A stretch of DNA of 64,000 nt from Rhynchopus sp. YZ270_cl-10. Lineage: Eukaryota. Each line of letters begins with the position of its first letter. Positions within the stretch are counted from its first letter, which is position 1. The translations under genes were made by a program, and so were the position numbers. Below, piece by piece: positions 1 to 64,000 of the stretch. The DNA lies in the NCBI GenBank assembly GCA_964035575.1, contig OZ037838.1, forward strand, positions 1,302,001 through 1,366,000, read 5' to 3'. The notes under the pieces are model-generated. The model made no database searches and had not been told where the DNA came from. It was given only the letters and a program-made list of their open reading frames with translations.

Positions 1-501
1 ACCCAGTGGGGCGGGAGCATGGCAGTGTCGGACTGTGGTGGGTGGGTGCTCACGTGCTCCAAAAGTGAGAACAACGCACGTCTGTGGGATGTGAACACAG
101 GTGAAGCTGTGGCATGTGTGCCTATGTCAAGGTGCGTTGTAGCGCTTTCAAGGTCTGCCTCTGTCTTTGCTGTGGGGGTCGATGTGGATGGGGTACAGAG
201 TGTGCAGCTCTACGACTGGAGTGGTGCGGCTCTTCAGAACGCTACTATCTCTGGAAGTGTCTGTGGCGTGCAATTCACCCAGTGTGGGAAGTACCTTGTG
301 GCCCGTTCGCAAGATTATGCTGATAAAGGCTCATACGCAAAGCTGCACCAGTATGATGTGGCGACCATGTCCTGTGTACTTGTGATCCCGGACGTCAGCA
401 ATCAGCCATTTGCGATATCACCGTGTTCGTGTGTGGTTGTGTTCGTATCCTCCGACGAGACCACTATTAGGACAAGACATCTGTACCCCCACAACGAGTG
501 A
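1..501 (+). CDS. Ubl-WD40 family copy 1, 5'-truncated by the window edge (propeller blades 4-7)
   Basis: Open frame from base 1 to TGA at 499-501, with family blocks AVSDCGGWV, RLWDVNTGEAVACVP, QFTQCGKYLV, QYDVATMSCV and TRHLYP. Confidence 0.85.
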   Translation, partial: TQWGGSMAVSDCGGWVLTCSKSENNARLWDVNTGEAVACVPMSRCVVALSRSASVFAVGVDVDGVQSVQLYDWSGAALQNATISGSVCGVQFTQCGKYLVARSQDYADKGSYAKLHQYDVATMSCVLVIPDVSNQPFAISPCSCVVVFVSSDETTIRTRHLYPHNE

Positions 502-922
502 TGTTCATGCTTTGGCACCATGTGAAATGGGTGTGGTGACTTACCCCCTTGTATTCCGTGGAGGCGGAAGAACTGGTGTCGTCAACAGAAGCCTGCGTCT
601 TGCCACCACACACCTATCCAGTGATGGCAGATCTGCATCCACGAGCAAGACACCGCAGACCACCTTGTCGCAGCCGAACACCACATCGCCTCCCGCCAGG
701 CCGCCCTCGTCGCCCTCCACACAGAGATGTGCGCCATGGTGAGACCCATTCATGTCCTCACTGCTGTTTATTTTTGTCCTGTACCCCAGAACTTCTACCC
801 CAACCCAAAACAACGACCCCCATCCCTCGTCCCCTCTTTCCACGTGTGCACCCTCTCAGCTCCTTCAACTGTCCACCCAACAGAACATTCAATTGCATCA
901 CACCAACACAGCTCTTGAAACA

Positions 923-2056
923 ATGATGGATGTGACCTTTGTGCTGGAAGAGTCAGGCGTGACTGCGACAGTGGAGGTGCCGTGCGGGGCAGACGCTGCA
1001 GCGGCAAAGGAGGTTGCGTGCACGGCGCTTGCTGTCTCGCCTGCGTCTGTCGAGATGCGCATCGGCACGCAGGTGCTGGAGGGGACGTGCCGTCTGCAGG
1101 ACACTGCGTTTGGTGCAGGGGTGCAGGTTGTGCTTGCCCGCCCTCGCTTTGCTGACATCAAGTGTCCTGCTGAGTACAGCGCGGATGGGGGCGCGACGTA
1201 TATGTCGCTGTCACGTTGTGGAACGGTCTGCGTTTTTGTGCACTGGAATGGGCTTGTTGAAGGTTTCGACACAGAAACCTTCGACACTGTCTTCTCGTTT
1301 GGAGTGAGAGGTATAGAATGCGCTTTGATGGTACGCGGTGCGCCTGTCATCTCGGTTCACGGTCCACCTGCCATCTCACGGTGCATGACACGCTGCTACC
1401 TGGCGTGTGCGCATCACCTTCTCGAGGTTGCGCTTCCGGGTGGGGAGGTGCTCCGCAAAGTCGAAGGCTCCTCGATGGCAGTGTTCGCGTGTGGCAGTGT
1501 TGTTGTCTCAAAGGGCAAAGACGGCGTCTCTGTGTATGACGAAGACCTGACGTTGCTCCGCTTTCTCTCGCACGAAGGGTGTGAGGGTGAGGCAGTATCG
1601 GACTGTGGTGGGTGGGTGATCACCTCCTCCCTCACTGAGATGAAGGTACGTCTGTGGGATGTGAACACAGGTGAAGCTGTGGCATGTGTGCCTGAGGGTG
1701 ACTGGTGTTCAGTGGCGCTTTCACGGTCTGCCTCTGTCTTTGCTGTGGGGGTGGACAACACCGTGCACCTCTATGACTGGAGTGGTGCGGCTCTTCGCAG
1801 TATTGATGTAGGTGGGGTTGTCGTTGTCATGCAGTTCACCCCGTCTGGGAAGTACCTTGTGGTGGGGATACATGATGACGAAGATCCTCATTATACACAC
1901 CTGCACCAGTATGATGTGGCGACCATGTCTTGTGTGAGTGAACTGCAATGCTCATTTGAGTCATTTGCGATATCGCCATGTTCACGTGTTGTTGTGGTAT
2001 GGGAAGCAGATACCAACATTGCAACAAGACATCTGTACCCATACAACAGTCAGTGA
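923..2056 (+). CDS. Ubl-WD40 family copy 2 (ubiquitin-like domain + 7-blade beta-propeller)
   Basis: ATG-ATG at 923/926 starts the conserved MDVTFVLEESGVTATVEV...LEGTCRLQDT...VQVVLA beta-grasp-like segment, followed by seven WD-like blades. The upstream ORF extension is not conserved between copies. Confidence 0.88.
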   Translation: MMDVTFVLEESGVTATVEVPCGADAAAAKEVACTALAVSPASVEMRIGTQVLEGTCRLQDTAFGAGVQVVLARPRFADIKCPAEYSADGGATYMSLSRCGTVCVFVHWNGLVEGFDTETFDTVFSFGVRGIECALMVRGAPVISVHGPPAISRCMTRCYLACAHHLLEVALPGGEVLRKVEGSSMAVFACGSVVVSKGKDGVSVYDEDLTLLRFLSHEGCEGEAVSDCGGWVITSSLTEMKVRLWDVNTGEAVACVPEGDWCSVALSRSASVFAVGVDNTVHLYDWSGAALRSIDVGGVVVVMQFTPSGKYLVVGIHDDEDPHYTHLHQYDVATMSCVSELQCSFESFAISPCSRVVVVWEADTNIATRHLYPYNSQ

Positions 2057-2941
2057 TGTGTGACCAGGGGGGAGGGTGGCATAATTGTAGTGTCTGATAA
2101 CTGTAAACTGGCAGATATAATGGGGAATAGTCAGCCTACCTTTTTTTTTTTTACCCTCAACAACGCCCGCAAACCCTTTTTGCGGAGCAAAAAACGAAAA
2201 ATGGCGCCGCGGGCAAAAAAAAATTGGGTCCAGCCCTGGACGGTGCCGGATTTTTTTTGTCGATATTTTTTTCCCTTACCCCAGAAAAGGTAATTTATGT
2301 GGTCCACACGCGCTGGTTTTTGTATCTCGCTAATTTTTATCAAAAAGCCTAGTTTCGAGTGCGAAACGTTTCTCCATGTATTGCACGGGAAACAATATGA
2401 CAAACAGGTGCAGGGTAGTTCCGTGCATATCATAGAACTGGCACCTTGTGTGTCTTCCAAAAACCAAAAGCGTTGTGTGAAGTTTTGAAGGAAGGAAAAA
2501 TAAAACCACAACATGCAACACATAACAGTACCTCTCCCCCACCTCATCACTCCCTCCGTTTGTGGTGGAGCAAAGAAGAAGACAAAACAAAGAAAAATAG
2601 CGGATCTCATGCTCGGGGTGTCTGCACTAATCCAAACCAAATTTTCAAAAAAAGTTAGAAGAAAAGTTAGTGGAGCACACTCTAGGGTGGCTACACTAAT
2701 ACAACCAATTTTCAAAAAAAAAAAAAAAAAAAGATAGAAATTTCAAAAACAAAACATTCGCCCAATACAATGGACCTAAAAATTTACCCCCACCAAGTGT
2801 TCCTCTCTCCTTTTCTCTGCCTCTTTCTAGCATTGATGAAGACACTGCAACATAAAAGGAACACACTCACCTCGCTCCACATATTTAATCCCCCTTCCAC
2901 CGCCACCCCAACTACCACATTGCAGTGTATTGAATAAGAGA

Positions 2942-4051
2942 ATGGATGTGACCTTTGTGCTGGAAGAGTCAGGCGTGACTGCGACAGTGGAGGTGCCGTG
3001 CGAGGCGGACGCTGCAGCGGCAAAGGAGGTTGCGTGCACGGCGCTTGCTGTCTCGCCTGCGTCTGTCGAGATGCGCATCGGCACGCAGGTGCTGGAGGGG
3101 ACGTGCCGTCTGCAGGACACTGCGTTTGATTCAGGGGTGCAGGTTGTGCTTGCCCGCCGCTTTGCCAACATCAAGTGTCCTGCTGAGTATCGTGTACAGA
3201 GGGTGCAGAACTTATCGCTGTCTCGTTGTGGAACACTCTGTGTCTATGGTTGTTATGGTACGTTTGACAATGATTATGTTGCACATGTTGATGGCTTCGA
3301 CACAGAAACCTTCAACACTGCCTTCGCTTGTACTCTAGACAGTGGCTGCTTCATGTACGGTCCGCCTACCCTCTCACAGTGCAAAACATGCTGCTACGTG
3401 CCGTGTGGGGATGATTTACGCAAGGTTGCGCTTCCTGGTGGGCAGGTGCTCCGCAAACTCGACGTCCGCTCATACCTAGTATTTGCATGTGGCGGTGTTG
3501 TTGTCTCCAAAGGCAAAAACGGTCTCTCTGTGTATGACGAAGACCTGACGTTGCTCCGCACTCTCTCGCACAAGGATTGCAAGGACATGGCAGTGTCGGA
3601 CTGTGGTGGGTGGGTGATCACCTCCTCCTACAGTGAGAAGAACGCACGTCTGTGGGATGTGAACACAGGGGAAGCTGTAGCATGTGTGCCTGCGGGGGGC
3701 AAATACCAAGTGGCGCTTTCACGGCATGCCGCTGTCTTTGCTGTGGGAGGTGCTGACAGCATCCACCTCTATGACTGGGGAGGTACTGAAGTTCACAGGT
3801 CGATCGGAGGTGGGGAGGTGGGGTGCACGAAACTGCAGTTCACCCCGTGTGGGAAGTACGTTGTGTCTGCGACGCTAGCCGGCAACATAGAACATACACT
3901 GCACCAGTACGATGTGGCGACCATGTCCTGTGTGCGCGTGATCCCGAACGGCAGCTCTCTGTTTGCAATATCGCCGTGTTCACGTGTGGTTGTGTTTAGG
4001 AGTTTTGACGGCAACACCATTGAGACGAGACTTCTGTACCCACGTGAGTGA
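2942..4051 (+). CDS. Ubl-WD40 family copy 3
   Basis: Intact ORF from the conserved ATG at 2942, same architecture. Confidence 0.88.
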   Translation: MDVTFVLEESGVTATVEVPCEADAAAAKEVACTALAVSPASVEMRIGTQVLEGTCRLQDTAFDSGVQVVLARRFANIKCPAEYRVQRVQNLSLSRCGTLCVYGCYGTFDNDYVAHVDGFDTETFNTAFACTLDSGCFMYGPPTLSQCKTCCYVPCGDDLRKVALPGGQVLRKLDVRSYLVFACGGVVVSKGKNGLSVYDEDLTLLRTLSHKDCKDMAVSDCGGWVITSSYSEKNARLWDVNTGEAVACVPAGGKYQVALSRHAAVFAVGGADSIHLYDWGGTEVHRSIGGGEVGCTKLQFTPCGKYVVSATLAGNIEHTLHQYDVATMSCVRVIPNGSSLFAISPCSRVVVFRSFDGNTIETRLLYPRE

Positions 4052-5491
4052 GTGATGTTTGTTACGACTTGCCCGAGGCAGTGCCTGACGGAATCTCGGA
4101 GGGGTATTCGCACGTATTTGTATTTAGTAAACACGTAGTATGTGACAAAATGCTCGTGACCCTCGTGAAAAGTCGCGCGTCTGCGTATCCCCCTCCCCGC
4201 TTGTTTCCCCCCGCTCTCTTTTCTCCCCTCTGCTTCACGACACTTTCTGTACTTCAGGCAAACACAACAATACCGTAAATCAAGTCGAAGAAAAAGAACA
4301 GTGGAGATTGCACGTGGCAACACAACTGAGGCAACTACACTACTCCAACAATTTCAGGGAAATAGCTTGGGTACTTTTACTGGTTTCAAAACCAGAACGT
4401 TACTGGTTTGGGGGAAAATAAAAAAAAAAAGTGGGATTCGGGATTCAGTTTTTCTTCGCCCCCGCACCACTTTCCCACTCACAGAAGAAAGCCTCACACG
4501 TAAGCGAACCCCTAAAAAGGGTTCATTGAGTGACTCTGTGGTTTAAAAAGCTGTATGTTTTGCGCTATACCCTAATTTTTTTCGCCTGCGGCGCCACTTT
4601 ATATTATTTTTTTGCTCCGCAAAAAAATAGAGTTTACAATATCTTAGGGAACCCCCTTGCATTTTGCAGCCACAAATGCAACTTGACCAAAGATGCAAAA
4701 AGTTGACCGTTTTTTTTTTCAAAATGACCCACCGTTGCAACAGCCCCTGCTTCTGGAAGACGTATTGACTTTGTACGGTTAGTGGTAAGGTGCAAGACCA
4801 AGCTCCGTTAACACAGGATTATATTCCATTTTCTTTGTTGTCTCGCACCCTTTGCCTCTCCACTCTGTGGTTGGCAGGGAAGCGCGCGACGACCGCTTTC
4901 AACCGGGGAAAATTTTTTTCTAAACCAGCAAACCAGCAACATTCGAAAAGTGCACCTTTCAAGCTACTACCCTGAACAATTTATCAAAGAAGAAAAAAAA
5001 AGTGGAAGCGAACAACAAACAACCTTTACTTTTTTCCCCCCCCGTTTATAGTCTTTTGAGCAACAAGCAAAGAGGAACGAGTCTCTCGAGCATTTTCGGT
5101 TTACCTTCCACACATTTTTTTTTGGTTCTCTTCACGACACTATTTTTTCCACGATCATGGCATGACGCGCACTGCCCAGACGATTGCATGGAGTAGTACC
5201 CACCTCAAATAGACACGTGTAGTAGAGTGGAGCGAATGCTTGGGCTCAAATGACCATTTTGACCAAAAAAACAAATTGGATTTGAGACTGTGCCAGATGT
5301 TTACTGATCCAGATCGGTACAAAGGAACCACAACAACTGGTTTGACCACCCTTTACGAAGTTTACCTCTTTTTCGCTGTTACCTCGTTTGAACCCTCTCC
5401 TGTTGGGTGGAACTGCAGACACAACGAAAACATCAAACACACGCAACAAAACAACCCACACATCTCCTTCCTAACAGAGGAAGACAAAACC

Positions 5492-6614
5492 ATGGATGTG
5501 ACCTTTGTGCTGGAAGAGTCAGGCGTGACTGCGACAGTGGAGGTGCCGTGCGAGGCGGACGCTGCAGCGGCAAAGGAGGTTGCGTGCACGGCGCTTGCTG
5601 TCTCGCCTGCGTCTGTCGAGATGCGCATCGGCACGCAGGTGCTGGAGGGGACGTGCCGTCTGCAGGACACTGCGTTTGATGCAGGGGTGCAGGTTGTGCT
5701 TGCCCGCCCTCGCTTTGCCGACATCAAGTGTCCTGCAGAATATAATGTGCAGCAGTGTCGCTGGGTAGAGATGGACTGGCGCGTTGGTGGTACTGCGTTT
5801 TCGGAGTACGTATCGCTGTCGCGTTGTGGCGCACTCTGCCTCTACAGTGATGGCAGGCATGTTGGTGGCTTCGACACAGAAACCTTTCTCAATGTCTTCG
5901 ACCTCACAATGGCCTATCGTCCGTACCGTGCGCCTGCCATCTCGCAGTGCAAGACACGCTGTTACATGGCTTGTAGGGAACACTTAAGCGAAGTTGCGCT
6001 TCCGGGTGGGGAGGTGCTCCGCAAAGTTGACGGCATCTCGCGCTCAGTGTACGCGTGTGGCAGTGTTGTCGTCTCCCTGAGCCTACACGGGGTCTCTGTG
6101 TATGACGAAGACCTGACGTTGCTCCGCTCTCTCTCGCATTTGCAGTGCAGGAAAGCGGCAGTATCGGACTGTGGTGGGTGGGTGATCACCTGCTCCCTTC
6201 AGTGAGAAGAACGCACGTCTGTGGGATGTGAACACAGGTGAAGCTGTGGCATGTGTGCCTATCGAGGAGGAATACCACGAAGTAGCGCTTTCACGGTCTG
6301 CCTCTGTCTTTGCTGTGGGGGACTCTCACGAAGTACGGCTCTATGACTGGAGAGGTGAGGCTCTTCGCAGTGTTGATGTGGATGGGGATATCGACGACAT
6401 GCACTTCACACCATGTGGAAAGTACCTTGTGGTCAATGTTTTCAGTCGCCGAAGTTCTAAGCTGCAACAGTATGATGTGGCGACCCTTTCCTGTGTGCAT
6501 GTACTCACGGAAATAGGACGTATCGGGTTTGTGATATCGCCCTGTTCACGTGTCGTTGTGTTTCCGTCCAATAATCGTAAAAACATTGTGACACGCCACC
6601 TGTACCCAGAATAG
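5492..6614 (+). pseudogene. Ubl-WD40 family copy 4 with a single +1 frameshift (pseudogene or assembly error)
   Basis: TGCTCCCTTCAGTGAGAAG at 6191 versus TGCTCCTTCAGTGAGAAG in copy 9: one extra C at 6195-6197. ORFs 5240..6205 and 6228..6614 join into one full-length protein. Confidence 0.75.
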
Positions 6615-6875
6615 TTGGTGCCTGCGTGTGACGTTAGCCCTGTGCCACCAGAGTCGTCTACACCAGGAGCTCTGTCTTTGCTGTGGACATATTCATGTGC
6701 TCACTGCCCGTTCTATTTGGCCTTTGTGTTCAGCTTCCTTTCCTGTACTCAGAACTTTTACCCCGTCCAAACAAAAGACCCCCATCCTCTTTCCACGTGT
6801 CCACCCTCTCAGCTCCTTCAACTGTCCACCCAACAGAACATTAAATTACATCACACCAACACAGCTCTTGAAACA

Positions 6876-8012
6876 ATGATGGATGTGACCTTTGTGCTGG
6901 AGGAGTCCGGCGTGACTGCGACAGTGGAGGTGCCGTGCGAGGCGGACGTTGCAGCGGCAAAGGAGGTTGCGTGCACGGCGCTTGCTGTCTCGCCTGCGTC
7001 TGTCGAGATGCGCATCGGCACGCAGGTGCTGGAGGGGACGTGCCGTCTGCAGGACACTGCGTTTGATTCAGGGGTGCAGGTTGTGCTTGCCCGCCGCTTG
7101 GCCGACATCAAGTGTCCTGCTGAGTACAGTATTGAGGTGCCACCTGGAACGCATCGGATGTATCTACATCGCTTTTCGCTGTCTCCTTGTGGAGCACTCT
7201 GCCTCTGTACACATCAGCAAGGCTATGTCACCGGCCTCGATACAGAAACCTTCAGCCCTGCCTTCAAGTTCAAAGTAGACTTTGAGGTGCGCGGTGAGCC
7301 TGCCATCTCACGGTGCAAGACACGCTGCTACCTGGCGTGCAAGGAAGTCCTTCTCGATGTTGCGCTTCCGGGTGGGGAAGTGCTCCGTAAAGTCGACGGC
7401 ATCTCGCGCTCAGTGTTCGCGTGTGGCGGTGTTGTTGTCTCCCAAGGCGAAAGAAGCGTCTCTGTGTATGACGAAGACCTGACGTTGCTCCGCTCTCTCT
7501 CGCTCGAAGGGTGTGCGGACATAGCAGTGTCGGACTGTGGTGGGTGGGTGATGACCTCCTCCAACAAGGAGAACAACGTACGTCTGTGGGATGTGAACAC
7601 AGGTGAAGCTGTTGCATGTGTACCGTTGGGGGAGCGGCGCTGTAGAGTGGTGGCGCTTTTACGGTCTGCCTCTGTCTTTGCTGTGGGGCAGAAAGAAGTC
7701 CGGCTCTATGATTGGAGTGGTGAGGCTCTTCGCAGTATTGATGTGGATGGGTCTCTCGAGTCTGTGCAGTTCACCCCGTGTGGGAAGTACCTTGTGGTAT
7801 GTGGAGAGGTCCTGGTTCCTGTTGAGGGTGAATACGGAACTGAGTATGATGAGGATGGTTACCTGCACCAGTATGATGTGGCGACCATGTCCTGTGTGCG
7901 TGTAATATCTCAAGAGTCATATGTGTCCTTTGCGATATCGCCGTGTTCACGCGTTGTTGTGGGTATGCAGCCAGATGGTGTCATTGTGACGAGATATCTG
8001 TACCGTGAGTGA
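6876..8012 (+). CDS. Ubl-WD40 family copy 5
   Basis: Intact ORF from ATG 6876/6879, with a long acidic loop in blade 6. Confidence 0.88.
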   Translation: MMDVTFVLEESGVTATVEVPCEADVAAAKEVACTALAVSPASVEMRIGTQVLEGTCRLQDTAFDSGVQVVLARRLADIKCPAEYSIEVPPGTHRMYLHRFSLSPCGALCLCTHQQGYVTGLDTETFSPAFKFKVDFEVRGEPAISRCKTRCYLACKEVLLDVALPGGEVLRKVDGISRSVFACGGVVVSQGERSVSVYDEDLTLLRSLSLEGCADIAVSDCGGWVMTSSNKENNVRLWDVNTGEAVACVPLGERRCRVVALLRSASVFAVGQKEVRLYDWSGEALRSIDVDGSLESVQFTPCGKYLVVCGEVLVPVEGEYGTEYDEDGYLHQYDVATMSCVRVISQESYVSFAISPCSRVVVGMQPDGVIVTRYLYRE

Positions 8013-8366
8013 TGTATGACCAGGGGGAGGGGAGGGGGGGTGGTGATGAATATAACCCAGAGTCCCAGCAAAAAAACCCAAGCCTCTCATAACACCCCAA
8101 GAAACTCCCCTTTCAGCCCTGTTGCTGCTTTTCTCTTGTTTGCATGCCACAGGTCGCCCACCTTACACGCTGCCCATGCGGTGCTCTAGTGTGGGTGACA
8201 GATCACGATGCCGAGCATCATTTTCCATTCGTCACCTCTCACAACGAGAACCACCACAAACATGCAACACAGAACAACACCTCTCCCCCACCCACCTCAT
8301 CACTCCCTCCGTTTGTGGTGGAGCAAACGTGCTGATTTGCACCTTCTCACGAAGCAACGCAACACA

Positions 8367-9488
8367 ATGATGGATGTGACCTTTGTGCTGGAAGAGTCAG
8401 GCGTGACTGCGACAGTGGAGGTGCCGTGCGAGGCGAAGGTTGCAGCGGCAAAGGAGGTTGCGTGCACGGCGCTTGCTGTCTCGCCTGCGTCTGTCGAGAT
8501 GCGCATCGGCACGCAGGTGCTGGAGGGGACGTGCCGTCTGCAGGACACTGCGTTTGATTCAGGGGTGCAGGTTGTGCTTGCCTGCCGCTTTGCCGACGCC
8601 AAGTGTCCTGCTGAGTACACTGCAGCGCGTGCGACAGACTTGTTACTGTCGCGTTGTGGAGCGCTCTGCGTTTATAATTTTAATTCGCACGGGAGTGTGC
8701 ATGTTGGCGGCTTCGACACAGAAACCTTCGACACTATCTTCTCCTTTACAGTGGGCAATGTCGTGCACGGTGCGCCTGCCATCTCGCAGTGCAAGACACG
8801 CTGCTACCTGGCGTGTTGGAACGCAGGACTTCTCGAGGTTGCGCTTCCGGGTGGGGAGGTGCTCCGCAAAGTCGACAGCACCTCGTACTCAGTGTACGCG
8901 TGTGGCGGTGTTGTTGTCTCCGATGACAAAGACGGCGTCTCTGTGTATGACGAAGACTTGACGTTGCTCCGCTCTCTCTCGCACGAAGCGTGCGAGGACA
9001 TGGCAGTGTCGGACTGTGGTGGGTGGGTGATCACCTCCTCCAACAAGGAGAGGAACGTACGTCTGTGGGATGTGAACACAGGTGAATCTGTTGCATGTGT
9101 GCCGATGGAGGGGTGGTGTGGGGTGGCGCTTTCACGTTCTGCCTCTGTCTTTGCTGTGGATTGCTATACCACCGTGCACCTCTATGACTGGAGTGGTGCG
9201 GCTCTTGGCAGCTTTGATGTGGGTGGCAGTGTCAAGGGCATGCAGTTCACCCAGTGTGGGAAGTACCTTGTGGTGAGGGTTCGGGTTGTGCAACCTTTGG
9301 ATGATGGTGATTGCATTGTAGAGCGGCACCTGCACCAGTATGATGTGGCGACCATGTCCTGTGTGCATGAGATACCGCAAAGGTTTGTCGAGTCATTTGC
9401 GATGTCGCCGTGTTCACGTGTCGTTATGGTTTTGCAATCCAATGGCGTCATTGTAACGAGACATCTATACCCACACAACAGTGAGTGA
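8367..9488 (+). CDS. Ubl-WD40 family copy 6
   Basis: Intact ORF from ATG 8367/8370. Confidence 0.88.
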   Translation: MMDVTFVLEESGVTATVEVPCEAKVAAAKEVACTALAVSPASVEMRIGTQVLEGTCRLQDTAFDSGVQVVLACRFADAKCPAEYTAARATDLLLSRCGALCVYNFNSHGSVHVGGFDTETFDTIFSFTVGNVVHGAPAISQCKTRCYLACWNAGLLEVALPGGEVLRKVDSTSYSVYACGGVVVSDDKDGVSVYDEDLTLLRSLSHEACEDMAVSDCGGWVITSSNKERNVRLWDVNTGESVACVPMEGWCGVALSRSASVFAVDCYTTVHLYDWSGAALGSFDVGGSVKGMQFTQCGKYLVVRVRVVQPLDDGDCIVERHLHQYDVATMSCVHEIPQRFVESFAMSPCSRVVMVLQSNGVIVTRHLYPHNSE

Positions 9489-9903
9489 TGTGTTCCCAGA
9501 GAGGGTGGTGATGAATATACCCAGCAAAAAACAGACAAGTCCCCTTTTGTAGGTGGTATTGGGGGATAGGTATCATATTTGACACCTTAAATGTCCATAA
9601 TTGCCGTTTTTTTCCCTCTATTCACAACCACGAATTCACTGCGATTTGGAAACCCCTTACTCCGGGCCTCGACCTTCTGTTGTTGGCCGCAGGGTACGTG
9701 TGCTTTCATCCGGAGTGGTGGTGGAATCTTACGTGGGTCAGTCGGAGGTGCCTGCATCAATAACTTCAATCTCCTTTCCTACGACAAGAACCACCACAAA
9801 CATGCAACACAGAACAACACCTCTCCCCCACCCACCTCATCACTCCCTCCTGTGGTGGAGCAAACGTGCTGATTTGCACCTTCTCACGAAGCAACGCAAC
9901 ACA

Positions 9904-10983
9904 ATGGATGTGACCTTTGTGCTGGAAGAGTCAGGCGTGACTGCGACAGTGGAGGTGCCGTGCGAGGCGGACGTTGCAGCGGCAAAGGAGGTTGCGTGCA
10001 CGGCGCTTGCTGTCTCGCCTGCGTCTGTCGAGATGCGCATCGGCACGCAGGTGCTGGAGGGGACGTGCCGTCTGCAGGACACTGCGTTTGATGCAGGGGT
10101 GCAGGTTGTGCTTGCCCGCCCTCGCTTTGCCGACATCAAGTGTCCTGCTGAGTACAGTGCAACAGATGTGGAAAACTTGTCGCTGTCGCGTTGTGGAACG
10201 CTCTGCATCTATGTTCATCATAGGCATGTTGGCGGCTTCGACACAGAAACCTTCGACACTGTCTTCTCATTTGAAGTGGACACCAAAGTGATCCGTGGGC
10301 CTGCCATCTCGCAGTGCAAGACACGCTGCTACCTGCCATGTGGGGACTACCTACTCGAGGTTGCGCTTCCTGGTGGGGAGGTGCTCCGCAAAGTCGACGG
10401 CACCTCGATAGAAGTGTTCGCATGTGGCGATGTTGTTCTCTCCCAGGGCTTAGAAGGCGTGTCTGTGTATGACGAAGACATGACGTTGCTCCGCTCTCTC
10501 GCGCACGAGTTGTGCAGGAATGTAGCAGTGTCGCCCTGTGCTGAGTGGGTGATCACCTCCTCCTACAAGGAGAAGGAGGCACGTCTGTGGGATGTGAACA
10601 CAGGTGAAGCTGTTGCATGTGTACCTGCGCAGGGGTGGTGTAAAGTGGCGCTTTCACGGTATGCTTCTGTCTTTGCTGTGGAGGGGGTGGGAAATACCGT
10701 GCAGCTCTATGATTGGAGTGGTGCGGCTCTTCGCAGTGTTGATGTGGATGAGACAATCCGGGGCATGCAGTTCACACCATGTGGGAAGTACCTTGTGGTA
10801 AAGACTACATATGCGGGGCACCAGTATGATGTGGCGACCATGTCCTGTGTGCGTGTGTTCCCTGTCGTAGCTTTCTACTCTTCCTTTGCGATATCGCCGT
10901 GTTCACGTGTGGTTGTGTTCAAAGCAGCAAGAGGTGACACACAATGTGACGTTCTTTTCACTAGACATCTGTACCCCTACTGA
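9904..10983 (+). CDS. Ubl-WD40 family copy 7
   Basis: Intact ORF from ATG 9904. Confidence 0.88.
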   Translation: MDVTFVLEESGVTATVEVPCEADVAAAKEVACTALAVSPASVEMRIGTQVLEGTCRLQDTAFDAGVQVVLARPRFADIKCPAEYSATDVENLSLSRCGTLCIYVHHRHVGGFDTETFDTVFSFEVDTKVIRGPAISQCKTRCYLPCGDYLLEVALPGGEVLRKVDGTSIEVFACGDVVLSQGLEGVSVYDEDMTLLRSLAHELCRNVAVSPCAEWVITSSYKEKEARLWDVNTGEAVACVPAQGWCKVALSRYASVFAVEGVGNTVQLYDWSGAALRSVDVDETIRGMQFTPCGKYLVVKTTYAGHQYDVATMSCVRVFPVVAFYSSFAISPCSRVVVFKAARGDTQCDVLFTRHLYPY

Positions 10984-11248
10984 GTGATGCAGTCCACCCT
11001 GTGTGGGAAGTACCTCCTCGCTGTCGCTGAGTACTGCGGTGTGTTGCTATCGTGTGTTGCATCAGTATTTGCGTTGCACCCTCGACCTACTAGACTGTGA
11101 GGAAATTCATTTGTACGAGTATGTAATACGTCTGGAAATGAAGGACGCGCTCTTCGGTTGCCATGTGTCTTACCGTGTTCCCCTTCCCCCCTTTTGTTCT
11201 CCACCTCTCCCGTACTTCAGGACGCGGGGGTTTGAAAAATAAAATGAA

Positions 11249-12456
11249 GGGCAAATTGCGATAACACGTATACTTTTTGTTTCCATTTGCGATAACACGT
11301 ACACAAAAAGTATACGTGTTATCGCGAAAAAGTGTACGTGTTATCGCGAAAAGTGGTCAAAAAAGTATACGTGTTATCGCGAACAAAAATGTACGTGTTT
11401 CCTTCTTCTAAGGTGCTCGCTCTCCATACCTAGACCCTCGAATTTTTTTTTTGGGCCCCAAAAATGGCTAATTTCGACGATTTGAGGCCATTCAAAGCAA
11501 AATTTGGCACTTTTGAGCATCTGTAGGGGTCTAGAACGCGGTTGCGAGCACCCCGTTTTTTAGCGAAATATGTACGTGTTATCGCGAAAAGTGTTCAAAA
11601 AAATGTACGTGTGACATTCAGAAGACAGGGTCTGGTGGTAAATTTTGCGTATCCCTCTGTGGGTCACTCACACTTGCGGTCATGTGCCACTGCGTGGGTC
11701 TGGGAACCAGACTTACGTACTTAAGGTGCACGAAGACAGGGTCTGGTGGTAAATTTTGCGTAGTACTGCGACGTGGTACTGCGTGGGTCTGGGAATATGG
11801 GTACCTGGTACAGGATATTTGTTGTCAAAGACATCTTCCACCATGCATTGAGGAGGGTAAGACAGTGGTCGCAGTTTGTACTTGATAGCATTACAACATT
11901 TAACTTCTCCACGGGGGTCTTGGGCCGTTCATTCGGTTATACCTTGACTAGCGGAAGAGGCCTTTTTGGTCTCTAGAATATCCGGTATTCCCGAACGGAG
12001 GCACACTTTGTGTGTTACTACGACCTGGCAACTTCCAGCAGTAGGTTAAGTAATCTTTCTTGTAAATTGTTGGATCATTATCTCCTCAGTGCATGAATGC
12101 CCCACGTGACTGGACACTTTTGTGTTTGTCATGTGGAGCTGTGGTTGCTCTTTCACGACTTTTATCCTTGTACACAGTGTACCCAGTACCCAGTGCCCTG
12201 TCACGACTTTTTCCGTGACAAAAAGTTTGGTTTCCTTGACAAACCAGGTACCCAGGTACCTGGGTACCTGGGTACCTGGGTACCTGGGTACCTGGGTACC
12301 TGGGTACCTGGGTACCTGGGTACCTGGGTACCTGGGAAAACACGTACGTTTTTGTTCGCGAAAACACGTACACTTTTTCGCGATAACACGTATACTTTTT
12401 GTGTACGTGTTATCGCAAATCGAAAAAAAAAGTATACGTGTTATCGCAATTTACCC
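11249..12456. mobile_element. Non-autonomous Mutator-like (MULE) element / MITE
   Basis: Long imperfect TIRs of >100 bp (GGG(C/T)AAATTGCGATAACACGTATACTTTTT...) and a 9-bp TSD TAAAATGAA at 11240-11248 and 12457-12465. The paralogous spacer at ~32505-32550 lacks the insertion. No transposase ORF. Confidence 0.85.
12244..12336. repeat. 8-bp microsatellite (TACCTGGG)~10 with an orientation switch
   Basis: About 10 direct units of TACCTGGG preceded by inverted CCAGGTA units, forming a CCCAGGTACCTGGG palindrome. Lies inside the MULE-like element. Confidence 0.9.
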
Positions 12457-12909
12457 TAAAATGAAAAAAGATGAAAAGTACAAAAGGGACATCCGACTTT
12501 AGTGGGAGGGATGGATGCGATCAACAAACAACAAACAACGAATAAATATAGAAGTATTTCATTTTTAGGGACACGCAATGTATAAAAGGAAGTTTCTGTC
12601 GCGATTGTATTTGAGAATGCTGTTGTTTCCTTTTGTACCCCTTTGGAAAAAGGCTTTTTACCTCTCTCCCACATAGACAGAGCAAGGGTGAAAAATAATC
12701 CATGTCAATGTGAATATTGGTGTGGATGCATCAATGCACAACAAAACCGATCATAAAGAAAGAGAAATAAGCATACTTTTCAGGTATTTTGACGATAACG
12801 ACCACACCACCCTTTACCTCTCTTTTTCACTTTTGCTCTGTTATAACCCTCTTCTGTTGGTGGAAGCTACAGACAACGATAACATCACACAAACACACAA
12901 AACAACCCA

Positions 12910-12956
12910 CACCTCATCTCCTCCCAACAGAGGTGGAACAAGAAGAAGACAAAACA
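12910..12956 (+). promoter_or_regulatory. Candidate splice acceptor (possibly spliced-leader trans-splice site) and 5' UTR of Ubl-WD40 genes
   Basis: CACCTCATCTCCTCCCAACAG|AGGTGGAACAAGAAGAAGACAAAACA-ATG recurs before copies 8, 10, 12, 13 and 15, and in shortened form before copy 4. The C/A-rich tract plus CAG resembles the cis-intron acceptors in this window. Confidence 0.45.
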
Positions 12957-14057
12957 ATGGATGTGACCTTTGTGCTGGAAGAGTCAGGCGTGACTGCGAC
13001 AGTGGAGGTGCCGTGCGAGGCGGACGTTGCAGCGGCAAAGGAGGTTGCGTGCACGGCGCTTGCTGTCTCGCCTGCGTCTGTCGAGATGCGCATCGGCACG
13101 CAGGTGCTGGAGGGGACGTGCCGTCTGCAGGACACTGCGTTTGATGCAGGGGTGCAGGTTGTGCTTGCCCGCTGCTGTTCCAACATCAAGTGTCCTGCTC
13201 AGTACAGTATCCGAGACAACGTGCCAAAGTTCTCATTGTCTCTTTGCGGAACACTCTGCGTCTTGACTGACGATGTCCGTAGTTCCTGTATCGGCTTCGA
13301 CACCGACACCTTCAACACTGTCTTCAAGTTTGAGGTCGCATCTGATGATCTCGGAACGCCTGCCATCTCACGCTGCAAGGCACGCTGCTACCTCTCGGGT
13401 TGGAGCAACTTACGCATGATTGCGCTTCCAGATGGGGAGGTGCTCCGCAAAGTCGACGACCTCTCGAGAGCAGTGTTCGCGTGTGGTGGTGTTGTTGTCT
13501 CCCAGGGTGATGACGGCGTCTCTGTGTATGACGAAGACCTGACGTTGCTCCGCTCTCTCACACACAAAGGTTGTGAGAAAGTAGCAGTGTCTGACTGTGG
13601 TGGGTGGGTGATCACTTGCTCCGATGTGGAGAACAACGCACGTCTGTGGGATGTGAACACAGGTGAAGCTGTTGCATGTGTGCCTGCGGATGGGGGGTAC
13701 GTGTCTGTTTCACGGTCTGCCTCTGTCTTTGCTGTGGGGGTGGACAACACCGTGCACCTCTATGACTGGAGTGGTGCGGCTCTTGGTCGCGTTGATGTAG
13801 GTGAGGCTACGGAAGGCATGCAGTTCACCCCGTGTGGGAAGTACCTTGTGGTCAAGATATATTACAAGATACAGGAGTATGATCGGAAATACGAGCTTCG
13901 CCAGTATGATGTGGCGAACACGTCCTGTGTTCGTGTGTTCCGGAATGTTGGCAGTTCATCGTTTGCGATATCGCCGTGTTCACGTGTGGTTGTGTGTCAG
14001 GAACGCCACTCCATAGTGACGAGACATCTTTGCACACACAACATACAACAACAGTGA
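12957..14057 (+). CDS. Ubl-WD40 family copy 8
   Basis: Intact ORF from ATG 12957. Confidence 0.88.
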   Translation: MDVTFVLEESGVTATVEVPCEADVAAAKEVACTALAVSPASVEMRIGTQVLEGTCRLQDTAFDAGVQVVLARCCSNIKCPAQYSIRDNVPKFSLSLCGTLCVLTDDVRSSCIGFDTDTFNTVFKFEVASDDLGTPAISRCKARCYLSGWSNLRMIALPDGEVLRKVDDLSRAVFACGGVVVSQGDDGVSVYDEDLTLLRSLTHKGCEKVAVSDCGGWVITCSDVENNARLWDVNTGEAVACVPADGGYVSVSRSASVFAVGVDNTVHLYDWSGAALGRVDVGEATEGMQFTPCGKYLVVKIYYKIQEYDRKYELRQYDVANTSCVRVFRNVGSSSFAISPCSRVVVCQERHSIVTRHLCTHNIQQQ

Positions 14058-14588
14058 GTGATGTCTCGCTTGGGAGGTGGCTACTGCAATTCTGGTAGGA
14101 AGTCGAGCGTCCCGCCCAGTGGTTTGTCCCAAACAACACCGAAAAACACGAGCGGACAACTTTATGTAACCGTTCCCAAAAATTCACGATGAGCAGAAAA
14201 GCATTTTCAATGCAAAAAAAATAGTGGCGCAGTTGAATAATGGGTGTGGGGTTTTCGCCGAGCGATATATCGGCATTTCAAGATCAATCCCGGCCTTCTT
14301 CACGTCAAATTTTGTTATATTTTTCTTTTCCACACACCCCCAACATGCCATACGCCCACTTTCCCTCCCTCATCCACTGATCCAGAACACCACAACACCC
14401 CACACACATACACACCCTCTTTTCTCCCTCCCCACTACCCCCCCTGGTATTCTTTTCCTCTCTCGATCTCCCCCCCTCCCCCACTCCTGCCCCACCCCCT
14501 TTTTTAAACACCCGATTTGTTACATTTACACAAAGCACTTTTTGGGTGTGCGTTCGGTGGGGGGAGTGGCCGCCCCACCTGGCCGAGG

Positions 14589-17500
14589 ATGGGACAGTGT
14601 TGCGCGAAGGGTGAAGTAGGAGGCAAGGCAGCGGAGACAGAGGACAAAGAACCTGTGAAGAAGAAGGAGGAGCCCCAAGACAACGAGGTTGTCGTCCGCA
14701 ATGGTGTTATGTACGATGAATTCTGCGACCTTGTGCTCACAGTATGGTTCTTCTTTTATTTTTATGATTGCATATTTGCAAAATTCGAACAGAGTTATTG
14801 TTTCTAACACCCGAATTTCCCCCATTTTTTCTCCTATTAATCCCTTTAATTTTATACTGCTCAAATTTTTCTTGCATCTCAATAAAACCACCAGCAATAC
14901 GCAAGCGGGGAGGTACTAACTCAGAACACCACTTACGCGGACCCACAAGAAGCTTGGAGGTACACCGCTGAGATGCTTGACACGACAGAGAAGGGGACCA
15001 TCGAATGGAACGACGTCGAACGCACCATCAACGACTTGGGAGCAGAGTTTGGCCAGGCTGTCATCATGATGGAGCTGATCGAGACTATCACGCGGTCTAA
15101 GGTCAAGCTACGACATCTGTTTGCAACCTTGGACCTTGACGGGGGCGGCAAGCTGTCTGAAGAAGAGTTTTCTCAGGGCCTGGTCAAACTTCACGGCAGG
15201 GAGGCCTCCTTCCCTGGCTTCCGCGAGCTCTGGACCATGCTCGACCAAGATGGCGACAATGAAATCTCCTGGTCAGAATTCCTCTCGGGCCTCTCCGTCG
15301 AGGACGTTATGGGCCTCCACCCAAACGTCGAGATCACCCAATCCATGGAGAAACGTCCTTCCTGCGAGGACATCTCAGGCAACGAAGCTGCCGCTGCAGA
15401 CATCCCACCTGAAGAGGACTTCACGGACATGATGACGAAGGAGGTCGAAGAGGCGGCACGGATTGTACAACGATTCTACCGTCGTAATAAGGCTCGCATT
15501 TTGATGAAAAACCGGATCTGGCAGGTGACCGTCACAGCGCTCGATATGGGGGAAGAGAACGAATGTAACTCCGATGAAGATATCACAATAATGTCTGAAA
15601 GCGTCGGAGGATCCTCGACACACTCGGAAGAGTCTGCCGACAACGAAAACGACCAGGACGATCCTGCTGCTCCAGAAGAGGATACCGCAACGCCGCAGTC
15701 CCGAGAGGATTCGCTTCTCAAGGTCTTTCAAAACCTGCGCGAACGACGCGAGCTTCCTCCCCGCGCCGTCGCAGCGTCCATCATCTTCGAGGTCTCACGC
15801 CTCCACAAACTATCCCGCAATGTTGCAGAAATTAAAATCCCCCCAAAAGGCCTTATGCACGTGATAGGAGACATCCACGGACAGCTTGAAGACGTTCTGC
15901 TCATCCTCGATGACTGTGGCCTCCCATCACCAATGTGCACCTTTTTGTTTAATGGGGACTTTGTTGACAGAGGTCAGTTCGGCGTGGAGGTTTTGTTATT
16001 GCTTTACACGATGAAGTTGCTTTGGCCCGACCATGTACATCTGAACAGAGGAAACCACGAGGCACGGCGGTTAAACGAGAAGTACGGGTTTGATGTGGAG
16101 GTCTCGGAGAAATATGATTTGCAGTTGTTTAAGAATATTACACGGTCCTTTTGTATGCTGCCTTTGGCCCATATCGTAGAAGACCATTTCTTTGTGATTC
16201 ATGGAGGGCTCAGCTCGGAGCCCGACGTTAGCATCGAAGACTATAACAAAATCGATCGTTTCCGGCAGGTTCCGCGACGTGAGGAAAGCCTCTGTGGGCC
16301 AATCGCGCTTCGCCGTTACGCTCGGTTATTTGAAGGCGCAATGTGGTCGGACCCACGCGAGGTGAAAAACTGGGAAGAATCCAAACGTGGTGCAGGAGTT
16401 TTCTTTGGCAAAGCCATCGTAGAGAACTTCCTGAAGAAGAATGGGCTCAAGAAGATAATACGATCGCATGAGGTATGTGGACAAAAAAAAAGATTGTTTG
16501 AAAAAAAAAAAACATCACACAGTCATACCAACCTGGCTACTGCGAGCACCACGACAGACAGACCTTGACAGTGTTCTCAGCATCGAACTACTGTGGAGTA
16601 GACGACAATCAGGTACGTTCAAAAAAAAACCCCCCCCCCCCAGCGTGTTTTCCTCACATTAAACAGTCGCCAAAGAGATATGAGAAGCTTTTTGCACTTT
16701 TCAACTTCTCTGTATCACGAAATAGAATTGGTGTATTTCAAGTCAAACTTTTTTCACATTTTGTTTTCACTCAAAATGCTTGAGAGACTCGTTCCTCTTT
16801 GCTTGTTGCTCAAAAGACTATAAACGGGGGGGAAAAAAGTAAAGGTTGTTTGTCACTCAACCCCTCTCCTCCTCCCCCCTTTAGGGCTGCTTCCTGACGA
16901 TCCACCCCAACTGCGAGGTCCGGTATCGACAGTACCGTGTTGCCAGCAGCGACCTTCTGCAGATCGGCAAGAACAGCAGAATGAGCTCTGGCATCTCTTG
17001 GAAGGGTAGTGCCTGTGAGGACTCGCTCCGTCGGATACGGGTATGCATTCTATTACAGTACAAAGCAAAATTGGAAGACCAAAAAATGCCAATTCTACAA
17101 GAAAATACCCACCAAAAATCCGCCAATATTTTGCCAACACTCTCCTTCAATCCTCTATTCCCCATATGGAACCAAAAATACCTCCCTACAGAACCTGATT
17201 TTCTGCCAACGGAGCGCATTGATGCACGAATTCCAGGCGGTTGATACAGAAAAGACTGGGAAAGTGTCGTCTGATGATTGGGTAGCAATCATGAACCAGG
17301 TCATCAACGACGAGGTGCCGTGGCGCTGTATCATGAACGACATTGTTATCATGGAGAAGGACGGCAAAGTTGCCTACGTTCCGTACCTCGAACGCTACCA
17401 GAACCTTATGCAGCAGCGTATGATCCAATCCTGGGTCGAGAAGATGATGAAATACCTGGGCGGCCGCATGAAACGGTTTGTGGATGAGCTCGCCCAGAGC

Positions 17501-17845
17501 ACCCCAGGGATTTCTTTATCATATTACGAGATGTGTGAATCCCTACGCAAGCATATCCCTGGGCTAGGGGAAAGCAGTGCCTACCATATAGTGTTAGCGT
17601 TGGATGAAAACAAAGATGGATTCATCGACGTAGGGGAGTTTACCCACGCATTCTCAAAGCTGGACCTGATCGACCCGAAGTCCTGCGTGATAGAGCTCTG
17701 GGAGATGGCGACCTTTGACCAGATTTCCTTTATGATATTCAAGCGAGCGTTCCAGAAGCAAGTGCTCATGGCGAACAGAACGCATGGTTCGCACGATACT
17801 ACAAACTCTACCCACTCAAACCCACTTCAAGTGTATTCTCGATAA
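14589..17845 (+). CDS. PPEF: PPEF/RdgC-type Ser/Thr phosphatase with EF-hands; join(14589..14741,14895..16472,16523..16612,16885..17040,17192..17845), ~876 aa
   Basis: N-terminal MGQCC acylation motif, EF-hands (DLDGGGKLSEEE, DQDGDNEISWSE), IQ-like IVQRFYRRNKAR, PPP motifs GDIHG, GDFVDRG, RGNHE, RSHE and TVFSASNYCG, and a C-terminal EF-hand DENKDGFIDVGE. Four GT-AG introns restore a continuous frame. Confidence 0.88.
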
Positions 17846-19319
17846 AAAAAAGGGGGGTAGAAAAGGGTTCATTTTGCTTTATTTTCACATTTTTTTGAAG
17901 AAATATATTTGAAAATACAAAAAATATTGGGTGTATCTGTATCTTTCTCTAATGTGCGTGATTTTAACTTTTTTGTTTTGTTGCTTGTCAATGTCCTTAT
18001 GCGACCACTTCAAAAAAAATCATCAAAAAAAATAAATATGAAGTGTTTCATCAGTCTGGCATTGTGCGCGGTCAGTTAGAGGTGTGCCATCAACAACTTG
18101 ACTTTTGTTTATCAGCTGTAAACCAGGAAATGTATTGTCGGACATGCATAATTGGGTGTACACCCCCGGTGCAGCCGGTCGAGGGCTTTTGTATTTCGAC
18201 TAAACTATATTTTTCTCTTTTTCTTTTGCATGAGTGGGTGTGTTTCCCCACCTTTCCTTCCCCTTACTCCCCGACCCCTTCCCCTACTTCCCCCTCCCTT
18301 TTTTTTTTTCAAAAAAAAAAAAAAAAAATAAAGTTTATCAAATTGAGCATGGCTTGCGGAGTATCGTTCCGAGAGTTCCAAGAGTTCCAAGAGTAGTGGA
18401 GTTTTTAATTTTTCAGATCCTCCGCAAGCCATGATTATGGCGCTTTGGCTTGTTTCCACAAGCCAGCAAAAAAAGCTTAGACCAAATTGGAGTGTGGGGG
18501 GGGTTGGGGTATTCTGGGGAAAAAGTAAATACATAGAAACACAATATCGAGGTGGCAGTTGCTCCAGGCAAAAGGGGGAAAATGTCTGGAGAAGTTGTAA
18601 AGAATAAAAAATGAAAGTCGTGAACAGGAAGTACTTTTTCCAATGTACTCCTTTATTTTGCAAAACCTCACGGGGGAAAGCCAAAAAATGTGTACCAGAC
18701 TCATTTCTTCTTTTCCCAGTTTTCCCTCTCTGTTTTTTTTTATTTTTTTCTTTTTTTGAAATTTTCAACTTTACTTTCGTTCCCCTTATAATCTTTCGGC
18801 TTTGTGTCAAAAATGGTGCCCACTCCACCCAAAAGGAGCCGATATTTCCATTTTCTGGAATACATACACATTTTTAGCTATTTATTAGCAACAAATATTT
18901 TGGACATTATTTTCACTGAATTATACAAGATGAGGACGACTGATTCGGGACATGAAATAATGGCCCATAATGTTGCCTGATATGCAAAATAATTCCCATT
19001 TTTTTTTATTTCAAAGCTCTCTGAGCTCTCTGACAAGAATAGAATAAAAGAAGTAAAATGATAAAAGCAGGTTACCAGCAAAACAGCCTTTCTCCCCCAA
19101 TATTTTCTCTCCCTTTCCCCCCAAAAAAAACACCCCCGTTGCGAAAAAAAACCCGATTTTTTTGATATCTGCAACAATTGAAGATAACCGCTGGCAATGT
19201 CATTTTTCCTTTTTTTTTCTTCTTTGGGCATAGCAAACCCCTTCTTATAAAACACCACCTTTGCATTGCGCTTTCTCTTCCAGCATCTTCACCCTTCCTT
19301 AGGAATACACACCAATAAA

Positions 19320-19913
19320 ATGGGTCCGGACATCACTTTTTTTATCCCGCTTTTTGTGTTTGTGGGGTTCTTGGTGACATGCATACTGATATTTGCATGC
19401 TGTCAATGCCACAGGAGGAGCCAGTACCACCAGCACCACCATCATTCTCCATTGCTCCAGGTTCGAACCGCACCACCGGCGCAGGCTGGGTGGGACGACG
19501 TTCCCGCGCCCTCTTACATGCGATGCCCGATCACCACCCAACTAATCCGCGATCCTGTGTCATGTACGTGTGGACACAACTTTGAGAGGTCGTACCTAAT
19601 TGAGCAGGTCCGGAAGTACCAAAGGTGTCCCGTCTCTTCGCAGACCCTTGCAGAAATGGAGGTGCGGGAAAATGAAAACTTACGACTAGAAATTCAACGG
19701 CATGTGTCCGCATACCAGGCGGCTACGACTCAGTTCGGCCCTCCGCCTGCACAACAACAGATGTACGCCGCGCCGAATATGGGTGTGGGTGCGTACGGTG
19801 GGGGAGAAGGAGGAGGAGGTGCCATGCCTAACCTAGGCCAAACCCCAGCACCCCTCCCCACGGCGCCCCCCATGTCTGCCTTGCAGCCGAAAGCCGATCC
19901 GGAATTGATATGA
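19320..19913 (+). CDS. Single-pass membrane protein with a U-box domain (putative E3 ligase)
   Basis: Hydrophobic N-terminal segment, then a U-box pattern CPITTQLIRDPV...GHNFERSYL...CPVS...NENLRLEI and a Pro/Gln-rich tail. Confidence 0.8.
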   Translation: MGPDITFFIPLFVFVGFLVTCILIFACCQCHRRSQYHQHHHHSPLLQVRTAPPAQAGWDDVPAPSYMRCPITTQLIRDPVSCTCGHNFERSYLIEQVRKYQRCPVSSQTLAEMEVRENENLRLEIQRHVSAYQAATTQFGPPPAQQQMYAAPNMGVGAYGGGEGGGGAMPNLGQTPAPLPTAPPMSALQPKADPELI

Positions 19914-20321
19914 AAAAAAGGATCGATGTGTAAAGTACGCCCCTTTCAGGCAAAGATGGTTGCGCTTCCATCCGGATGGAGTATCTATTATGGACTTATG
20001 GGTCAGTCGAGAGGGGTTAGTGTAGAGTTCCGCACCTTGTGATTTGTTTTTTTTGGTCATGAAACGTATTTTGGGGGGGTTTTTTTATCTGTTATTTTAG
20101 TTCGTTCTCAGTATTCTTTTGAGGTTGGCTTAATACTATTGGTTCATCTTCTCATTCTATAGTGTGCGTCCCATAGGCGTTTATAGCACTATCAACTTCA
20201 CTTTTTTTTTTCGAAGGTGTCAGGACTCAGGAATCCGAAGAGTCAGGATCTTCTTACAATAAAAAATCCCACATTTTTTTTTGTGTCTTTGCAATCCTGT
20301 TGAATTCGCTCAATATTTTTT

Positions 20322-20470
20322 TTGTATACAAACGTACGAAGCGGTACGCGTACGGTTGTAAGGAAATAATACAAGCCGAAATGTTTGGGTGTCTTCGGCT
20401 CGAATGATTGAAATTGTGTGGGGATGCGTCCAATGAAAATCACTTCGTATAGAAGAAAGAATGTAGGTTT
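20322..20470 (+). repeat. Dispersed ~150-bp repeat; another copy at ~61732-61875 and a partial one at ~61888-61992
   Basis: Shared TACGAAGCGGTACG...ACAAGCCGAAATGTTTGG.TGTCTTCGGCTCGAATGATTGAAATTGTGTG...CACTTCGTATAGAAG. Confidence 0.8.
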
Positions 20471-21740
20471 CGTTATTTTCTTTGACTATGGATATGCATG
20501 TCACAATATGCTGATCTTTATGACGGCGATGAAACCCGAGGGCTCAGAATCATTTCTCACCCATTTTTTCTCCCAAAAAAATCTTTTTAATTGGAGTGGT
20601 GTGCACACAGTGCATTGTCATCTTCTTCAGGTCTTCATATTGGACAGCACCGTTGTACAACATCCGTGTGTGATGAAGTGATTCCTCCGTAGTCCGATAA
20701 TTAACCAGGCGGAAAAACCAGTGTGTTTAGCACTTTTCAACAATTTTATTTTATTTTCAATTTGGTGACCTAAGCAACGAAAGGCTTAGGTTCATCTTAT
20801 TTCACCCAGATTTTTTTTTGATCTTAAGCCCTGACTCGGTTAATTTTTTTTTTTTTCGTTTTGTTATGTCAAAAATTTCTCTTTTTTCCGTTCAAATCGA
20901 AAAAAAAAATGGTGCCAACATTGTTTGGGCTTCTACCCTGTTTCCCCCCCCCCCCCCCCCACCTTCCCTCATATATTCGTTTATATTCACACCCCCCTTC
21001 CTCAAATATTTTTAGTTTCCGCTGCGCTGCAATATTTGGTCTGGTACTCAAAACAGCCTAGTACTCTAGTGGTCTGCGGCAACACCCAACATGCTTCTCT
21101 TATTAATGTGGGGGCTGGATCATAGTACGTGGTGCCAGTTGGATGGGTGCTTTGCACTGAAACAAAAATGTGATGTTGTCGGCAAGCCTTCACCTTCCCT
21201 CATAACCTTGCCAAACAGTTTTCTCTCATGAGTTTTTTTTTTGTCTTTCATTTTTTGCCCAATTTCACGGCCTGCGGCACATCCTGATCACACAGTATGT
21301 ATTGGCAGGATTCGCCTTCGATATCGTGTGGGGTAGCGTATCAGCTAAACAAAAAGCATACGGGAGGGAATTATTTTGCAAAACAACTTTCTATTATTCA
21401 ACACTTTTTTCAACACAAAAAAAAAATCTTCACCACCCCAAATTTTTTTTTGTATTTTTGCGCTGCGATCACACCATGAGAGCCCCCATCACGCAGACAC
21501 CCTCCAGTGGTCTATACTCCGTTCACATCACCCACGCTAAATCTATCAAACACACACACACACACACCCTTTGGGGCCATATTCTGTGCAAGAATCGCCC
21601 CTATTTAATAATTAGTATTCAAAAACGCACACCCTCCAGTGGTCTATACTCCGTTCTATCCCCACGTTGTATTGTTGCCCACTCTAAATCTATCAAACAT
21701 ACGCACACACCCCCGCAGGCCTCATATCTTATATCAAACA

Positions 21741-23120
21741 ATGCAAGCACGTATTGCTGTTTGCGCAGCAATTCTGTTCGCAGCGCATGCCTGCGAGCTC
21801 CACAAGCTGCCCGGTGTGAAGAGCTACACCACCTTCCACAAGGCTGCCGACCCCACCAAGACACGCATCGACGCTGACCTGCTCATCCCCGGCCGTGGCG
21901 ACCCCATCAAGAACGCCACCATCGTCTTCGACACTAAGATCCTCTACGTCGGTTCAAGACTTCCCCCGGACGAGACGCCCACCTTCACCCTCCCTGTCGT
22001 CATGCCCGGTATGTGGGACACCCACACCCACTTCAGCGGTTACAGCTGCCACGAGGCCTGGGGGAAGATCCAGAAGACGCAACCTGTGTTTGGCGACATC
22101 GGGCAGGGGTGGTATCCACGCAACTACGAGAACTTTGCCTGCGCGCTGAAAGACATGAAGGACGTCCTCGATGCTGGAGTGACCAGCGTTAGAGAGCTTG
22201 GAGGCACTTACGGACAGCCGTTGAACCACATTGAGCAGAGCGGGTTGTTCCCGGGCCCGCACTTCCACTATGCATCCCGCGCTATTGGCATGACAGGTGG
22301 ACATTCGGACCTCCAAATGATGGACTTAACTGCAGAGCAGGCACCACAGTACGAGACCTTTGGAGCCTTCTGCGACGGTCCTGCTGAGTGCATCAAACGG
22401 ACCCGCGAGCAGATCAGAGCTCAGGCCGATGTCATCAAGATCATGACAACCGGAGGTGTCCTCAGTGCCTTCGACCAGCCCACCGATGAGGAGCTGAGCG
22501 CAGACGAGATCCTTGCCGTCACACAAGAAGCCGCACGCTCCCGCAGGGTCGTCGCAGCCCATGCCCACGGCCTGGGAGGTATCCTCTCGGCCGCGAACAA
22601 CGGAGTCTTCACCCTCGAGCACGGAAGCTACATGGACGAAGCTGCTGCCCGCGTGGTCAAGGATAAGGGCATGCAGTACCACCCTACCTGCGTCATCACG
22701 CAGACCTTCAACCAAACCGTGAAGCCGGCTATCTACGATGACGATCAATGGGCAAAGGGGCAGGCACTCCTCAAGGCCCATCGTGCGGCTGTGCAGTTCG
22801 CGATTAGCGCAAACATTACGATTGCAACCGGAACAGATTGTCCGGCTGGAGACTGCACCCAGGCAGGCACTGAGGCATACCTGCTGCACACACTCTACGG
22901 GATGACACCACTGCAAGCCATCGAGGCTGCCACCGCAAACGGGCCCAGCTCGCTCGGCAAGCTTGGCATGGCGCCTCAGACAGGCCAGCTCCTGACAGGC
23001 TACGATGCTGATATCATTGGCCTCGTGAGCTCCCCCATCAACGACATGGCAGTGCTGCGTGACAGCCGCGACACCGTCAGCCACGTATGGAAGATGGGTC
23101 AAATCCACAAAGGAGCGTGA
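21741..23120 (+). CDS. Secreted metal-dependent amidohydrolase (Xaa-Pro dipeptidase/ochratoxinase-like)
   Basis: Signal-peptide-like start MQARIAVCAAILFAAHA, then PGMWDTHTH (HxH), GVTSVRELG, GGHSD, KIMTTGGVLS, AAHAHG, EHG and GTD motifs. Intronless. Confidence 0.88.
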   Translation: MQARIAVCAAILFAAHACELHKLPGVKSYTTFHKAADPTKTRIDADLLIPGRGDPIKNATIVFDTKILYVGSRLPPDETPTFTLPVVMPGMWDTHTHFSGYSCHEAWGKIQKTQPVFGDIGQGWYPRNYENFACALKDMKDVLDAGVTSVRELGGTYGQPLNHIEQSGLFPGPHFHYASRAIGMTGGHSDLQMMDLTAEQAPQYETFGAFCDGPAECIKRTREQIRAQADVIKIMTTGGVLSAFDQPTDEELSADEILAVTQEAARSRRVVAAHAHGLGGILSAANNGVFTLEHGSYMDEAAARVVKDKGMQYHPTCVITQTFNQTVKPAIYDDDQWAKGQALLKAHRAAVQFAISANITIATGTDCPAGDCTQAGTEAYLLHTLYGMTPLQAIEAATANGPSSLGKLGMAPQTGQLLTGYDADIIGLVSSPINDMAVLRDSRDTVSHVWKMGQIHKGA

Positions 23121-23303
23121 TAGCTGACGTATTCACCAACAACAAAAAAAGGAAAAAGGAAAAAGGAAAAAACAAAAAAGTAAAGAGCTGAGAGATATAG
23201 CCAAGTATTGTTTGTTTTGGAGTGTCAGTGTCAGCGTGGCGTTTGCACTATCAACTTCACTTTTTTTTTCAAGATGGATTCAGGTTAGGTTCATCTCTGT
23301 ACA

Positions 23304-23529
23304 TTTTTTTTTGAGACAACTGCCTTGCAAAGGTTGTAGGGGAGGAAATGAAAACATATCTGAGTGTGCCCGAATTTTTTGGTGAGAGCGACTGTAAACA
23401 CGACACAAACTTATTCACAGAAAAAGTTTTTGAATTTGTCCCTACACACTCCACAAAAATTCGGTGCGATCAGCGAAAACTTCTTTTTTCTGATTTCGTT
23501 TCTTTATCAGACTAACTAAAAACTCGGAT
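23304..23529 (+). repeat. Dispersed ~225-bp repeat; second copy at ~54145-54367
   Basis: Near-identical GAGACAACTGCCTTGCAAAGGTTGTAGG...CCCGAATTTTTTGGTGAGAG...CTACACACTCCACAAAAATTCGGTGCGA...AACTCGGAT. Both copies lie ~200 bp downstream of a gene. Confidence 0.85.
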
Positions 23530-23831
23530 TTCAGTTTTCATTAAATTTTTTTTTTGCAAAACTTTTTCACCCCTCAAAGAATGGCGTCACAATAAACCTC
23601 GCGTTTTGTTAGCTCCTTTTGCACAAAGAGCCTTCATTGGTGAGGGGAGGGTGATTGTCACAACAACGAAGAGGGGGAGGGGGGATGGGTTCACTCATTT
23701 TGATGTTACAGAATTGAAGTGAGGATGATGGGGGAAAAAAAAAACTGTACTTCATTGGTCCCCACCAGTGGAGTCCCCCATACAGGAGGAAGGGAGGGGG
23801 TTCGCCCTCTCCCACCATACTACACGCGAAT

Positions 23832-24332
23832 ATGACTCTCCTTTTAAGGAGATATGATATGGCGATTGCTCAGGCGCGGGCTATGACGGCTGAAGCGATG
23901 ACTGAGGATGAGTGGTGTGATGCGGCCGACCTGGTGTCAGCTGCATGCACTCTATCGGGGCTGATCTCGCAGCTCACGATAGAGGTGGCAGAAGAGGAAA
24001 CGGCGGTGCAACCGCCACATGACGTGACACCGCGGGCCGTAGCGCTTGCGATGTTGGTGCGAGCAGCAGCAGCGACTTGCACCGAAGACGAGACACCCGG
24101 CGCCTGCTTCCCCGCAGGAGCCACAACAACAGCGACCCCCACCATGACGTGCACCACCGGTGGGAAGGTCAAGACGCCTCACAAGGCGCTGAAGAACAAG
24201 CCCCCGCCGCCGCCCCCACCCGACCGTGGGTTGACTGCAGCCAGGAAGCCAGTGCCGCCGCCGCCGCCCAATCGAGACTGGACGACGACGACCGCCATGA
24301 GCATTGCATGGAGTAACTCCGGCATCACTTAG
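23832..24332 (+). CDS. Hypothetical protein (166 aa) with a polyproline C-terminus
   Basis: GC-rich ATG-initiated ORF in AT-rich flanks with two KPxPPPPP motifs; no recognised domain. Confidence 0.5.
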   Translation: MTLLLRRYDMAIAQARAMTAEAMTEDEWCDAADLVSAACTLSGLISQLTIEVAEEETAVQPPHDVTPRAVALAMLVRAAAATCTEDETPGACFPAGATTTATPTMTCTTGGKVKTPHKALKNKPPPPPPPDRGLTAARKPVPPPPPNRDWTTTTAMSIAWSNSGIT

Positions 24333-25589
24333 ACGCGTGTAGTATAGTGGAGTTCATCTTCGGGTGTCTACACTAAAACAACCAAGTTTTCAAAAAAAAT
24401 ACGTAGTGTATGACTGTATGTTATTGTGTGATGTGAAGAATGCAAGAACAAAAAAAAAGCAGAAATAAAAAAGAGAAAAAAGGAGAGGAGCTAGACTCGA
24501 GTCTGTGTTTTATATTTAAAAAAAAAACATATAGTGGAGCACACTCTAGGGTGGCTACACTAATACAACCAAGTTTTCAAAAAACGTACCAATTTCTCGC
24601 CGTGAAAATATCTTGCGTAATAATTTTGTGTGTACGACAGGCACATTCATCTTACAAGTTTTTTTCTACTTCCCATTTTTATTTATGTTCTTTTTATGCT
24701 TGAAAAATGTGGCGTGTGTGTTATATCGTGTGTATATGTTTTTTTTTTCTCGAAAATTTGTCGTCAATTACGATCGAAGGTTACCTAGCAACGAGAGGCT
24801 TCGGATCAAATAATGTACAACACTTTTTTTTTGAAAAAGTAAAATTGTGAATCGTGTGCACTTTTGTTTTCCCCCTCTTTTATTATTATTTTATGTTACG
24901 GATGGGGGGCAATGGTTCTGTGCACAACCTCTTTCGTGGAAACCGTGCGCATGTCAATGAAGTGCTCTCCGGGGGTTCGACAACCTGCGAAAGTAGCAAT
25001 ACTCTGCATCCGGCGATGAACTGGTGAGGCATTTTGCATTTTTTCGACCCTCTCTTTTCGTATGCTACACAATATTGTCGTAATGTCGTCCACTCCCCCC
25101 GCCCAGCAAAAAATAAAGCAACCCCAACACCCACATCCCTATGATATTGTCTTCCCCCCTAATATTTGATATCAGATGGAAACCACGAAATGGATTGTAG
25201 GACTGTATGGGTGGGTGTTCACCCGTACACCCATTGGACCAAGGTACACTGTTCACGGGAGGGTTTTGTATTTCAATTCTATTAGGACAAATACTTTGTG
25301 CGTATGACGTGGGTAGCGTACCAACTAAACAACAAGACGAACGGGGTTTTTATTATTCCACTTTGATTGGGAGCTCAGATATGAGGTGCTTCAGTCTGTT
25401 CGCGTTGTTCTGTTTTTTTATTGCTGTGCAATATGCGCAGTAGTCTTTGCTGTGGCAGACATGTCTAAGCATGCGTGTCTAAGTTCATGTGTACGTACTT
25501 TCACAGAGCGTCCGCAAACAGAACAATCCACGCCCCAGCTCCAGCACCTCCCCCAGCAGAGAAAACAAACGACAAGAAAGAAAACAACG

Positions 25590-26714
25590 ATGGATGTGAC
25601 CTTTGTGCTGGAAGAGTCAGGCGTGACTGCGACAGTGGAGGTGCCGTGCGAGGCGGACGTTGCAGCGGCAAAGGAGGTTGCGTGCACGGCGCTTGCTGTC
25701 TCGCCTGCGTCTGTCGAGATGCGCATCGGCACGCAGGTGCTGGAGGGGACGTGCCGTCTGCAGGACACTGCGTTTGATGCAGGGGTGCAGGTTGTGCTTG
25801 CCCGCCCTCGCTTTGCCGACATCAAGTGTCCTGCTGAGTACAGTGTAGAGTCGCCAACTGGTAGGCAAGGGAGGAACATACAATGTTTATCGCTGTCTCC
25901 TTGTGGAGCACTCTGCCTCTTTACACAGGAGGATGGCTATGTCACCAGCCTCGATACAGACACCTTCAGCCCTGCCTTCAAGTTCAAAGTAGACATTGAG
26001 GTGTACGGTGCGCCTGCCATCTCACGGTGCAAGACACGCTGCTATCTGCCGTGCAGGGAAGGCCTACACGTGGTTGCGCTTCCGGGTGGGGAGGTGCTCC
26101 GCAAGGTTGACGGCACCTCGTACCTCGTGTTCGCGTGTGGTGGTGATGTTGTCTCCCGTGGCGAAGGTAGCGTCTCTGTGTATGACGAAGACCTGACGTT
26201 GCTCCGCTGTCTCACACACGAAGGGTGCAACAAGTGGCGCGGGAGCGTGGCAGTGTCGCCCTCTGGTGGGTGGGTGATCACCTGCTCCTTCAGTGAGAAG
26301 AACGCACGTCTGTGGGATGTGAACACAGGTGAAGCTGTGGCATGTGTGCCTGCGGATGGGGGGTGTAAAGTGGCGCTTTCACGGTCTGCCTCTGTCTTTG
26401 CTGTGGAGTGCTCTGACAAAGTGCAGCTCTATGACTGGAGTGGTGCGGCTCTTGGCAGCTTGGAAAAGGAGCAGTCTCACGTCTGTGCCGTGCAGTTCAC
26501 TCCATGTGGGAAGTACGTCGTTGTTGCGTTTGAGAGGGGTGAAATATTTTGTGAAGAGTACACTCTGCACCAGTATGATGTGGCGACCATGTCCTGTGTG
26601 CGTGTGATACAGGACACCGAAGGTGTATTTGCGATCTCGCCGTGTTCACGTGTGGTTGTGTTCAGGGCAGCAGGAGGTGACGTCCTTGTCACAAGACATC
26701 TGTACCCCTACTGA
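25590..26714 (+). CDS. Ubl-WD40 family copy 9
   Basis: Intact ORF from ATG 25590. Confidence 0.88.
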   Translation: MDVTFVLEESGVTATVEVPCEADVAAAKEVACTALAVSPASVEMRIGTQVLEGTCRLQDTAFDAGVQVVLARPRFADIKCPAEYSVESPTGRQGRNIQCLSLSPCGALCLFTQEDGYVTSLDTDTFSPAFKFKVDIEVYGAPAISRCKTRCYLPCREGLHVVALPGGEVLRKVDGTSYLVFACGGDVVSRGEGSVSVYDEDLTLLRCLTHEGCNKWRGSVAVSPSGGWVITCSFSEKNARLWDVNTGEAVACVPADGGCKVALSRSASVFAVECSDKVQLYDWSGAALGSLEKEQSHVCAVQFTPCGKYVVVAFERGEIFCEEYTLHQYDVATMSCVRVIQDTEGVFAISPCSRVVVFRAAGGDVLVTRHLYPY

Positions 26715-27025
26715 GCGATGCAGTCCACCCTCTGTGGGAAGTACCTCCTCGCTGTCGCTGAGTACTGCGGTGTGTTGCTGTCGTGTGTTGCATCAGTATT
26801 TGCGTTGCACCCTCGACCTACTAGCCTGTGAGAGAATTCATTTTGAGACATTTTGAGGATAACGACCACACCACCCTATTCCTCTCTCTTTTACAGTGCC
26901 TTGATCAAACCCTCTTCTGTTGGTGGAAACTACAGACACAACGAAAATGTCTAAATACCCAAAACAAAACAACCCACACCTCATCTCCTCCCAACAGAGG
27001 TGGAACAAGAAGAAGACAAAACAAT

Positions 27026-28144
27026 ATGATGGATGTGACCTTTGTGCTGGAAGAGTCAGGCGTGACTGCGACAGTGGAGGTGCCGTGCGAGGCGGACGTT
27101 GCAGCGGCAAAGGAGGTTGCGTGCACGGCGCTTGCTGTCTCTCCTGCGTCTGTCGAGATGCGCATCGGCACGCAGGTGCTGGAGGGGACGTGCCGTCTGC
27201 AGGACACTGCGTTTGATGCAGGGGTGCAGGTTGTGCTTGCCTGTCGCTTTGCCGACATCAAGTGTCCTGCTGAGTACAGTGTAGCGGCGCCGTTGTCTTC
27301 TCACATTTCACTCTCACGTTGTGGGACGCTTTGTGTCTTCTCTAGCCCTTTGTTTGGGCAGTTTTTCGGATTAGAGACAGAAACCTTCGAGACTGCCTTC
27401 AAATTCAAAGTAGACATTGAGGTGTGCGGTGAGCCTGCCATCTCACGGTGCAAGACACGCTGCTACCTGGCGGGCGAGGGAGATCTTCTCGAGGTTGCGC
27501 TTCCGGGTGGGGAGGTGCTCCGCACAGTGGACTGCTCGTCAAAGGCAGTGTTCGCGTGTGGCGTTGTTGTCTCCCAAGGCAAAGACGGCGTCTCTGTGTA
27601 TGGCGAAGACCTGACGTTGCTCCGCTCTATCTCGCACGAAGGGTGCAGGCGCGTAGCAGTATCGGACTGTGGTGGGTGGGCGATATCCTCCTCCGCCTTG
27701 GAGAAGAACGCACGTCTGTGGGATGTGAACACAGGTGAAGCTGTTGCCTGTGTTCGTTTGGTTGGGGGCACCTACCAAGTGGCGCTTTCCCCGTCTGCCT
27801 CTGTCTTTGCTGTGGTGTGCTCTGACAAGGTGCAGCTCTATGACTGGAGTGGTGTGGCTCTTCGTAGTGTTGATACGGAAAGACGGGAGGTGGGGCAGAT
27901 GCAGTTCACACCGTGCGGAAAGTACCTTGTGGTCAGAACCTCTTTGCTCTTATTCGATGGTGACTCTTTTCTGTGTGATAAGGAGCACGAACTCCGTCAG
28001 TATGACGTGGCGACCATGTCCTGTGTGCGCGTGATCCCGAAGAGCGGCACTCTATTTGCGATATCACCTTGTTCACGTGTGGTTGTGTTCCGGTGTGGCG
28101 GAGTGGTGAAGACGAGACATCTTCACCCTTACAGCAGGGACTGA
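27026..28144 (+). CDS. Ubl-WD40 family copy 10
   Basis: Intact ORF from ATG 27026/27029. Confidence 0.88.
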   Translation: MMDVTFVLEESGVTATVEVPCEADVAAAKEVACTALAVSPASVEMRIGTQVLEGTCRLQDTAFDAGVQVVLACRFADIKCPAEYSVAAPLSSHISLSRCGTLCVFSSPLFGQFFGLETETFETAFKFKVDIEVCGEPAISRCKTRCYLAGEGDLLEVALPGGEVLRTVDCSSKAVFACGVVVSQGKDGVSVYGEDLTLLRSISHEGCRRVAVSDCGGWAISSSALEKNARLWDVNTGEAVACVRLVGGTYQVALSPSASVFAVVCSDKVQLYDWSGVALRSVDTERREVGQMQFTPCGKYLVVRTSLLLFDGDSFLCDKEHELRQYDVATMSCVRVIPKSGTLFAISPCSRVVVFRCGGVVKTRHLHPYSRD

Positions 28145-28246
28145 GGCTTTGCCGTGCGCGAGGTGTAGCTCTTGCCCACTTCCACTTCCACTCCTTCTTG
28201 GCGGCGTGTGAGACGCGTCGCCAAGAAGCCCCTCTAGTGCCTAGGT

Positions 28247-28374
28247 ACAGCCGTTGAACCACATTGAGCAGAGCGGGTTGTTCCCTGGCCCGCACTTCCA
28301 CTATACATCTGCGCTATTGGGATGACAGGTGGACATTCGGACCTCCAAATGATGGACTTAACTGCAGACGAGAT
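28247..28374 (+). pseudogene. Duplicated internal fragment of the amidohydrolase gene
   Basis: Near-identical to 22214-22336 (CAGCCGTTGAACCACATTGAGCAGAG...ATGGACTTAACTGCAGA), then GCAGACGAGAT as at ~22500. Confidence 0.85.
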
Positions 28375-28716
28375 GGGGTCATTGTGACAAGGCATCGGTA
28401 CCCAACAGTGTGATGTGTGCCCAGGGGGGGTGGTGATGAGTATACCCAAAGAAAAACCCAAGACCCTCAAAACACCCCCAAGAAACTCCCCTTTCAGCCC
28501 TTTTGCTGCTTTTCTCTTGTTTGCCTGCCACAGGTCGCCCACCTCACACGCTGCCCATGCGGCGCTCTCGTGTTGGTGACAGATCGCGATGCTGAGGATC
28601 ATTTTCCTTTCGTCACCTCCCACAACAAGAACCACCACAAACATGCAACACAGAACAACACCTCTCCCCCACATCACTCCCTCCGTTTGTGGTGGAGCAA
28701 AGAAGAAGACAAAACA

Positions 28717-29930
28717 ATGGATGTGACCTTTGTGCTGGAAGAATCAGGCGTGACTGCGACAGTGGAGGTGCCGTGCGAGGCGGACGTTGCAGCGGCAAAG
28801 GAGGTTGCGTGCACGGCGCTTGCTGTCTCGCCTGCGTCTGTCGAGATGCGCATCGGCACGCAGGTGCTGGAGGGGACGTGCCGTCTGCAGGACACTGCGT
28901 TTGATGCAGGGGTGCAGGTTGTGCTTGCCCGCCCTCGCTTGGCCGATATCAGGGTGGCGCGTTCCCCTGCAAGTGTCCTGCTGAGTACACATGCTTCGGA
29001 GTGTTTGAGCACCATATTTGCACATTCTCGTTGTCTCCTTGTGGAACGCTCTGTCTCTATTTCTTCCAAAGCCATTCAGCCTCGGACGGAAGGATATTCT
29101 TCTCCATCTTTGACACTGAAACCTTCGAGTTGGTGTTCAAGTTTGAAATCGACTACGGAGAGTATCGCGAGTGCAAACTAGGTAGAGCTGCCATCTCACG
29201 GTGCAAAACACGTTGCTACATCCCGTATGATTGCTACCCCCACAATAGTGGTTTTCTGCAGTGTGTTGCACTTCCGAGTGGAGAGGTGCTCCGCAAAGTT
29301 GAGCGCACCTCGAGAGCAGTGTTCGCATGTGGCGATGTTGTTCTCTCCGAAGGCGAAGACGGCGTCTCTGTGTATGACGAAGACCTGACGTTGCTCCGCT
29401 CTCTCTCGCACAAGCATTGTAGGCACGCGGCAGTGTCGCGGTGGGTGGGTGACCACCTACTCCAAGAAAGAGGACGACGTACGTCTGTGGGATGTGAACA
29501 CAGGCGAAACTGTGTCATGTACACAGGTGGAGTTGTGGTGTGGCCACTGGTGCATTGGGGTAGCGCTTTCGCGGTCTGCTTCTCTCTTTGCTACGGGGGT
29601 CTCTTTCGGAATACAGCTCTATGATTGGAGTGGTGCGGCTCTTCGCAGTGTCGATGTGGATGAGAGCATCCGGGGCATGCAGTTCACCCCGTGTGGGAAG
29701 TACCTTGTGGTCAGTATCCGAACGGTCAAGGTGGATGTTTTTCTGGAACCTACGGAAGATAGCACTGATGATGTGGATGACGATGATGATTGTTACGCTA
29801 TTGACTGACGGAACTCCGCCAGTACGATGTTGCAACCATGTCGTGTGTGCATGTGATACAAGAAGTCTGTGAGTCGTTTGAGATATCGCCGTGTTCACGT
29901 GTGGTTGTGTTTGCGGAGGTGGGGACAACC
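28717..29930 (+). pseudogene. Ubl-WD40 family copy 11 (three frameshifts)
   Basis: A 20-nt insertion at 28950-28969, a ~5-nt deletion at ~29439, a frameshift and stop at ~29806-29810, and loss of the TRHLYP terminus. Confidence 0.85.
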
Positions 29931-31096
29931 TTTGCTCTCCCCTGTTCACATCAAAACAAAGAGGGTCGGTAATCATGTTATTGATGTTTAATTTTTCTGT
30001 TTACACGTATGAAAATACACCCACACAGCGCAGCATTGCGCACCTCGTAACCTCCAGTTGCATTACACCTCAGCTTAATCTCCCCTTTCCTGTGCCCTAC
30101 TTAAACTACTACTTTTCTTTTTCCCATCCCCCACCCCGTTGCCTTACTGTGCTTGCACTACCCACCCCCTGATATAAATACACCTACACAGCGCAGCATT
30201 GCGCACCTCGTACTCCAGTTGCATTACACAGACTGGAGATGTTGAGCCGAATGAGGGTTCGAGAAGTTGGAGAGAAAGTTGACCTATTGCCTGCTTCCAC
30301 ACCTGTGGTGTGTGGCACCCTGTAAGTTCTTTGTGTAATGATGTCAACTACTTTGGATTACAGCAATGCGAACAGTGTGTTCAAGAATTTAATTTTGATA
30401 AAAATGATCGTGGCACCACTAATCATATTCATTTCCTGTATTTGCACATCAAACAATCATCGTGCACTACCTTGGCTCTCGTAAGTAACAAAGTTGTAAG
30501 GACCTTCAACAGAAAGTATGAAGATCGGAGGACGAGAATTTGTTCATATTCTTCTTGTCTGTCTGTTTGTAAATGGTGCATGTGCACACAACATTGGTGT
30601 ATTCGTAGTGACCATATTGAGTTGCAGCCCAACCACGACAACATAATATACCACACCCTCCCCAGTCCCACCCTGTAATGCAACCAAGTTTTTAAAGAAA
30701 AATAAACAAAAAACAAAATAAAACAGCACAACAAAGAACACGAAACACGAAACCACACACCTTTGTTTCCCCTCCGTACCTCCCTCTGCTCTCCTCTTTT
30801 GCAAGAACGCTCCTTCGTTTATGAAGCAATCTTCTTTTATTCTCCTAAACGCATGCATCGCAAACATTTTGTTGCTTGCTAACTCAGTCAGACACAACAC
30901 AGAACACATCGACGCACCCTCTACCTCTAACCTGTGAGGAAATTTATTCTCAGACATTTTAATTTTTCACTTTTGCCTGTTCAAACCCTTCTGTTGGTGG
31001 AAACTGACACAACGAAAACATCACAAACACACAAAACAAAAACAACCCACACCTCATCTCCTCCTAACAGAGGTGGAACAAGAAGAAGACAAAGCA

Positions 31097-32236
31097 ATGA
31101 TGGATGTGACCTTTGTGCTGGAAGAGTCAGGCATGACTGCGACAGTGGAGGTGCCGTGCGAGGCGGACGTTGCAGCGGCAAAGGAGGTTGCGTGCACGGC
31201 GCTTGCTGTCTCGCCTGCGTCTGTCGAGATGCGCATCGGCACGCAGGTGCTGGAGGGGACATGCCGTCTGCAGGACACTGCGTTTGATGCAGGGGTGCAG
31301 GTTGTGCTTGCCCGCCCTCGCTTTGCCGACATCAAGTGTCCTGCTGAGTGCAGTGTAGAGGCGCCACCTGGAAGGACAACTGGTGGTCAGCGGATGAATC
31401 GATTAACGCTGTCACCTTGTGGAGCACTCTGCCTCTTTACACAGGAGGATGGCTATGTAACCGGCCTCGATACAGACACCTTCAGCCCTGCCTTCAGGTT
31501 CAAAGTAGACTTTGAGGGGTACGCTGTGCCTGCCATCTCACGGTGCAAGACACGCTGCTACCTGGTGTCCTGGGAAGGTCTGCACGAGTTTGCGCTTCCG
31601 GGTGGGGAGTTTCTCCGCAAAGTCGACGGCACCTCGTTCCAAGTGTTCGCCTGTGGCAGGGTTGTTGTCTCCCGTGGCGAAGACGGGGTCTCTGTGTATG
31701 ACGAAGACCTGACGTTGCTCCACACTCTCTCGCACGAAGGGTGTGGGTGTGTGGCAGTGTCGGACTGTGGTGGGTGGGTGATCACCTCCTCCTACAAGGA
31801 GAGGAACGCACGTCTGTGGGATGTGAACACAGGTGAAGCTGTGGCATGTGTGCCTGCGGATGGGGGCATCGTGGCGCTGTCACGGTCTGCCTCTATCTTT
31901 GCCGTGGAGTGCTCTCTGGCTGAGAAAGCGCAGCTCTATGACTGGAGTGGGGCGGCTCTTGGCAGCTTTGAAAAGGAGGAGTCTCGCGTATGTGCCGTGC
32001 AGTTCACTCCATGTGGGAAGTACGTCGTCGTTGGGTTTGATAACAATGATGTTCGATATTGTGGAGAGTATACTCTGCACCAGTATGATGTGGCGACCAT
32101 GTCCTGTGTGCGTTCGATACAGGACAGCAAAGGTGTATTTGCGATCTCGCCGTGTTCACGTGTGGTTGTGTCCAAGGCAGCAGGAGGTGACGCAGGAGGC
32201 GACGTCCTTGTGACACAACATCTGTACCCCTACTGA
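31097..32236 (+). CDS. Ubl-WD40 family copy 12
   Basis: Intact ORF from ATG 31097/31100; closest to copy 9. Confidence 0.88.
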   Translation: MMDVTFVLEESGMTATVEVPCEADVAAAKEVACTALAVSPASVEMRIGTQVLEGTCRLQDTAFDAGVQVVLARPRFADIKCPAECSVEAPPGRTTGGQRMNRLTLSPCGALCLFTQEDGYVTGLDTDTFSPAFRFKVDFEGYAVPAISRCKTRCYLVSWEGLHEFALPGGEFLRKVDGTSFQVFACGRVVVSRGEDGVSVYDEDLTLLHTLSHEGCGCVAVSDCGGWVITSSYKERNARLWDVNTGEAVACVPADGGIVALSRSASIFAVECSLAEKAQLYDWSGAALGSFEKEESRVCAVQFTPCGKYVVVGFDNNDVRYCGEYTLHQYDVATMSCVRSIQDSKGVFAISPCSRVVVSKAAGGDAGGDVLVTQHLYPY

Positions 32237-32779
32237 GTGATGCAGTCCACCCTGTGTGGGAAGTACCTCCTCGCTGTCGCTGAGTACTGCGGTGTGTTGC
32301 TGCCGTGATCAGTATTTGCGTTGCACCCTCGACCTACTAGCCTGTGAGGGAATTCATTTTGTACGAGTATGCAATACGTCTGGAAATGAAGGACGCGCTC
32401 TTCGGTTGCCATGTGTCTTACCGTGTTCCCCTTCCCCCCTTTTGTTCTCCACCTCTCCCGTACTTCAGGACGCGGTTTTGGGGGTTTTTTCGAGACTGTT
32501 GGGGTTCGAAAAATAAAAAAGGATGAAAAGTACAAAGGGGACATCCGACTTTAGTGGGAGGGATGGATGCGATCAACAAACAACGAATAAATAAAGAAGT
32601 ATTTCATTATTAGGGACACGCAATGTATAAAAAGAAGTTTCTGTCGCGATTGTATTTGAGAATGCTGTTGTTTCCTTTTGTACCCCTTTGGAAAAAGGCT
32701 TTTTACCTCTCTCACAAAACAAAACAACCCACACCCCATCTCCTTCCCAACAGAGGTGGAACAAGAAGAAGACAAAACA

Positions 32780-33844
32780 ATGGATGTGACCTTTGTGCTG
32801 GAAGAGTCAGGCGTGACTGCGACAGTGGAGGTGCCGTGCGAGGCGGACGTTGCAGCGGCAAAGGAGGTTGCGTGCACGGCGCTTGCTGTCTCGCCTGCGT
32901 CTGTCGAGATGCGCATCGGCACGCAGGTGCTGGAGGGGACGTGCCGTCTGCAGGACACTGCGTTTGATGCAGGGGTGCAGGTTGTGCTTGCCTGTCCTCG
33001 CTTGGCCGACATCAAGTGTCCTGCTCAGTACACTGCAACGCATGTGGGACCCTTGTCACTGTCGCCTTGTGGAACGCTCTGCGTCTATAGTAGCAGGGAT
33101 GGGCATTTTGATGGTTTCGACACAGAAACCTTCGACACTGTCTTCTCGTTCATACTGGACACTCTAGTGTCCGGTCTGCCTGCCATCTTACAGTGCAAGA
33201 CACGCTGCTACTTGGCGTGTGAGAATTGCCTTCTCGAGGTTGCGCTTCCTGGTGGGGAGGTGCTCCGCAAAGTTGACGGCACCTCGAACGCAGTGTTCAC
33301 GTGTGGCGGTGTTGTTGTCTCGAAGGGCGAAGACGGCGTCTCTGTGTATGACGAAGACCTCACGTTGCTCCGCTCTCTCTCGCACAAAGGGTGCACGACC
33401 ACGGTAGTGTCTGACTGTGGTGAGTGGGTGATCACCTCCTCCCTCAGTGATCAGAAGTCCCGTCTGTGGGATGTGAACACAGGTGAAGCTGTGGCATGTG
33501 TGCCTTCGGGGTGGTTGCCTAGAGTGGCGCTTTCACGGTCTGCCTCTGTCTTTGCTGTGGGGCAGGGTGAAGTCCACCTCTATGATTGGAGTGGTGCGGC
33601 TCTCTGCAGTGTTGATGTGCGTGGGGATATCCAGGGCATGCAGTTCACCCCGTGTGGGAAGTACCTTGTGGTAAGGAATCTAAACGAGCTGCACCAGTAT
33701 GATGTGGCGACCATGTCCTGTGTGCATGTGATACCGCATAGGGAGGTTATGTCCTTTGCAATATCGCCGTGTTCACGTGTTGTGGTTTTGCAACGAGATC
33801 GCGTCATTGTGACGAGGCATCTGTACCCACACAACAGTGAGTGA
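32780..33844 (+). CDS. Ubl-WD40 family copy 13 (shortest loops)
   Basis: Intact ORF from ATG 32780. Confidence 0.88.
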   Translation: MDVTFVLEESGVTATVEVPCEADVAAAKEVACTALAVSPASVEMRIGTQVLEGTCRLQDTAFDAGVQVVLACPRLADIKCPAQYTATHVGPLSLSPCGTLCVYSSRDGHFDGFDTETFDTVFSFILDTLVSGLPAILQCKTRCYLACENCLLEVALPGGEVLRKVDGTSNAVFTCGGVVVSKGEDGVSVYDEDLTLLRSLSHKGCTTTVVSDCGEWVITSSLSDQKSRLWDVNTGEAVACVPSGWLPRVALSRSASVFAVGQGEVHLYDWSGAALCSVDVRGDIQGMQFTPCGKYLVVRNLNELHQYDVATMSCVHVIPHREVMSFAISPCSRVVVLQRDRVIVTRHLYPHNSE

Positions 33845-34368
33845 TGTGTGAGGGGAGGGGAGGGAGGGAAGTGATGAAAAAACCCCAGGGTACCAGCAAA
33901 AAAACCCAAGACCCTCAACACACCCCCAATAAACTCCCCTTTCAGCTCTGTTGCTGCCTTTCTCTTGTTTGCCTCACAGGTCGCCCACCTTACACGCTGC
34001 CCATGCGGCGCTCTCGTGTGGGTGACTGATCACGATGCCGAGTATCATTTTCCTTTCATCACCTCCCACAACAAGAACCACCACAAACATGCAACACAGA
34101 ACAACATTTAGCAGCAGTTTCCGTTTTCCCCACTCTAGCCCCTCCCCGCACATGCATTTTGCACTAACGGTGCCAATTGAAAACAGATTCCTCCCTCATT
34201 CTCCCCCCTTTTGCTTTTGCTTGATTTCTTTAGCCTCTAAGAGTACGATCAGAAACCCCACACAAATTTGCAACACAGAACAACACCTCTCCTCCACCTC
34301 ATCACTCCCTCCGTTTGTGGTGGAGCAAACGTGCTGATTTGCACCTTCTCACGAAGCAACGCAAAACA

Positions 34369-35481
34369 ATGATGGATGTGACCTTTGTGCTGGAAGAGTC
34401 AGGCGTGACTGCGACAGTGGAAGTGCCGTGCGAGGCGGACGTTGCAGCGGCAAAGGAGGTTGCGTGCACGGCGCTTGCTGTCTCGCCTGCGTCTGTCGAG
34501 ATGCGCATCGGCACGCAGGTGCTGGAAGGGACGTGCCGTCTGCAGGACACTGCGTTTGATGCAGGAGTGCAGGTTGTGCTTGCCCGCCCTCGCTTTGCCA
34601 ACATCAAGTGTCCTGCTGAGTACACTGTAGGTGTAGAGGTGATACCTGGAATGCATGAAGGGAGTGTATATGAATTTTCGCTGTCTCCTTGTGGAGCACT
34701 CTGCCTCTTTGCACAGGAGGAAGGCAATGTGACCGTCCTCGATACAGAAACCTTCAGCCCTGCCTTCAAGTTCAAAGTAGACATTGTGGTGTGCGGTCCT
34801 CCCGCCATCTCACGGTGCAAGACACGCTGCTACATGGCGAGTAGGAATTGTCTTGCCAAGGTTGCGCTTCCGGGTGGGGAGGTGCTCCGCAAAGTCGATG
34901 GCAACTCGTACGCAGTATTCGCGTGTGGCGGTGTTGTTGTCTCCCAAGGTGACGACGGTGTCTCTGTGTATGACGAAGACCTGACGTTGCTCCGCTTTCT
35001 CTCGCATAAACGGTGCAGGGACGTGGCAGTGTCGGACTGTGGTGGGTGGGTGATCACCTCCTCCAACAAGGAGAAGAACGCACGTCTGTGGGATGTGAAC
35101 ACAGGTGAAGCTGTGGCATGTGTGCCTGCTAATAGGATCGTGTCGCTTTCACGATCTGCCTCAGTCTTTGCTGTGGTGTGTAACGAAGTGCAGCTCTATG
35201 ACTGGAGTGGTGCGGCTCTTCGCAGCTTTGCAAATGCAGGTCAAAAAATTTCTGGCCTGCAGTTCACTCCCTCCGGGAAGTATCTCGTTGTACGGTTGAT
35301 GGATGTGGGTGCTGAAAAATATTCACTGCACCAGTATGATGTAGCGACCATGTCCTGTGTGCGTGTGTTACCGGCCTCCGACGACTGCGGCCAGTTTACG
35401 ATATCGCCGTGCTCACGTGTGGTACTATTTACGAACAGCAAACGAGACGCTATTGTGACGAGACATCTGCACCCCTACTGA
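34369..35481 (+). CDS. Ubl-WD40 family copy 14
   Basis: Intact ORF from ATG 34369/34372. Confidence 0.88.
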   Translation: MMDVTFVLEESGVTATVEVPCEADVAAAKEVACTALAVSPASVEMRIGTQVLEGTCRLQDTAFDAGVQVVLARPRFANIKCPAEYTVGVEVIPGMHEGSVYEFSLSPCGALCLFAQEEGNVTVLDTETFSPAFKFKVDIVVCGPPAISRCKTRCYMASRNCLAKVALPGGEVLRKVDGNSYAVFACGGVVVSQGDDGVSVYDEDLTLLRFLSHKRCRDVAVSDCGGWVITSSNKEKNARLWDVNTGEAVACVPANRIVSLSRSASVFAVVCNEVQLYDWSGAALRSFANAGQKISGLQFTPSGKYLVVRLMDVGAEKYSLHQYDVATMSCVRVLPASDDCGQFTISPCSRVVLFTNSKRDAIVTRHLHPY

Positions 35482-35830
35482 GTGATGTTTTGCGAGAGGT
35501 TGTGTTTGTGCAGCAGGATAGTACTCCCTTACAACAGGAAAAACAAGACATGCAGCAAAAACAGACCAAGAGAAAACAAAGAGGTTTTGAAAAGGGACAA
35601 TAAAAAGTTTCTCCTCTTTAAGTTTCTGCTTTTATTTTGTCCTACTCCTGGTCGTGATGTACGCAACTTTCCTGCAGTCAACGCAGGGAAAGAAGAATCA
35701 ACGATGTGACACAGGATATGGGCAGAACCGACACCTTTGTCTCAACCAAACCAATTCTATTCTCACATCCTTCCACGTGTACCAACATACCACATCACAG
35801 TGCGTTAAACACAAAGGATCCTGATACATA

Positions 35831-35863
35831 AAACAATGGATGTGACCCTTGCACCCTCGACCT
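35831..35863 (+). pseudogene. Deletion scar of a lost Ubl-WD40 copy
   Basis: AAACAATGGATGTGACC (family start) is fused directly to TTGCACCCTCGACCT, a motif from the downstream spacer of copies 7, 9 and 12. Confidence 0.65.
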
Positions 35864-36451
35864 CCACTTAGGGGGTCTCCTGGTCAGTATATTAGCTGTC
35901 CGAAAAATTAGTAAATAAATAAAAAATGCTCTATGTGCTCAGAAACGGCACAGGGGTCCCCCAGAAAACATTTTCTGCACAATTCGTCACAACCCGCACT
36001 GGATTAGTGCCTTTTTTTGGGCCTAAAATTCAAAAATTCAAAAATGGCTTTGTACAAGGGCGTTTTTTGCGTGTTTTTTCATGATTTTTCAAAGTCGCCA
36101 AAAATCATGTAAAATACGGCTTCCCACCCAACATTCTCCCCACAGCGTCGTTCTGACACCCATATGCCCCAAAAAAAACAGGTTTTTTTATATTTTTTTC
36201 CACACCCAATGCATCATAAAAAATACACATTTCCACCAAACTCTACTAACCCACCGCACCCACAGGAAAATTTCTTAACTATGTGTACCTAAGTGTTCAG
36301 ATCGACGCGTTTTTAAAAAAAAGTAAAACAAAATCATAAAAAATGGGGTAAAACGCCACCTGGGGTCACAAGGCCCAGGCTCCTACCTTTACAGGTAGGG
36401 GAGCTGTTGAGTGACCCATCGGAAAATGGGTCAATGTCTATTCATGAAATC

Positions 36452-37336
36452 TTTTGAGCCGTACTGTATTGTGCCAATTGGTCGCCAGCTAAAATGTCAC
36501 TATTCGAACCAGTTCTGTCTTCTGTAACGTGTCTTATGGGTGCATGCTGCGTGCGCTGGCTGTAATTGCGATATTTTGATTCAAATTGTATTGTACTAAT
36601 TGGTCGCCAGCTAAAATGTCACTAATCGAACTAGTTCTCACATCTGTAACCTGTCTTATGGCTGTATGCTGCGTGCGCTGGCTGCAATTGCGATATTTTG
36701 AGAAGAATTGTATTGTACTAATTGGTCGCCAGCTAAAATGTCACTATTCGAACCAGTTCTGTCTTCTGTAACGTGTCTTATGGGTGCATGCTGCGTGCGC
36801 TGGCTGCAATTGCGATATTTTGAGTCAGATTGTATTGTACTAATTGGTCGCCAGCTAAAATGTCACTATTCGAACTAGTTCTGTCTTCTGTTACCTGTCT
36901 TATGGCTGTATGCTGCGTGCGCTGGCTGCACTTGCGATATTTTGAGTCAGATTGTATTGTACTAATTGGTCGCCAGCTAAAATGTCACTATTTGAACCAG
37001 TTCTGTCTTCTGTTACCTGTCTTATGGGTGTATGCTGCGTGCGCTGGCTGCAATTGCGATATTTTGAGTCGAATTGTATTGTACTAATTGGTCGCCAGCT
37101 AAAATGTCACTATTTGAACCAGTTCTGTCTTCTGTAACCTGTCTTATGGGTGCATGCTGCGTGCGCTGGCTACAATTGAGATATTTTGAGCCGAATTGTA
37201 TGGTACTACTTGGTCGCCAGCTAAAATGTCACTATTCGAACCAGTTCTCACATCTGTAACCTGTCTTATGGGTGCATGCTGCGTGCGCTGGCTGCAATTG
37301 CGATATTTTGATCCGAATTGTATTGTGCTAATTGGT
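36452..37336. repeat. 122-bp tandem satellite A, ~7.2 copies
   Basis: Units start at 36465, 36587, 36709, 36831, 36953, 37075, 37197 and 37319. Confidence 0.95.
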
Positions 37337-37339
37337 TAT

Positions 37340-37893
37340 GAAGGGACGTGTCTTATTCTTGCGGTATATTTTGGATGATATCGGCTACGCTGCGGTGCTC
37401 GCAACAGCTGGGGGTGGTGGTGGAGATGTGATGCAGGTGCTGACATTGAGGTAAAGAACAAGGACGCTGCGTGTTGAGAAGGTGTCGGTCAGAGCAGGTG
37501 CGGAAGTGTGTGTCACAGACAACAATCGAAACACATGTCTTATCCTTGCGGCACATCACACCGAGACTGTACGCACTCTTCTGTGCCTGCCTGAGGTGGA
37601 TTGTGTGAATCAGTCAAATACGAGCGGCTTCACTCCACTGCATGGCGCAGTGTCACAGAAACACCCAGATGTGTCGAAGTTGCTCATTGATGCAGGGGCA
37701 GACATCGAAGCCGTTAATTACATAGGCAGGACACCTCTTCACTGTGCTTGTGAGGTTGGGGCACTCGAAATTGTGGAGATGTTGGTGAAAGCAGGTGCGG
37801 ACGAGAGTGTGGTGGACAACAAGAGTCACACATCTCTCAACATTGCGGCATATCGTGGGCATACCGAGACTGTGCGCTATCTTGTGGGCTTGC
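37340..37893 (+). pseudogene. Ankyrin-repeat gene fragment captured in the transposon
   Basis: GFTPLHGAV...LLIDAGADIEA, GRTPLHCAC...LVKAGAD and TSLNIAAYRGHTETVRYLV motifs; no ATG start; truncated by the internal TAGGGGGTCTC end. Confidence 0.8.
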
Positions 37894-37979
37894 TAGGGGG
37901 TCTCCTGGTCAGTATATTAGCTGTCCGAAAAATTAGTAAATAAATATAAAATGCTCTATGTGCTCAGAAACGGCATAAC

Positions 37980-38256
37980 TTGACATGTGTTTATGGAATT
38001 GGTCCCGTACCAAGGTGTCTTGTTCGGTGTGATTTGTGCTGAAATGGATAGATTCTGAGGGTAAATGCTGCAAGCGCTAGGTATTCCGTGACGCAAATAA
38101 ATTGACATGTGTTTGTGGATTTGGTCCCGTACCAAGGTGTCTTGTTGGATGTGATTTGTGCTGAAATGGATAGATTCTGAGGGTAAATGCTGCAAGCGCT
38201 AGGTATTCCGTGACGCAAATAAATTGACATGTGTTTGTGGAATTGGTCCCGTACCA
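37980..38256. repeat. 122-bp tandem satellite B, ~2.3 copies
   Basis: TGACATGTGT recurs at 37981, 38103 and 38225. Confidence 0.92.
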
Positions 38257-38274
38257 CAACCGCAACCGCAATAA

Positions 38275-39473
38275 TTAGGGAAGACGGCTGGCAAGCGGAA
38301 GAGAGATGAGAGTGATGCAGAGAGTGATGCAAAGAAGCAGAAGAAGTCCACTGCAAAGAATGCTGCTGCGAACAGCCAGGGGAAAGAGGAGTCTGCGAGT
38401 GGGGTGAAGCGCAGCAGTGATGACGGCGCCGATGCCGAGTGGCCCGGACTCGATATCGCTATGGCTGTGAGCAAGCAGGAGTCCGCAGGCCCGGCGGCAG
38501 GGACGACACGTGCCAGTGGGTTGCCACATGGAATACAGGATACGGGGTTTCTGCACCAGGAAGAACTTCTGGTGCACAACATGTAGAGGGTTCTCCCCAT
38601 TGCGCTGGACGATGTGGAAGATTCGACCTATGGATTCTCCTCTTTGCACATGGTGGGATACGAAACCTCCTTAGCAGTGTCGCCGCCAGGATTCCAGGCC
38701 AATGATGTGACGTCGCTCACCTCGCGCCCTATCGCAACTCGGGGAGACGGAGCATGTGCGTTGCATGCGTTGCTGGGGAGGCATTTGTTGCATGGCGAGA
38801 TTGTGTGCCGAGGTCTGCCAGATGTGACGGAGTCACAGCTCAGGGACAGGCCTTGGCATCATGCCAGGGTATATGCGTTGAGAGAGCTCGTCAAGCATAG
38901 TGGCTTGTTCTTGAGGTGTGCCCGACAGTTTTGCGGCTTGACTCCAAGCTCGATAAGCACTGTGCGGACGCGAAGGCCGAGTTGACCAGACTCGAGTCGC
39001 TACGAGGTGCTCTCATTTTTGAGCACGTCAAGGCTAGGGATTTGTGTGCTGAAGATTCGCAGTTCTTACTGGAAATGAGGACGCTGCATGAACTTCATCG
39101 CGAGATGAGTCACGCGGACTTCATGCCACACGTGAATCCGGATTTGTGCAATGAGGGTTACAAGACGTGTGACCACATTCGTGAACGTGTGCGCGACGTT
39201 GCTGTTGCTGATCTCTTCCCGCAGGATGAGGCTGTTCAGCGTCAGACAGATGTGATCACGCGCAAGCAGGAGGAGTTCTATTCCTCAAGAGGCGTACAGG
39301 AAGAAGTTCGTCAGTCGGGACTATTACCTGTCTGTGAAGAAATCGAGGCAGTGGCAGTGGCGTTCGGCAAAAGGGTGCTATTGGTCCACGAGGACACCAA
39401 TACTTGTGTTGTGATGAATCCGGAAGCGACCCATGTTCGCGTCATCCTGCAACAAGGGGACAGCAGCACCTGA
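38275..39473 (+). pseudogene. Degenerate gene with an NLS-like basic N-terminus and an OTU-like cysteine protease motif
   Basis: One frame runs KRKRDESD... through a TAG at 38584 to TRGDGACALHALLG (compare OTU GDGxC.F.AL). After a frameshift comes EEIEAVAVAFGKRVLLVH...VRVILQQG, similar to an OTU C-terminal half. Confidence 0.45.
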
Positions 39474-39963
39474 GAAGTGCCATTTCTCCCTGCTGAAACA
39501 AAACTCGCGCACGCCACCAAATTTCCAGTGTCCGCAGTGTCGCACCACTTATTTTTTTCGCATTTTGAGGGGGGGGAAATGCAAAATGAAAACAAAATTT
39601 TGGTAGATTCACAGAATTCAGATTTTTGCTAAGGTGCTGGCAGCTGGCCCCAAAAAAAAAAAAAAAATATTTTCCCCCCACATTTTTTGGTCCAGGGTCA
39701 CAAAAAAAAATCTCCGATTCCTGAAACCCCAAATCCTGGCGGAAACCCTGCCGGGGGGGGAAAAACAAAAAAAAAAAATTTTGTTTTTTTTGACAAAAAC
39801 GGCCAAAAACGACAAAATAGTTTTTACGACAAAAATTCCTTCACAAATTGTACAGGATGAGACCCCCTACTCCACTCAGGCGTAACGCAAACATCACAAA
39901 CACACAAAACAAAACTACACACCTCATCTCCCAACAGAGGTGGAACAAGAAGAAGACAAAACA

Positions 39964-41094
39964 ATGGATGTGACCTTTGTGCTGGAAGAGTCAGGCGTGA
40001 CTGCGACAGTGGAGGTGCCGTGCGAGGCGGACGTTGCAGCGGCAAAGGAGGTTGCGTGCACGGCGCTTGCTGTCTCGCCTGCGTCTGTCGAGATGCGCAT
40101 CGGCACGCAGGTGCTGGAGGGGGCGTGCCGTCTGCAGGACACTGCGTTTGATGCAGGGGTGCAGGTTGTGCTTGCCCGCCGCTTTGCCGACATCAAGTGT
40201 CCTGCTGAGTACAATGTTTGTGTGAGGGAGGCAGAATTTTTGTCGCTGTCTCCTTGTGGAGCACTCTGCCTCTATTGTTATGAGATATGTGCTGGTGGCG
40301 ATTACGTTGCGCATGTTGGTGGCTTCGACACAGAAACCTTCAACGCTTCATTAGCTTTTTCAGAAGGCAACAGCCTTTTCATGTACGGTCCGCCTGCCAT
40401 CTCACAGTGCAAGACGCGCTGCTACCTACCGTGTGGGCAAGACTTACGCAAGGTTGCGCTTCCTGGTGGGGAGGTGCTCCGCAAAGTTGAAGGCCGCTCG
40501 TACGCAGTGTTCGCGTGTGGTGGTGTTGTTGTCTCCCAAGGCAATGACGGAGTCTCTGTGTATGACGAAGACCTGACGTTGCTGCGTTCTATCTCACACA
40601 AGAGTTGTGAAGGCTTGGCAGTATCGGACTGTGGTGGGTGGGTGATCACCTCCTCGAAGGAGAGGAACGCACGTCTGTGGGATGTGAACACAGGTGAAGC
40701 TGTGGCATGTGTGCCTATGTCAAGGTACGCTGTAGCGCTGTCACGGTCTGCCTCTGTCTTTGCTGTGGTGGGCTCTGTGGCTGAGGCAGCGAGAGTGCAG
40801 CTCTACGACTGGAGTGGTGCGGCTCTTCAGAACGCCACTATATCTGGAAGTGTCTATGGCGTGCAATTCACCCACTGTGGGAAGTACCTTGTGGTCCATG
40901 TACAAAAGCGCACTGACGATGAAGCAGAATATGAGCTGCAACAGTATGATGTGGCGACCATGTCCTGTGTACTTGTGATCCCGGACGTCACCGGTGCGTC
41001 ATTTGCGATATCACCGTGTTCGCGTGTGGTTGTGTTCGTATCCTCCGACAGCACCAATATTTCGACAAGGCATCTGTACCCCCACAACGAGTGA
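39964..41094 (+). CDS. Ubl-WD40 family copy 15
   Basis: Intact ORF from ATG 39964; its 3' part and downstream spacer closely match copy 1. Confidence 0.88.
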   Translation: MDVTFVLEESGVTATVEVPCEADVAAAKEVACTALAVSPASVEMRIGTQVLEGACRLQDTAFDAGVQVVLARRFADIKCPAEYNVCVREAEFLSLSPCGALCLYCYEICAGGDYVAHVGGFDTETFNASLAFSEGNSLFMYGPPAISQCKTRCYLPCGQDLRKVALPGGEVLRKVEGRSYAVFACGGVVVSQGNDGVSVYDEDLTLLRSISHKSCEGLAVSDCGGWVITSSKERNARLWDVNTGEAVACVPMSRYAVALSRSASVFAVVGSVAEAARVQLYDWSGAALQNATISGSVYGVQFTHCGKYLVVHVQKRTDDEAEYELQQYDVATMSCVLVIPDVTGASFAISPCSRVVVFVSSDSTNISTRHLYPHNE

Positions 41095-41685
41095 TGTTCA
41101 TGCTTTGGCACCATGTGAAATGGGTGTGGTGACTTGCCCCCTTGTATTCCGTGGAGGCGGAAGAACTGGTGTCGTCAACAGAAGCCTGCGTCTTGCCACC
41201 ACACACCTATCCAGTGATGGCAGATCTGCATCCACGAGCAAGACACCGCAGACCACCTTGTCGCAGCCGAACACCACATCGCCTCCCGCCAGGCCGCCCT
41301 CGTCGCCCTCCACACAGAGATGTGCGCCATGGTGAGACCTATTCATGTGCTCACTGCCGTTCATTTTTGTCCTGTACCCCAGAACTTCTACCCTAACCCA
41401 AAACAACGACCCCCATCCCTCGTCCCCTTTTTCAACTGTCCACCAAACAGAACATTACATTGCATCACACCAATTCCCTCGAGAGCAACGCTTTTTGGAC
41501 ACGCTTTTTAAACGTCTTTTCTGTCTCACTCCACGACTCATTCGTCTTAACTTTCACAACCTCATGGAAGCACAGTGGTCTCACTCACAACACAACCCAC
41601 CAAATCACACGAAACCTCCCCAGGGCTCCCCCTCCTCAACTCCCCCCCACTCTCTCTCTCAGAAACAAGGGGAAGGGAGGGCGCC

Positions 41686-44425
41686 ATGACTTCCCAACTG
41701 GGTTGCACCAACCGTACTCAACGTGATATTATTGAGATCATCAAATGCGGGCAACGTATTGTCACGCAGTTTACGGATACGGTGTTCGAAATTCACAAGC
41801 CCATTGATGCTATGGTACAGAGACTGCTGTCGCCAGATGCCTGCTTATCGGTGATGGTGTCGGGTCATGGAAAGTGCGGGAAGTCTGAGCTTATCAATGC
41901 CCTTTTGGGAGAAACGCTGCTGCAATGCAGTGGGAGCGACGGTGCAGAGGTGACAACACATTTTCCTTTACGCATTAAGGCTGGTATCTCGGATATACCG
42001 TTACTTCATGGAGCCTCCGGTCGGCCGCTTGCTGTCGAAGTACCCTCCATCCGCGAATGGATCCGCGCCGAAAACACACGCCAGCACGACGCCCAAAAGC
42101 ACTACCACGAAGCCTCCAAAAAGGAGGCGCGCATCCACCACCAATACTCCCTTGCCGGCCTCCCTCGACCCGAACCTCAGGTCTTCGTCGAAAATACGGA
42201 CATCCCGGTACTAGAATGCACCCCATTCTTCTTGAGGGATATGCAGTGCGAGTTGGAAGTGTCCATTATGGATACATGCCGTGATACGCCGTTTGCGTCT
42301 ACAAGACAGAGGGGCCATGTTGCGTATGATGCTGATGTGTTTACGTTGATGATCGATTATTGGAAGCTTAAGACTGAGCAGGAGGCGGATGTGTTCTCGG
42401 TGCTGCCGCAGTCTGCGTTGCTGCCGTTGCATGCGGAGAGGTACATCTTTGTGGTGGTCAACGCAGATGCGTTGTTTCTGAACACAGTCATCGATGACAG
42501 CGAGCCCTTCAAAAGCGTGGCCGAAGTGAAGTCCTACGTTCTCGAAATGCTCCGACCGCTCTTCGGCAAAGTAAGCAAAGAACAGGTGCTAGTACTCTAT
42601 GGGAAGCTGGCAGTGCACGCTCGCATAGTGCATCACAACAAAGGGGAGGTGCCTCTGGAAATATTGTATGACTACTGTGAGCTTGGTTACGGAAGCCAAT
42701 TCATGCAGACGGTGGATAAGATACCGCTGGAGGAGCTTCAAATGCAGAGTACGAACCATGCGTCGGAACGGCTGCAAAGTTCGGGTCTTCTCGCGTGTGA
42801 GCGTGCCTTTCGGACGGTAGGTTTCAATGGAGGGTCGTTGTTTTTGTTGTCGGTAGCGAGCGAGGCGTATACGCTGTTTTCGTCTTTTTCGGCGGCGCTT
42901 GAAGGCGCGCACCCAGGACTGCAGAAGCAGCAGACGGTGACAGAGGAGGAGCTGGAGCAGCTGCTGACGGAGCAAGACTTCATTGGGACGCGGCTGGAGC
43001 AGGTTCGTACTATCACGTCGCTCATGCGGACGGAGCTGGAGTCGCTGCTTGAGGAAAGCCTTGGGAGCTTCTGGGAGTCGTGCTTTGCGCAGCTGAAGGA
43101 TATCCTCCACGGGGCGGACATCGACTCCTTCAAGCTCCGCCAAAAGACTGCGGCAGGTGACGTCATCCGCCATGTCGCGTACTTCAAAGAGTTTGTTGAG
43201 ACACGTTACATCCGTGACAGACGCTTCATTGAATCCCGCGAACGTCGTCGTACCACAGCCTCAGATGACGACCGGTCCAGTGGTATGCTGACACAGAACT
43301 GCACATATGATACTGTTTTCCATGGATACACGTACAGTTCCGTATTCATGCGAAAAGCAATTTGAGTGTATCTCTAACAACCAAAACAAAAAATAGGCCC
43401 AAAGTGAACAATAAAATTACAATTTTTCTCCACCTCTCACCACCACCCCCCCTCATCCAGACGACGGAAACTACAAATTCTGCGACGAAGAGGACAGTGT
43501 CGGGCACAGCCAGCATCGTCTCTCCAGCTCCCTCCCCGATGCGCAGTCGCGGAACGGCACCCCACCCAGCGAGGCCTCCGCACCAGACGCGAAGACACTC
43601 AAAACATCGCTCAACGAAGACGCGCTGATGACTGCCGTCGACCACATTGTGGAGGAGAACGCGCTCTTCCTCGACGTCAACCGCGCAGGGTTTCTGGACG
43701 CCATCCAATCAGACCTCGCTTCCAAGGTCCTCTCTGTTGGGCAGGCCTTCACACACTTCGTCAAAGACGAGCTTCAACTCGTCCTTCCCGCTCTTGTCGA
43801 AGTCTGCCTCGTACGCAAAGAACAGCTCTCCGAAATGCTGTTAAACAAAGCAGTAGGGCTGCTTGAGGCTACCCAAAACCGGCTTGGAAAAAGCATGGAT
43901 CTAAATGAACTGCTTTCACATTGGAAGGACTTCAATATTGTTGCCCCTGATGAACGTGTTCTCAACAATTTTGTGAGAGAGCTTCCATATGAGGCAACAG
44001 ATATCTTTGTGAAAACACTTCTTCCGACGATTAATATTGGGGCAGAAGTGTCGGAGGCCACCGTGTCTGCGAAGATCACGGAGGCAGTTTTGGCGGCGTG
44101 GAGTGAGGTGTTGACGACAAAGGATACGTATGCGGTCACAACGTATGACCGTGTCGGGGTGGCGGCATGTCTCGATTCGCTCCGGCATGAGATCACGTCC
44201 TATGTGAGTGCCTACTCGGATGACATTGCGTCCTCTATCTCGACCCAGCAAGAGCAGCTCGACCTCCTCACGTCACACAGAGATGAGCTGAACGCACAGC
44301 AACATCTCATAAAGGTTCCCCTCGAGGAGCTCCATGGCGTGGTGCACCTCCTAAGAGAAGGCGTGCAGTGGGACTACGACGCTGCTGCAGCGATAAAAGA
44401 AGACCAGTTGGGGGCAGAAGATTAG
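41686..44425 (+). CDS. Dynamin-like (mitofusin/bacterial DLP-type) GTPase-domain protein; join(41686..43282,43461..44425), ~853 aa
   Basis: P-loop SGHGKCGKSELINALLGETLL, G2-like VTTHFP, long helical/coiled-coil C-terminus. A GTATGC...CATCCAG intron joins ORFs 41575 and 43628 in frame. Confidence 0.72.
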
Positions 44426-45101
44426 CCCTTTTTCTTTCTTTTCATGCGTTTTTCAATCGTAAAAATCGACCGTAAAAAAGGTCGAACTTCCAGAAAAAAT
44501 ACTGAAAAGGTCGAACATCATTACGAGAATTTTTACGATTATGTGAGCAGATTTGAAAGTAAAAAACCCTCCGATTTTGTCCTTTGTTCAATAATATTTT
44601 AATATGACTCTAGAGTGAGAGAAGTTTCGCCTTTTTGTTTAACGCCATTTTTGTTTCTTTAATTGGGTGCATTCAGCTGTAATTTTTTTAAAACGAAAAT
44701 CTTTTTTTAAATGGGGGAGGGTTTTGTGTGTTGTGAAGCGGTGGCTTTCGTTACCTTAATGTAAGACTCTGTGTGGGTGTCACGAGAGGTTCATACTGCA
44801 TCAATAACTACCATTCAACCGAGATGTGTTTTTTAGCACGTTTCAACTTCTCTTTCCTTTTCTTGATAACGGATGTGATCAAGATGACTAAGCGCGAGAG
44901 GCTTAGGATCATCTGTTTAATTCTTTTCTTTCTTTTGCTTGTGCTCTCATCCGGATGGCTGGCATCGTACGTGGGTCAGTCGGAGGTGCCTGCATTAATA
45001 ACTTCACGTTCTGTCTTATTCTCTGATTGTATAGGTTTCCACCTATCGCCCAGCGCCTCCCCTCCCTCTGCTCTTTGAAATAACGCCCTTCAAAATACAA
45101 G

Positions 45102-45803
45102 CAGGGTATTAGGGTGGTTAAAAAAACTGGTTTTGAAAACCAGTTTTTCCAAAAACTGGTTTTCAAAAAAAAAAAAAAAACAGAGAAATCTGGAGGGGAA
45201 AAAAAAACCGACACTTTTCACCAGGCCTTTCTGTAAATGTCGTCCCCAGATTAGGGCGGACTCGATTTTTTCCCCCTCATTTTTTCCCCGCCTGGTAGAA
45301 CCGTGGTTGAACCACGGGAGTGCCTTTGGGAAATGGCTGTTCCTTGATTTTTTTTTTTGCCTGCGGCGCCATTTTTCATTTTTTGCTCCGCAAAAAAGGG
45401 TTCGTTTAGTGGCTCTGTGGTGTAAAAAGCTAGATTTTTACACCGTACCCTCAAAAATTTTCGCCTGCGGCGCCATTTTATGTTTTTTTGAAAACTTGGT
45501 TGTATTAGTGTAGACACCGAGGATGAACTCCACTATAAGTTTTTTTTTTTTTTGCTCCGCAAAAAAAAGAAAACATGGTCCCTCTGTTCCCAATGTCTAC
45601 CCTGGGTCAGCAGCGCCGAAAAATATTTTGAAATCTGGATTCCTGGATAAGACACTGACCCCACCCCCGAAAAACCCGAAAAAGGTGACTGTGTCCGTCA
45701 ACGGTGGAGGTTTTCGCCGGAAACACTAGTTTTCGCCACCCAGGAGAGAAAACCAGAAAAACCAGTTTTTTCTGGAATTTTGGATTTTCACCCTAATACC
45801 CTG
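45102..45803. mobile_element. 702-bp MITE
   Basis: 15-bp perfect TIR CAGGGTATTAGGGTG / CACCCTAATACCCTG and 7-bp TSD ATACAAG (45095-45101, 45804-45810). Confidence 0.88.
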
Positions 45804-46037
45804 ATACAAGAAAATTCAAAAAAAAAACTAACCATGACATGATGTTCCGTTTTTCTTATTCATTTCTAACTTCCACAATACTAAATCACACCTTTCAGAT
45901 ATTCACACAATACACGCGGCAATACTCCCGCTACTTTTATTTTGTTTTCTCTCATTTTTTTTTTTGCACCTTTTTTTTCAACTCTCTCTGCACACTTCAA
46001 CCCTTCCTAGAATTTCTGTTTTTTTTCCAACAGAAAA

Positions 46038-47201
46038 ATGACTCAAGCTGGGTTGCGTAATTCTACTATACTGCAGAATGAGGGGCAAGCCTCGAAGATT
46101 AAGCTGTCGACACATGCGCCTTGGGTTACTGCACAGAATTGGCTCTGCCGCTCTGGACGTGCGTCGACACGACTCAGCAACATCGTGGAAGGGTCTCTCG
46201 ATTCTTACAAGGTAGACTGCCTCTCTGGCGTTGTACTGCGTGTTGTTCTCGATGAGCGTGGCTGCAAGCTTCTTCTCTTTAGTGACGGTACCGCGACGCT
46301 ACCGGTCACTGTGCATGCTTCTGTCTTCAAAACCCGTCCCGGTGTGGACCAAGAAGGAGCCGCGTTGATTCTGCAGCGTGTCTCTGTGTTGGAGCACCTT
46401 CCAGGCGTGCGGTCTTTGATCATCTGTCCAAGCAATGTTGTGCGTGTGGTTGCTGCGGATGGTGGTGAAGGGGTAGGTGTGTTTGCACCGCCGCACACCA
46501 CAGCGGGGGTGGGGAAGGGGAGGGAGGAAGGTGCGGTGAATGAGGTGCGGTTCCACGATGTGCCGCTGTTCTCGCAGGCGCAGCAGGTGGGTGGGTCTCA
46601 GGTGGGAGGGTCGCAGCATGTCGGTGTGTCGCAGGCCTCGCAAGGGGAGAGAGAGAGAAGGCCCGTCGCGTTTGTAGGGAGGGAGAGCTCGCAGCAGAGC
46701 CAAGCGGGGCTGGTGGGTGTGTCGCAGGCACCGTCGCAGGTAGTGCAAGGTGCTGAGGGGAAACTGTCGCAGTCGTCGCAGCGGCGGCCCGTTCCATTTG
46801 TGCAGAGCTCGCAGACATTGTCGCAGCCGCTGTCGCAGGCAGTGCCGGTGTTTGCAGGCGTGTCGCAGGGTGTGGCTGGTGTGGCTGGTGTGTCCAGCGA
46901 ACCAAGCGGGGCAGGAGCCAAGCGTGAAAGCCCATACCCAATGTCGCGGTCGAAGCGTCTCAAACGCGGCCTCAGCGACGCAGCGAGCACATTGCACAGT
47001 GCGCCAAGCGATGTGCTTGCGAGTGCCTCGGAAGGGGTTGTGCTTGCCAGCGGGACGTCGGGTGGCCTCTCGAAGGACACTGCTGCCTTGGGGTCGGGGT
47101 CGGGGTCGGGGGGTGTTGTGCTGGAGTCGTCGACACCACTGCCAGGGGCGTCTGATGCGGGGGATGCGGAGACGGACCTATGCGATGGGCTTGACTTCTG
47201 A
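46038..47201 (+). CDS. HROB: HROB/MCM8IP-like (DUF4539) OB-fold protein with an SQ-rich disordered tail
   Basis: LLFSDGTATLPVTVH...GAALILQRVSVL...SLIICPSNVVRV matches the remembered HROB OB-fold pattern (DPTG..GTVH, GAVLIL..VSVF, LNIT..N.V); about 15 SQ dipeptides follow. Confidence 0.65.
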   Translation: MTQAGLRNSTILQNEGQASKIKLSTHAPWVTAQNWLCRSGRASTRLSNIVEGSLDSYKVDCLSGVVLRVVLDERGCKLLLFSDGTATLPVTVHASVFKTRPGVDQEGAALILQRVSVLEHLPGVRSLIICPSNVVRVVAADGGEGVGVFAPPHTTAGVGKGREEGAVNEVRFHDVPLFSQAQQVGGSQVGGSQHVGVSQASQGERERRPVAFVGRESSQQSQAGLVGVSQAPSQVVQGAEGKLSQSSQRRPVPFVQSSQTLSQPLSQAVPVFAGVSQGVAGVAGVSSEPSGAGAKRESPYPMSRSKRLKRGLSDAASTLHSAPSDVLASASEGVVLASGTSGGLSKDTAALGSGSGSGGVVLESSTPLPGASDAGDAETDLCDGLDF

Positions 47202-47991
47202 AAACGGCTGGAAAAAAAGGGGGGAAAGATGGGTGCGTTTTTCTTGTAGTGATTGTTTGTCTCTGAGGTGTTTGGGGGTTGTTTGGGTCTCCCGCAAAGT
47301 GTTGTTCGATACTGTGCAAAGAGCTTACCTAAAATGGAGGTACACAAGGTGGGTCTAGGATCGTCTCCGTGAGATACGCAGGCTGTGAGAGCTTGTGAGA
47401 TGTGAAACAATCTCTCGCCGTTCATAGATCACCCAAAAAAGGGTTCACAAAAAAAAGGTGGGTGGGTTCCTATCATCACTCTACTGGGGGTTCTCTGACA
47501 CTCCCCCTGTCTTCTTCCTCCTCGACGAACCACGAGAGTGTCGTCACTGATCTGCTTCTCTACCTAGAGAAGTACATCGCGACCAGGATACATAAAACGT
47601 TGGTTGAATTAGTGCACACATTTGACAAGGTCGATCCAAAAAACTCATCAAAACATGTTGGAGGAACAGCAGGGCGGTTCATCATACACCAGTTTACTTA
47701 GGTCTGCATCTTAGCCAACTCCACTTCCTCTTCCATATCAGCTGTGACCCCTCAGCGGATCCCCACCACCACCACCACCCTAACAAAACACCACCCGCCA
47801 GAATATAAAAAAATTGTTTTATTTTCCCAGCATCTTCCGGTGCCTCGATAAAGCTGTTCTGCACTGCGTTCAACTTCTCTTTTCTTCTTACCCCCCCCCC
47901 CCCCCTCCCCCTCCTCCCCCTCCTCCCCCCATTTTTTTTTCCACCTAAAATAATTTGACTTCCATTTCGTCTTAAAGGTCTCCGTTTGAAA

Positions 47992-48866
47992 ATGTATTGC
48001 CAGACTGCACAAGGTTCGCCTGCGGTATGGAGACTACCACGCGCACGGCGGCGTATGCAGGACGCACCACTGCAGGCAACCGATGCGTCGTGCACTTCCT
48101 CTGCCCTGTCTGTCACTCATGAGGCGAGTGGGACCACCTCTTCTTCTTCTTCGTCACTGTGCCGTGGGTATGTGGGTGTGCTGCCACAGGATATGCTTGA
48201 ATCTGTGTTTCTCTACCTGGACAGAACTGCGCTAGGGATATGCCACAACGTGGTGTCCTCCTGGCGGCATTCGATTGAGTCAAACGCAACGTTGAACCTA
48301 GAGTCACGCACGCAGCACCTCGGCAACCAATGCTACGATGAGTGCTACTTCTTCGCCTCCCTCGACGCCTTCGGCACAGACGTGGATTTCTGCTTCGCGG
48401 AACGACCCCCAGCATCTCTGCACACAGAGGAGGGGTGGGTGGTATGGCAATTTTTTGTCTTCTTTATCTCATCTTTTTACAGGAAATACAAGGGAAGGGG
48501 GGTGTTGTGCGAGACGTAAGCGATGTGTTAGCGGGCAAGCGCGAGAGGGAGAAACGGGTGCATTCCGGTGTTTTGGTGGGCGCGAAGATCAACAAGGGTA
48601 AGGGCACTGCTACCACCGCATCGAAGGCAAACAGCAAACCCCGCCCGAGCAGGGCCACCCCAGTCAAGCCCGTCAACAGCCAAAGCAGTGCGGCGGCAGC
48701 AGCCCCGTCTGTGCCTGCCGCACACCCCCTCTCGCCACCAGGGCCAATCGGCCTTGCGCTCACCCCAGCCACACTTCCCGCGCTGGGAAGCAAGCATGGC
48801 GGGACCCAACCCACCCCCTTTTCCATGGAGGTTGGCGGGTCTGCCATTCACATGGCAAACAGATGA
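47992..48866 (+). CDS. F-box-like protein; join(47992..48441,48483..48866), ~277 aa
   Basis: LPQDMLESVFLYLDRTALGICHNVVSSWRHSI fits the F-box consensus. A 41-nt GTATGG...TTTACAG intron joins the two ORFs in frame. Confidence 0.62.
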
Positions 48867-51032
48867 TTGCTTTTTTTAGTGTACGAAGTAACTGCGAGAC
48901 TTAGGTTTATGTGTCATTTGTTTTGGATTTGGATTTTTTTTGCATTTTCCGTTGTTTTTTTTTGTCTGCTTCGAAGCAAAAGCAGACAAAAACAGGTGTT
49001 TTTAGTTTTTTTATTTTTACGTTTTGTAAATTTAGGTGACTTAATACTTCAAGGTTTAGATTCATCTTACTGTTCTTTTCCCCCGCAGTGCCTGCGCCCG
49101 CCGAACGGTGAGGCGTTTGCACTTTCAACTTCTCTTTTTTGTGCACCGAAACAAAGTGCTACGAGGCTTGAAAGAAGCCCCACTCTTACCCTCTCCCGCA
49201 ACATGGAGTTAAGTATTTTGTGTTCCCTGCATCAATTCAGTCAGCGGGAAAAAGTCACCATTTGAGTCCCTTTTTTTGAGGTTTTGACCAAACCAAACTT
49301 GGGTTGTCCTTTTCAAAGATGTTTTTTAGTCGGTGTGATACGGTATTCTACCCCCTGGCGCGTTTTGGCCTTATTTCTCCCGATTTCACCTTTGTTGTAG
49401 TTCTGATCTGTGCTTCCCATCTTGTGGGAAACTGATGGGTAACATACTTTGGTGACAGGGTGTATTTCAGGTAGGGGGGTGGTCCCCCGGTACTTTCCAT
49501 GCAAAAACCCCACTTTGGGAGGAGGAAATACAATCCGACCGAGCCTGGGTGACAGATGTATGTATGTACATATATTCCTCTTTTTTCAACTTTTCTGCAT
49601 TTTTGTTGATCCCTCACCATACTATCAATCTATTGATTGCATATGATGAAAAAAACTTTTCTGCACTCAACGAACTCCCATTTCGTTCCTCTCTTTTCTT
49701 ATCCCCGTTTTGTTTTGCTCCGTATTCAGACAAAAAAAAACTACAAGATGCACTTTTTTTTTGTGCTCAATTATTTCGTTCGCCGTTTCTCCTTTTTGTT
49801 TGATTCAATAAAAGAAAAGCTCTTCACACCCTACCACATTTTGTTTCTTCTCCTTTAGGGGATCTAGAGCGTGATCAAGCCTTCTTTTGATTCCATCCGC
49901 TCCATCTCCTTTTAACCTTGCCTCGCTGTCCTTTGCAACAGACGTCTTCGCCGCCTTCAAATCCGCCTCCTTCTGCAATGCTGATGCATCTCTGCATCAC
50001 TTACCTCAGACGAACTGCTTCTTGCTCCATTTTGTTCCTCCTCCTTTTACCAACTTTGTTACACCAACAACGTTGTTGTTCCCTCCGACAATAGGGAGGC
50101 TGATACAGGCAACTCAGAATTTAATTTTTCCTTACACGTAACGTAGCAAACAACCCAAAGTCCTCAAGTTAGATGCGCGATCAACATCGCGAAGCCTCTT
50201 ATTTGGGCGTCTATCTTAAACATCTGATCGGGGTGTGACTGAAATTCATCAAAATCATCGAAGTCACGTCTGATTGCGCTTATTAATATCGGGTGAAACA
50301 TGCTAATCTGATGAAAGGACGACGGAATGCCTTGTTTGTCGTTGCTAGTGCTCACACTATTTTTTCCTTTCTTCGGGAAGGATGAGGATCCGAAATGCAA
50401 GCAGAAGCGCGGCGAACTGAAGCAAATGCTCAAATGGGCCTCCTCCCTGAAATAGAGTACTGCCATGATAAGGTGACTAATCACGAGAGGCTTAGGGACA
50501 TCTTATAAACTTTTCTTTTTTTTTTTTTTTTGGCTGCGTTCAACGAAAATAATCTCCCTTTTTTAGTCGAGTAATCAAGATCAGTTGGCGACTGTAAGAG
50601 TCGAGTTTTATGAAGACCCCCCCCACCTTCGACGTTGTGTACCTCCCTCCACTCAAAAAAAAAAACCCCCCCAACACACAATACAAAAACCACAGGATTT
50701 TTGCTTTGAACTTTTTTTTTCTCCTACTTCTCTTTCACCAGACCCAGCACGAAAAGCGCTGTAGGCTCAATCTTAACCCAAAAAACCCTCTCTCTCTGCT
50801 CTGCTTCTCCCCCCGCACCTCTTTGTCAATGCCGTGCCCCCTGGATTTCCCCCCTACACTTTAGCCATCTCTCTCCCCCATATTCACATCCCCACCACGG
50901 AGAACACGCCCACAGAGGCGTTGTGCAATTTTGTTTCTTCTTCTTCCAACTTTTATTTCGTGTCAACACCGTGGGTAAACTTTAGGACCTTTTAAAAAAA
51001 AAACATTTTCAAATTTTTTCTCTCTCTCTCCT

Positions 51033-53909
51033 ATGATTAGTTTCAGTTCTTTCTTTTTTCTTATGGCGTCTTCGGGGATGACACATGCATCCGAGAACCC
51101 TCAGACTGGTGACGCCTTTTCAGGCGATATTCGTATGGAACACATTGCACTGATCGCACCTGCCGGGGCGATCCTCCTCTGTGCACTCTGCTACGTTGTC
51201 ATCGTGGAGAAGCTCTTACGGGGACGGAAGCTGGCACTCCCTGTGTTCATGCTGCTTCTGGTGTTTGGGTCTATGTTCACGATGGGAGTGGTGGCCTGGG
51301 GCGTAACGTACACCACCTCGCGACACGAGATCGAAGAGGTGACCGAACGCTTCCTCTACTCAAAGTCGCAGACCGCAGTATCCCGCGTGGTCTCTGAGAT
51401 TGAACCACTCATCCTCTCTGTCCTTTCCTTCGTGGAGGTCAGCGCGGCTGGACGTGGCTTTGATGAAACCTCCACTTGGCCTGATAGCCAGCTCTTTTTG
51501 GACCATATTCTTCGACCACACACATCTTCCTCTGTGTTCATGATATATTATGCGCTACCAGATGGAAGAATGTACGGTGTAGTGCCAGGCAGATCTGGCC
51601 CTCTTTTGCATAAGGTTTGCGTTCATCCGGAGGATCCATTACCAAGCTGGGTGATGTGTGCACGGAAGGATTATATCAGTGAGGAATCCTGCGCCGCATT
51701 AAACTGCGCAAACCAGACCGCAAGACGCGACTGCGCAGAGCACTGCAACATCCCCACCGCCACCCCCTCCCGCGAACACTGCTACGGTACGAACGCCTCT
51801 CTTCGCTATCTCACCTTCGAGACCACACCGAACACGACGCACACCGACACCACATCATCCTCACACAGCTTCCTCCCTACCAACAACCTCATCGGTGAGG
51901 CAAAGAAATACGACCCTCGACTGCGCCCCTGGTACATCTCTGCTGAAGAAACGGACAGCTTAACCTGGCAGATCTACCCCTTTATGTCAATCTCTGGGAC
52001 CGGGTTGACAGCAAGCAGACGTATTTTGCACAGGGGGGAGCTTGCCATGGTGGTTGCGGTTGATTTTACTCCGGCGCAGATTTCGGTTATCATGAAAGCG
52101 ATTATCCCGACGCAGGGTGCCTTATCTGTGCTTATGACAGAGGATTTACTACTTCTTGGCTCGTCGTTGTCGTCGGAGGAGTTAATGGCAGATGCCTTCC
52201 CAGCAGACCCTTCTCATCCGATTCTGTCCTTTGGGGAGGATAGTGAGGTGCGTCGTTTTGTACAGCATGTGACAGAGAGGTTTGGGAGTGTTTCTGCAGC
52301 GTTAGAGACAGAGGCGATGTGGAAAGTAGGGTCGGACGATGTGGTCATGGCGTTGCCGGTTCGATTGGCGGGGTGGTGTGTGCTGCTTGGCGCGCATCTT
52401 CCGTATGCGGATATGATGGGTACCGTTGATGAATCTTCAACGATGTCTCTGGGGTTGACTCTGGCGTTTTCTGTTGTGGGTGCTGCGGCGACGTTTTTGG
52501 TGTTGCGGTTTGCTTTGTTGCCTATTCAACATCTTCGTGTTGCCATGCAGCACGTGGCAGTCATGCAGACAGAGAAGGTGGAACCATGTGCAGATTCGTT
52601 CCTGCAAGATATCAGTACAATGCAGCATTCGTTTGCAAAAATGATTGAAAATTTGCAGCTTTTCAAAGAGTACATCCCTCAATCCGTCATCTTCTGTGGC
52701 AACGAAACCGAAGATCCACCCAAGGAAACAGAGGTAAAAAAACGGAGATCAACGTGCACTCCGGTACCTTCTCCTGCTGGATCGGTGGGTGCTGCAAGCG
52801 GGAGTGGGACGCCTCCTCGCAACCCATTGCGGAGGGACAGCAAAACGTCTGATTCTTTGGCAATTTCTGTGGATAAGAGGGATGATGGGTCGTACTTTTC
52901 GCATACTTCCTTTGTGTCGCAGGGGGAAGATGAAGACTCATTTCCGAGCCAAGCGAGTCTGGGGTCGAGAAAGAGCGTGGTGGTGCTCCGGGGAACGTCG
53001 TTGATGCTGCTGAAGGTGAAAAAGATCTCGCTGGCGAGCGCGAACATCCAAGGCTTTCAGAATATGGCGAGAACGCTCTCATGCGAGAACCTCAGCCGTC
53101 TCCACGAGAATTATCTGCTCCAATTCCAAATCGCCGCGAAGGAACGCAAAGGAATCATTGAAGAATTCTCTGGAGACCAGGTAACAGTTTCATTCAATGG
53201 TGTGCACACTCTTTCCGACCACAATCGAAAATGCGTAGCATATTGCCGGCATCTGCAACTCGTCTTTTCTACCACAACCTTCGAAGAGGTGGAGGCGCGC
53301 GAACTAAAAGTTAACTTCGCTGCAGTCTGCGGGCGTGTTTTGTGCGGTTCCATGGGATGTATAGGGTTGAAGCGATTTTCCATCATCGGCCCCGTAGTTT
53401 CAGATCTACGAGTTTTTGAAAGATGGGGCGCATCATGGAATATAGCGTTTATCTGTGGAGATGGAGTGGCGGAAGATTTTTCGGTGTGTGTTCATTATAA
53501 TTTTAGGATGATTGCGAGGGCAATGTGCAGAGAGATCCGCCCCCGTAGAGTGTATGAGTGTATGTCCGAATGCGAAGAAGAAGTGAAATCCGAGGAATGG
53601 ATGTACCAACTGGATCATATGCAGCACAGCAGTGCATGGGGTATGTACAACGCCGTAATAGACGCGCTGTACAGAGGGAACTTCCCGCAGGGTGCAGAGG
53701 CGCTCGCAAAGCTGGAAAAGACCGGCAGTGATACCCGCTATCTGCGCAGGTGGCTGGAGACAAGCAAAAAGGAAGGCAATAGCGCCAAACCGCTATTCCT
53801 CCGCACCGTCGCAGTACCGTACACAGTTGGCAACACCTTTCGCAGTGAAGAAGAAACAAACGTTCTCGCGTGTCTACCTGTCGTATTAGGTGATGCTGAA
53901 GACGTTTAA
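51033..53909 (+). CDS. Receptor-type class III nucleotide cyclase-like protein (TM-Cache-TM-HAMP-cyclase), paralog 1; the true start may be ATG 51063
   Basis: N-terminal TM helices, dCache motif YDPRLRPWY, TM plus HAMP-like segment, EYIPQSV, cyclase-like IIEEFSGD, GRVLCGSMG and EEWMYQL. Confidence 0.8.
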   Translation: MISFSSFFFLMASSGMTHASENPQTGDAFSGDIRMEHIALIAPAGAILLCALCYVVIVEKLLRGRKLALPVFMLLLVFGSMFTMGVVAWGVTYTTSRHEIEEVTERFLYSKSQTAVSRVVSEIEPLILSVLSFVEVSAAGRGFDETSTWPDSQLFLDHILRPHTSSSVFMIYYALPDGRMYGVVPGRSGPLLHKVCVHPEDPLPSWVMCARKDYISEESCAALNCANQTARRDCAEHCNIPTATPSREHCYGTNASLRYLTFETTPNTTHTDTTSSSHSFLPTNNLIGEAKKYDPRLRPWYISAEETDSLTWQIYPFMSISGTGLTASRRILHRGELAMVVAVDFTPAQISVIMKAIIPTQGALSVLMTEDLLLLGSSLSSEELMADAFPADPSHPILSFGEDSEVRRFVQHVTERFGSVSAALETEAMWKVGSDDVVMALPVRLAGWCVLLGAHLPYADMMGTVDESSTMSLGLTLAFSVVGAAATFLVLRFALLPIQHLRVAMQHVAVMQTEKVEPCADSFLQDISTMQHSFAKMIENLQLFKEYIPQSVIFCGNETEDPPKETEVKKRRSTCTPVPSPAGSVGAASGSGTPPRNPLRRDSKTSDSLAISVDKRDDGSYFSHTSFVSQGEDEDSFPSQASLGSRKSVVVLRGTSLMLLKVKKISLASANIQGFQNMARTLSCENLSRLHENYLLQFQIAAKERKGIIEEFSGDQVTVSFNGVHTLSDHNRKCVAYCRHLQLVFSTTTFEEVEARELKVNFAAVCGRVLCGSMGCIGLKRFSIIGPVVSDLRVFERWGASWNIAFICGDGVAEDFSVCVHYNFRMIARAMCREIRPRRVYECMSECEEEVKSEEWMYQLDHMQHSSAWGMYNAVIDALYRGNFPQGAEALAKLEKTGSDTRYLRRWLETSKKEGNSAKPLFLRTVAVPYTVGNTFRSEEETNVLACLPVVLGDAEDV

Positions 53910-55310
53910 TTTTTTTTGGAGGGGTTTGTGGGAAAATGATGTCTGATGTTTTGTTTATCCTCCCCTTCCGGAGTGTGAATGAAAAGGTAGAAAAAAAAGT
54001 TCTCTGTTTGCGGGTTTGCGAAAAGATACCTAGCTTCGGCGAACGGCCACCTTCCAAGTTCACATCCAGACTCCGTGTCTCCAACCGGGTCTATACGAGT
54101 CCGAATGGACTGGCGGGCGTAACTTCGAGCTGATATTTAATTACTTTTTTTGAGACAACTGCCTTGCAAAGGTTGTAGGGGGAATGAAAACGTATCTGCG
54201 TGAGTGCCCGAATTTTTTGGTGAGAGTGACTGGAAACACGACAACTTATTTACAGAAAAGTTTTTTGCATTTGTCCCTACACACTCCACAAAAATTCGGT
54301 GCGAACAAAAACTTCTTTTTTCTGATTTCGTTTCTTTCTTCTTTATGAGACTAGCTTAAACTCGGATATCAGTTTTTTTGGGATATATTTTTGTTTGAAA
54401 GGTTAGCAAGTTGCGATGATACATCCAAAAAATAAATTCCCGAATTCTCCCACCTTGGTGGGATTACTCGGCGACACGACAATAAATGAGGGCAGCATTT
54501 CAAAGAACCTTTGGTGGGGTGGTAGCAACCCAACAAAAGAAATATTTTTTTGACCCCAAGAGTTTCCCGCATATCTCATATCTTAAGGTATCAGGTGACG
54601 AAGCAGAGGCTTAGGGGTCTTGTTCTACGTTTCTATGTACGATGCTGGACTCGAATGGATGTAGGAGCAACATGGTTTTGTCATCTGTTCTTTCGTGTAC
54701 TGTTCGCGCAAGGCAGACAGTCACTAGAGGGCTTTGTGATCCAACTCATGTCTCATAATAATTATCTTTTTTATCTGCAACTTTGGGTGTGATGTGCAAT
54801 CTGTGCCCCGATTGACATTGAGGACAGAACGTACTGTAGTAGCGGTACATTTTTTTTGTGTTATCAAACATTGACGAATGGAAATGAAAAGCGACGGATG
54901 GTGCGTGTGCTTTGGCGTATTGGTTTTTCACTAACATATACTCACTCACGTTCATCAGTGGAAAGCACAAACCTTTTGTGTGATAAACGGAAAAGTGTTT
55001 TCTTTATTTCATTTAACTGTCATATCCTGAAGTCGTTTTCTATTTTTATTCATTCAAGGTAAGTACGCGATGCTTAGGGTCATTTTATAACCCTTTTCGT
55101 TTATTTTTAATTGTCAGTGCCTGCGTCCCAGAGGCGTTTGCACGACGTCACTTTATTTTTTTGCTTTGATCCGGATGAGGAAGTTTGCACATTTTTTTTA
55201 AACTTCTCTTTCGTTTTGTACTAACGTACACATTTATTGGGGTGGGGATCTCTAAACATTATTATTAGTATTTTAGTAGCAGTTCTTCGTTTCTCTTCTT
55301 CCCCCTCCCC

Positions 55311-56275
55311 CTAGGCATACCTAGAAGGCGAATTTCGTATTCGCCCTACATTCGGATCCGAATATGGCATATTCGGCCTATATTCGGATCCGAATATAGG
55401 CCGAATATGATATTCGCCTTCTAGGTATGCCTAGGTATACCCAGAAGGCGAATACATATTCGCCCTATATTCGGATCCGTACATAGGCCGAATATCATAT
55501 TCGCCTTCTAGGTATGCCTAGGTATACCCAGAAGGCGAATACATATTCGCCCTATATTCGGATCCGTACATAGGCCGAATATCATATTCGCCTTCTAGGT
55601 ATGCCTAGGTATACCCAGAAGGCGAATACATATTCGCCCTATATTCGGATCCGTACATAGGACGAATATCATATTCGCCTTCTAGGTATGCCTAGGTATA
55701 CCCAGAAGGCGAATACATATTCGCCCTATATTCGGATCCGTACATAGGCCGAATATCATATTCGCCTTCTAGGTATGCCTAGGTATACCCAGAAGGCGAA
55801 TACATATTCGCCCTATATTCGGATCCGTACATAGGACGAATATCATATTCGCCTTCTAGGTATGCCTAGGTATACCCAGAAGGCGAATACATATTCGCCC
55901 TATATTCGGATCCGTACATAGGCCGAATATCATATTCGCCTTCTAGGTATGCCTAGGTATACCCAGAAGGCGAATACATATTCGCCCTATATTCGGATCC
56001 GTACATAGGACGAATATCATATTCGCCTTCTAGGTATGCCTAGGTATACCCAGAAGGCGAATACATATTCGCCCTATATTCGGATCCGTACATAGGCCGA
56101 ATATCATATTCGCCTTCTAGGTATGCCTAGGTATACCCAGAAGGCGAATACATATTCGCCCTATATTCGGATCCGTACATAGGACGAATATCATATTCGC
56201 CTGTTTTCTTCTATTTGCCCTACATTCGGATCCGAATATAGGGCGAATACCGTATTCGCCTTCGGGGTATGCGTG
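55311..56275. repeat. 87-bp palindromic satellite (9 core units) bounded by inverted termini, possibly a foldback-type element
   Basis: Period 87 (CCAGAAGGCG at 55441, 55528, 55615...). Each unit folds about GGATCC and each junction about CCTAGG. Termini are GCATACC..GAAGGCGAAT / ATTCGCCTTC..GGTATGC, with CCCCTCCCC on both flanks. Confidence 0.92.
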
Positions 56276-57342
56276 CCCCTCCCCTCTCCCAAACAAAGGT
56301 GCCTTTCAAAAGGGAGTAAGCCTTCCGAAATGAACGCCAGATATAGTGGTAAAGAGTCCCGTCCTTCCTCCGAACGCGTGGGTGCTTCATTGTTTGCAAG
56401 AGTCGCTCGGTTTGGGAATGCTGAAAGCTTGCTCAAGCTAATTGGCAACAGACTACAGAGTCCAAATATGTGAAAACCTATGCAAACGGAGAAACAGGAG
56501 CAGGTGACGGCTGTGGCTACAAATTCAACCAACACCCATATTATCAAAACAGAATTTTTTTTTTGGGCCTTTTTTTTTTTGTTGCCCCTCGGCAAAAGAG
56601 GGCAATTCGTGTACCTTCTCCCCTGAGGTCCCTCCCCTCCCATATATTTTTTTGTCACAGACGCGTTTGCGCATCCTTTGGGCGTTTACGTTGATACAAA
56701 CCAACTCTCCCCATTACTACACCGCTCCTGCAACAAAAAGAACAACAAAAAAGTGAAGACACTAATCCAGCAAATGATCAACGAAGAAGAAAGATGATTC
56801 CATCAGGGTTGTCCCTAAGTGAGAGCGAAGAACATGAAATTCTGGATTTCCCCCCCTCCTTTTTTTGTGAAGGTAGAGCTTGGAAAACCCGAAAAGGGGG
56901 GGAAAAAAATGAGAACATAAATTCAGATTTTTGTTTTTTTCCGAGAACAAGGGGCCCTGTTATTACGATCACTGTTTTTGTGCCCACGACCTCTCTCACT
57001 CGGCACAAAAAAACAAAAACAAAAAAAAAGTGGCAGAATCATTGTCGATTCCAAAAAAAAGATGTTTTTTCCCCCTGATAAATCACCCTCCCCCTTGCAA
57101 GCCCCTAAACAAGAGTCCCCTACGTCAGCTGGAGTTCTCAACAAAACTTCTTTTTTGTTTACTTCATACTAGCCCTATATTCTTCTTATGGCTATGCCTG
57201 CTCGTCTTCGCCCTATTTGTACTATTTTCTTTGGTTTTTTACCTCCCCAAATCACACCCCCCCCCTCACCCACCCTCCAGGGGCACGACACCCTCCCCAA
57301 TATTTTTTTCTTCTTCTCCCACATGGAGTAGGCTAGAGAACA

Positions 57343-60195
57343 ATGCTAGCCAAGGTGGTTGTATTCTTAGCGACCGTACCATGGCTTGTTGCCGAACCTA
57401 TGGAGCTGGACGTAACCCTGGACCACGTGGAGTTCTCCAACCGCCTGCAGAGCGAGCACCTGGGGGTCATCTTTGCGGCCTTTGTGTTGACACTCATTTT
57501 GATTGTGGTGACCTCTTTGTGGTGTGTCACGGCCCGGCGGGTCCGGTTGTCTGTGGTATTAATGTTGGTCATGACGGCGGCGCTTCTGACGGTGGGGATC
57601 GTTGCGTGGTTCGTTACCTATGCGACGCCGCGCGATGTGATTGAAGAAACGCAGGAATCGCACCTCGCTGCCTCCGTCACCGAAGCTATCGAAAAGGTTC
57701 GATCCGAACTCGACCCTGCCGTACGCATCATCGAACTCACCAAAGAACACTCCCAAGAAGGCAAAGAACTGAACCTTCTCTCCCAATGGCCGGTCCCCCA
57801 CTACTACCTGAGTACCATGCTTGATACTGTTGGGTCCGCTTCATCGTCTCTGCACATGTTATATTATGGTACAGCGGAAGGGAGGCTTATGGGGGTATCT
57901 AAGTATGGTGGGGAGGAAAGGGATGTGGATTGTCACAATCTTTGTGTGCTCCCAGGGGATGCGCTGCCGGAATGGGTGTTGTGTCCTGCCAAGGATTATC
58001 AGGATTATTGCAACTGTAGTGACGCGGTGGAACGGCAGGATTGTTTGCTGTCATGCGGCGCAGCGTCTCCGTCTGCAGAGAACTGCTATGGTTCGGAGCG
58101 TTCATTGCGTTATATTATTACAAGAGTAAAAAACTCACGTCTTGTTCATAAATCTGGACGAACCAACCACCGATTTGATGACCCAAAAATCCCAAATATC
58201 CCTTCAATCCAACGATACGACCCCCGCCAACGGCCTTGGTACAATATCAGCGTTGGGAATGTGGTCTGGAGTGCACCGTACATTTTTTCTTCGGGGGGTG
58301 TAGGGATTACCGCGGTTGCGAGGGTGGTGTCACGGCAAGGGGCGCATATCGGTACCATCGCGGTAGATGTGACCGCACAGAGCTTGCAGGATATTATTAT
58401 GTCGTTACGTCCTACCGACAGCGCGCTATCGATTTTGATGACCGCAAAAGGCTGTCTTCTTGGCTCCTCATTCACAAAAGAGGCGCTTCAGATTGACTCT
58501 GGGGTGGATATAGGAGGGGTGATGGAGATTGCAAGATTTTCTGAAAAATCGAAAATTAAAGGTTTGCTCGCGTTTCTTTTAGATCGATATGGGTCTATCG
58601 AAAATGCGATGAAACACAAAGCGATTTTGATGTCGTGTGATCACGGGGTGTTGTCATTCCCTTTTAGAATTTTAGGAGGGTTGGAACTGATTTTGGTGAT
58701 GGAGGTGCCGTATAACGATATGATGGGGCATGCAGACAGAACGTCGATGGTGGCTTTGGTGCTGGCGGTCTCGATTTCGTTGGGTTCGGCGGTGGTTGTG
58801 TTTCTCTTTGTGAGGGTGTTGTTGCAACCGTTAGACCTCCTTGCTGACGATATGGGGGACGTCGTGCTCATGAAACTACAAACCCATGGACCCCCAAGAA
58901 GGCTATCATCTATTTCAGAAGTTGCTGGAATTCAAATTGCGTTTCATACCATGGCGTTAAGCCTTTCGGAGTATAGGCAATATCTTCCACAATCTGTTTT
59001 ATGCAATCTCACCGACATTGCTGAACCTGAAGAAACTACACTCGAACCCGAGCCAGAAAGGGCAGATCCACTTACCCCTCCTAGGTCTTCCTCCTCTTCT
59101 CCGAAGGCGGTTTCGTCAGAATTTCCGACCGATGGAACATCAGGATCGCAGAGTTCAGGGGAGCTGACCCCCTCGCGAGGAGGCGATCTTCCTCTTATGT
59201 CCGCAACTCTCCGGGCAAAATGCGTTTCGTTGGTTATCGTGAATTTGCACAACTTCAATGGACTGGCGCGGTCGTTAACCTCGAGGGCCTTGGCTGGTGT
59301 CTATTCGAAGTACCTTGAGCCGATAGTCAGCACCGCGCGGACCTTTCGTGGAATAGTTGATGAATATTCCGGCGACCATGTGTACATAACATTCAACACA
59401 ACGTTGGAGAGCTCGATGCATAGAAACAAGGCAGTAGAGTGTTGTCTCGCGCTTTTAGAGCTTTTTTCGAAAAAAACGTTCAAAGAATTGTCGCAATCCT
59501 CCGACGAGCCGACACGACAGAAAAAACGACTGCGTACCAACCTTGTTGCCGGGTCTGGCAGAGCCCTATGCGGTAATATGGGCTGCTCCGGGTTGAAACG
59601 GTATTCTGTTATTGGATCGTGCGCGTCGTATCTTCGTGTCCTCGAACGTTGGGGTGCGCATTGGGGGGCAGGGATTGTAGTCGATGGGGCTATCGGAGAT
59701 GACCTAGGTATTGCGACTTCGTTTGAAAGAAAAAAACTGTGCCGGGTGACGTTAAGGGAGGAGGATACGAGGGTGCGGTCTTTGTATGAAATTGTAAAGC
59801 CGTTTCGTGGGGTCAAGGCGCAGGAGTGGATGTATCAGTTGGAGAGAGTCGCGGAGGAGGCAAAGTATCGGCAATACAACAATGCTGTAGATTTGCTGTA
59901 TGAAGCGAAGTTTGACGATGCCTTCGAAGCCTTGGAGACCTGCGATTTGCCGCATTTTGTCTCGGAGGAGTTGCACCGCTGGATCACTGCCTGCCAACTT
60001 CGCGATGAGCCCCCTCCACCCCTTCACCTCTTCTCTGTACCTCGCCCGCACGCAGCTTTTGATCCTTGTAGGTCTCCTACGCTAACCTCAAGCAGTCACC
60101 CTCCTGAGCAAGATGTGACAGAGCCAGAAACGAAATACACCCCCGTTATGTGCATGTCGCAGGTCGGGTCGAGTTCTAGTGGGAGTGTTGCATGA
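57343..60195 (+). CDS. Receptor-type class III nucleotide cyclase-like protein, paralog 2
   Basis: Same architecture as paralog 1: YDPRQRPWY, WSAPY, QYLPQSV, IVDEYSGD, GRALCGNMG, QEWMYQL. Confidence 0.8.
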   Translation: MLAKVVVFLATVPWLVAEPMELDVTLDHVEFSNRLQSEHLGVIFAAFVLTLILIVVTSLWCVTARRVRLSVVLMLVMTAALLTVGIVAWFVTYATPRDVIEETQESHLAASVTEAIEKVRSELDPAVRIIELTKEHSQEGKELNLLSQWPVPHYYLSTMLDTVGSASSSLHMLYYGTAEGRLMGVSKYGGEERDVDCHNLCVLPGDALPEWVLCPAKDYQDYCNCSDAVERQDCLLSCGAASPSAENCYGSERSLRYIITRVKNSRLVHKSGRTNHRFDDPKIPNIPSIQRYDPRQRPWYNISVGNVVWSAPYIFSSGGVGITAVARVVSRQGAHIGTIAVDVTAQSLQDIIMSLRPTDSALSILMTAKGCLLGSSFTKEALQIDSGVDIGGVMEIARFSEKSKIKGLLAFLLDRYGSIENAMKHKAILMSCDHGVLSFPFRILGGLELILVMEVPYNDMMGHADRTSMVALVLAVSISLGSAVVVFLFVRVLLQPLDLLADDMGDVVLMKLQTHGPPRRLSSISEVAGIQIAFHTMALSLSEYRQYLPQSVLCNLTDIAEPEETTLEPEPERADPLTPPRSSSSSPKAVSSEFPTDGTSGSQSSGELTPSRGGDLPLMSATLRAKCVSLVIVNLHNFNGLARSLTSRALAGVYSKYLEPIVSTARTFRGIVDEYSGDHVYITFNTTLESSMHRNKAVECCLALLELFSKKTFKELSQSSDEPTRQKKRLRTNLVAGSGRALCGNMGCSGLKRYSVIGSCASYLRVLERWGAHWGAGIVVDGAIGDDLGIATSFERKKLCRVTLREEDTRVRSLYEIVKPFRGVKAQEWMYQLERVAEEAKYRQYNNAVDLLYEAKFDDAFEALETCDLPHFVSEELHRWITACQLRDEPPPPLHLFSVPRPHAAFDPCRSPTLTSSSHPPEQDVTEPETKYTPVMCMSQVGSSSSGSVA

Positions 60196-62069
60196 GGGGG
60201 AGGGGGAGGGGAGGGGGAGTTTTTAGGGGTTTTTAGTGGGAGGAGGAGATGTTGGGAGGGGGGAGTCTCAGGGGGGAGAGTTTTTTTTGTGCATGGAGTA
60301 GGCAGGTGCCTGCGTCAGGGGGGCGTTTTTTGTGCACTATCAACTTCACTTTTTTTTTGTAGAGTGATTGAAGAAGTTTCAGTCGTACTTTTTTTTTCTC
60401 TTTTTTCCTTGTCTCCGAAGTTTGCGCCCACAGAGGCTTTTGCACCAGTGATGTCTGATCAGGATACTTTGCCCGGGCACTTACCTTTAAAATATATTGG
60501 TAGTACCCAGCACTACCTGAGTCAGTTCAGGGGCAGTTTGGGAGAGTTCCACAACCCCAAAAGAGAATTTTTTTTTGTGAGCCTGGGGACATTCGTCTTT
60601 GATGATTTTATCTTTTTTTTTGTGCTCGTCATCCCGAAGCCGGCATCGTACAGTGGGTCGTGGAGGTGCCTGCCTCAATAACTTCCATTTCCCTTTTTTT
60701 TTATTGTCTTTCCGATCAATGCTTATCAATTGTTATCAGTCTGTTTTTGGCGTTTTATTCTAAAAGATATGGTTGCTCTGATACACATTTTCAGGTTTTT
60801 TTTTCTCGCTTATTTTTTAAGGTGACGACGACTTCGGTTCACGTCCAGTTGAACGCCGATGTGCACTTTACCTTCTTCCCCAGCGGGGTGGTATTTTCCC
60901 ACAACCTTCTCAACCCCTGTAGGTTCACGAGCCACTGTAATATGGGCATAGTGTAGGGGGGGGGGTAAATCGTCAATATTACAACCCCACATTTTGGGGA
61001 AATTTTTGGCCGAAAAATGCCCCACCTATTAAGTGACCGGGGCTCGACCCCACGGCACGGGGTGGATCCCAAAAAAAATGCAAATAAGGACCATTTTGAA
61101 TTTTTCTCTCCTTTTTGCAATTTTTCTCGTTTATTTGTAATCACTCGAGTTTTTTGTGTCAAAAAAAAATCCTTTTTTGATTTCTGATTGGGTTTATTGA
61201 TTGTATCGCTCAAAACAGTAAATGGTTTTGGCTGTTTTGCTCAGAGGGTGTCAGAGAATGTGTCCGGTTATTATTTTTATGGAAGCCTGATCACCGAGAG
61301 ATCACAAAGAGACCGGTGATAGCCTTTCTCCCCTTTCCCCCCATTATCTGTATATTTTTCGTTTAGTCCCTCCGCATTTCTGATTTCTTTTTTTTCGCAC
61401 ACTACTTTGTGAGCGGAAAGTGTCACATCGTTCAGCTCACCCCCAACCGACCACCACCCAACAACTGTGAGATAGTGTGTGTGTGTGTGGAAGCGTCAAA
61501 GAAACAAAAGACCGAGGGGGTGAGGGAACGACAAATGAACTCCTTTTTTCAGCATCTTTTTTTTTTGTTTGAAAAAAAATATGTTGGAATAGTGTCTCAT
61601 TGCCACCAAGGCTTGAATAATGTCGTTGTCACCAAAGCTTCCACTGTCAATTTTATTTTCGCACCTTCCAAAATAGTATTTCCTTTTCTTTTAATGGAAC
61701 CCCAGGTGTTCTACATCTTTTTTTTCAACTCTTGTACACAACATACGAAGCGGTACGGTAAGGAAATAATACAAGCCGAAATGTTTGGATGTCTTCGGCT
61801 CGAATGATTGAAATTGTGTGTGGATGCGTCCAATGAAAATCACTTCGTATAGAAGAGCTCAAGAATGTAGGTTTTATTATTTCAACTCTTGTACACAACA
61901 TACGAAGAAGCAGTACGCGTACGGTTGTAAGGAGATGCGTTCTGTTTGAGATGAAATCATTTTGTGTAGAATAGTTCGAAGATGTAGGTTTTTATTTCCA
62001 CAACCCCAATTATTGTCCCCAATAACTTTATTTCCAATCGATCAAAATCCCCCCCCCCCCCCCCCCCCC

Positions 62070-63269
62070 TAGGGGGTCCGACTGTGAGTAAAATTACCGT
62101 ACAAAAAACTCATTATTAAACTTCTGGTCATTTCCAAGGTAACTGCGGGTGAAACACACCCTCAGAGTGGGTCACAGGGGGCCTGTGGGCCGAAAAACGA
62201 CCCAGAAGCCACCCCAGAATACAAAAAAATGGAAAAAAATAGTGAAAAAACGGCTTTTTGGCGGTTTTGGCCATGTTGGGCAAAATAGCGTTTTTTCAAG
62301 AAAAAACCAAAAAAACGGTTATTTTTTGACATCACAAAACCTCCTTTGGCACAAATATACCCCAAAAGTGGCCTGTGAGTCCATTCCAACCTGTTTTGGA
62401 CATATTTGACACTTTTGGAAGTGTTTTTTTGGTGTTTTTACGTCAAAAAACATACCCTGGCAATACCCTGACCGCGCTCCGGCAGCATTCCGGCATGCTG
62501 TTTGACCCATATAGGGGTCAAGAAATGGCCAAAAACCCCCGAAAAAGGACCCTGGGAACCCAGATAGTTCCAAATTTCCACCACATCCCCACCCAAACAC
62601 CGCAAAAACACGACAGAATATCGTCTTAAAAAACACACTTTTTTCAAAAAGGCTATTATGGAGCCTGTCTGACGACCTTTTTGAAAAAAGTGTGTTTTTT
62701 AAGACGATATTCTGTCGTGTTTTTGCAGTGTTTGGGTGGGGATGTGGTGGAAATTTGGAACTCTCTGGGTTCCCAGGGTCCTTTTTCGGGGGTTTTTGGC
62801 CATTTCTTGACCCCTATATGGGTCAAACAGCATGCCGGAATGCTGCCGGAGCGCGGTCAGGGTATTGCCAGGGTATGTTTTTTGACGTAAAAACACCAAA
62901 AAAACACTTCCAAAAGTGTCAAATATGTCCAAAACAGGTTGGAATGGACTCACAGGCCACTTTTGGGGTATATTTGTGCCAAAGGAGGTTTTGTGATGTC
63001 AAAAAATAACCGTTTTTTTGGTTTTTTCTTGAAAAACCGCTATTTTGCCCAACATGGCCAAAACCGCCAAAAAGCCGTTTTTTCACTATTTTTTTCCATT
63101 TTTTTGTATTCTGGGGTGGCTTCTGGGTCGTTTTTCGGCCCACAGGCCCCCTGTGACCCACTCTGAGGGTGTGTTTCACCCGCAGTTACCTTGGAAATGA
63201 CCAGAAGTTTAATAATGAGTTTTTTGTACGAAATTTTATACACAAGTCTATTAGGAGTCGGACCCCCTA
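62070..63269. mobile_element. 1.2-kb foldback element (arms ~550-580 bp, ~27-bp spacer)
   Basis: 62098-62650 is a near-perfect reverse complement of 62678-63230, shown by mirror-image ORFs. Termini TAGGGGGTCCGACT / AGTCGGACCCCCTA, inserted in a poly-C run. Confidence 0.9.
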
Positions 63270-63569
63270 CCCCCCCCCCCCTCATCCCAAACACCACTAA
63301 AAACAGGCGTTTTTTTTCTCTTCATTTTCCCTCCACAACTTCTTTCCTCCTCCCCCCCTTCTCCCTCTTCTCTCGTGGTCACCTTGGCGAGCCTACGTGA
63401 AGTACCGCGACACGCTTCAAGGTTGTCAAGAAGTACTTCCACATCCGCGACAGCCTTCTCTACCCGCCTTGCTGCTTGCACCGCAAATTCATTGAAGAAC
63501 GGAGCAAACAACATCAACACCTCCCAATACCATACCGTCTCCGGGCAGCCGCCATTCCCTTTTGTGTGA

Positions 63570-64000
63570 ATGGGAGGCTGGCCACCCCCACCCCTTGGTT
63601 GGATATGCATCGTATTGTGTTGTTCTGATGTGAATGGACTACACTATACCCCTGTCGCCGATCGGGATGACATGCCTGATGGTGTGAACGACGTGCACAT
63701 TGCCTTAGTGGTAGCACCCCTCGCGGTTATGACGGTTGTGGTGTTGTCGCTGTTTGCGTGTCTTTTTGTGGGACGGCGTTTAAGACTTCCCATCGTGATA
63801 ATGGCGTTGTTGACGTCAGTGCTATTAGGGGTAAGTCTCGTGGTGTGGGGGGTAACGTATGTGACGCCGCGTAGTATGATTCAAGATGCGCAAGAGCGTT
63901 TGCTGGCAGCGTCTGCCCGGCAGGCATTAGAAAAAATCCGCCGCGAGCTCGCTGGGGGGGGTCGCGTTGTGAGGCTCGCGCAGTCGCTAGCCACATCCTC
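63570..64000 (+). CDS. Receptor-type cyclase-like protein, paralog 3 (5' part, runs off the window; absent from the ORF track)
   Basis: Manual translation from ATG 63570: MGGWPPPPLGWICIVLCC...VHIALVVAPLAVM...GRRLRLPIVIMALL...VVWGVTYVTPRSMIQDAQERLLAASARQALEKIRREL, which aligns with the N-termini of paralogs 1 and 2. Confidence 0.8.
   Translation, partial: MGGWPPPPLGWICIVLCCSDVNGLHYTPVADRDDMPDGVNDVHIALVVAPLAVMTVVVLSLFACLFVGRRLRLPIVIMALLTSVLLGVSLVVWGVTYVTPRSMIQDAQERLLAASARQALEKIRRELAGGGRVVRLAQSLATS

Follow-up and report, generated by a model that had tools for sequence, protein, structure and literature searches.

A tandem family of ubiquitin-like domain-propeller genes with hypervariable top-face loops: a candidate germline recognition repertoire in a protist

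Rad23, Dsk2 and Ddi2 are UBL-UBA proteasome shuttles, and the WDxR motif is a mark of DCAF (DDB1-binding WD40) receptors. The WD40 repeats of the Podospora HET-D/HET-E (NWD/HNWD) proteins, which act in non-self recognition, evolve in concert and are positively selected at top-face positions of the DA loop and BC turn, arranged as i/i+2 pairs (PMC1805685, in the sections drawn on here). Nematode F-box ubiquitin-ligase adaptors, for which a role against pathogen proteins has been proposed, keep the F-box under purifying selection (Thomas 2006, as cited in the part of PMC8120010 used here). Zebrafish NLR-B30.2 genes number nearly 400, mostly on one chromosome arm, and domain-specific gene conversion was read from their low synonymous divergence (excerpts of PMC4852459). 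In the essential, conserved ribosome-assembly factors Ytm1/WDR12 and Rsa4/NLE1, a ubiquitin-like (Ubl) domain serves as a handle for the AAA+ ATPase Rea1/midasin (excerpts of PMC8122580). Here we describe a tandemly arrayed family that combines an N-terminal Ubl with a hypervariable propeller.

Gene arrays, predicted folds and family size

The window, the whole 64,000-nt stretch analyzed, carries 15 family copies on the + strand as judged by tblastn: 12 intact, one cut by the window edge and two frame-broken. They form two clusters, with eight copies in 1-14057 and seven in 25590-41094, in agreement with the preliminary description. Its term "intronless" holds for the 12 intact copies, each a single open reading frame (ORF) of 354-378 amino acids; it had passed over the frameshifts in copies 4 and 11. 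The features are as follows, with copies located by tblastn and copy 15 (P0001) as the reference for residue numbers.

1..501, + strand: copy 1, clipped by the window start so that just its 3' part (blades 4-7) remains; 76% to residues 218-376 of copy 15
926..2056, + strand: copy 2, intact, 376 aa
2942..4051, + strand: copy 3, intact, 369 aa
5492..6614, + strand: copy 4, one frameshift near 6200 (frame check), pseudogene or sequence error
6879..8012, + strand: copy 5, intact, 377 aa
8033..8369, no strand: spacer type recurring between unrelated copies (self-BLASTN and flank comparison)
8370..9488, + strand: copy 6, intact, 372 aa
9904..10983, + strand: copy 7, intact, 359 aa
12957..14057, + strand: copy 8, intact, 366 aa
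25590..26714, + strand: copy 9, intact, 374 aa
27029..28144, + strand: copy 10, intact, 371 aa
28717..~29930, + strand: copy 11, pseudogene with at least 3 frame changes (frame check)
31100..32236, + strand: copy 12, intact, 378 aa
32780..33844, + strand: copy 13, intact, 354 aa
34372..35481, + strand: copy 14, intact, 369 aa
39964..41094, + strand: copy 15, intact, 376 aa
39964..40176, + strand: predicted Ubl beta-grasp domain of copy 15, residues 1-71, net charge -8, no di-Gly
39964..40212, + strand: homogenized DNA tract of copy 15, ATG to ~codon 83 (divergence across the 12 intact copies)
40195..41091, + strand: residues 78-376 of copy 15, predicted WD40-type propeller of seven blades; top-face loops variable (14), bottom loops nearly constant (13)

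Ubl, linker and propeller wholly take up the 354-378 residues. In the AlphaFold model, residues 78-376 form seven four-stranded blades closed by the N-terminal strand (block pLDDT 76-97; DSSP). Structural searches returned propellers (Foldseek E 2.5e-15; VIA Z 28.7, rmsd 2.5 Å over 274 residues), and 86 of the 119 members have a WD40 PF00400 match at E<=0.1. The blades differ from one another within a gene, and the blade motifs and nearly fixed blocks first listed were recovered; cysteine occurs in six of the seven AB turns. Variation was placed by per-column entropy on the predicted structure, and the initial impression that divergence lies just before strand A and after strand B of each blade proved accurate: 55 of 57 hypervariable columns fall in the top-face DA/BC loops rather than being scattered. 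Columns of >=2.5 bits make up 55/82 in top loops versus 0/52 in bottom loops (Fisher p 2e-17), a contrast that holds under DSSP-only boundaries (p 2e-12 and 3e-16). Length varies in all 14 top loops and is constant in 11 of the 13 bottom loops. In short loops a conserved position separates two variable ones (178/180, 232/234 and 296/298), and the top loops are net negative in 109 of 119 members. No hydrophobic N-terminus, signal peptide or membrane segment was found in the family proteins, which are predicted to be small, soluble and cytosolic.

The N-terminal 71 residues, described from the outset as Ubl-like without a C-terminal di-Gly, are indeed predicted to adopt a beta-grasp (pLDDT 85) close to ubiquitin and ISG15 (TM 0.87-0.91; Z 13.2, rmsd 1.5 Å over 75 residues) and to the Dsk2 Ubl (Z 12.7, rmsd 1.4 Å over 72 residues); an F-box or BTB domain is not present. 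The full-length model gave the Ubl a pLDDT <50, for want of diversity in that part of the alignment; the domain was refolded with diverged paralogs, one of which (P0149) matches archaeal ubiquitin by sequence (E 1.2e-4). The C-terminal di-Gly at which type I ubiquitin-like modifiers and ubiquitin fusions are cleaved and conjugated is missing: the domain runs into RRFADIK, residues 71-78 being ARRFADIK-like in the 119 aligned members, so that the family belongs to neither class. By an indirect mapping, with P0149 as the bridge to FAT10 and archaeal ubiquitin, the positions of ubiquitin Ile44 and Gly47 hold Arg45 and Thr48, and the Leu8-Ile44-Val70 hydrophobic patch is missing. The direct proteasome docking suggested for this domain is thus doubtful, as both residues speak against the Rad23/Dsk2 type.

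The family extends far beyond the window. Protein searches, on which its size rests, gave at least ~190 full-length relatives, with truncated relatives also present; 414 of 7,998 candidates scored matched at E<=0.001, the weak ones possibly being ordinary WD40 proteins. Among the best 120 of the 414, 99 lie on one 2.7-Mb contig, and none of them is named. The Ubl as query against 1.84 billion proteins returned 24 matches, 23 of them members of this family, and the eight diverged matches looked up were unnamed proteins with a single record each. Even in paralogs with only 35-39% identity in the Ubl, this domain stays N-terminal to the propeller. No relative was found on viral or metagenome contigs; a viral origin or cargo was rejected, the giant-virus BTB-WD40 structural matches being generic propeller matches at 7-16% identity. 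Literature searches found no description of the family, consistent with its not having been recognized at first as a described one. The main text of two diplonemid genome papers, whose supplements may list gene families, does not mention WD40, propeller or ubiquitin. No housekeeping family matched this multi-copy, hypervariable one.

Selection on the top-face loops

Selection was assessed on the 12 intact sequences with our own implementation of codon models, with branch proportions fixed from the nucleotide tree. M2a was strongly preferred over M1a (LRT 308), and 38 of 42 high-posterior sites lie in top loops; the M2a dN/dS of 4.8 is inflated, since synonymous rates are raised there as well (25, versus 5.6 in bottom loops). 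At 47 columns chosen on 115 other paralogs, dN/dS was 1.85 (p 2e-5), or 2.21 (p 1e-4) when multi-nucleotide changes, which improve the codon-model fit, were allowed. Nine indel-free columns gave 2.6-3.6 (p 0.01). A tree-free estimate at the most variable columns was 1.98 (bootstrap 1.55-2.46), a value reached by none of 80 data sets simulated without positive selection, indels or conversion and with the same column picking (highest 1.18).

Class-wide values were lower. All 75 top-loop codons gave 1.28 (p 0.02), or 1.17 with multi-nucleotide changes (not significant), the class as a whole staying at ~1.15-1.28 across estimates; the 22 codons of indel-free loops gave 0.9-1.1. A grid model with variable synonymous rates flagged nine sites, or three with multi-hits. 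Strands (0.52) and bottom loops (0.43) are under purifying selection (both p<0.001). Positive selection is therefore real but narrower than the simple test suggests, with a dN/dS of ~2 at the most variable columns only. Given the weak class-wide dN/dS and the few grid-model sites, much of the top face could be simply unconstrained.

Homogenization of the Ubl DNA and recombination

Over their first ~250 coding bases the array copies are nearly identical even at silent sites. Fourfold-site divergence is 54/3,099 (0.017) in the Ubl versus 855/4,444 (0.19) in conserved propeller codons, and mean pairwise nucleotide divergence from the ATG to ~codon 83 is 0.024 among the 12 intact copies. The Ubl dN/dS of 0.55 does not differ from 1 (p 0.2). 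Older, dispersed paralogs have changed as fast in the Ubl as in the propeller core (Ubl/core identities of 0.35/0.40, 0.39/0.38, 0.64/0.71, 0.65/0.63 and 0.79/0.70); G11, V16, V18, C20, A31, C32, V42 and L57 are invariant in the diverged set. Because the Ubl is as constant at silent as at amino-acid sites, and is lost at the core's pace in dispersed paralogs, its constancy is mainly that of homogenized DNA in the array. It has no protein-level conservation beyond that of the core, so its constancy lends no support to a shared-partner role, and the proposal that a constant Ubl marks a conserved effector handle is not supported in that form. An RNA element in the tract was rejected, as there was no Rfam match in the window and no unusual RNA fold in the tract (folding z -0.63).

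Outside the coding sequence, upstream flanks are of several types, uncorrelated with any gene segment, and stretches similar to the spacer at 8033..8369 recur in 28423-28716 and 33900-34106 (self-BLASTN). Contigs from eight sequence runs aligned to the window cover non-coding repeats, with one run passing unspliced through intergenic DNA, and were rejected as evidence of expression. Within the propeller, blades 1-2 and 5-7 have remained correlated, with blades 3-4 decoupled; a PHI-like test weakly suggests recombination there (p 0.051). Crossovers all along the propeller were rejected, as the expected distance decay of segment correlations is absent. Indels cluster in the same loops as silent divergence, which is highest in the top loops.

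Proposed function, alternatives and comparison with known systems

We give about even credence to a lineage-specific germline repertoire in which the propeller top face likely binds many targets and the Ubl probably passes them on to a single shared partner in the host, be it of the ubiquitin or the AAA-ATPase kind. The positively selected face would bind many different target proteins, its net negative charge favoring basic ligands, and changing foreign proteins (of a virus, endosymbiont, prey or selfish element) may drive it apart. The common partner would dock on another face of the Ubl than the Ile44 patch. Gene conversion or unequal crossing-over anchored in the ~250-base tract would keep the Ubl uniform, help the array to grow or shrink and reshuffle the flanks, and short conserved blocks between variable loops would convert less often. 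The target-selection and Ubl-recruitment steps are modeled on F-box/MATH-BTB adaptors and fungal NWD propellers. The initial label "antibody-like" was overstated, since this would be a germline repertoire and there is no sign of somatic rearrangement. Only tentatively do we entertain the fuller version, a protist antibody-like germline set of several hundred Ubl-propellers that would feed foreign proteins to one ubiquitin-system partner, with the Ubl DNA doubling as the recombination anchor of the array.

A rather unlikely alternative keeps the recognition repertoire but gives the Ubl a part in folding or stability, or that of a degron, and makes its uniformity a by-product of conversion over the only long indel-free stretch; targets would be sequestered, or the constant bottom face would act. 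The Ubl dN/dS indistinguishable from 1, the joint fall of Ubl and core identities in dispersed paralogs (from 0.79/0.70 to 0.35/0.40), the clear purifying selection on bottom loops and the cysteines of their AB turns all fit this account, whereas retention of the Ubl before the propeller at 35-39% identity and its eight invariant core residues argue against it. We consider it unlikely that the repertoire works not in defence but in some conflict, internal or between cells, such as allorecognition, mating specificity, toxin-antidote action or drive suppression, or that it is directed at a host or prey. Fungal allorecognition does rest on the same top-face selection pattern (PMC1805685, in the sections used), but the window copies have no NACHT or death domain and no signal peptide, and hundreds of paralogs would be more in keeping with broad surveillance than with one incompatibility locus.

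It is also unlikely that the array is largely neutral or selfish, with tandem duplication and conversion multiplying a gene whose exposed loops are merely unconstrained. The class-wide dN/dS of 1.15-1.28, the peak of silent divergence in the same loops and the occurrence of pseudogenes and truncated relatives are what such an array would produce; against this, dN/dS is ~2 at independently chosen columns and beyond every null simulation, bottom loops are equally exposed yet conserved, and 12 of the 14 whole copies hold open frames despite many in-frame indels. Direct diversification of loop DNA by a targeted mutagenic or cassette-insertion process seems very improbable. It would account for silent divergence and indels sharing the same loops and for the better fit with multi-nucleotide changes, but even loops of four residues have conserved codons in between the variable ones, which points to protein-level selection. 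By eye, the indel-free variable columns have no obvious single-base bias, and a scan of 15 ORFs turned up neither a reverse transcriptase nor a template repeat.

The germline-repertoire reading bears on the poorly charted ways in which free-living protists recognize viruses, endosymbionts and other intracellular intruders. A large inherited set of recognition proteins is likely, with putative targets and partners, and some hundreds of small, single-exon, soluble candidate binders with a uniform Ubl make the question directly testable. The locus offers a clear case of diversifying selection adjoined by probable domain-restricted gene conversion. It also cautions that protein function need not be what keeps a domain "constant" within a tandem family. 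A natural propeller scaffold tolerating 14 variable loops is also of interest for binder design.

Among known systems, the UBL-UBA shuttles Rad23, Dsk2 and Ddi2 likewise carry an integral Ubl at the N-terminus whose fold is close to that of ubiquitin; unlike them, the family has no UBA domain among the Pfam matches listed, has Arg and Thr at the Ile44 and Gly47 positions, and has a strongly acidic Ubl. Nor does the family carry the DCAF mark: a W/Y-D-x-R string, at any position, turned up in just 8 of the 205 proteins scanned. The order of N-terminal Ubl and WD40 propeller is that of Ytm1/WDR12 and Rsa4/NLE1 (PMC8122580, in the part used). Unlike these factors, the family is multi-copy and hypervariable, and no housekeeping orthologs across eukaryotes were found. 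Their NLE-type Ubl has an invariant MIDAS-binding glutamate; here the Pfam matches listed (25 of 42 families in one listing) do not include NLE, nor were Ytm1 and Rsa4 among the 50 fold-search matches listed. As in fungal NWD/HNWD genes, DA-loop and BC-turn residues are positively selected, and the i/i+2 alternation matches the HET-E pattern. As far as the sections used describe them (PMC1805685), those ~ten genes carry near-identical, interchangeable repeats behind NACHT and effector domains, whereas here blades differ, the unit is the whole gene, loop lengths vary widely, genes number in the hundreds and no NACHT domain was found in the window's copies. With nematode F-box adaptors the family shares hundreds of tandemly duplicated genes of two-part design, in which the N-terminal module, for docking in the adaptors, is conserved and positive selection acts on the C-terminal binding domain, but its module is a predicted ubiquitin fold, constant at the DNA level, rather than one held by purifying selection (PMC8120010, in the part used). 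Domain-dependent gene conversion and positive selection in the recognition domain recur in zebrafish NLR-B30.2 genes, which in the excerpts used have vertebrate NACHT, LRR and B30.2 domains and no Ubl or propeller (PMC4852459). The Ubl-propeller architecture with a variable top face was found in no paper, and its proposed mode of action would resemble those of nematode F-box adaptors, fungal HET-E propellers and zebrafish NLR-B30.2 genes.

Copies in the window and extent of the family

A six-frame scan and tblastn search of the 64-kb window yielded 15 copies of one gene, all on the + strand, bearing out the two clusters of single-ORF copies reported in the preliminary description:

1–14057, + strand, first cluster, 8 copies
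25590–41094, + strand, second cluster, 7 copies

Twelve of the 15 are intact single ORFs of 354–378 aa, with 67–73% identity to copy 15 (39964–41094, + strand), the query and reference for residue numbers. Copy 1 is truncated by the window start, copy 4 (5492–6614) is broken by one frameshift and copy 11 (28717 to ~29930) by at least three frame changes. Spacers between adjoining copies are often 270–570 bases, and neighboring long ORFs, also on the + strand, encode an EF-hand phosphatase, a U-box protein, an amidohydrolase, HROB, an F-box-like protein and dCache-bearing membrane proteins. The host is eukaryotic, and its gene architecture may be that of a euglenozoan flagellate.

Several other features were observed in the window. 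The spacer of copies 7 and 8 holds a non-coding element (11249–12456) that is bounded by terminal inverted repeats of ~100 bases and a target-site duplication of 9 bases and contains an array of GGTACCTG; it is highly repeated in sequencing-run contigs and looks like a non-autonomous Mutator-like transposon. The interval between the clusters contains a gene (19320–19913) for a small U-box protein (PF04564, E = 2e-10) that also has a cysteine cluster and, by prediction, a membrane helix at its N terminus; the adjacency of this putative membrane-anchored E3 to the array may be chance. Within the second cluster (36452–38256), an ankyrin-repeat ORF (37455–37943) is bracketed by two unlike tandem arrays, each with a 122-base unit. 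Further downstream are two large tandem membrane proteins with dCache-like extracellular regions (50979–60195; dCache match observed for the second only), presumably resembling euglenozoan receptor adenylate cyclase-like proteins, a partly palindromic 87-base tandem array (55368–56202; 9.6 copies, 98% matches) and a near-perfect 1.17-kb palindrome (62080–63248; 97% self-complementary) without a noteworthy long coding frame.

The family is real and large. With copy 15 as query, 414 of 7998 candidates scored matched at E ≤ 0.001; among the best 120 of the 414, 99 lie on one contig of 2,712,987 bases, 16 on one of 456,684 and 5 elsewhere, and none is a named protein. All family searches together collected 205 proteins, query included. 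Both domains could be aligned in 190 of the other 204, and in 178 of these 190 the N-terminal domain was ≥93% identical to that of the query. A search of 1.84 billion representatives with the N-terminal 79 residues alone gave 24 matches, of which 23 belong to this Ubl–propeller family. Eight diverged members that were looked up are each a single unnamed record on another contig, and we infer that all contigs bearing members belong to one genome. Scans of viral and metagenome contigs found no relative of the family.

A few collected proteins from outside the window depart from the common layout. P0122, P0123, P0124 and P0126 share a C-terminal extension of ~300–350 residues past the propeller, which to the eye looks helical and ankyrin-like and finishes in a Cys-rich stretch; that of P0122 had no Pfam match. 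In P0125, a family member is joined to a zinc finger, a region resembling a B-box (PF00643, E = 0.016), a coiled coil and an additional Ubl-like segment, a TRIM-like layout that may be a gene-calling fusion, and P0121 appears to be two tandem copies joined by gene calling.

Predicted structure and location of the variation

The domain assignments of the preliminary description held up. AlphaFold, using a 119-sequence alignment, modeled residues 78–376 as a confident propeller, and fold searches matched it to G-beta, WDR5, Cdc20 and further seven-bladed WD40 domains at 8–20% identity, with no single outstanding relative among the matches listed. The N-terminal domain, folded again with diverged paralogs in the alignment, gave a beta-grasp model (pLDDT 85) matching ubiquitin, ISG15 and the Ubls of Dsk2 and parkin (TM up to 0.91, Z 13.2, r.m.s.d. 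1.5 Å over 75 residues), and the most diverged paralog matched archaeal ubiquitin in sequence (E = 1.2e-4). As had been noted, a C-terminal di-Gly is absent after the Ubl in aligned family members; hydropathy indicated no signal peptide or membrane segment. The Ubl has a net charge of −8, and Arg and Thr presumably occupy the positions of ubiquitin Ile44 and Gly47, as mapped indirectly through the most diverged paralog. Six of the seven AB turns bear a near-invariant cysteine (residues 98, 149, 185, 223, 305 and 352; 112–119 of 119 proteins) where WD40 repeats usually have aspartate, and the S/T-P-C-G/S signature is kept in very diverged paralogs.

Column entropy was computed from 115 of the 119 aligned proteins, those encoded in the window being left out. 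Of 57 hypervariable columns (≥2.5 bits), 55 fall in DA or BC loops, compared with 0/52 columns in AB/CD loops and 0/71 in the Ubl. Because strand ends had been placed by hand with the entropy already known, the loop test was redone on DSSP boundaries, and the proposed concentration of divergence at the top face persisted (strand top halves, 1.96 versus 0.55 bits; top coils, 2.51 versus 0.33). Length varies in all 14 top loops, whereas a single length is seen in 11 of 13 bottom loops; the blade 6 BC loop spans 5 to 26 residues, with 118 distinct sequences in 119 proteins. Top loops are net negative in 109/119 proteins. The part of PMC1805685 consulted assigns the interaction face of WD40 proteins to their DA and BC loops.

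Uniformity of the Ubl and selection on the propeller

The Ubl had been proposed as constant. Its uniformity is real, yet it need not reflect protein-level conservation, as silent sites are equally uniform: fourfold-degenerate sites differed in 54/3099 comparisons in the Ubl versus 855/4444 in conserved propeller codons. This low-divergence tract runs from the ATG to near codon 83, and no unusual RNA fold was found in it. Flanks 5′ of the ATG are of several unrelated types that correlate with no gene segment, four of them within one propeller clade, and the Ubl-coding stretch 9904–10116 is a single identical contig in one low-coverage run. Recent duplication does not account for old propellers that carry a young 5′ end; the simplest reading is therefore that the 5′ tract undergoes gene conversion or unequal crossing-over, and the consulted part of PMC4852459 argues likewise for zebrafish NLR domains. 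Selection for a common partner could be what drives such sweeps, but the data can be explained without it. Support for exchange inside the propeller is weak (PHI-like p = 0.051; same nearest neighbor in both propeller halves for 21/118 proteins versus 43/118 in an interleaved control).

Codon analyses used the DNA of the 12 intact window copies and a custom codon code, with branch proportions fixed from the nucleotide tree. M2a outperformed M1a (LRT 308) and placed 20% of sites at 4.8; of 42 sites with high posterior probability, 38 lay in top loops. The value of 4.8 is inflated because synonymous rates differ among site classes (Ubl 0.7, bottom loops 5.6, strands 9.5, top loops 25). With class-specific synonymous rates, dN/dS was below 1 in bottom loops (0.43) and strands (0.52) and reached 1.28 in top loops, where it fell to 1.17 and lost significance once multi-nucleotide changes were allowed; indel-free top loops gave 0.9–1.1. 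The 47 columns hypervariable in other paralogs had a dN/dS of 1.85–2.21 in the window copies (p ≤ 1e-4), and the 9 such columns located in indel-free loops had 2.6–3.6 (p = 0.01). A tree-free estimate was 1.98 (bootstrap 1.55–2.46), and across 80 data sets simulated under the null with the same column picking, but without indels or conversion, the maximum was 1.18. Positive selection thus acts on part of the top-face residues; the remainder may simply be unconstrained.

Proposed function and known systems

The proteins are laid out like an adaptor, with a diversified putative binding face opposite a constant Ubl-bearing face. The top face would recognize targets and the Ubl would couple recognition to one host partner, a reading to which we give about even chances. 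A rather unlikely alternative is recognition in which the Ubl is only a passive domain homogenized by conversion; it is favored by a Ubl dN/dS of 0.55 across the 12 copies, indistinguishable from 1, and by dispersed paralogs, in which identity drops in parallel for Ubl and propeller core. That the array is largely neutral is improbable, service in internal conflict or offense is at least as improbable, and targeted mutagenesis is very improbable.

The family is apparently undescribed, as the preliminary description had suspected: literature searched mostly at title and abstract level contained no expanded, diversifying Ubl–propeller family, nor did term searches of the main texts of PMC10161547 and bioRxiv 10.64898/2026.01.29.702485. 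On the features tested, it belongs to none of the systems compared here. In the parts of the sources consulted, its logic is already seen in the F-box adaptors of nematodes (PMC8120010), the NWD propellers of fungi (PMC1805685) and the NLR-B30.2 genes of zebrafish (PMC4852459). Ytm1 and Rsa4 likewise place a Ubl before the propeller, and the portion of PMC8122580 consulted states that their Ubl serves as a handle for Rea1, an AAA+ ATPase.

Follow-up and report, generated by a model that had tools for sequence, protein, structure and literature searches.

The locus considered here raises the question of why one short coding segment should be nearly identical in many copies of a gene, even at silent sites, which constraint on the protein alone would not fix. 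In the window, i.e., the whole 64-kb stretch of Rhynchopus sp. YZ270_cl-10 DNA that was analysed, 14 cassettes of 213 nt (ATG...GTGCTTGCC) were found, and in pairwise comparison each differed from that of copy 7 by 0-4 nt. Because copy 1 of the first-pass annotation is the 5'-truncated gene at 1-501, its copy 7 is the cassette that starts at 9904, and direct comparison bore out both the spread that it had reported and the lack of differences in copies 8, 9 and 13. The copies are as follows, with the number of nucleotides by which each cassette differs from that of copy 7.

1..501, + strand: copy 1, a family gene truncated by the edge of the window to its 3' part; almost the same framework and 3' flank as in copy 15
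926..2056, + strand: copy 2, intact Ubl-WD40 gene; cassette 926-1138, 4 nt
2942..4051, + strand: copy 3, intact; cassette 2942-3154, 2 nt
5492..6614, + strand: copy 4, one frameshift near 6200; cassette 5492-5704, 1 nt
6879..8012, + strand: copy 5, intact; cassette 6879-7091, 3 nt
8370..9488, + strand: copy 6, intact; cassette 8370-8582, 3 nt
9904..10983, + strand: copy 7, intact, the reference (0 nt); cassette 9904-10116, linker to ~10155, predicted seven-bladed propeller ~10150-10980
12957..14057, + strand: copy 8, intact; cassette 12957-13169, 0 nt
25590..26714, + strand: copy 9, intact; cassette 25590-25802, 0 nt
27029..28144, + strand: copy 10, intact; cassette 27029-27241, 1 nt
28717..29945 (end approximate), + strand: copy 11, decayed pseudogene; cassette 28717-28929, 1 nt, synonymous
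31100..32236, + strand: copy 12, intact; cassette 31100-31312, 2 nt
32780..33844, + strand: copy 13, intact; cassette 32780-32992, 0 nt
34372..35481, + strand: copy 14, intact; cassette 34372-34584, 3 nt, all synonymous
35836..35847, + strand: 12-nt stub equal to the cassette start, with a unique flank before it and unrelated repeat-rich DNA after it; probably a copy that was interrupted
39964..41094, + strand: copy 15, intact; cassette 39964-40176, 1 nt

Twelve of the 14 full copies in the window are intact genes, which encode 354-378 aa each and consist of the Ubl and propeller only. The frameshift in copy 4 marks either a young pseudogene or an assembly error. Copy 11 carries a 20-nt insertion just past the cassette, a 5-nt deletion, a stop in the propeller part and a ragged 3' end; with a single change in its cassette, it confirms that the invariance extends to pseudogenes. 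The boundary is sharp, as identity begins at the ATG beside unlike flanks, and the edge effect is faint (pS 0.05 in codons 1-10, from two changes in one copy). The several upstream spacer types that had been noted earlier were found to be three shared and two unique types of 5' flank among the 14 copies. The genes of the neighbourhood lie on the same strand and have apparent GT-AG introns, features that are reminiscent of diplonemids/euglenozoans and may point to such a lineage, and the best matches of a neighbouring amidohydrolase are eukaryotic.

A collapse of the cassette to a consensus during assembly or polishing is highly improbable. The invariance is not a polishing artefact because the same cassette occurs in contigs that derive from the runs of other studies: a 213-base contig of run X8 corresponds exactly to 9904-10116 with 0 differences at a depth of 36, compared to 2-10 for the other listed pieces, run X6 has identical pieces at a depth of 123-147, and only 5 positions in 271 bases reach 2% across four runs from four studies. 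Private variants were also kept, with 17 distinct variants over the 14 copies and many 71-aa head variants among 119 proteins from the matches listed. In favour of a collapse, the comparison across studies was made on contigs, which lose rare variants.

All of the DNA statistics rest on the 14 window copies, and the codon statistics on 12 of the 15 copies, with copies 1, 4 and 11 excluded. Along the codons of the 12 intact copies, pS was 0.023 [0.009-0.041] in the cassette and 0.209 [0.169-0.250] in equally conserved propeller codons, i.e., silent diversity was approximately 9-fold lower in the cassette. According to the first-pass annotation, a simple recent duplication of whole genes would have left dS equally low in the propeller; because the two values are unequal, that explanation is refuted, and we attach almost no probability to it. 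A few pairs, copies 9 and 12 and copies 1 and 15, are indeed close, but the level of silent diversity changes 9- to 22-fold within a single gene (0.023 in the Ubl, 0.209 in the framework, then 0.291, 0.416 and 0.514 in the most variable codons), most propeller distances lie at 0.18-0.29 and different parts of the gene have different histories. Near-invariance continues past the cassette through the linker to approximately codon 84 (pS 0.030 for codons 1-84). The earlier statement that alignment is lost after CPAEY does not hold: each of the 11 remaining intact copies can be aligned with copy 7 along 356-359 aa, at 65.6-74.0% identity, and it is short near-invariant blocks alternating with hypervariable loops that follow this motif. 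Codon bias was rejected on inspection as a cause of the invariance, as the cassette fixes differing codons for the same residue, e.g., all four for Ala and all four for Thr.

Silent sites that are nearly fixed over 213 nt, pseudogenes included, could also reflect a function of the DNA or RNA itself, such as an RNA structure, a small-RNA target, a protein-binding site or an overlapping gene. Two antisense frames are open across the cassette, and the X8 contig from another study matches it throughout. This role, which the first-pass annotation had suggested, gained no support and is very unlikely. The residual variants are enriched in synonymous changes (9/17 compared to 27% expected, p=0.02), the folding energy is as ordinary as in the propeller segments (MFE z -0.77 with dinucleotide shuffling and -1.15 with codon shuffling), and an Rfam search of the cassette gave no match. 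Of the two antisense frames, one has the same wobble positions as the sense frame and stays open in 54% of the recoded controls; the other is open in 21% of them and shows no silent excess (3/17), so neither constrains the cassette. Moreover, a contig of run X9 that spans the cassette differs from it at 8/215 bases, and its depth of 13, compared to 2-6 for most of the other listed pieces, accompanies these eight other letters.

The cassette encodes a ubiquitin-like head, a relationship that is seen at the sequence and profile level. The assignment is based on the heads of diverged relatives and not on the query head itself: Pfam ubiquitin was matched by 4 of the 10 heads in an alignment of diverged relatives (best E 2.9e-6), and the profile of this alignment matched Ubl/ubiquitin chains in the PDB (5zew, E 3.9e-6; 1zw7, E 9.8e-5) in alignments that, as shown, are ungapped over positions 8-70. 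The query head alone gave no ubiquitin match in a direct PDB sequence search or a Pfam scan. Its structural model is of low confidence (pLDDT 33-48 within the full-length model, 43.6 for the head by itself), although the order of strands and helix fits a beta-grasp; a fold search with this poor single-sequence AlphaFold model gave no match at E<=0.001, and the best ESM Atlas score for residues 1-76 (0.81) was uninformative. The di-glycine of conjugatable (type I) modifiers is absent, and the last strand runs ...VVLA-RPRFADIK into the linker. The Ubl of proteasome shuttles of the Rad23/Dsk2 type has a Leu8-Ile44-Val70 hydrophobic patch, which is lacking here, as the equivalent residues are Glu9, Arg45 and, by a one-step extension of the PDB alignment, Ala71. 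NLE1/Rsa4 and WDR12/Ytm1, which are conserved single-copy ribosome-assembly factors, share the domain order of an integral Ubl followed by a WD40 propeller; an NLE cluster was a weak lead (score 0.83), and the NLE head (PF08154) was not matched among the Pfam families listed.

The downstream part is confidently predicted to be a seven-bladed WD40 propeller. The model of copy 7 has seven four-stranded blades, and its pLDDT is mostly above 90 over residues 100-320; the top matches of the fold search include WDR5, G-beta and LIS1 (E ~1e-16), and Pfam gave weak WD40-type matches. The relatives were drawn from 120 of 420 matches listed, of which one was dropped at start trimming, and entropy was calculated on 115 proteins after excluding four that were identical to window copies. 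Mean entropy was 2.48 bits in the 14 top loops compared to 0.28 in the 13 bottom loops. All of the 71 variable columns (71/71) lie in the top loops (DA and BC), which alternate with the conserved loops of the predicted propeller; this count is partly circular, because the limits of the top loops were set manually by someone who could see the entropy profile, but the strict alternation is not. Each loop occurs in 68-125 distinct versions among 127 proteins, most loops are unique and many differ in length, and the blades within one gene are unlike each other.

Several lines of evidence show that the copies are mosaics of one another. None of 500 permutations gave a PHI statistic as low as that observed, 6 of 66 pairs had shared fragments at a global p<0.05, and loops of 12 and 19 aa were common to pairs of the 127 proteins whose other loops were only 33% and 44% identical. 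The correlation between neighbouring loops is only ~0.1 and rises again at the largest separations (r 0.06-0.15). The 5' flank was unlinked to any propeller segment (Mantel p 0.16-0.96), a result from 12 copies with low power; the propeller of copy 9 is nearest to that of copy 12 (p=0.11, the closest pair), while the 5' flanks of the two are unrelated. In pseudogene 11, the cassette has 1/213 differences compared to 36/356 in the framework (p=5e-7). The gene conversion that had been proposed earlier is supported by the permutation and longest-shared-fragment tests and by this pseudogene. Its restriction to the Ubl domain is not, since the propeller framework is subject to conversion too, as are probably the flank modules. 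The 3' modules that copies share outside the coding sequence match one another as closely as the cassettes do (p 0.018-0.034, four pairs).

The strength of conversion follows the distance from the variable loops. Framework pS fell from 0.36 through 0.24, 0.23 and 0.21 to 0.12 with rising distance from the nearest variable column (Spearman -0.35, p=4e-6, 161 codons). A tract model fitted to these 161 propeller codons alone was better than a flat model by ~25 log units (with down-weighted pairs), and it predicted a cassette pS of 0.016-0.031 with 100-nt tracts and 0.007-0.022 with 200-nt tracts, compared to the observed 0.023. At 30 nt it over-predicts (0.067-0.087), and its range across tracts of 30-1000 nt is 0.001 to 0.087; because propeller data cannot identify tract length, the match signifies compatibility and not proof. 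Since a model that was built on the propeller predicts a low cassette pS with tracts of ~100 nt or more, the cassette is likely just the one long loop-free stretch.

We therefore favour, with fair but not full confidence, the explanation that ordinary conversion between copies made the cassettes nearly identical and was probably held back where its tracts would overwrite the variable loops of the binding face. Conversion would start anywhere in the gene, and tracts that overwrite variable loops would be selected against or blocked by mismatches. The blocks of the propeller (33-57 nt) would be too short for frequent homogenisation, which would leave the Ubl and linker (~250 nt) as the sole long loop-free stretch; purifying selection on the protein would keep this stretch alike, so that conversion keeps running, and crossovers within it would reshuffle the 5' flanks against the propellers. 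The recombination anchor suggested in the first-pass annotation could plausibly arise from this in a passive form, whereas a dedicated one gained no support. The heads of diverged subfamilies are only 63-80% identical, as is expected after an escape from conversion.

A dedicated process, in which the cassette actively serves as a recombination anchor or hotspot and/or directed mutagenesis acts on the loops so that new receptors are programmed, possibly within clones, would also explain why identity begins exactly at the ATG and why most loops are unique. The 3' flanks of copies 1 and 15 differ at only 5/279 positions, yet their top-face loops have been replaced by wholly different ones through clustered, multi-base changes, and a mutation gradient centred on the loops would likewise raise nearby silent diversity. 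We nevertheless consider such a process unlikely. The smooth distance model, in whose fit the cassette had no part, already predicts that diversity is low there, and third positions in the variable codons show no bias towards a single base (A.18, C.26, G.30, T.27). A scan of 15 neighbouring ORFs revealed neither a recombinase nor a reverse transcriptase, and the majority of the copies are not silent partial cassettes but intact genes, each with flanks of its own.

No more probable is the explanation that the loops are simply tolerant, with neither selection for diversity nor a recognition repertoire; gathering substitutions and indels, they would leave a mismatch-sensitive conversion and yield the same gradient of silent diversity. 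The pooled omega of the top loops is ~1 (1.13 [0.92-1.37]; M0 omega 1.0), and the many length changes in the loops would fit as well. Against this, a site class with omega 2.5-3 was strongly favoured in the codon-model tests, and a class with omega ~2.5 on ~69% of the 67 top-loop codons was still favoured when class-specific synonymous rates were allowed (2dl=27), although this evidence of positive selection is suggestive only, because recombination and loop misalignment can inflate such tests. Furthermore, only one face varies, whereas the opposite face has fixed surface loops and the Ubl is fixed over its entire surface, and no fewer than 127 different proteins that combine a constant head with a variable face have been kept, as have the intact genes of the window.

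Judging from the sequences, the family likely acts as a recognition repertoire that feeds one shared partner. Each protein would bind a different target by its top face and pass it on via the constant Ubl and the bottom face, and the partner would most likely belong to defence or protein quality control; we put forward this scheme of binding and handover tentatively, at somewhat less than even chances. Such a repertoire would function as a set of recognition proteins comparable to antibodies, and the shared partner, if any, would be common to the whole family. The defences of microbial eukaryotes against viruses and intracellular bacteria are poorly known. The boldest version, a protist intracellular 'antibody' system in which a dedicated process uses the cassette as a recombination anchor and rewrites the loops of hundreds of receptors within clonal lineages, so that viral or bacterial proteins are recognised and passed to a shared machine, is improbable.

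The conversion mechanism is already known from fungal WD40 receptors. In Podospora anserina, the HNWD NLRs (het-d, het-e and het-r) draw on a pool of WD40 repeats with a diversified DA loop and BC turn (PMC1805685, in part). According to the same excerpts, the DA/BC positions of the top face are diversified as they are here, the rest is homogenised by concerted evolution and stays fit for further exchange, and pseudogenes belong to the exchange pool. There, however, what is exchanged is a single repeat of ~40 aa, and blades hardly differ either within a locus or among the few loci involved, whereas here each gene has seven distinct blades, exchange is position-for-position among more than 120 small genes and whole loops vary, indels included. 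The HNWD propellers, as described in those excerpts, are fused to NACHT and HET domains, while the Ubl head is the only other domain here. The pattern of conversion with selected sites aligns well with that in an excerpted account of CEACAMs, in which selection on sites leaves divergence peaks that are narrower than the tract in homogenised paralogues; the present family differs in its 14 peaks per gene, its very large size and one long homogenised valley that equals a domain, and, unlike here, the converted domain in that account is the ligand-facing one. The expanded F-box ubiquitin-ligase adaptors of nematodes and plants comprise hundreds of tandem genes with a proposed defence role and, similarly, join a conserved N-terminal machine-binding module to a fast-evolving substrate-binding one (PMC8120010, in part), but the head here is a Ubl and not an F-box, and any tie to an E3 ligase would be putative. 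Crinkler/CR proteins also have Ubl 'header' domains and swap unrelated enzymatic C-termini (PMC5289972, in part); here the partner is always the same propeller without an enzyme domain, and no Crinkler Pfam match was found.

As an example of conversion that selected sites limit, the cassette is probably ordinary but very clean, and it offers a good natural test of that theory, with 14 barriers per gene, more than 100 copies and a measurable decay of silent diversity. Of greater interest is the design behind it, in which the many members of a family in a microbial eukaryote pair a constant head with a variable face. The scaffold also indicates which of the WD40 loops tolerate free variation, a point of relevance to binder design. 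Such a Ubl-propeller family is apparently undescribed in the literature searched, in which no description was met, and the main text of the D. papillatum genome paper does not contain 'ubiquitin', 'WD40' or 'propeller'. No DNA of relatives was found in metagenome or viral contig collections; one DNA-pattern match (L001) was an unrelated WD40 gene and not a family member. Two longer forms of the family that were scanned had no match to a NACHT domain, and the six longer forms that were examined showed a tandem pair and other additions.

Comparison with copy 7 (9904), which was used as the reference, bore out that the cassette, i.e., the 213-nt Ubl-encoding start of each family gene, is nearly invariant; the 14 cassettes differed from it by 0-4 nt, with no difference in copies 8, 9 and 13 and one change in pseudogene copy 11.

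926-40176, + strand: 14 cassettes, ATG to GTGCTTGCC (sequence comparison)
1-501, + strand: copy 1, cut at its 5' end

The 12 intact gene copies in the window encode 354-378 aa, while copy 4 carries a single frameshift and copy 11 several lesions. The first-pass annotation described the copies as unalignable downstream of the cassette, which was wrong, as each of the remaining 11 intact copies can be aligned to it, at 65.6-74.0%, when copy 7 serves as reference, over nearly the full length. The 12 intact copies were aligned by codon, and the columns were classed by their entropy in 115 other family proteins, which are the best matches to copy 7 and hence biased towards it. Silent diversity (pS) was 0.023 in the cassette, 0.074 in the linker and 0.209 in propeller codons that are nearly as conserved at the protein level (nonsilent diversity, pN, 0.043), and it climbed further over three classes of increasingly variable propeller codons (0.291, 0.416 and 0.514). 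Silent sites in the framework of conserved propeller codons therefore vary about nine times as much as those in the cassette, which upholds the proposal that the similarity of the cassettes goes beyond protein constraint, and because of this difference a recent whole-gene duplication was ruled out. Moreover, silent diversity of the framework dropped as the distance from a variable loop grew; a propeller block separating two loops has 11-19 codons, and the Ubl plus linker spans 84 codons.

Collapse of the cassette during assembly is unlikely because the contigs of public sequencing runs match the cassette and the assembly keeps 17 private variants in its 14 cassettes. In run X8, whose study is not the one behind the best-matching runs, one 213-base contig spans exactly 9904-10116 with 0 differences at a depth of 36, compared with 2-10 for the other listed pieces of this run; this is the outcome expected of a read-built graph if many copies share the cassette. 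Run X6 holds identical cassette pieces at a depth of 123-147. In the contigs aligned to the cassette, which lose rare variants, only 5 positions in 271 bases reach 2% (X4, X6, X7 and X8).

The family copies recombine. The PHI statistic was lower than in all 500 permutations, significant fragments were common to six pairs of copies, and the nearest neighbour of a copy switches along the gene. Otherwise unlike proteins have long loops in common, and the loops are almost unlinked. Additionally, the 5' flank types are independent of the propellers, as in copies 9 and 12, whose propellers are the closest and whose 5' flanks are unrelated. Of the domain-restricted gene conversion proposed earlier, the conversion is thus supported by the mosaic copies and the distance gradient, but its restriction to the Ubl domain is not, since the whole gene is affected. 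A simple model of homogenisation, whose tracts spare the variable loops and which was fitted to 161 propeller codons only, gave a cassette pS of 0.016-0.031 (0.023 observed) with 100-nt tracts and of 0.067-0.087 with 30-nt tracts, the tract length not being fixed by the data. The non-coding 3' modules, where shared, match each other as closely as the cassettes do. The 3' flank common to copies 7, 9 and 12 opens with a stretch that by eye resembles the QFTPCGKYL coding block (10984-11020, 26715-26750 and 32237-32270), as if it had been derived from a partial gene duplication.

The alternative suggestion, a DNA- or RNA-level role, found no support: the cassette showed no RNA structure signal, no Rfam match and no second reading frame constraining it. 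Pseudogene copy 11 has a 20-nt insertion directly behind the cassette and the most first- and second-position changes in the framework (15/237), compared with 0/142 in its cassette; therefore, homogenisation does not require an intact gene, even though copy 11 could conceivably still give a truncated Ubl product. Protein-level selection has left its mark on the residual cassette variants, which are enriched for synonymous changes (9/17, p=0.02).

A protein search with a family protein returned 420 matches among 3201 candidates; the best 120 of these were examined. Among these 120, 87 sit on contigs as long as the one carrying the window protein (2.71 Mb) and 33 on contigs of seven other lengths, and we infer that all of them come from one genome. 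Including the window copies, there are at least 127 distinct family proteins. The predicted model contains a propeller of seven blades, which has high confidence and matches WDR5, G-beta and LIS1, and a head of low confidence. The head can nevertheless be assigned as a Ubl by sequence homology because distant full-length relatives match Pfam ubiquitin and their profile aligns to ubiquitin. It lacks the di-glycine, and the hydrophobic patch of ubiquitin, Leu8/Ile44/Val70, corresponds to Glu9/Arg45/Ala71. The heads of diverged subfamilies are only 63-80% identical. Across 119 proteins, cassette codons 23-24 and 63-64 are the only recurrently variable Ubl residues (entropy 0.3-1.1 bits); they vary independently of the propeller loops and might form a small patch of variation on the head.

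Along the propeller, entropy alternates strictly, from 2.48 bits in 14 DA and BC loops to 0.28 bits in 13 AB and CD loops. The DA and BC loops form the top binding face of WD40 propellers (PMC1805685). By WD40 topology, the N-terminal strand closes the ring from the bottom, which would place the head by the conserved face. The pooled omega of the top loops was about 1; site models favoured a class with omega 2.5-3, although such tests are inflated by recombination and misalignment. Four members (P0122-P0125) carry a long, near-identical C-terminal extension of about 300-380 aa, which would be either an additional constant module or the product of reading through into a flank they share; no Pfam match was found in the one of the four that was scanned. 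In P0126, the family part comes after a region rich in Cys and His and an additional Ubl-like segment of a different kind (weak FERM_N match), an arrangement that may reflect a fusion or a gene-calling join.

We propose that selection would preserve the head and the bottom face and favour, or at least tolerate, change in the top loops, while conversion and unequal exchange would operate over the whole gene. Exchange would often succeed in the single long loop-free stretch and less so in the short blocks, where it would also shift loops between copies, and the outcome would be a recombining pool with a constant and a variable part. The top face would likely bind different targets and the constant part one shared partner; our best guess for the role of the family is defence or protein quality control. 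In its workings the family is comparable to the Podospora HNWD WD40 pool (PMC1805685); it fits the divergence-island model (via PMC3728101; 10.1101/2025.10.29.685298; PMC8860441) and resembles in design the expanded F-box adaptors (PMC8120010) and the Ubl-header Crinklers (PMC5289972). By the features tested, it belongs to none of HNWD, F-box adaptors or Crinklers. A published description of this family was not found in the literature searched, which covers few subscription papers; the mechanism is already known, and the family is apparently undescribed.

Other elements were also observed in the window. A mobile insertion has probably disrupted a family copy at 35836-39960, where a 12-nt cassette stub is followed by an 82-nt element present twice (35869 and 37894), by tandem repeats of 122 bp (36449-37336) and by remnants of ORFs, among them a fragment with ankyrin repeats (37482-37943). 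An insertion at 11248-12457, with 103-nt inverted repeats at its ends (11248-11350 and 12355-12457, 96%) and short tandem repeats inside, appears MITE-like. A dispersed repeat of about 55 nt (9710-9770 and 44950-45005; weaker at about 19970-20015 and 60608-60685), on which very many contigs of X1, X2 and X4 stack with loose T-rich ends, had no Rfam match and resembles a SINE-like element in high copy number or a 3'-UTR signal. Directly after the last family copy come an ORF for a dynamin-like GTPase (Pfam Dynamin_N, a weak match with E 7e-4) and then one further ORF (together 41575-44425). The window also holds a U-box ORF (19266-19913), a weak F-box-like ORF (47986-48519) and, at 55310-56272, about 11 tandem repeats of an 87-bp unit.

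Follow-up and report, generated by a model that had tools for sequence, protein, structure and literature searches.

Mosaic ancestry of tandem genes encoding a constant head and a predicted WD40-like propeller in the genome of a probable diplonemid

Results

A tandem array of head-propeller genes

The window, by which we mean the whole 64,000-nt stretch of DNA analysed here, carries 15 tandem copies of a gene encoding a short head followed by a propeller, all on the plus strand, as located by tblastn with one copy as query. The copies, which keep the numbers given to them in the initial annotation, fall into three groups (1-14057, 25590-35481 and 39964-41094); 12 are intact, two are broken and one is cut by the window edge. 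The intact copies are open reading frames of 354-378 aa, and every window reading frame of at least 330 aa is likewise on the plus strand. The first group holds the intact copies c02 (926..2056), c03 (2942..4051), c05 (6879..8012), c06 (8370..9488), c07 (9904..10983) and c08 (12957..14057), the second c09 (25590..26714), c10 (27029..28144), c12 (31100..32236), c13 (32780..33844) and c14 (34372..35481), and the third c15 (39964..41094). Only the C-half of c01 (1..501) lies inside the window; a full protein containing this C-half is P0018 among the predicted family proteins described below. The reading frame of c04 (5492..6614) is shifted by one extra base near 6194-6198, and the same frameshift is present, with 0 differences and at a depth of ~100, in a contig piece (6169-6225) of run X4, a piece that extends fewer than 31 letters to each side of the lesion and comes from a run that may be the source sample. 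c11 (28717..29930) is a pseudogene: 20 nt are inserted near 28950, 5 nt are deleted, a stop interrupts the frame and the 3' end is missing.

The first 71 codons of every copy form the head (213 nt; 32780..32992, plus strand, in c13), in which mean nucleotide identity between copies is 98.6%. The head has a pS of 0.022, whereas the propeller has 0.30, or 0.21 if only its invariant residues are considered; constraint on the protein does not account for identity at silent sites. The window heads gave no significant match in Pfam, including the ubiquitin clan, in PDB or in fold searches, and the head model was of low confidence, with PB1 as its best fold match (E 0.72). Heads have diverged in distant paralogues, and six of 12 such relatives gave weak matches to ubiquitin-clan Pfam families at the aligned N-terminus (E 7e-5 to 0.039), none of which reached the cut-off. 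Judged by these sequence matches, the head is probably ubiquitin-like.

Residues 71-376 of c15 were modelled by AlphaFold2 from a 98-sequence alignment as a seven-blade propeller, with pLDDT mostly above 90. The best folds for this model were G-beta and WDR5 (Foldseek E about 1e-15; 13-21% identity), and Pfam WD40 families matched the propeller only below cut-off. The model thus predicts a WD40-like propeller of seven four-stranded blades, and the blades within one gene are dissimilar to each other. When the variability of the alignment was placed by hand on the model strands, the variable, indel-rich stretches corresponded to the D-A and B-C loops, and the A-B and C-D turns were nearly fixed; the variable loops are accordingly predicted to sit on the top face of the propeller. 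A Pfam search of these proteins detected no NACHT, F-box, NB-ARC or LRR domain, and no signal peptide or membrane anchor was evident when the sequences were judged by eye; the protein looks cytosolic.

A large family in one assembly

A single assembly encodes at least 120 members of the family to which the window copies belong, since the best 120 of 414 matches in a protein search are all part of this family. These 120 predicted proteins, a list ranked by likeness to c15 and hence biased toward that copy, with counts made by eye, are 64-76% identical to c15 (c15 itself aside). Ninety-nine are encoded by the 2.71-Mb contig that contains the window, another 16 by a contig of 457 kb and five elsewhere; 117 are singletons at 90% identity. 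Further full-length relatives, 50-57% and about 30% identical, came from an exhaustive search, and the ten of these that we looked up were ENA singletons on other contigs. Family relatives were not found in metagenome and viral contigs, Rfam gave no match, and the Atlas returned generic WD40 leads only. The literature that we searched does not describe the family, and the accessible main text of the Diplonema papillatum genome report, supplements aside, has 0 mentions of WD40 or ubiquitin (PMC10161547); the family and its architecture are apparently undescribed so far. An EF-hand phosphatase gene flanks the array, and the best named relative of its product is from D. papillatum (65% identity, 338 bits; next named relative, 217 bits), so that the host is likely a diplonemid.

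The propellers do not fit a single tree

The initial annotation of the window had proposed that segments are shuffled between copies. We examined this proposal over 813 gap-free propeller sites in 13 copies, excluding the partial c01 and the multiply broken c11; the alignment contains one artificial codon, where c04 is frameshifted. PHI was 0.809, against 0.864 under permutation (p=0.0002, 5000 permutations), and was also significant at third positions alone (p=0.0006). None of 100 single-tree simulations in which site rates were kept in place was as extreme. A 3SEQ-like scan found z>4 in 86 of 871 triplets, whereas 40 simulations gave 1.6 such triplets on average and never more than 10. The best corrected p in the triplet test was 7e-5, and 14 of the 25 top triplets passed Bonferroni correction, with c05 as the child in nine, c12 in two and c09, c14 and c15 in one each. 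Fitting separate trees to four contiguous quarters gained 63.8 lnL, a value reached in 0 of 60 codon permutations (gain 20.5) and in 0 of 60 simulations (gain 5.7), the simulations being free of lineage-specific rate shifts, convergence and misalignment beside gaps. Distances in different propeller segments were poorly correlated (Spearman -0.38 to 0.40). A single tree is rejected by PHI, the triplet test and the quarter trees alike; instead of congruent blade trees free of breakpoints, the data are incongruent beyond chance, and the copies are of mosaic ancestry. The best segment matches are mostly 80-93%, and the window mosaics are mostly old.

Individual mosaics and their flanks

Five examples of mosaic copies had been put forward in the initial annotation: two of them stand, two are genuine but weak, and one fails. 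The clearest mosaic of the window is c05 (exact p 4e-8 in the triplet test), which is like c14, c09 and c12 at ~7092-7286 and like c02, c06 and c13 at ~7579-7962, and which is c13-like from blade 5 through the 3' flank (8013..8279, plus strand), where it matches the 3' flank of c13. Copies c05, c09, c12 and c14 had been thought to have blades 1-2 in common and to diverge downstream. This was borne out for c05 and also for c14, whose blades 1-2 are like those of the other three and whose C-half matches P0073, a protein with another type of blade 1, but it does not apply to c09 and c12, which are sisters downstream (87-93% nucleotide identity) except for a middle tract (~26170-26290 in c09, 31683-31803 in c12). 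The c09 version of this tract has a 4-aa insertion that is also found in c01, P0009, P0017 and P0021.

The proposed origin of c15, with blades 1-2 like those of c03 (~40213-40533) and a C-half like that of c01 (~40714-41094), was confirmed only once P0018 supplied the N-half of c01. With P0018 standing for c01 and columns counted by eye, c15 agrees through blade 3 with c03 alone in ~20 columns and with c01 alone in five, and from blade 5 with c01 alone in 33 and with c03 alone in five. The match of c15 to c01 extends over 40613-41473 and 17-906, respectively, at 88.6% identity, and includes ~380 nt of 3' flank (41095..41473, plus strand, after c15). From the window DNA alone the c15-c03 relationship is borderline (72% and 81% nucleotide identity, z +0.4 and +1.1; corrected p 0.046-0.068). 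The C-half of c03, in turn, had been likened to that of c10. We could not confirm this resemblance: the last three segments gave z of -0.9, -2.0 and +0.9, and the two copies were grouped only in the last-segment tree (UFBoot 75).

The suggested connection between c02 and c08 is visible as a stretch of 77 nt (~1719-1795 in c02) that is identical in c08, within a segment of 91% identity; however, the corrected p is 0.11 and similar loops are frequent in the family, so the match could reflect common ancestry. Likewise, c07 and c11 do match, at 45 of 48 nt around one loop, but the match is too short to call. One switch that the initial annotation did not point out is that of c07, whose last blade turns to the c09/c12 type and is followed by a non-coding 3' flank (10984..11227, plus strand) that is nearly identical to the 3' flank of c12, giving ~250 non-coding bases common to the two. 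Non-coding flanks thus accompany the swapped segments in c05/c13, c07/c12 and c15/c01.

Mosaics also occur elsewhere in the family. Among the 120 listed proteins, the best of 414 matches, multi-residue N- and C-module types are joined in each of the four possible ways; counted by eye, seven proteins have both the SPAF-type blade 1 and the NAT-type C-end, 10 have SPAF only, 17 have NAT only and 86 have neither. P0088 has an N-half of the P0062 type, and its last 138 residues match P0063 at 135. P0123 consists of two adjacent copies read as one protein, with 81 of 83 middle residues in common, and P0100 combines the N-half of the first of these copies with the C-half of the second, as unequal crossing-over would be expected to produce. 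P0027 contains an internal duplication. The exchanged tracts are as short as one loop or as long as half a gene, and some are old, others recent.

These cases bear on the possibility that there was no exchange, and that a rapid, star-like burst of duplication, together with convergence and uneven rates, produced the appearance of mosaics. The tree is indeed star-like, with internal branches making up 11% of its length, so that mosaic parents are uncertain; several motifs cited in the initial annotation are single loops; and the codon-shuffled real data conflict more than the simulations in the quarter-tree test (20.5 against 5.7), which indicates model misfit. However, PHI is significant at third positions, and convergence is an implausible source of 135 identical residues out of 138 behind a different N-half, or of non-coding flanks held in common. 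Given PHI, the triplet and quarter-tree tests, P0088 and the c07/c12 flank, this explanation is largely refuted and we regard it as scarcely credible.

False mosaics could also have arisen by chimeric assembly of paralogues. The 213-nt head and some short blocks are near-identical, and no Logan contig is long enough to cross a conserved block, so that these contigs do not confirm linkage across the blocks. On the other hand, identical stretches in the 2.7-Mb contig do not exceed a few hundred bases, unique pieces agree with public runs with 0 differences, and the window mosaics are 7-20% off their best parents, both of which a chimera should match without differences. An assembly origin is therefore improbable.

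The head as a probable point of exchange

The initial annotation had further supposed that conserved blocks act as crossover points. Copies c05, c09, c12 and c14 have one blade-1 type and four different 5' flanks, and the 5' flank of c03 also precedes a different propeller, in P0084; the head is linked neither to the 5' flank nor to the propeller type. Near-identity at silent sites, together with 5' flanks that are unlinked from blade 1, points to gene conversion at the head. We infer that conversion homogenises the head, which offers the longest block of homology, and that exchange often takes place there; selection on head DNA or RNA would be an alternative explanation of its identity. Crossover within conserved blocks in general is plausible and is best seen at this invariant head, with the reservation that blocks without informative sites draw inferred breakpoints by default.

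Broken copies as proposed donors

In Trypanosoma brucei, VSG mosaics are assembled segmentally from donors of at least ~73% identity, and 43 of 103 mosaic donors were pseudogenes in the part of the study available to us (PMC3708902). The initial annotation had suggested that the broken copies serve as donors in the same way, and one could envisage antigenic variation in which, within a cell lineage, an expressed copy receives segments from silent or broken ones. In its favor, the D. papillatum relative of the flanking phosphatase indicates that the host, too, is likely a euglenozoan, the copies are ~75-80% identical and thus inside the VSG donor range, and two broken copies are present. The VSG mosaics, however, are described as forming in the expressed gene during infection from a silent, pseudogene-rich archive (PMC3708902). 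Here only two of the 14 complete copies in the window are broken, most copies are intact, all carry the same head and each has a start of its own, all mosaics are fixed in the genomic array and assembly, and the protein, lacking an evident signal peptide or anchor, looks cytosolic. By eye, no long tract identical to c04 or c11 was seen in intact genes among the best 120 of 414 matches; the c07/c11 loop was the only segment of this kind that was seen, and the direction of transfer is unreadable from one genome. The donor role proposed for the pseudogenes was thus not upheld, and a VSG-like system is very unlikely.

Discussion

Our analysis leads us to propose, with a probability of roughly 70%, that the copies are mosaics produced by repeated position-matched exchange within arrays, which likely reshuffles top-face loops behind a constant head. 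Tandem copies would trade position-matched segments through inherited unequal crossing-over and gene conversion, exchange would keep reshuffling the predicted top-face loops behind the probably ubiquitin-like head, and conversion would homogenise the head at silent sites. The shuffling likely varies a putative binding surface and likely arose between copies over evolutionary time. By analogy with the systems discussed below, the products may form an intracellular repertoire of binding modules or substrate adaptors whose heads dock one common partner, and the diversity could be maintained by conflict with parasites, viruses or ingested bacteria. More tentatively, a free-living diplonemid may possess a library resembling immune receptors, with hundreds of proteins combining a ubiquitin-like head and a WD40 propeller, in which the head would serve both for effector docking and as a recombination anchor and the face would be reshuffled at a pace sufficient for isolates to differ; we consider this extended scheme possible but doubtful.

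The same recombination could also lack an adaptive purpose, the arrays having expanded by drift, with shuffling as a by-product of homology between tandem copies and loops that vary only through weak constraint. The propeller-wide dN/dS of 0.75, an average that is not above 1, is in keeping with this interpretation, as are the shuffling of spacers as well as genes (c11 has a hybrid 5' flank), the two broken copies among 14 complete ones, and the tolerance of propeller loops in general to change. Against it, the variation is one-sided, being concentrated in the D-A and B-C loops with the opposite turns nearly fixed; frames remain open in 12 of the 14 complete copies despite numerous in-frame indels; and at 90% identity 117 of the 120 listed proteins cluster with no other. 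We therefore view a purely non-adaptive origin as rather unlikely and favor position-matched exchange that varies a putative binding face.

Diplonemids are abundant marine flagellates whose defence biology is little known. With at least 120 propellers, ~99 of those listed on one contig, in which a conversion-locked head is joined to a shuffled putative binding face, the family is a concrete candidate for how a diplonemid cell recognises changing partners. Exchange among tandem paralogues as a genetic process is already well known. Plant NLR and Cf-type clusters and expanded F-box families are tandem birth-and-death arrays with exchange between paralogues, and they combine a constant adaptor with a variable binding surface, although their domains differ from those found here. 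The family works like HET-E repeats, Crinkler headers and plant resistance clusters, and is not a member of the first two. Clustered protocadherins, as described in the text available to us, are likewise tandem paralogues in which a conversion-homogenised region near-identical at silent sites adjoins a divergent specificity region, but they are cell-surface cadherins spliced to constant exons, and the homogenised part is 3' (PMC1852091).

The Podospora HET-D/HET-E (NWD) proteins also contain a WD40 propeller diversified by exchange within a family, and the sites reported there to be under selection belong to the d-a loop and b-c turn at the top of the propeller, the same top-face loops that are predicted to vary here (PMC1805685). 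Those proteins are NACHT-type receptors of a 10-member family, as far as that account goes, in which near-identical repeats swap among any positions (PMC1805685), whereas in the present family the blades of a gene differ from one another, segments are exchanged between whole genes at matching positions, neither a NACHT nor a HET domain is found, and there are at least 120 members. Crinkler/CR proteins offer a parallel for the head, having a conserved ubiquitin-like N-terminal header, the end of which is a proposed recombination hotspot, and a variable C-terminus; in the source consulted these C-termini are unrelated toxin domains delivered to the host (PMC5289972). In contrast, no Crinkler Pfam match was obtained for the present proteins, and the same propeller stands behind every header examined: in a search that is weak for divergent headers, the propeller directly followed the header in all six longer proteins that carry it.

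Variation among family proteins outside the window

Protein searches of the same assembly identified predicted proteins that share the near-constant head and the WD40-like propeller of the tandem family, and several of these carry additional sequence. Four of them (P0124-P0127) have in common an almost identical C-terminal extension of ~270-360 aa, and the N-terminal parts of the propellers that precede this extension differ among these proteins. A Pfam scan of P0124 gave no match to the extension. In P0128 the additional sequence lies upstream of the head and propeller and comprises a weak B-box together with another ubiquitin-like region (FERM_N, E 0.003); this arrangement could be a genuine TRIM-like fusion or read-through from gene calling. 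An internal duplication of ~75 aa was seen in blades 1-3 of P0027, and two separate stretches of P0249 aligned to the search query.

Other genes and repeats in the window

Between the first and second groups of family copies (14886-23120) lie an intron-containing EF-hand phosphatase gene and genes for a U-box membrane protein and an amidohydrolase. A 123-nt piece of the amidohydrolase gene (22214-22336) is 96% identical to the spacer 3' of copy c10 (28247-28368), and the spacers upstream of copies c08 and c13 have a 214-nt piece in common (12458-12671 and 32510-32716; 93%). Two identical 164-aa ORFs lie on opposite strands at 62319-63009, which suggests an inverted duplication; this pair was absent among the window self-BLAST matches listed.

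Downstream of the last copy, c15, are a dynamin-like GTPase, an HROB OB-fold and weak F-box-like ORFs (41551-48519), followed by two long membrane-receptor-like ORFs (50979-53909 and 57337-60195). The C-termini of both have what we take to be an adenylate-cyclase-like look; Pfam returned no cyclase match for either ORF, and the second showed a weak Cache match. Tandem repeats with a period of 122 bp occupy 36452-37336 and 37975-38256, with an ankyrin ORF fragment between them (37455-37943), and other arrays have periods of 87 (55368-56202) and 8 (12247-12336).
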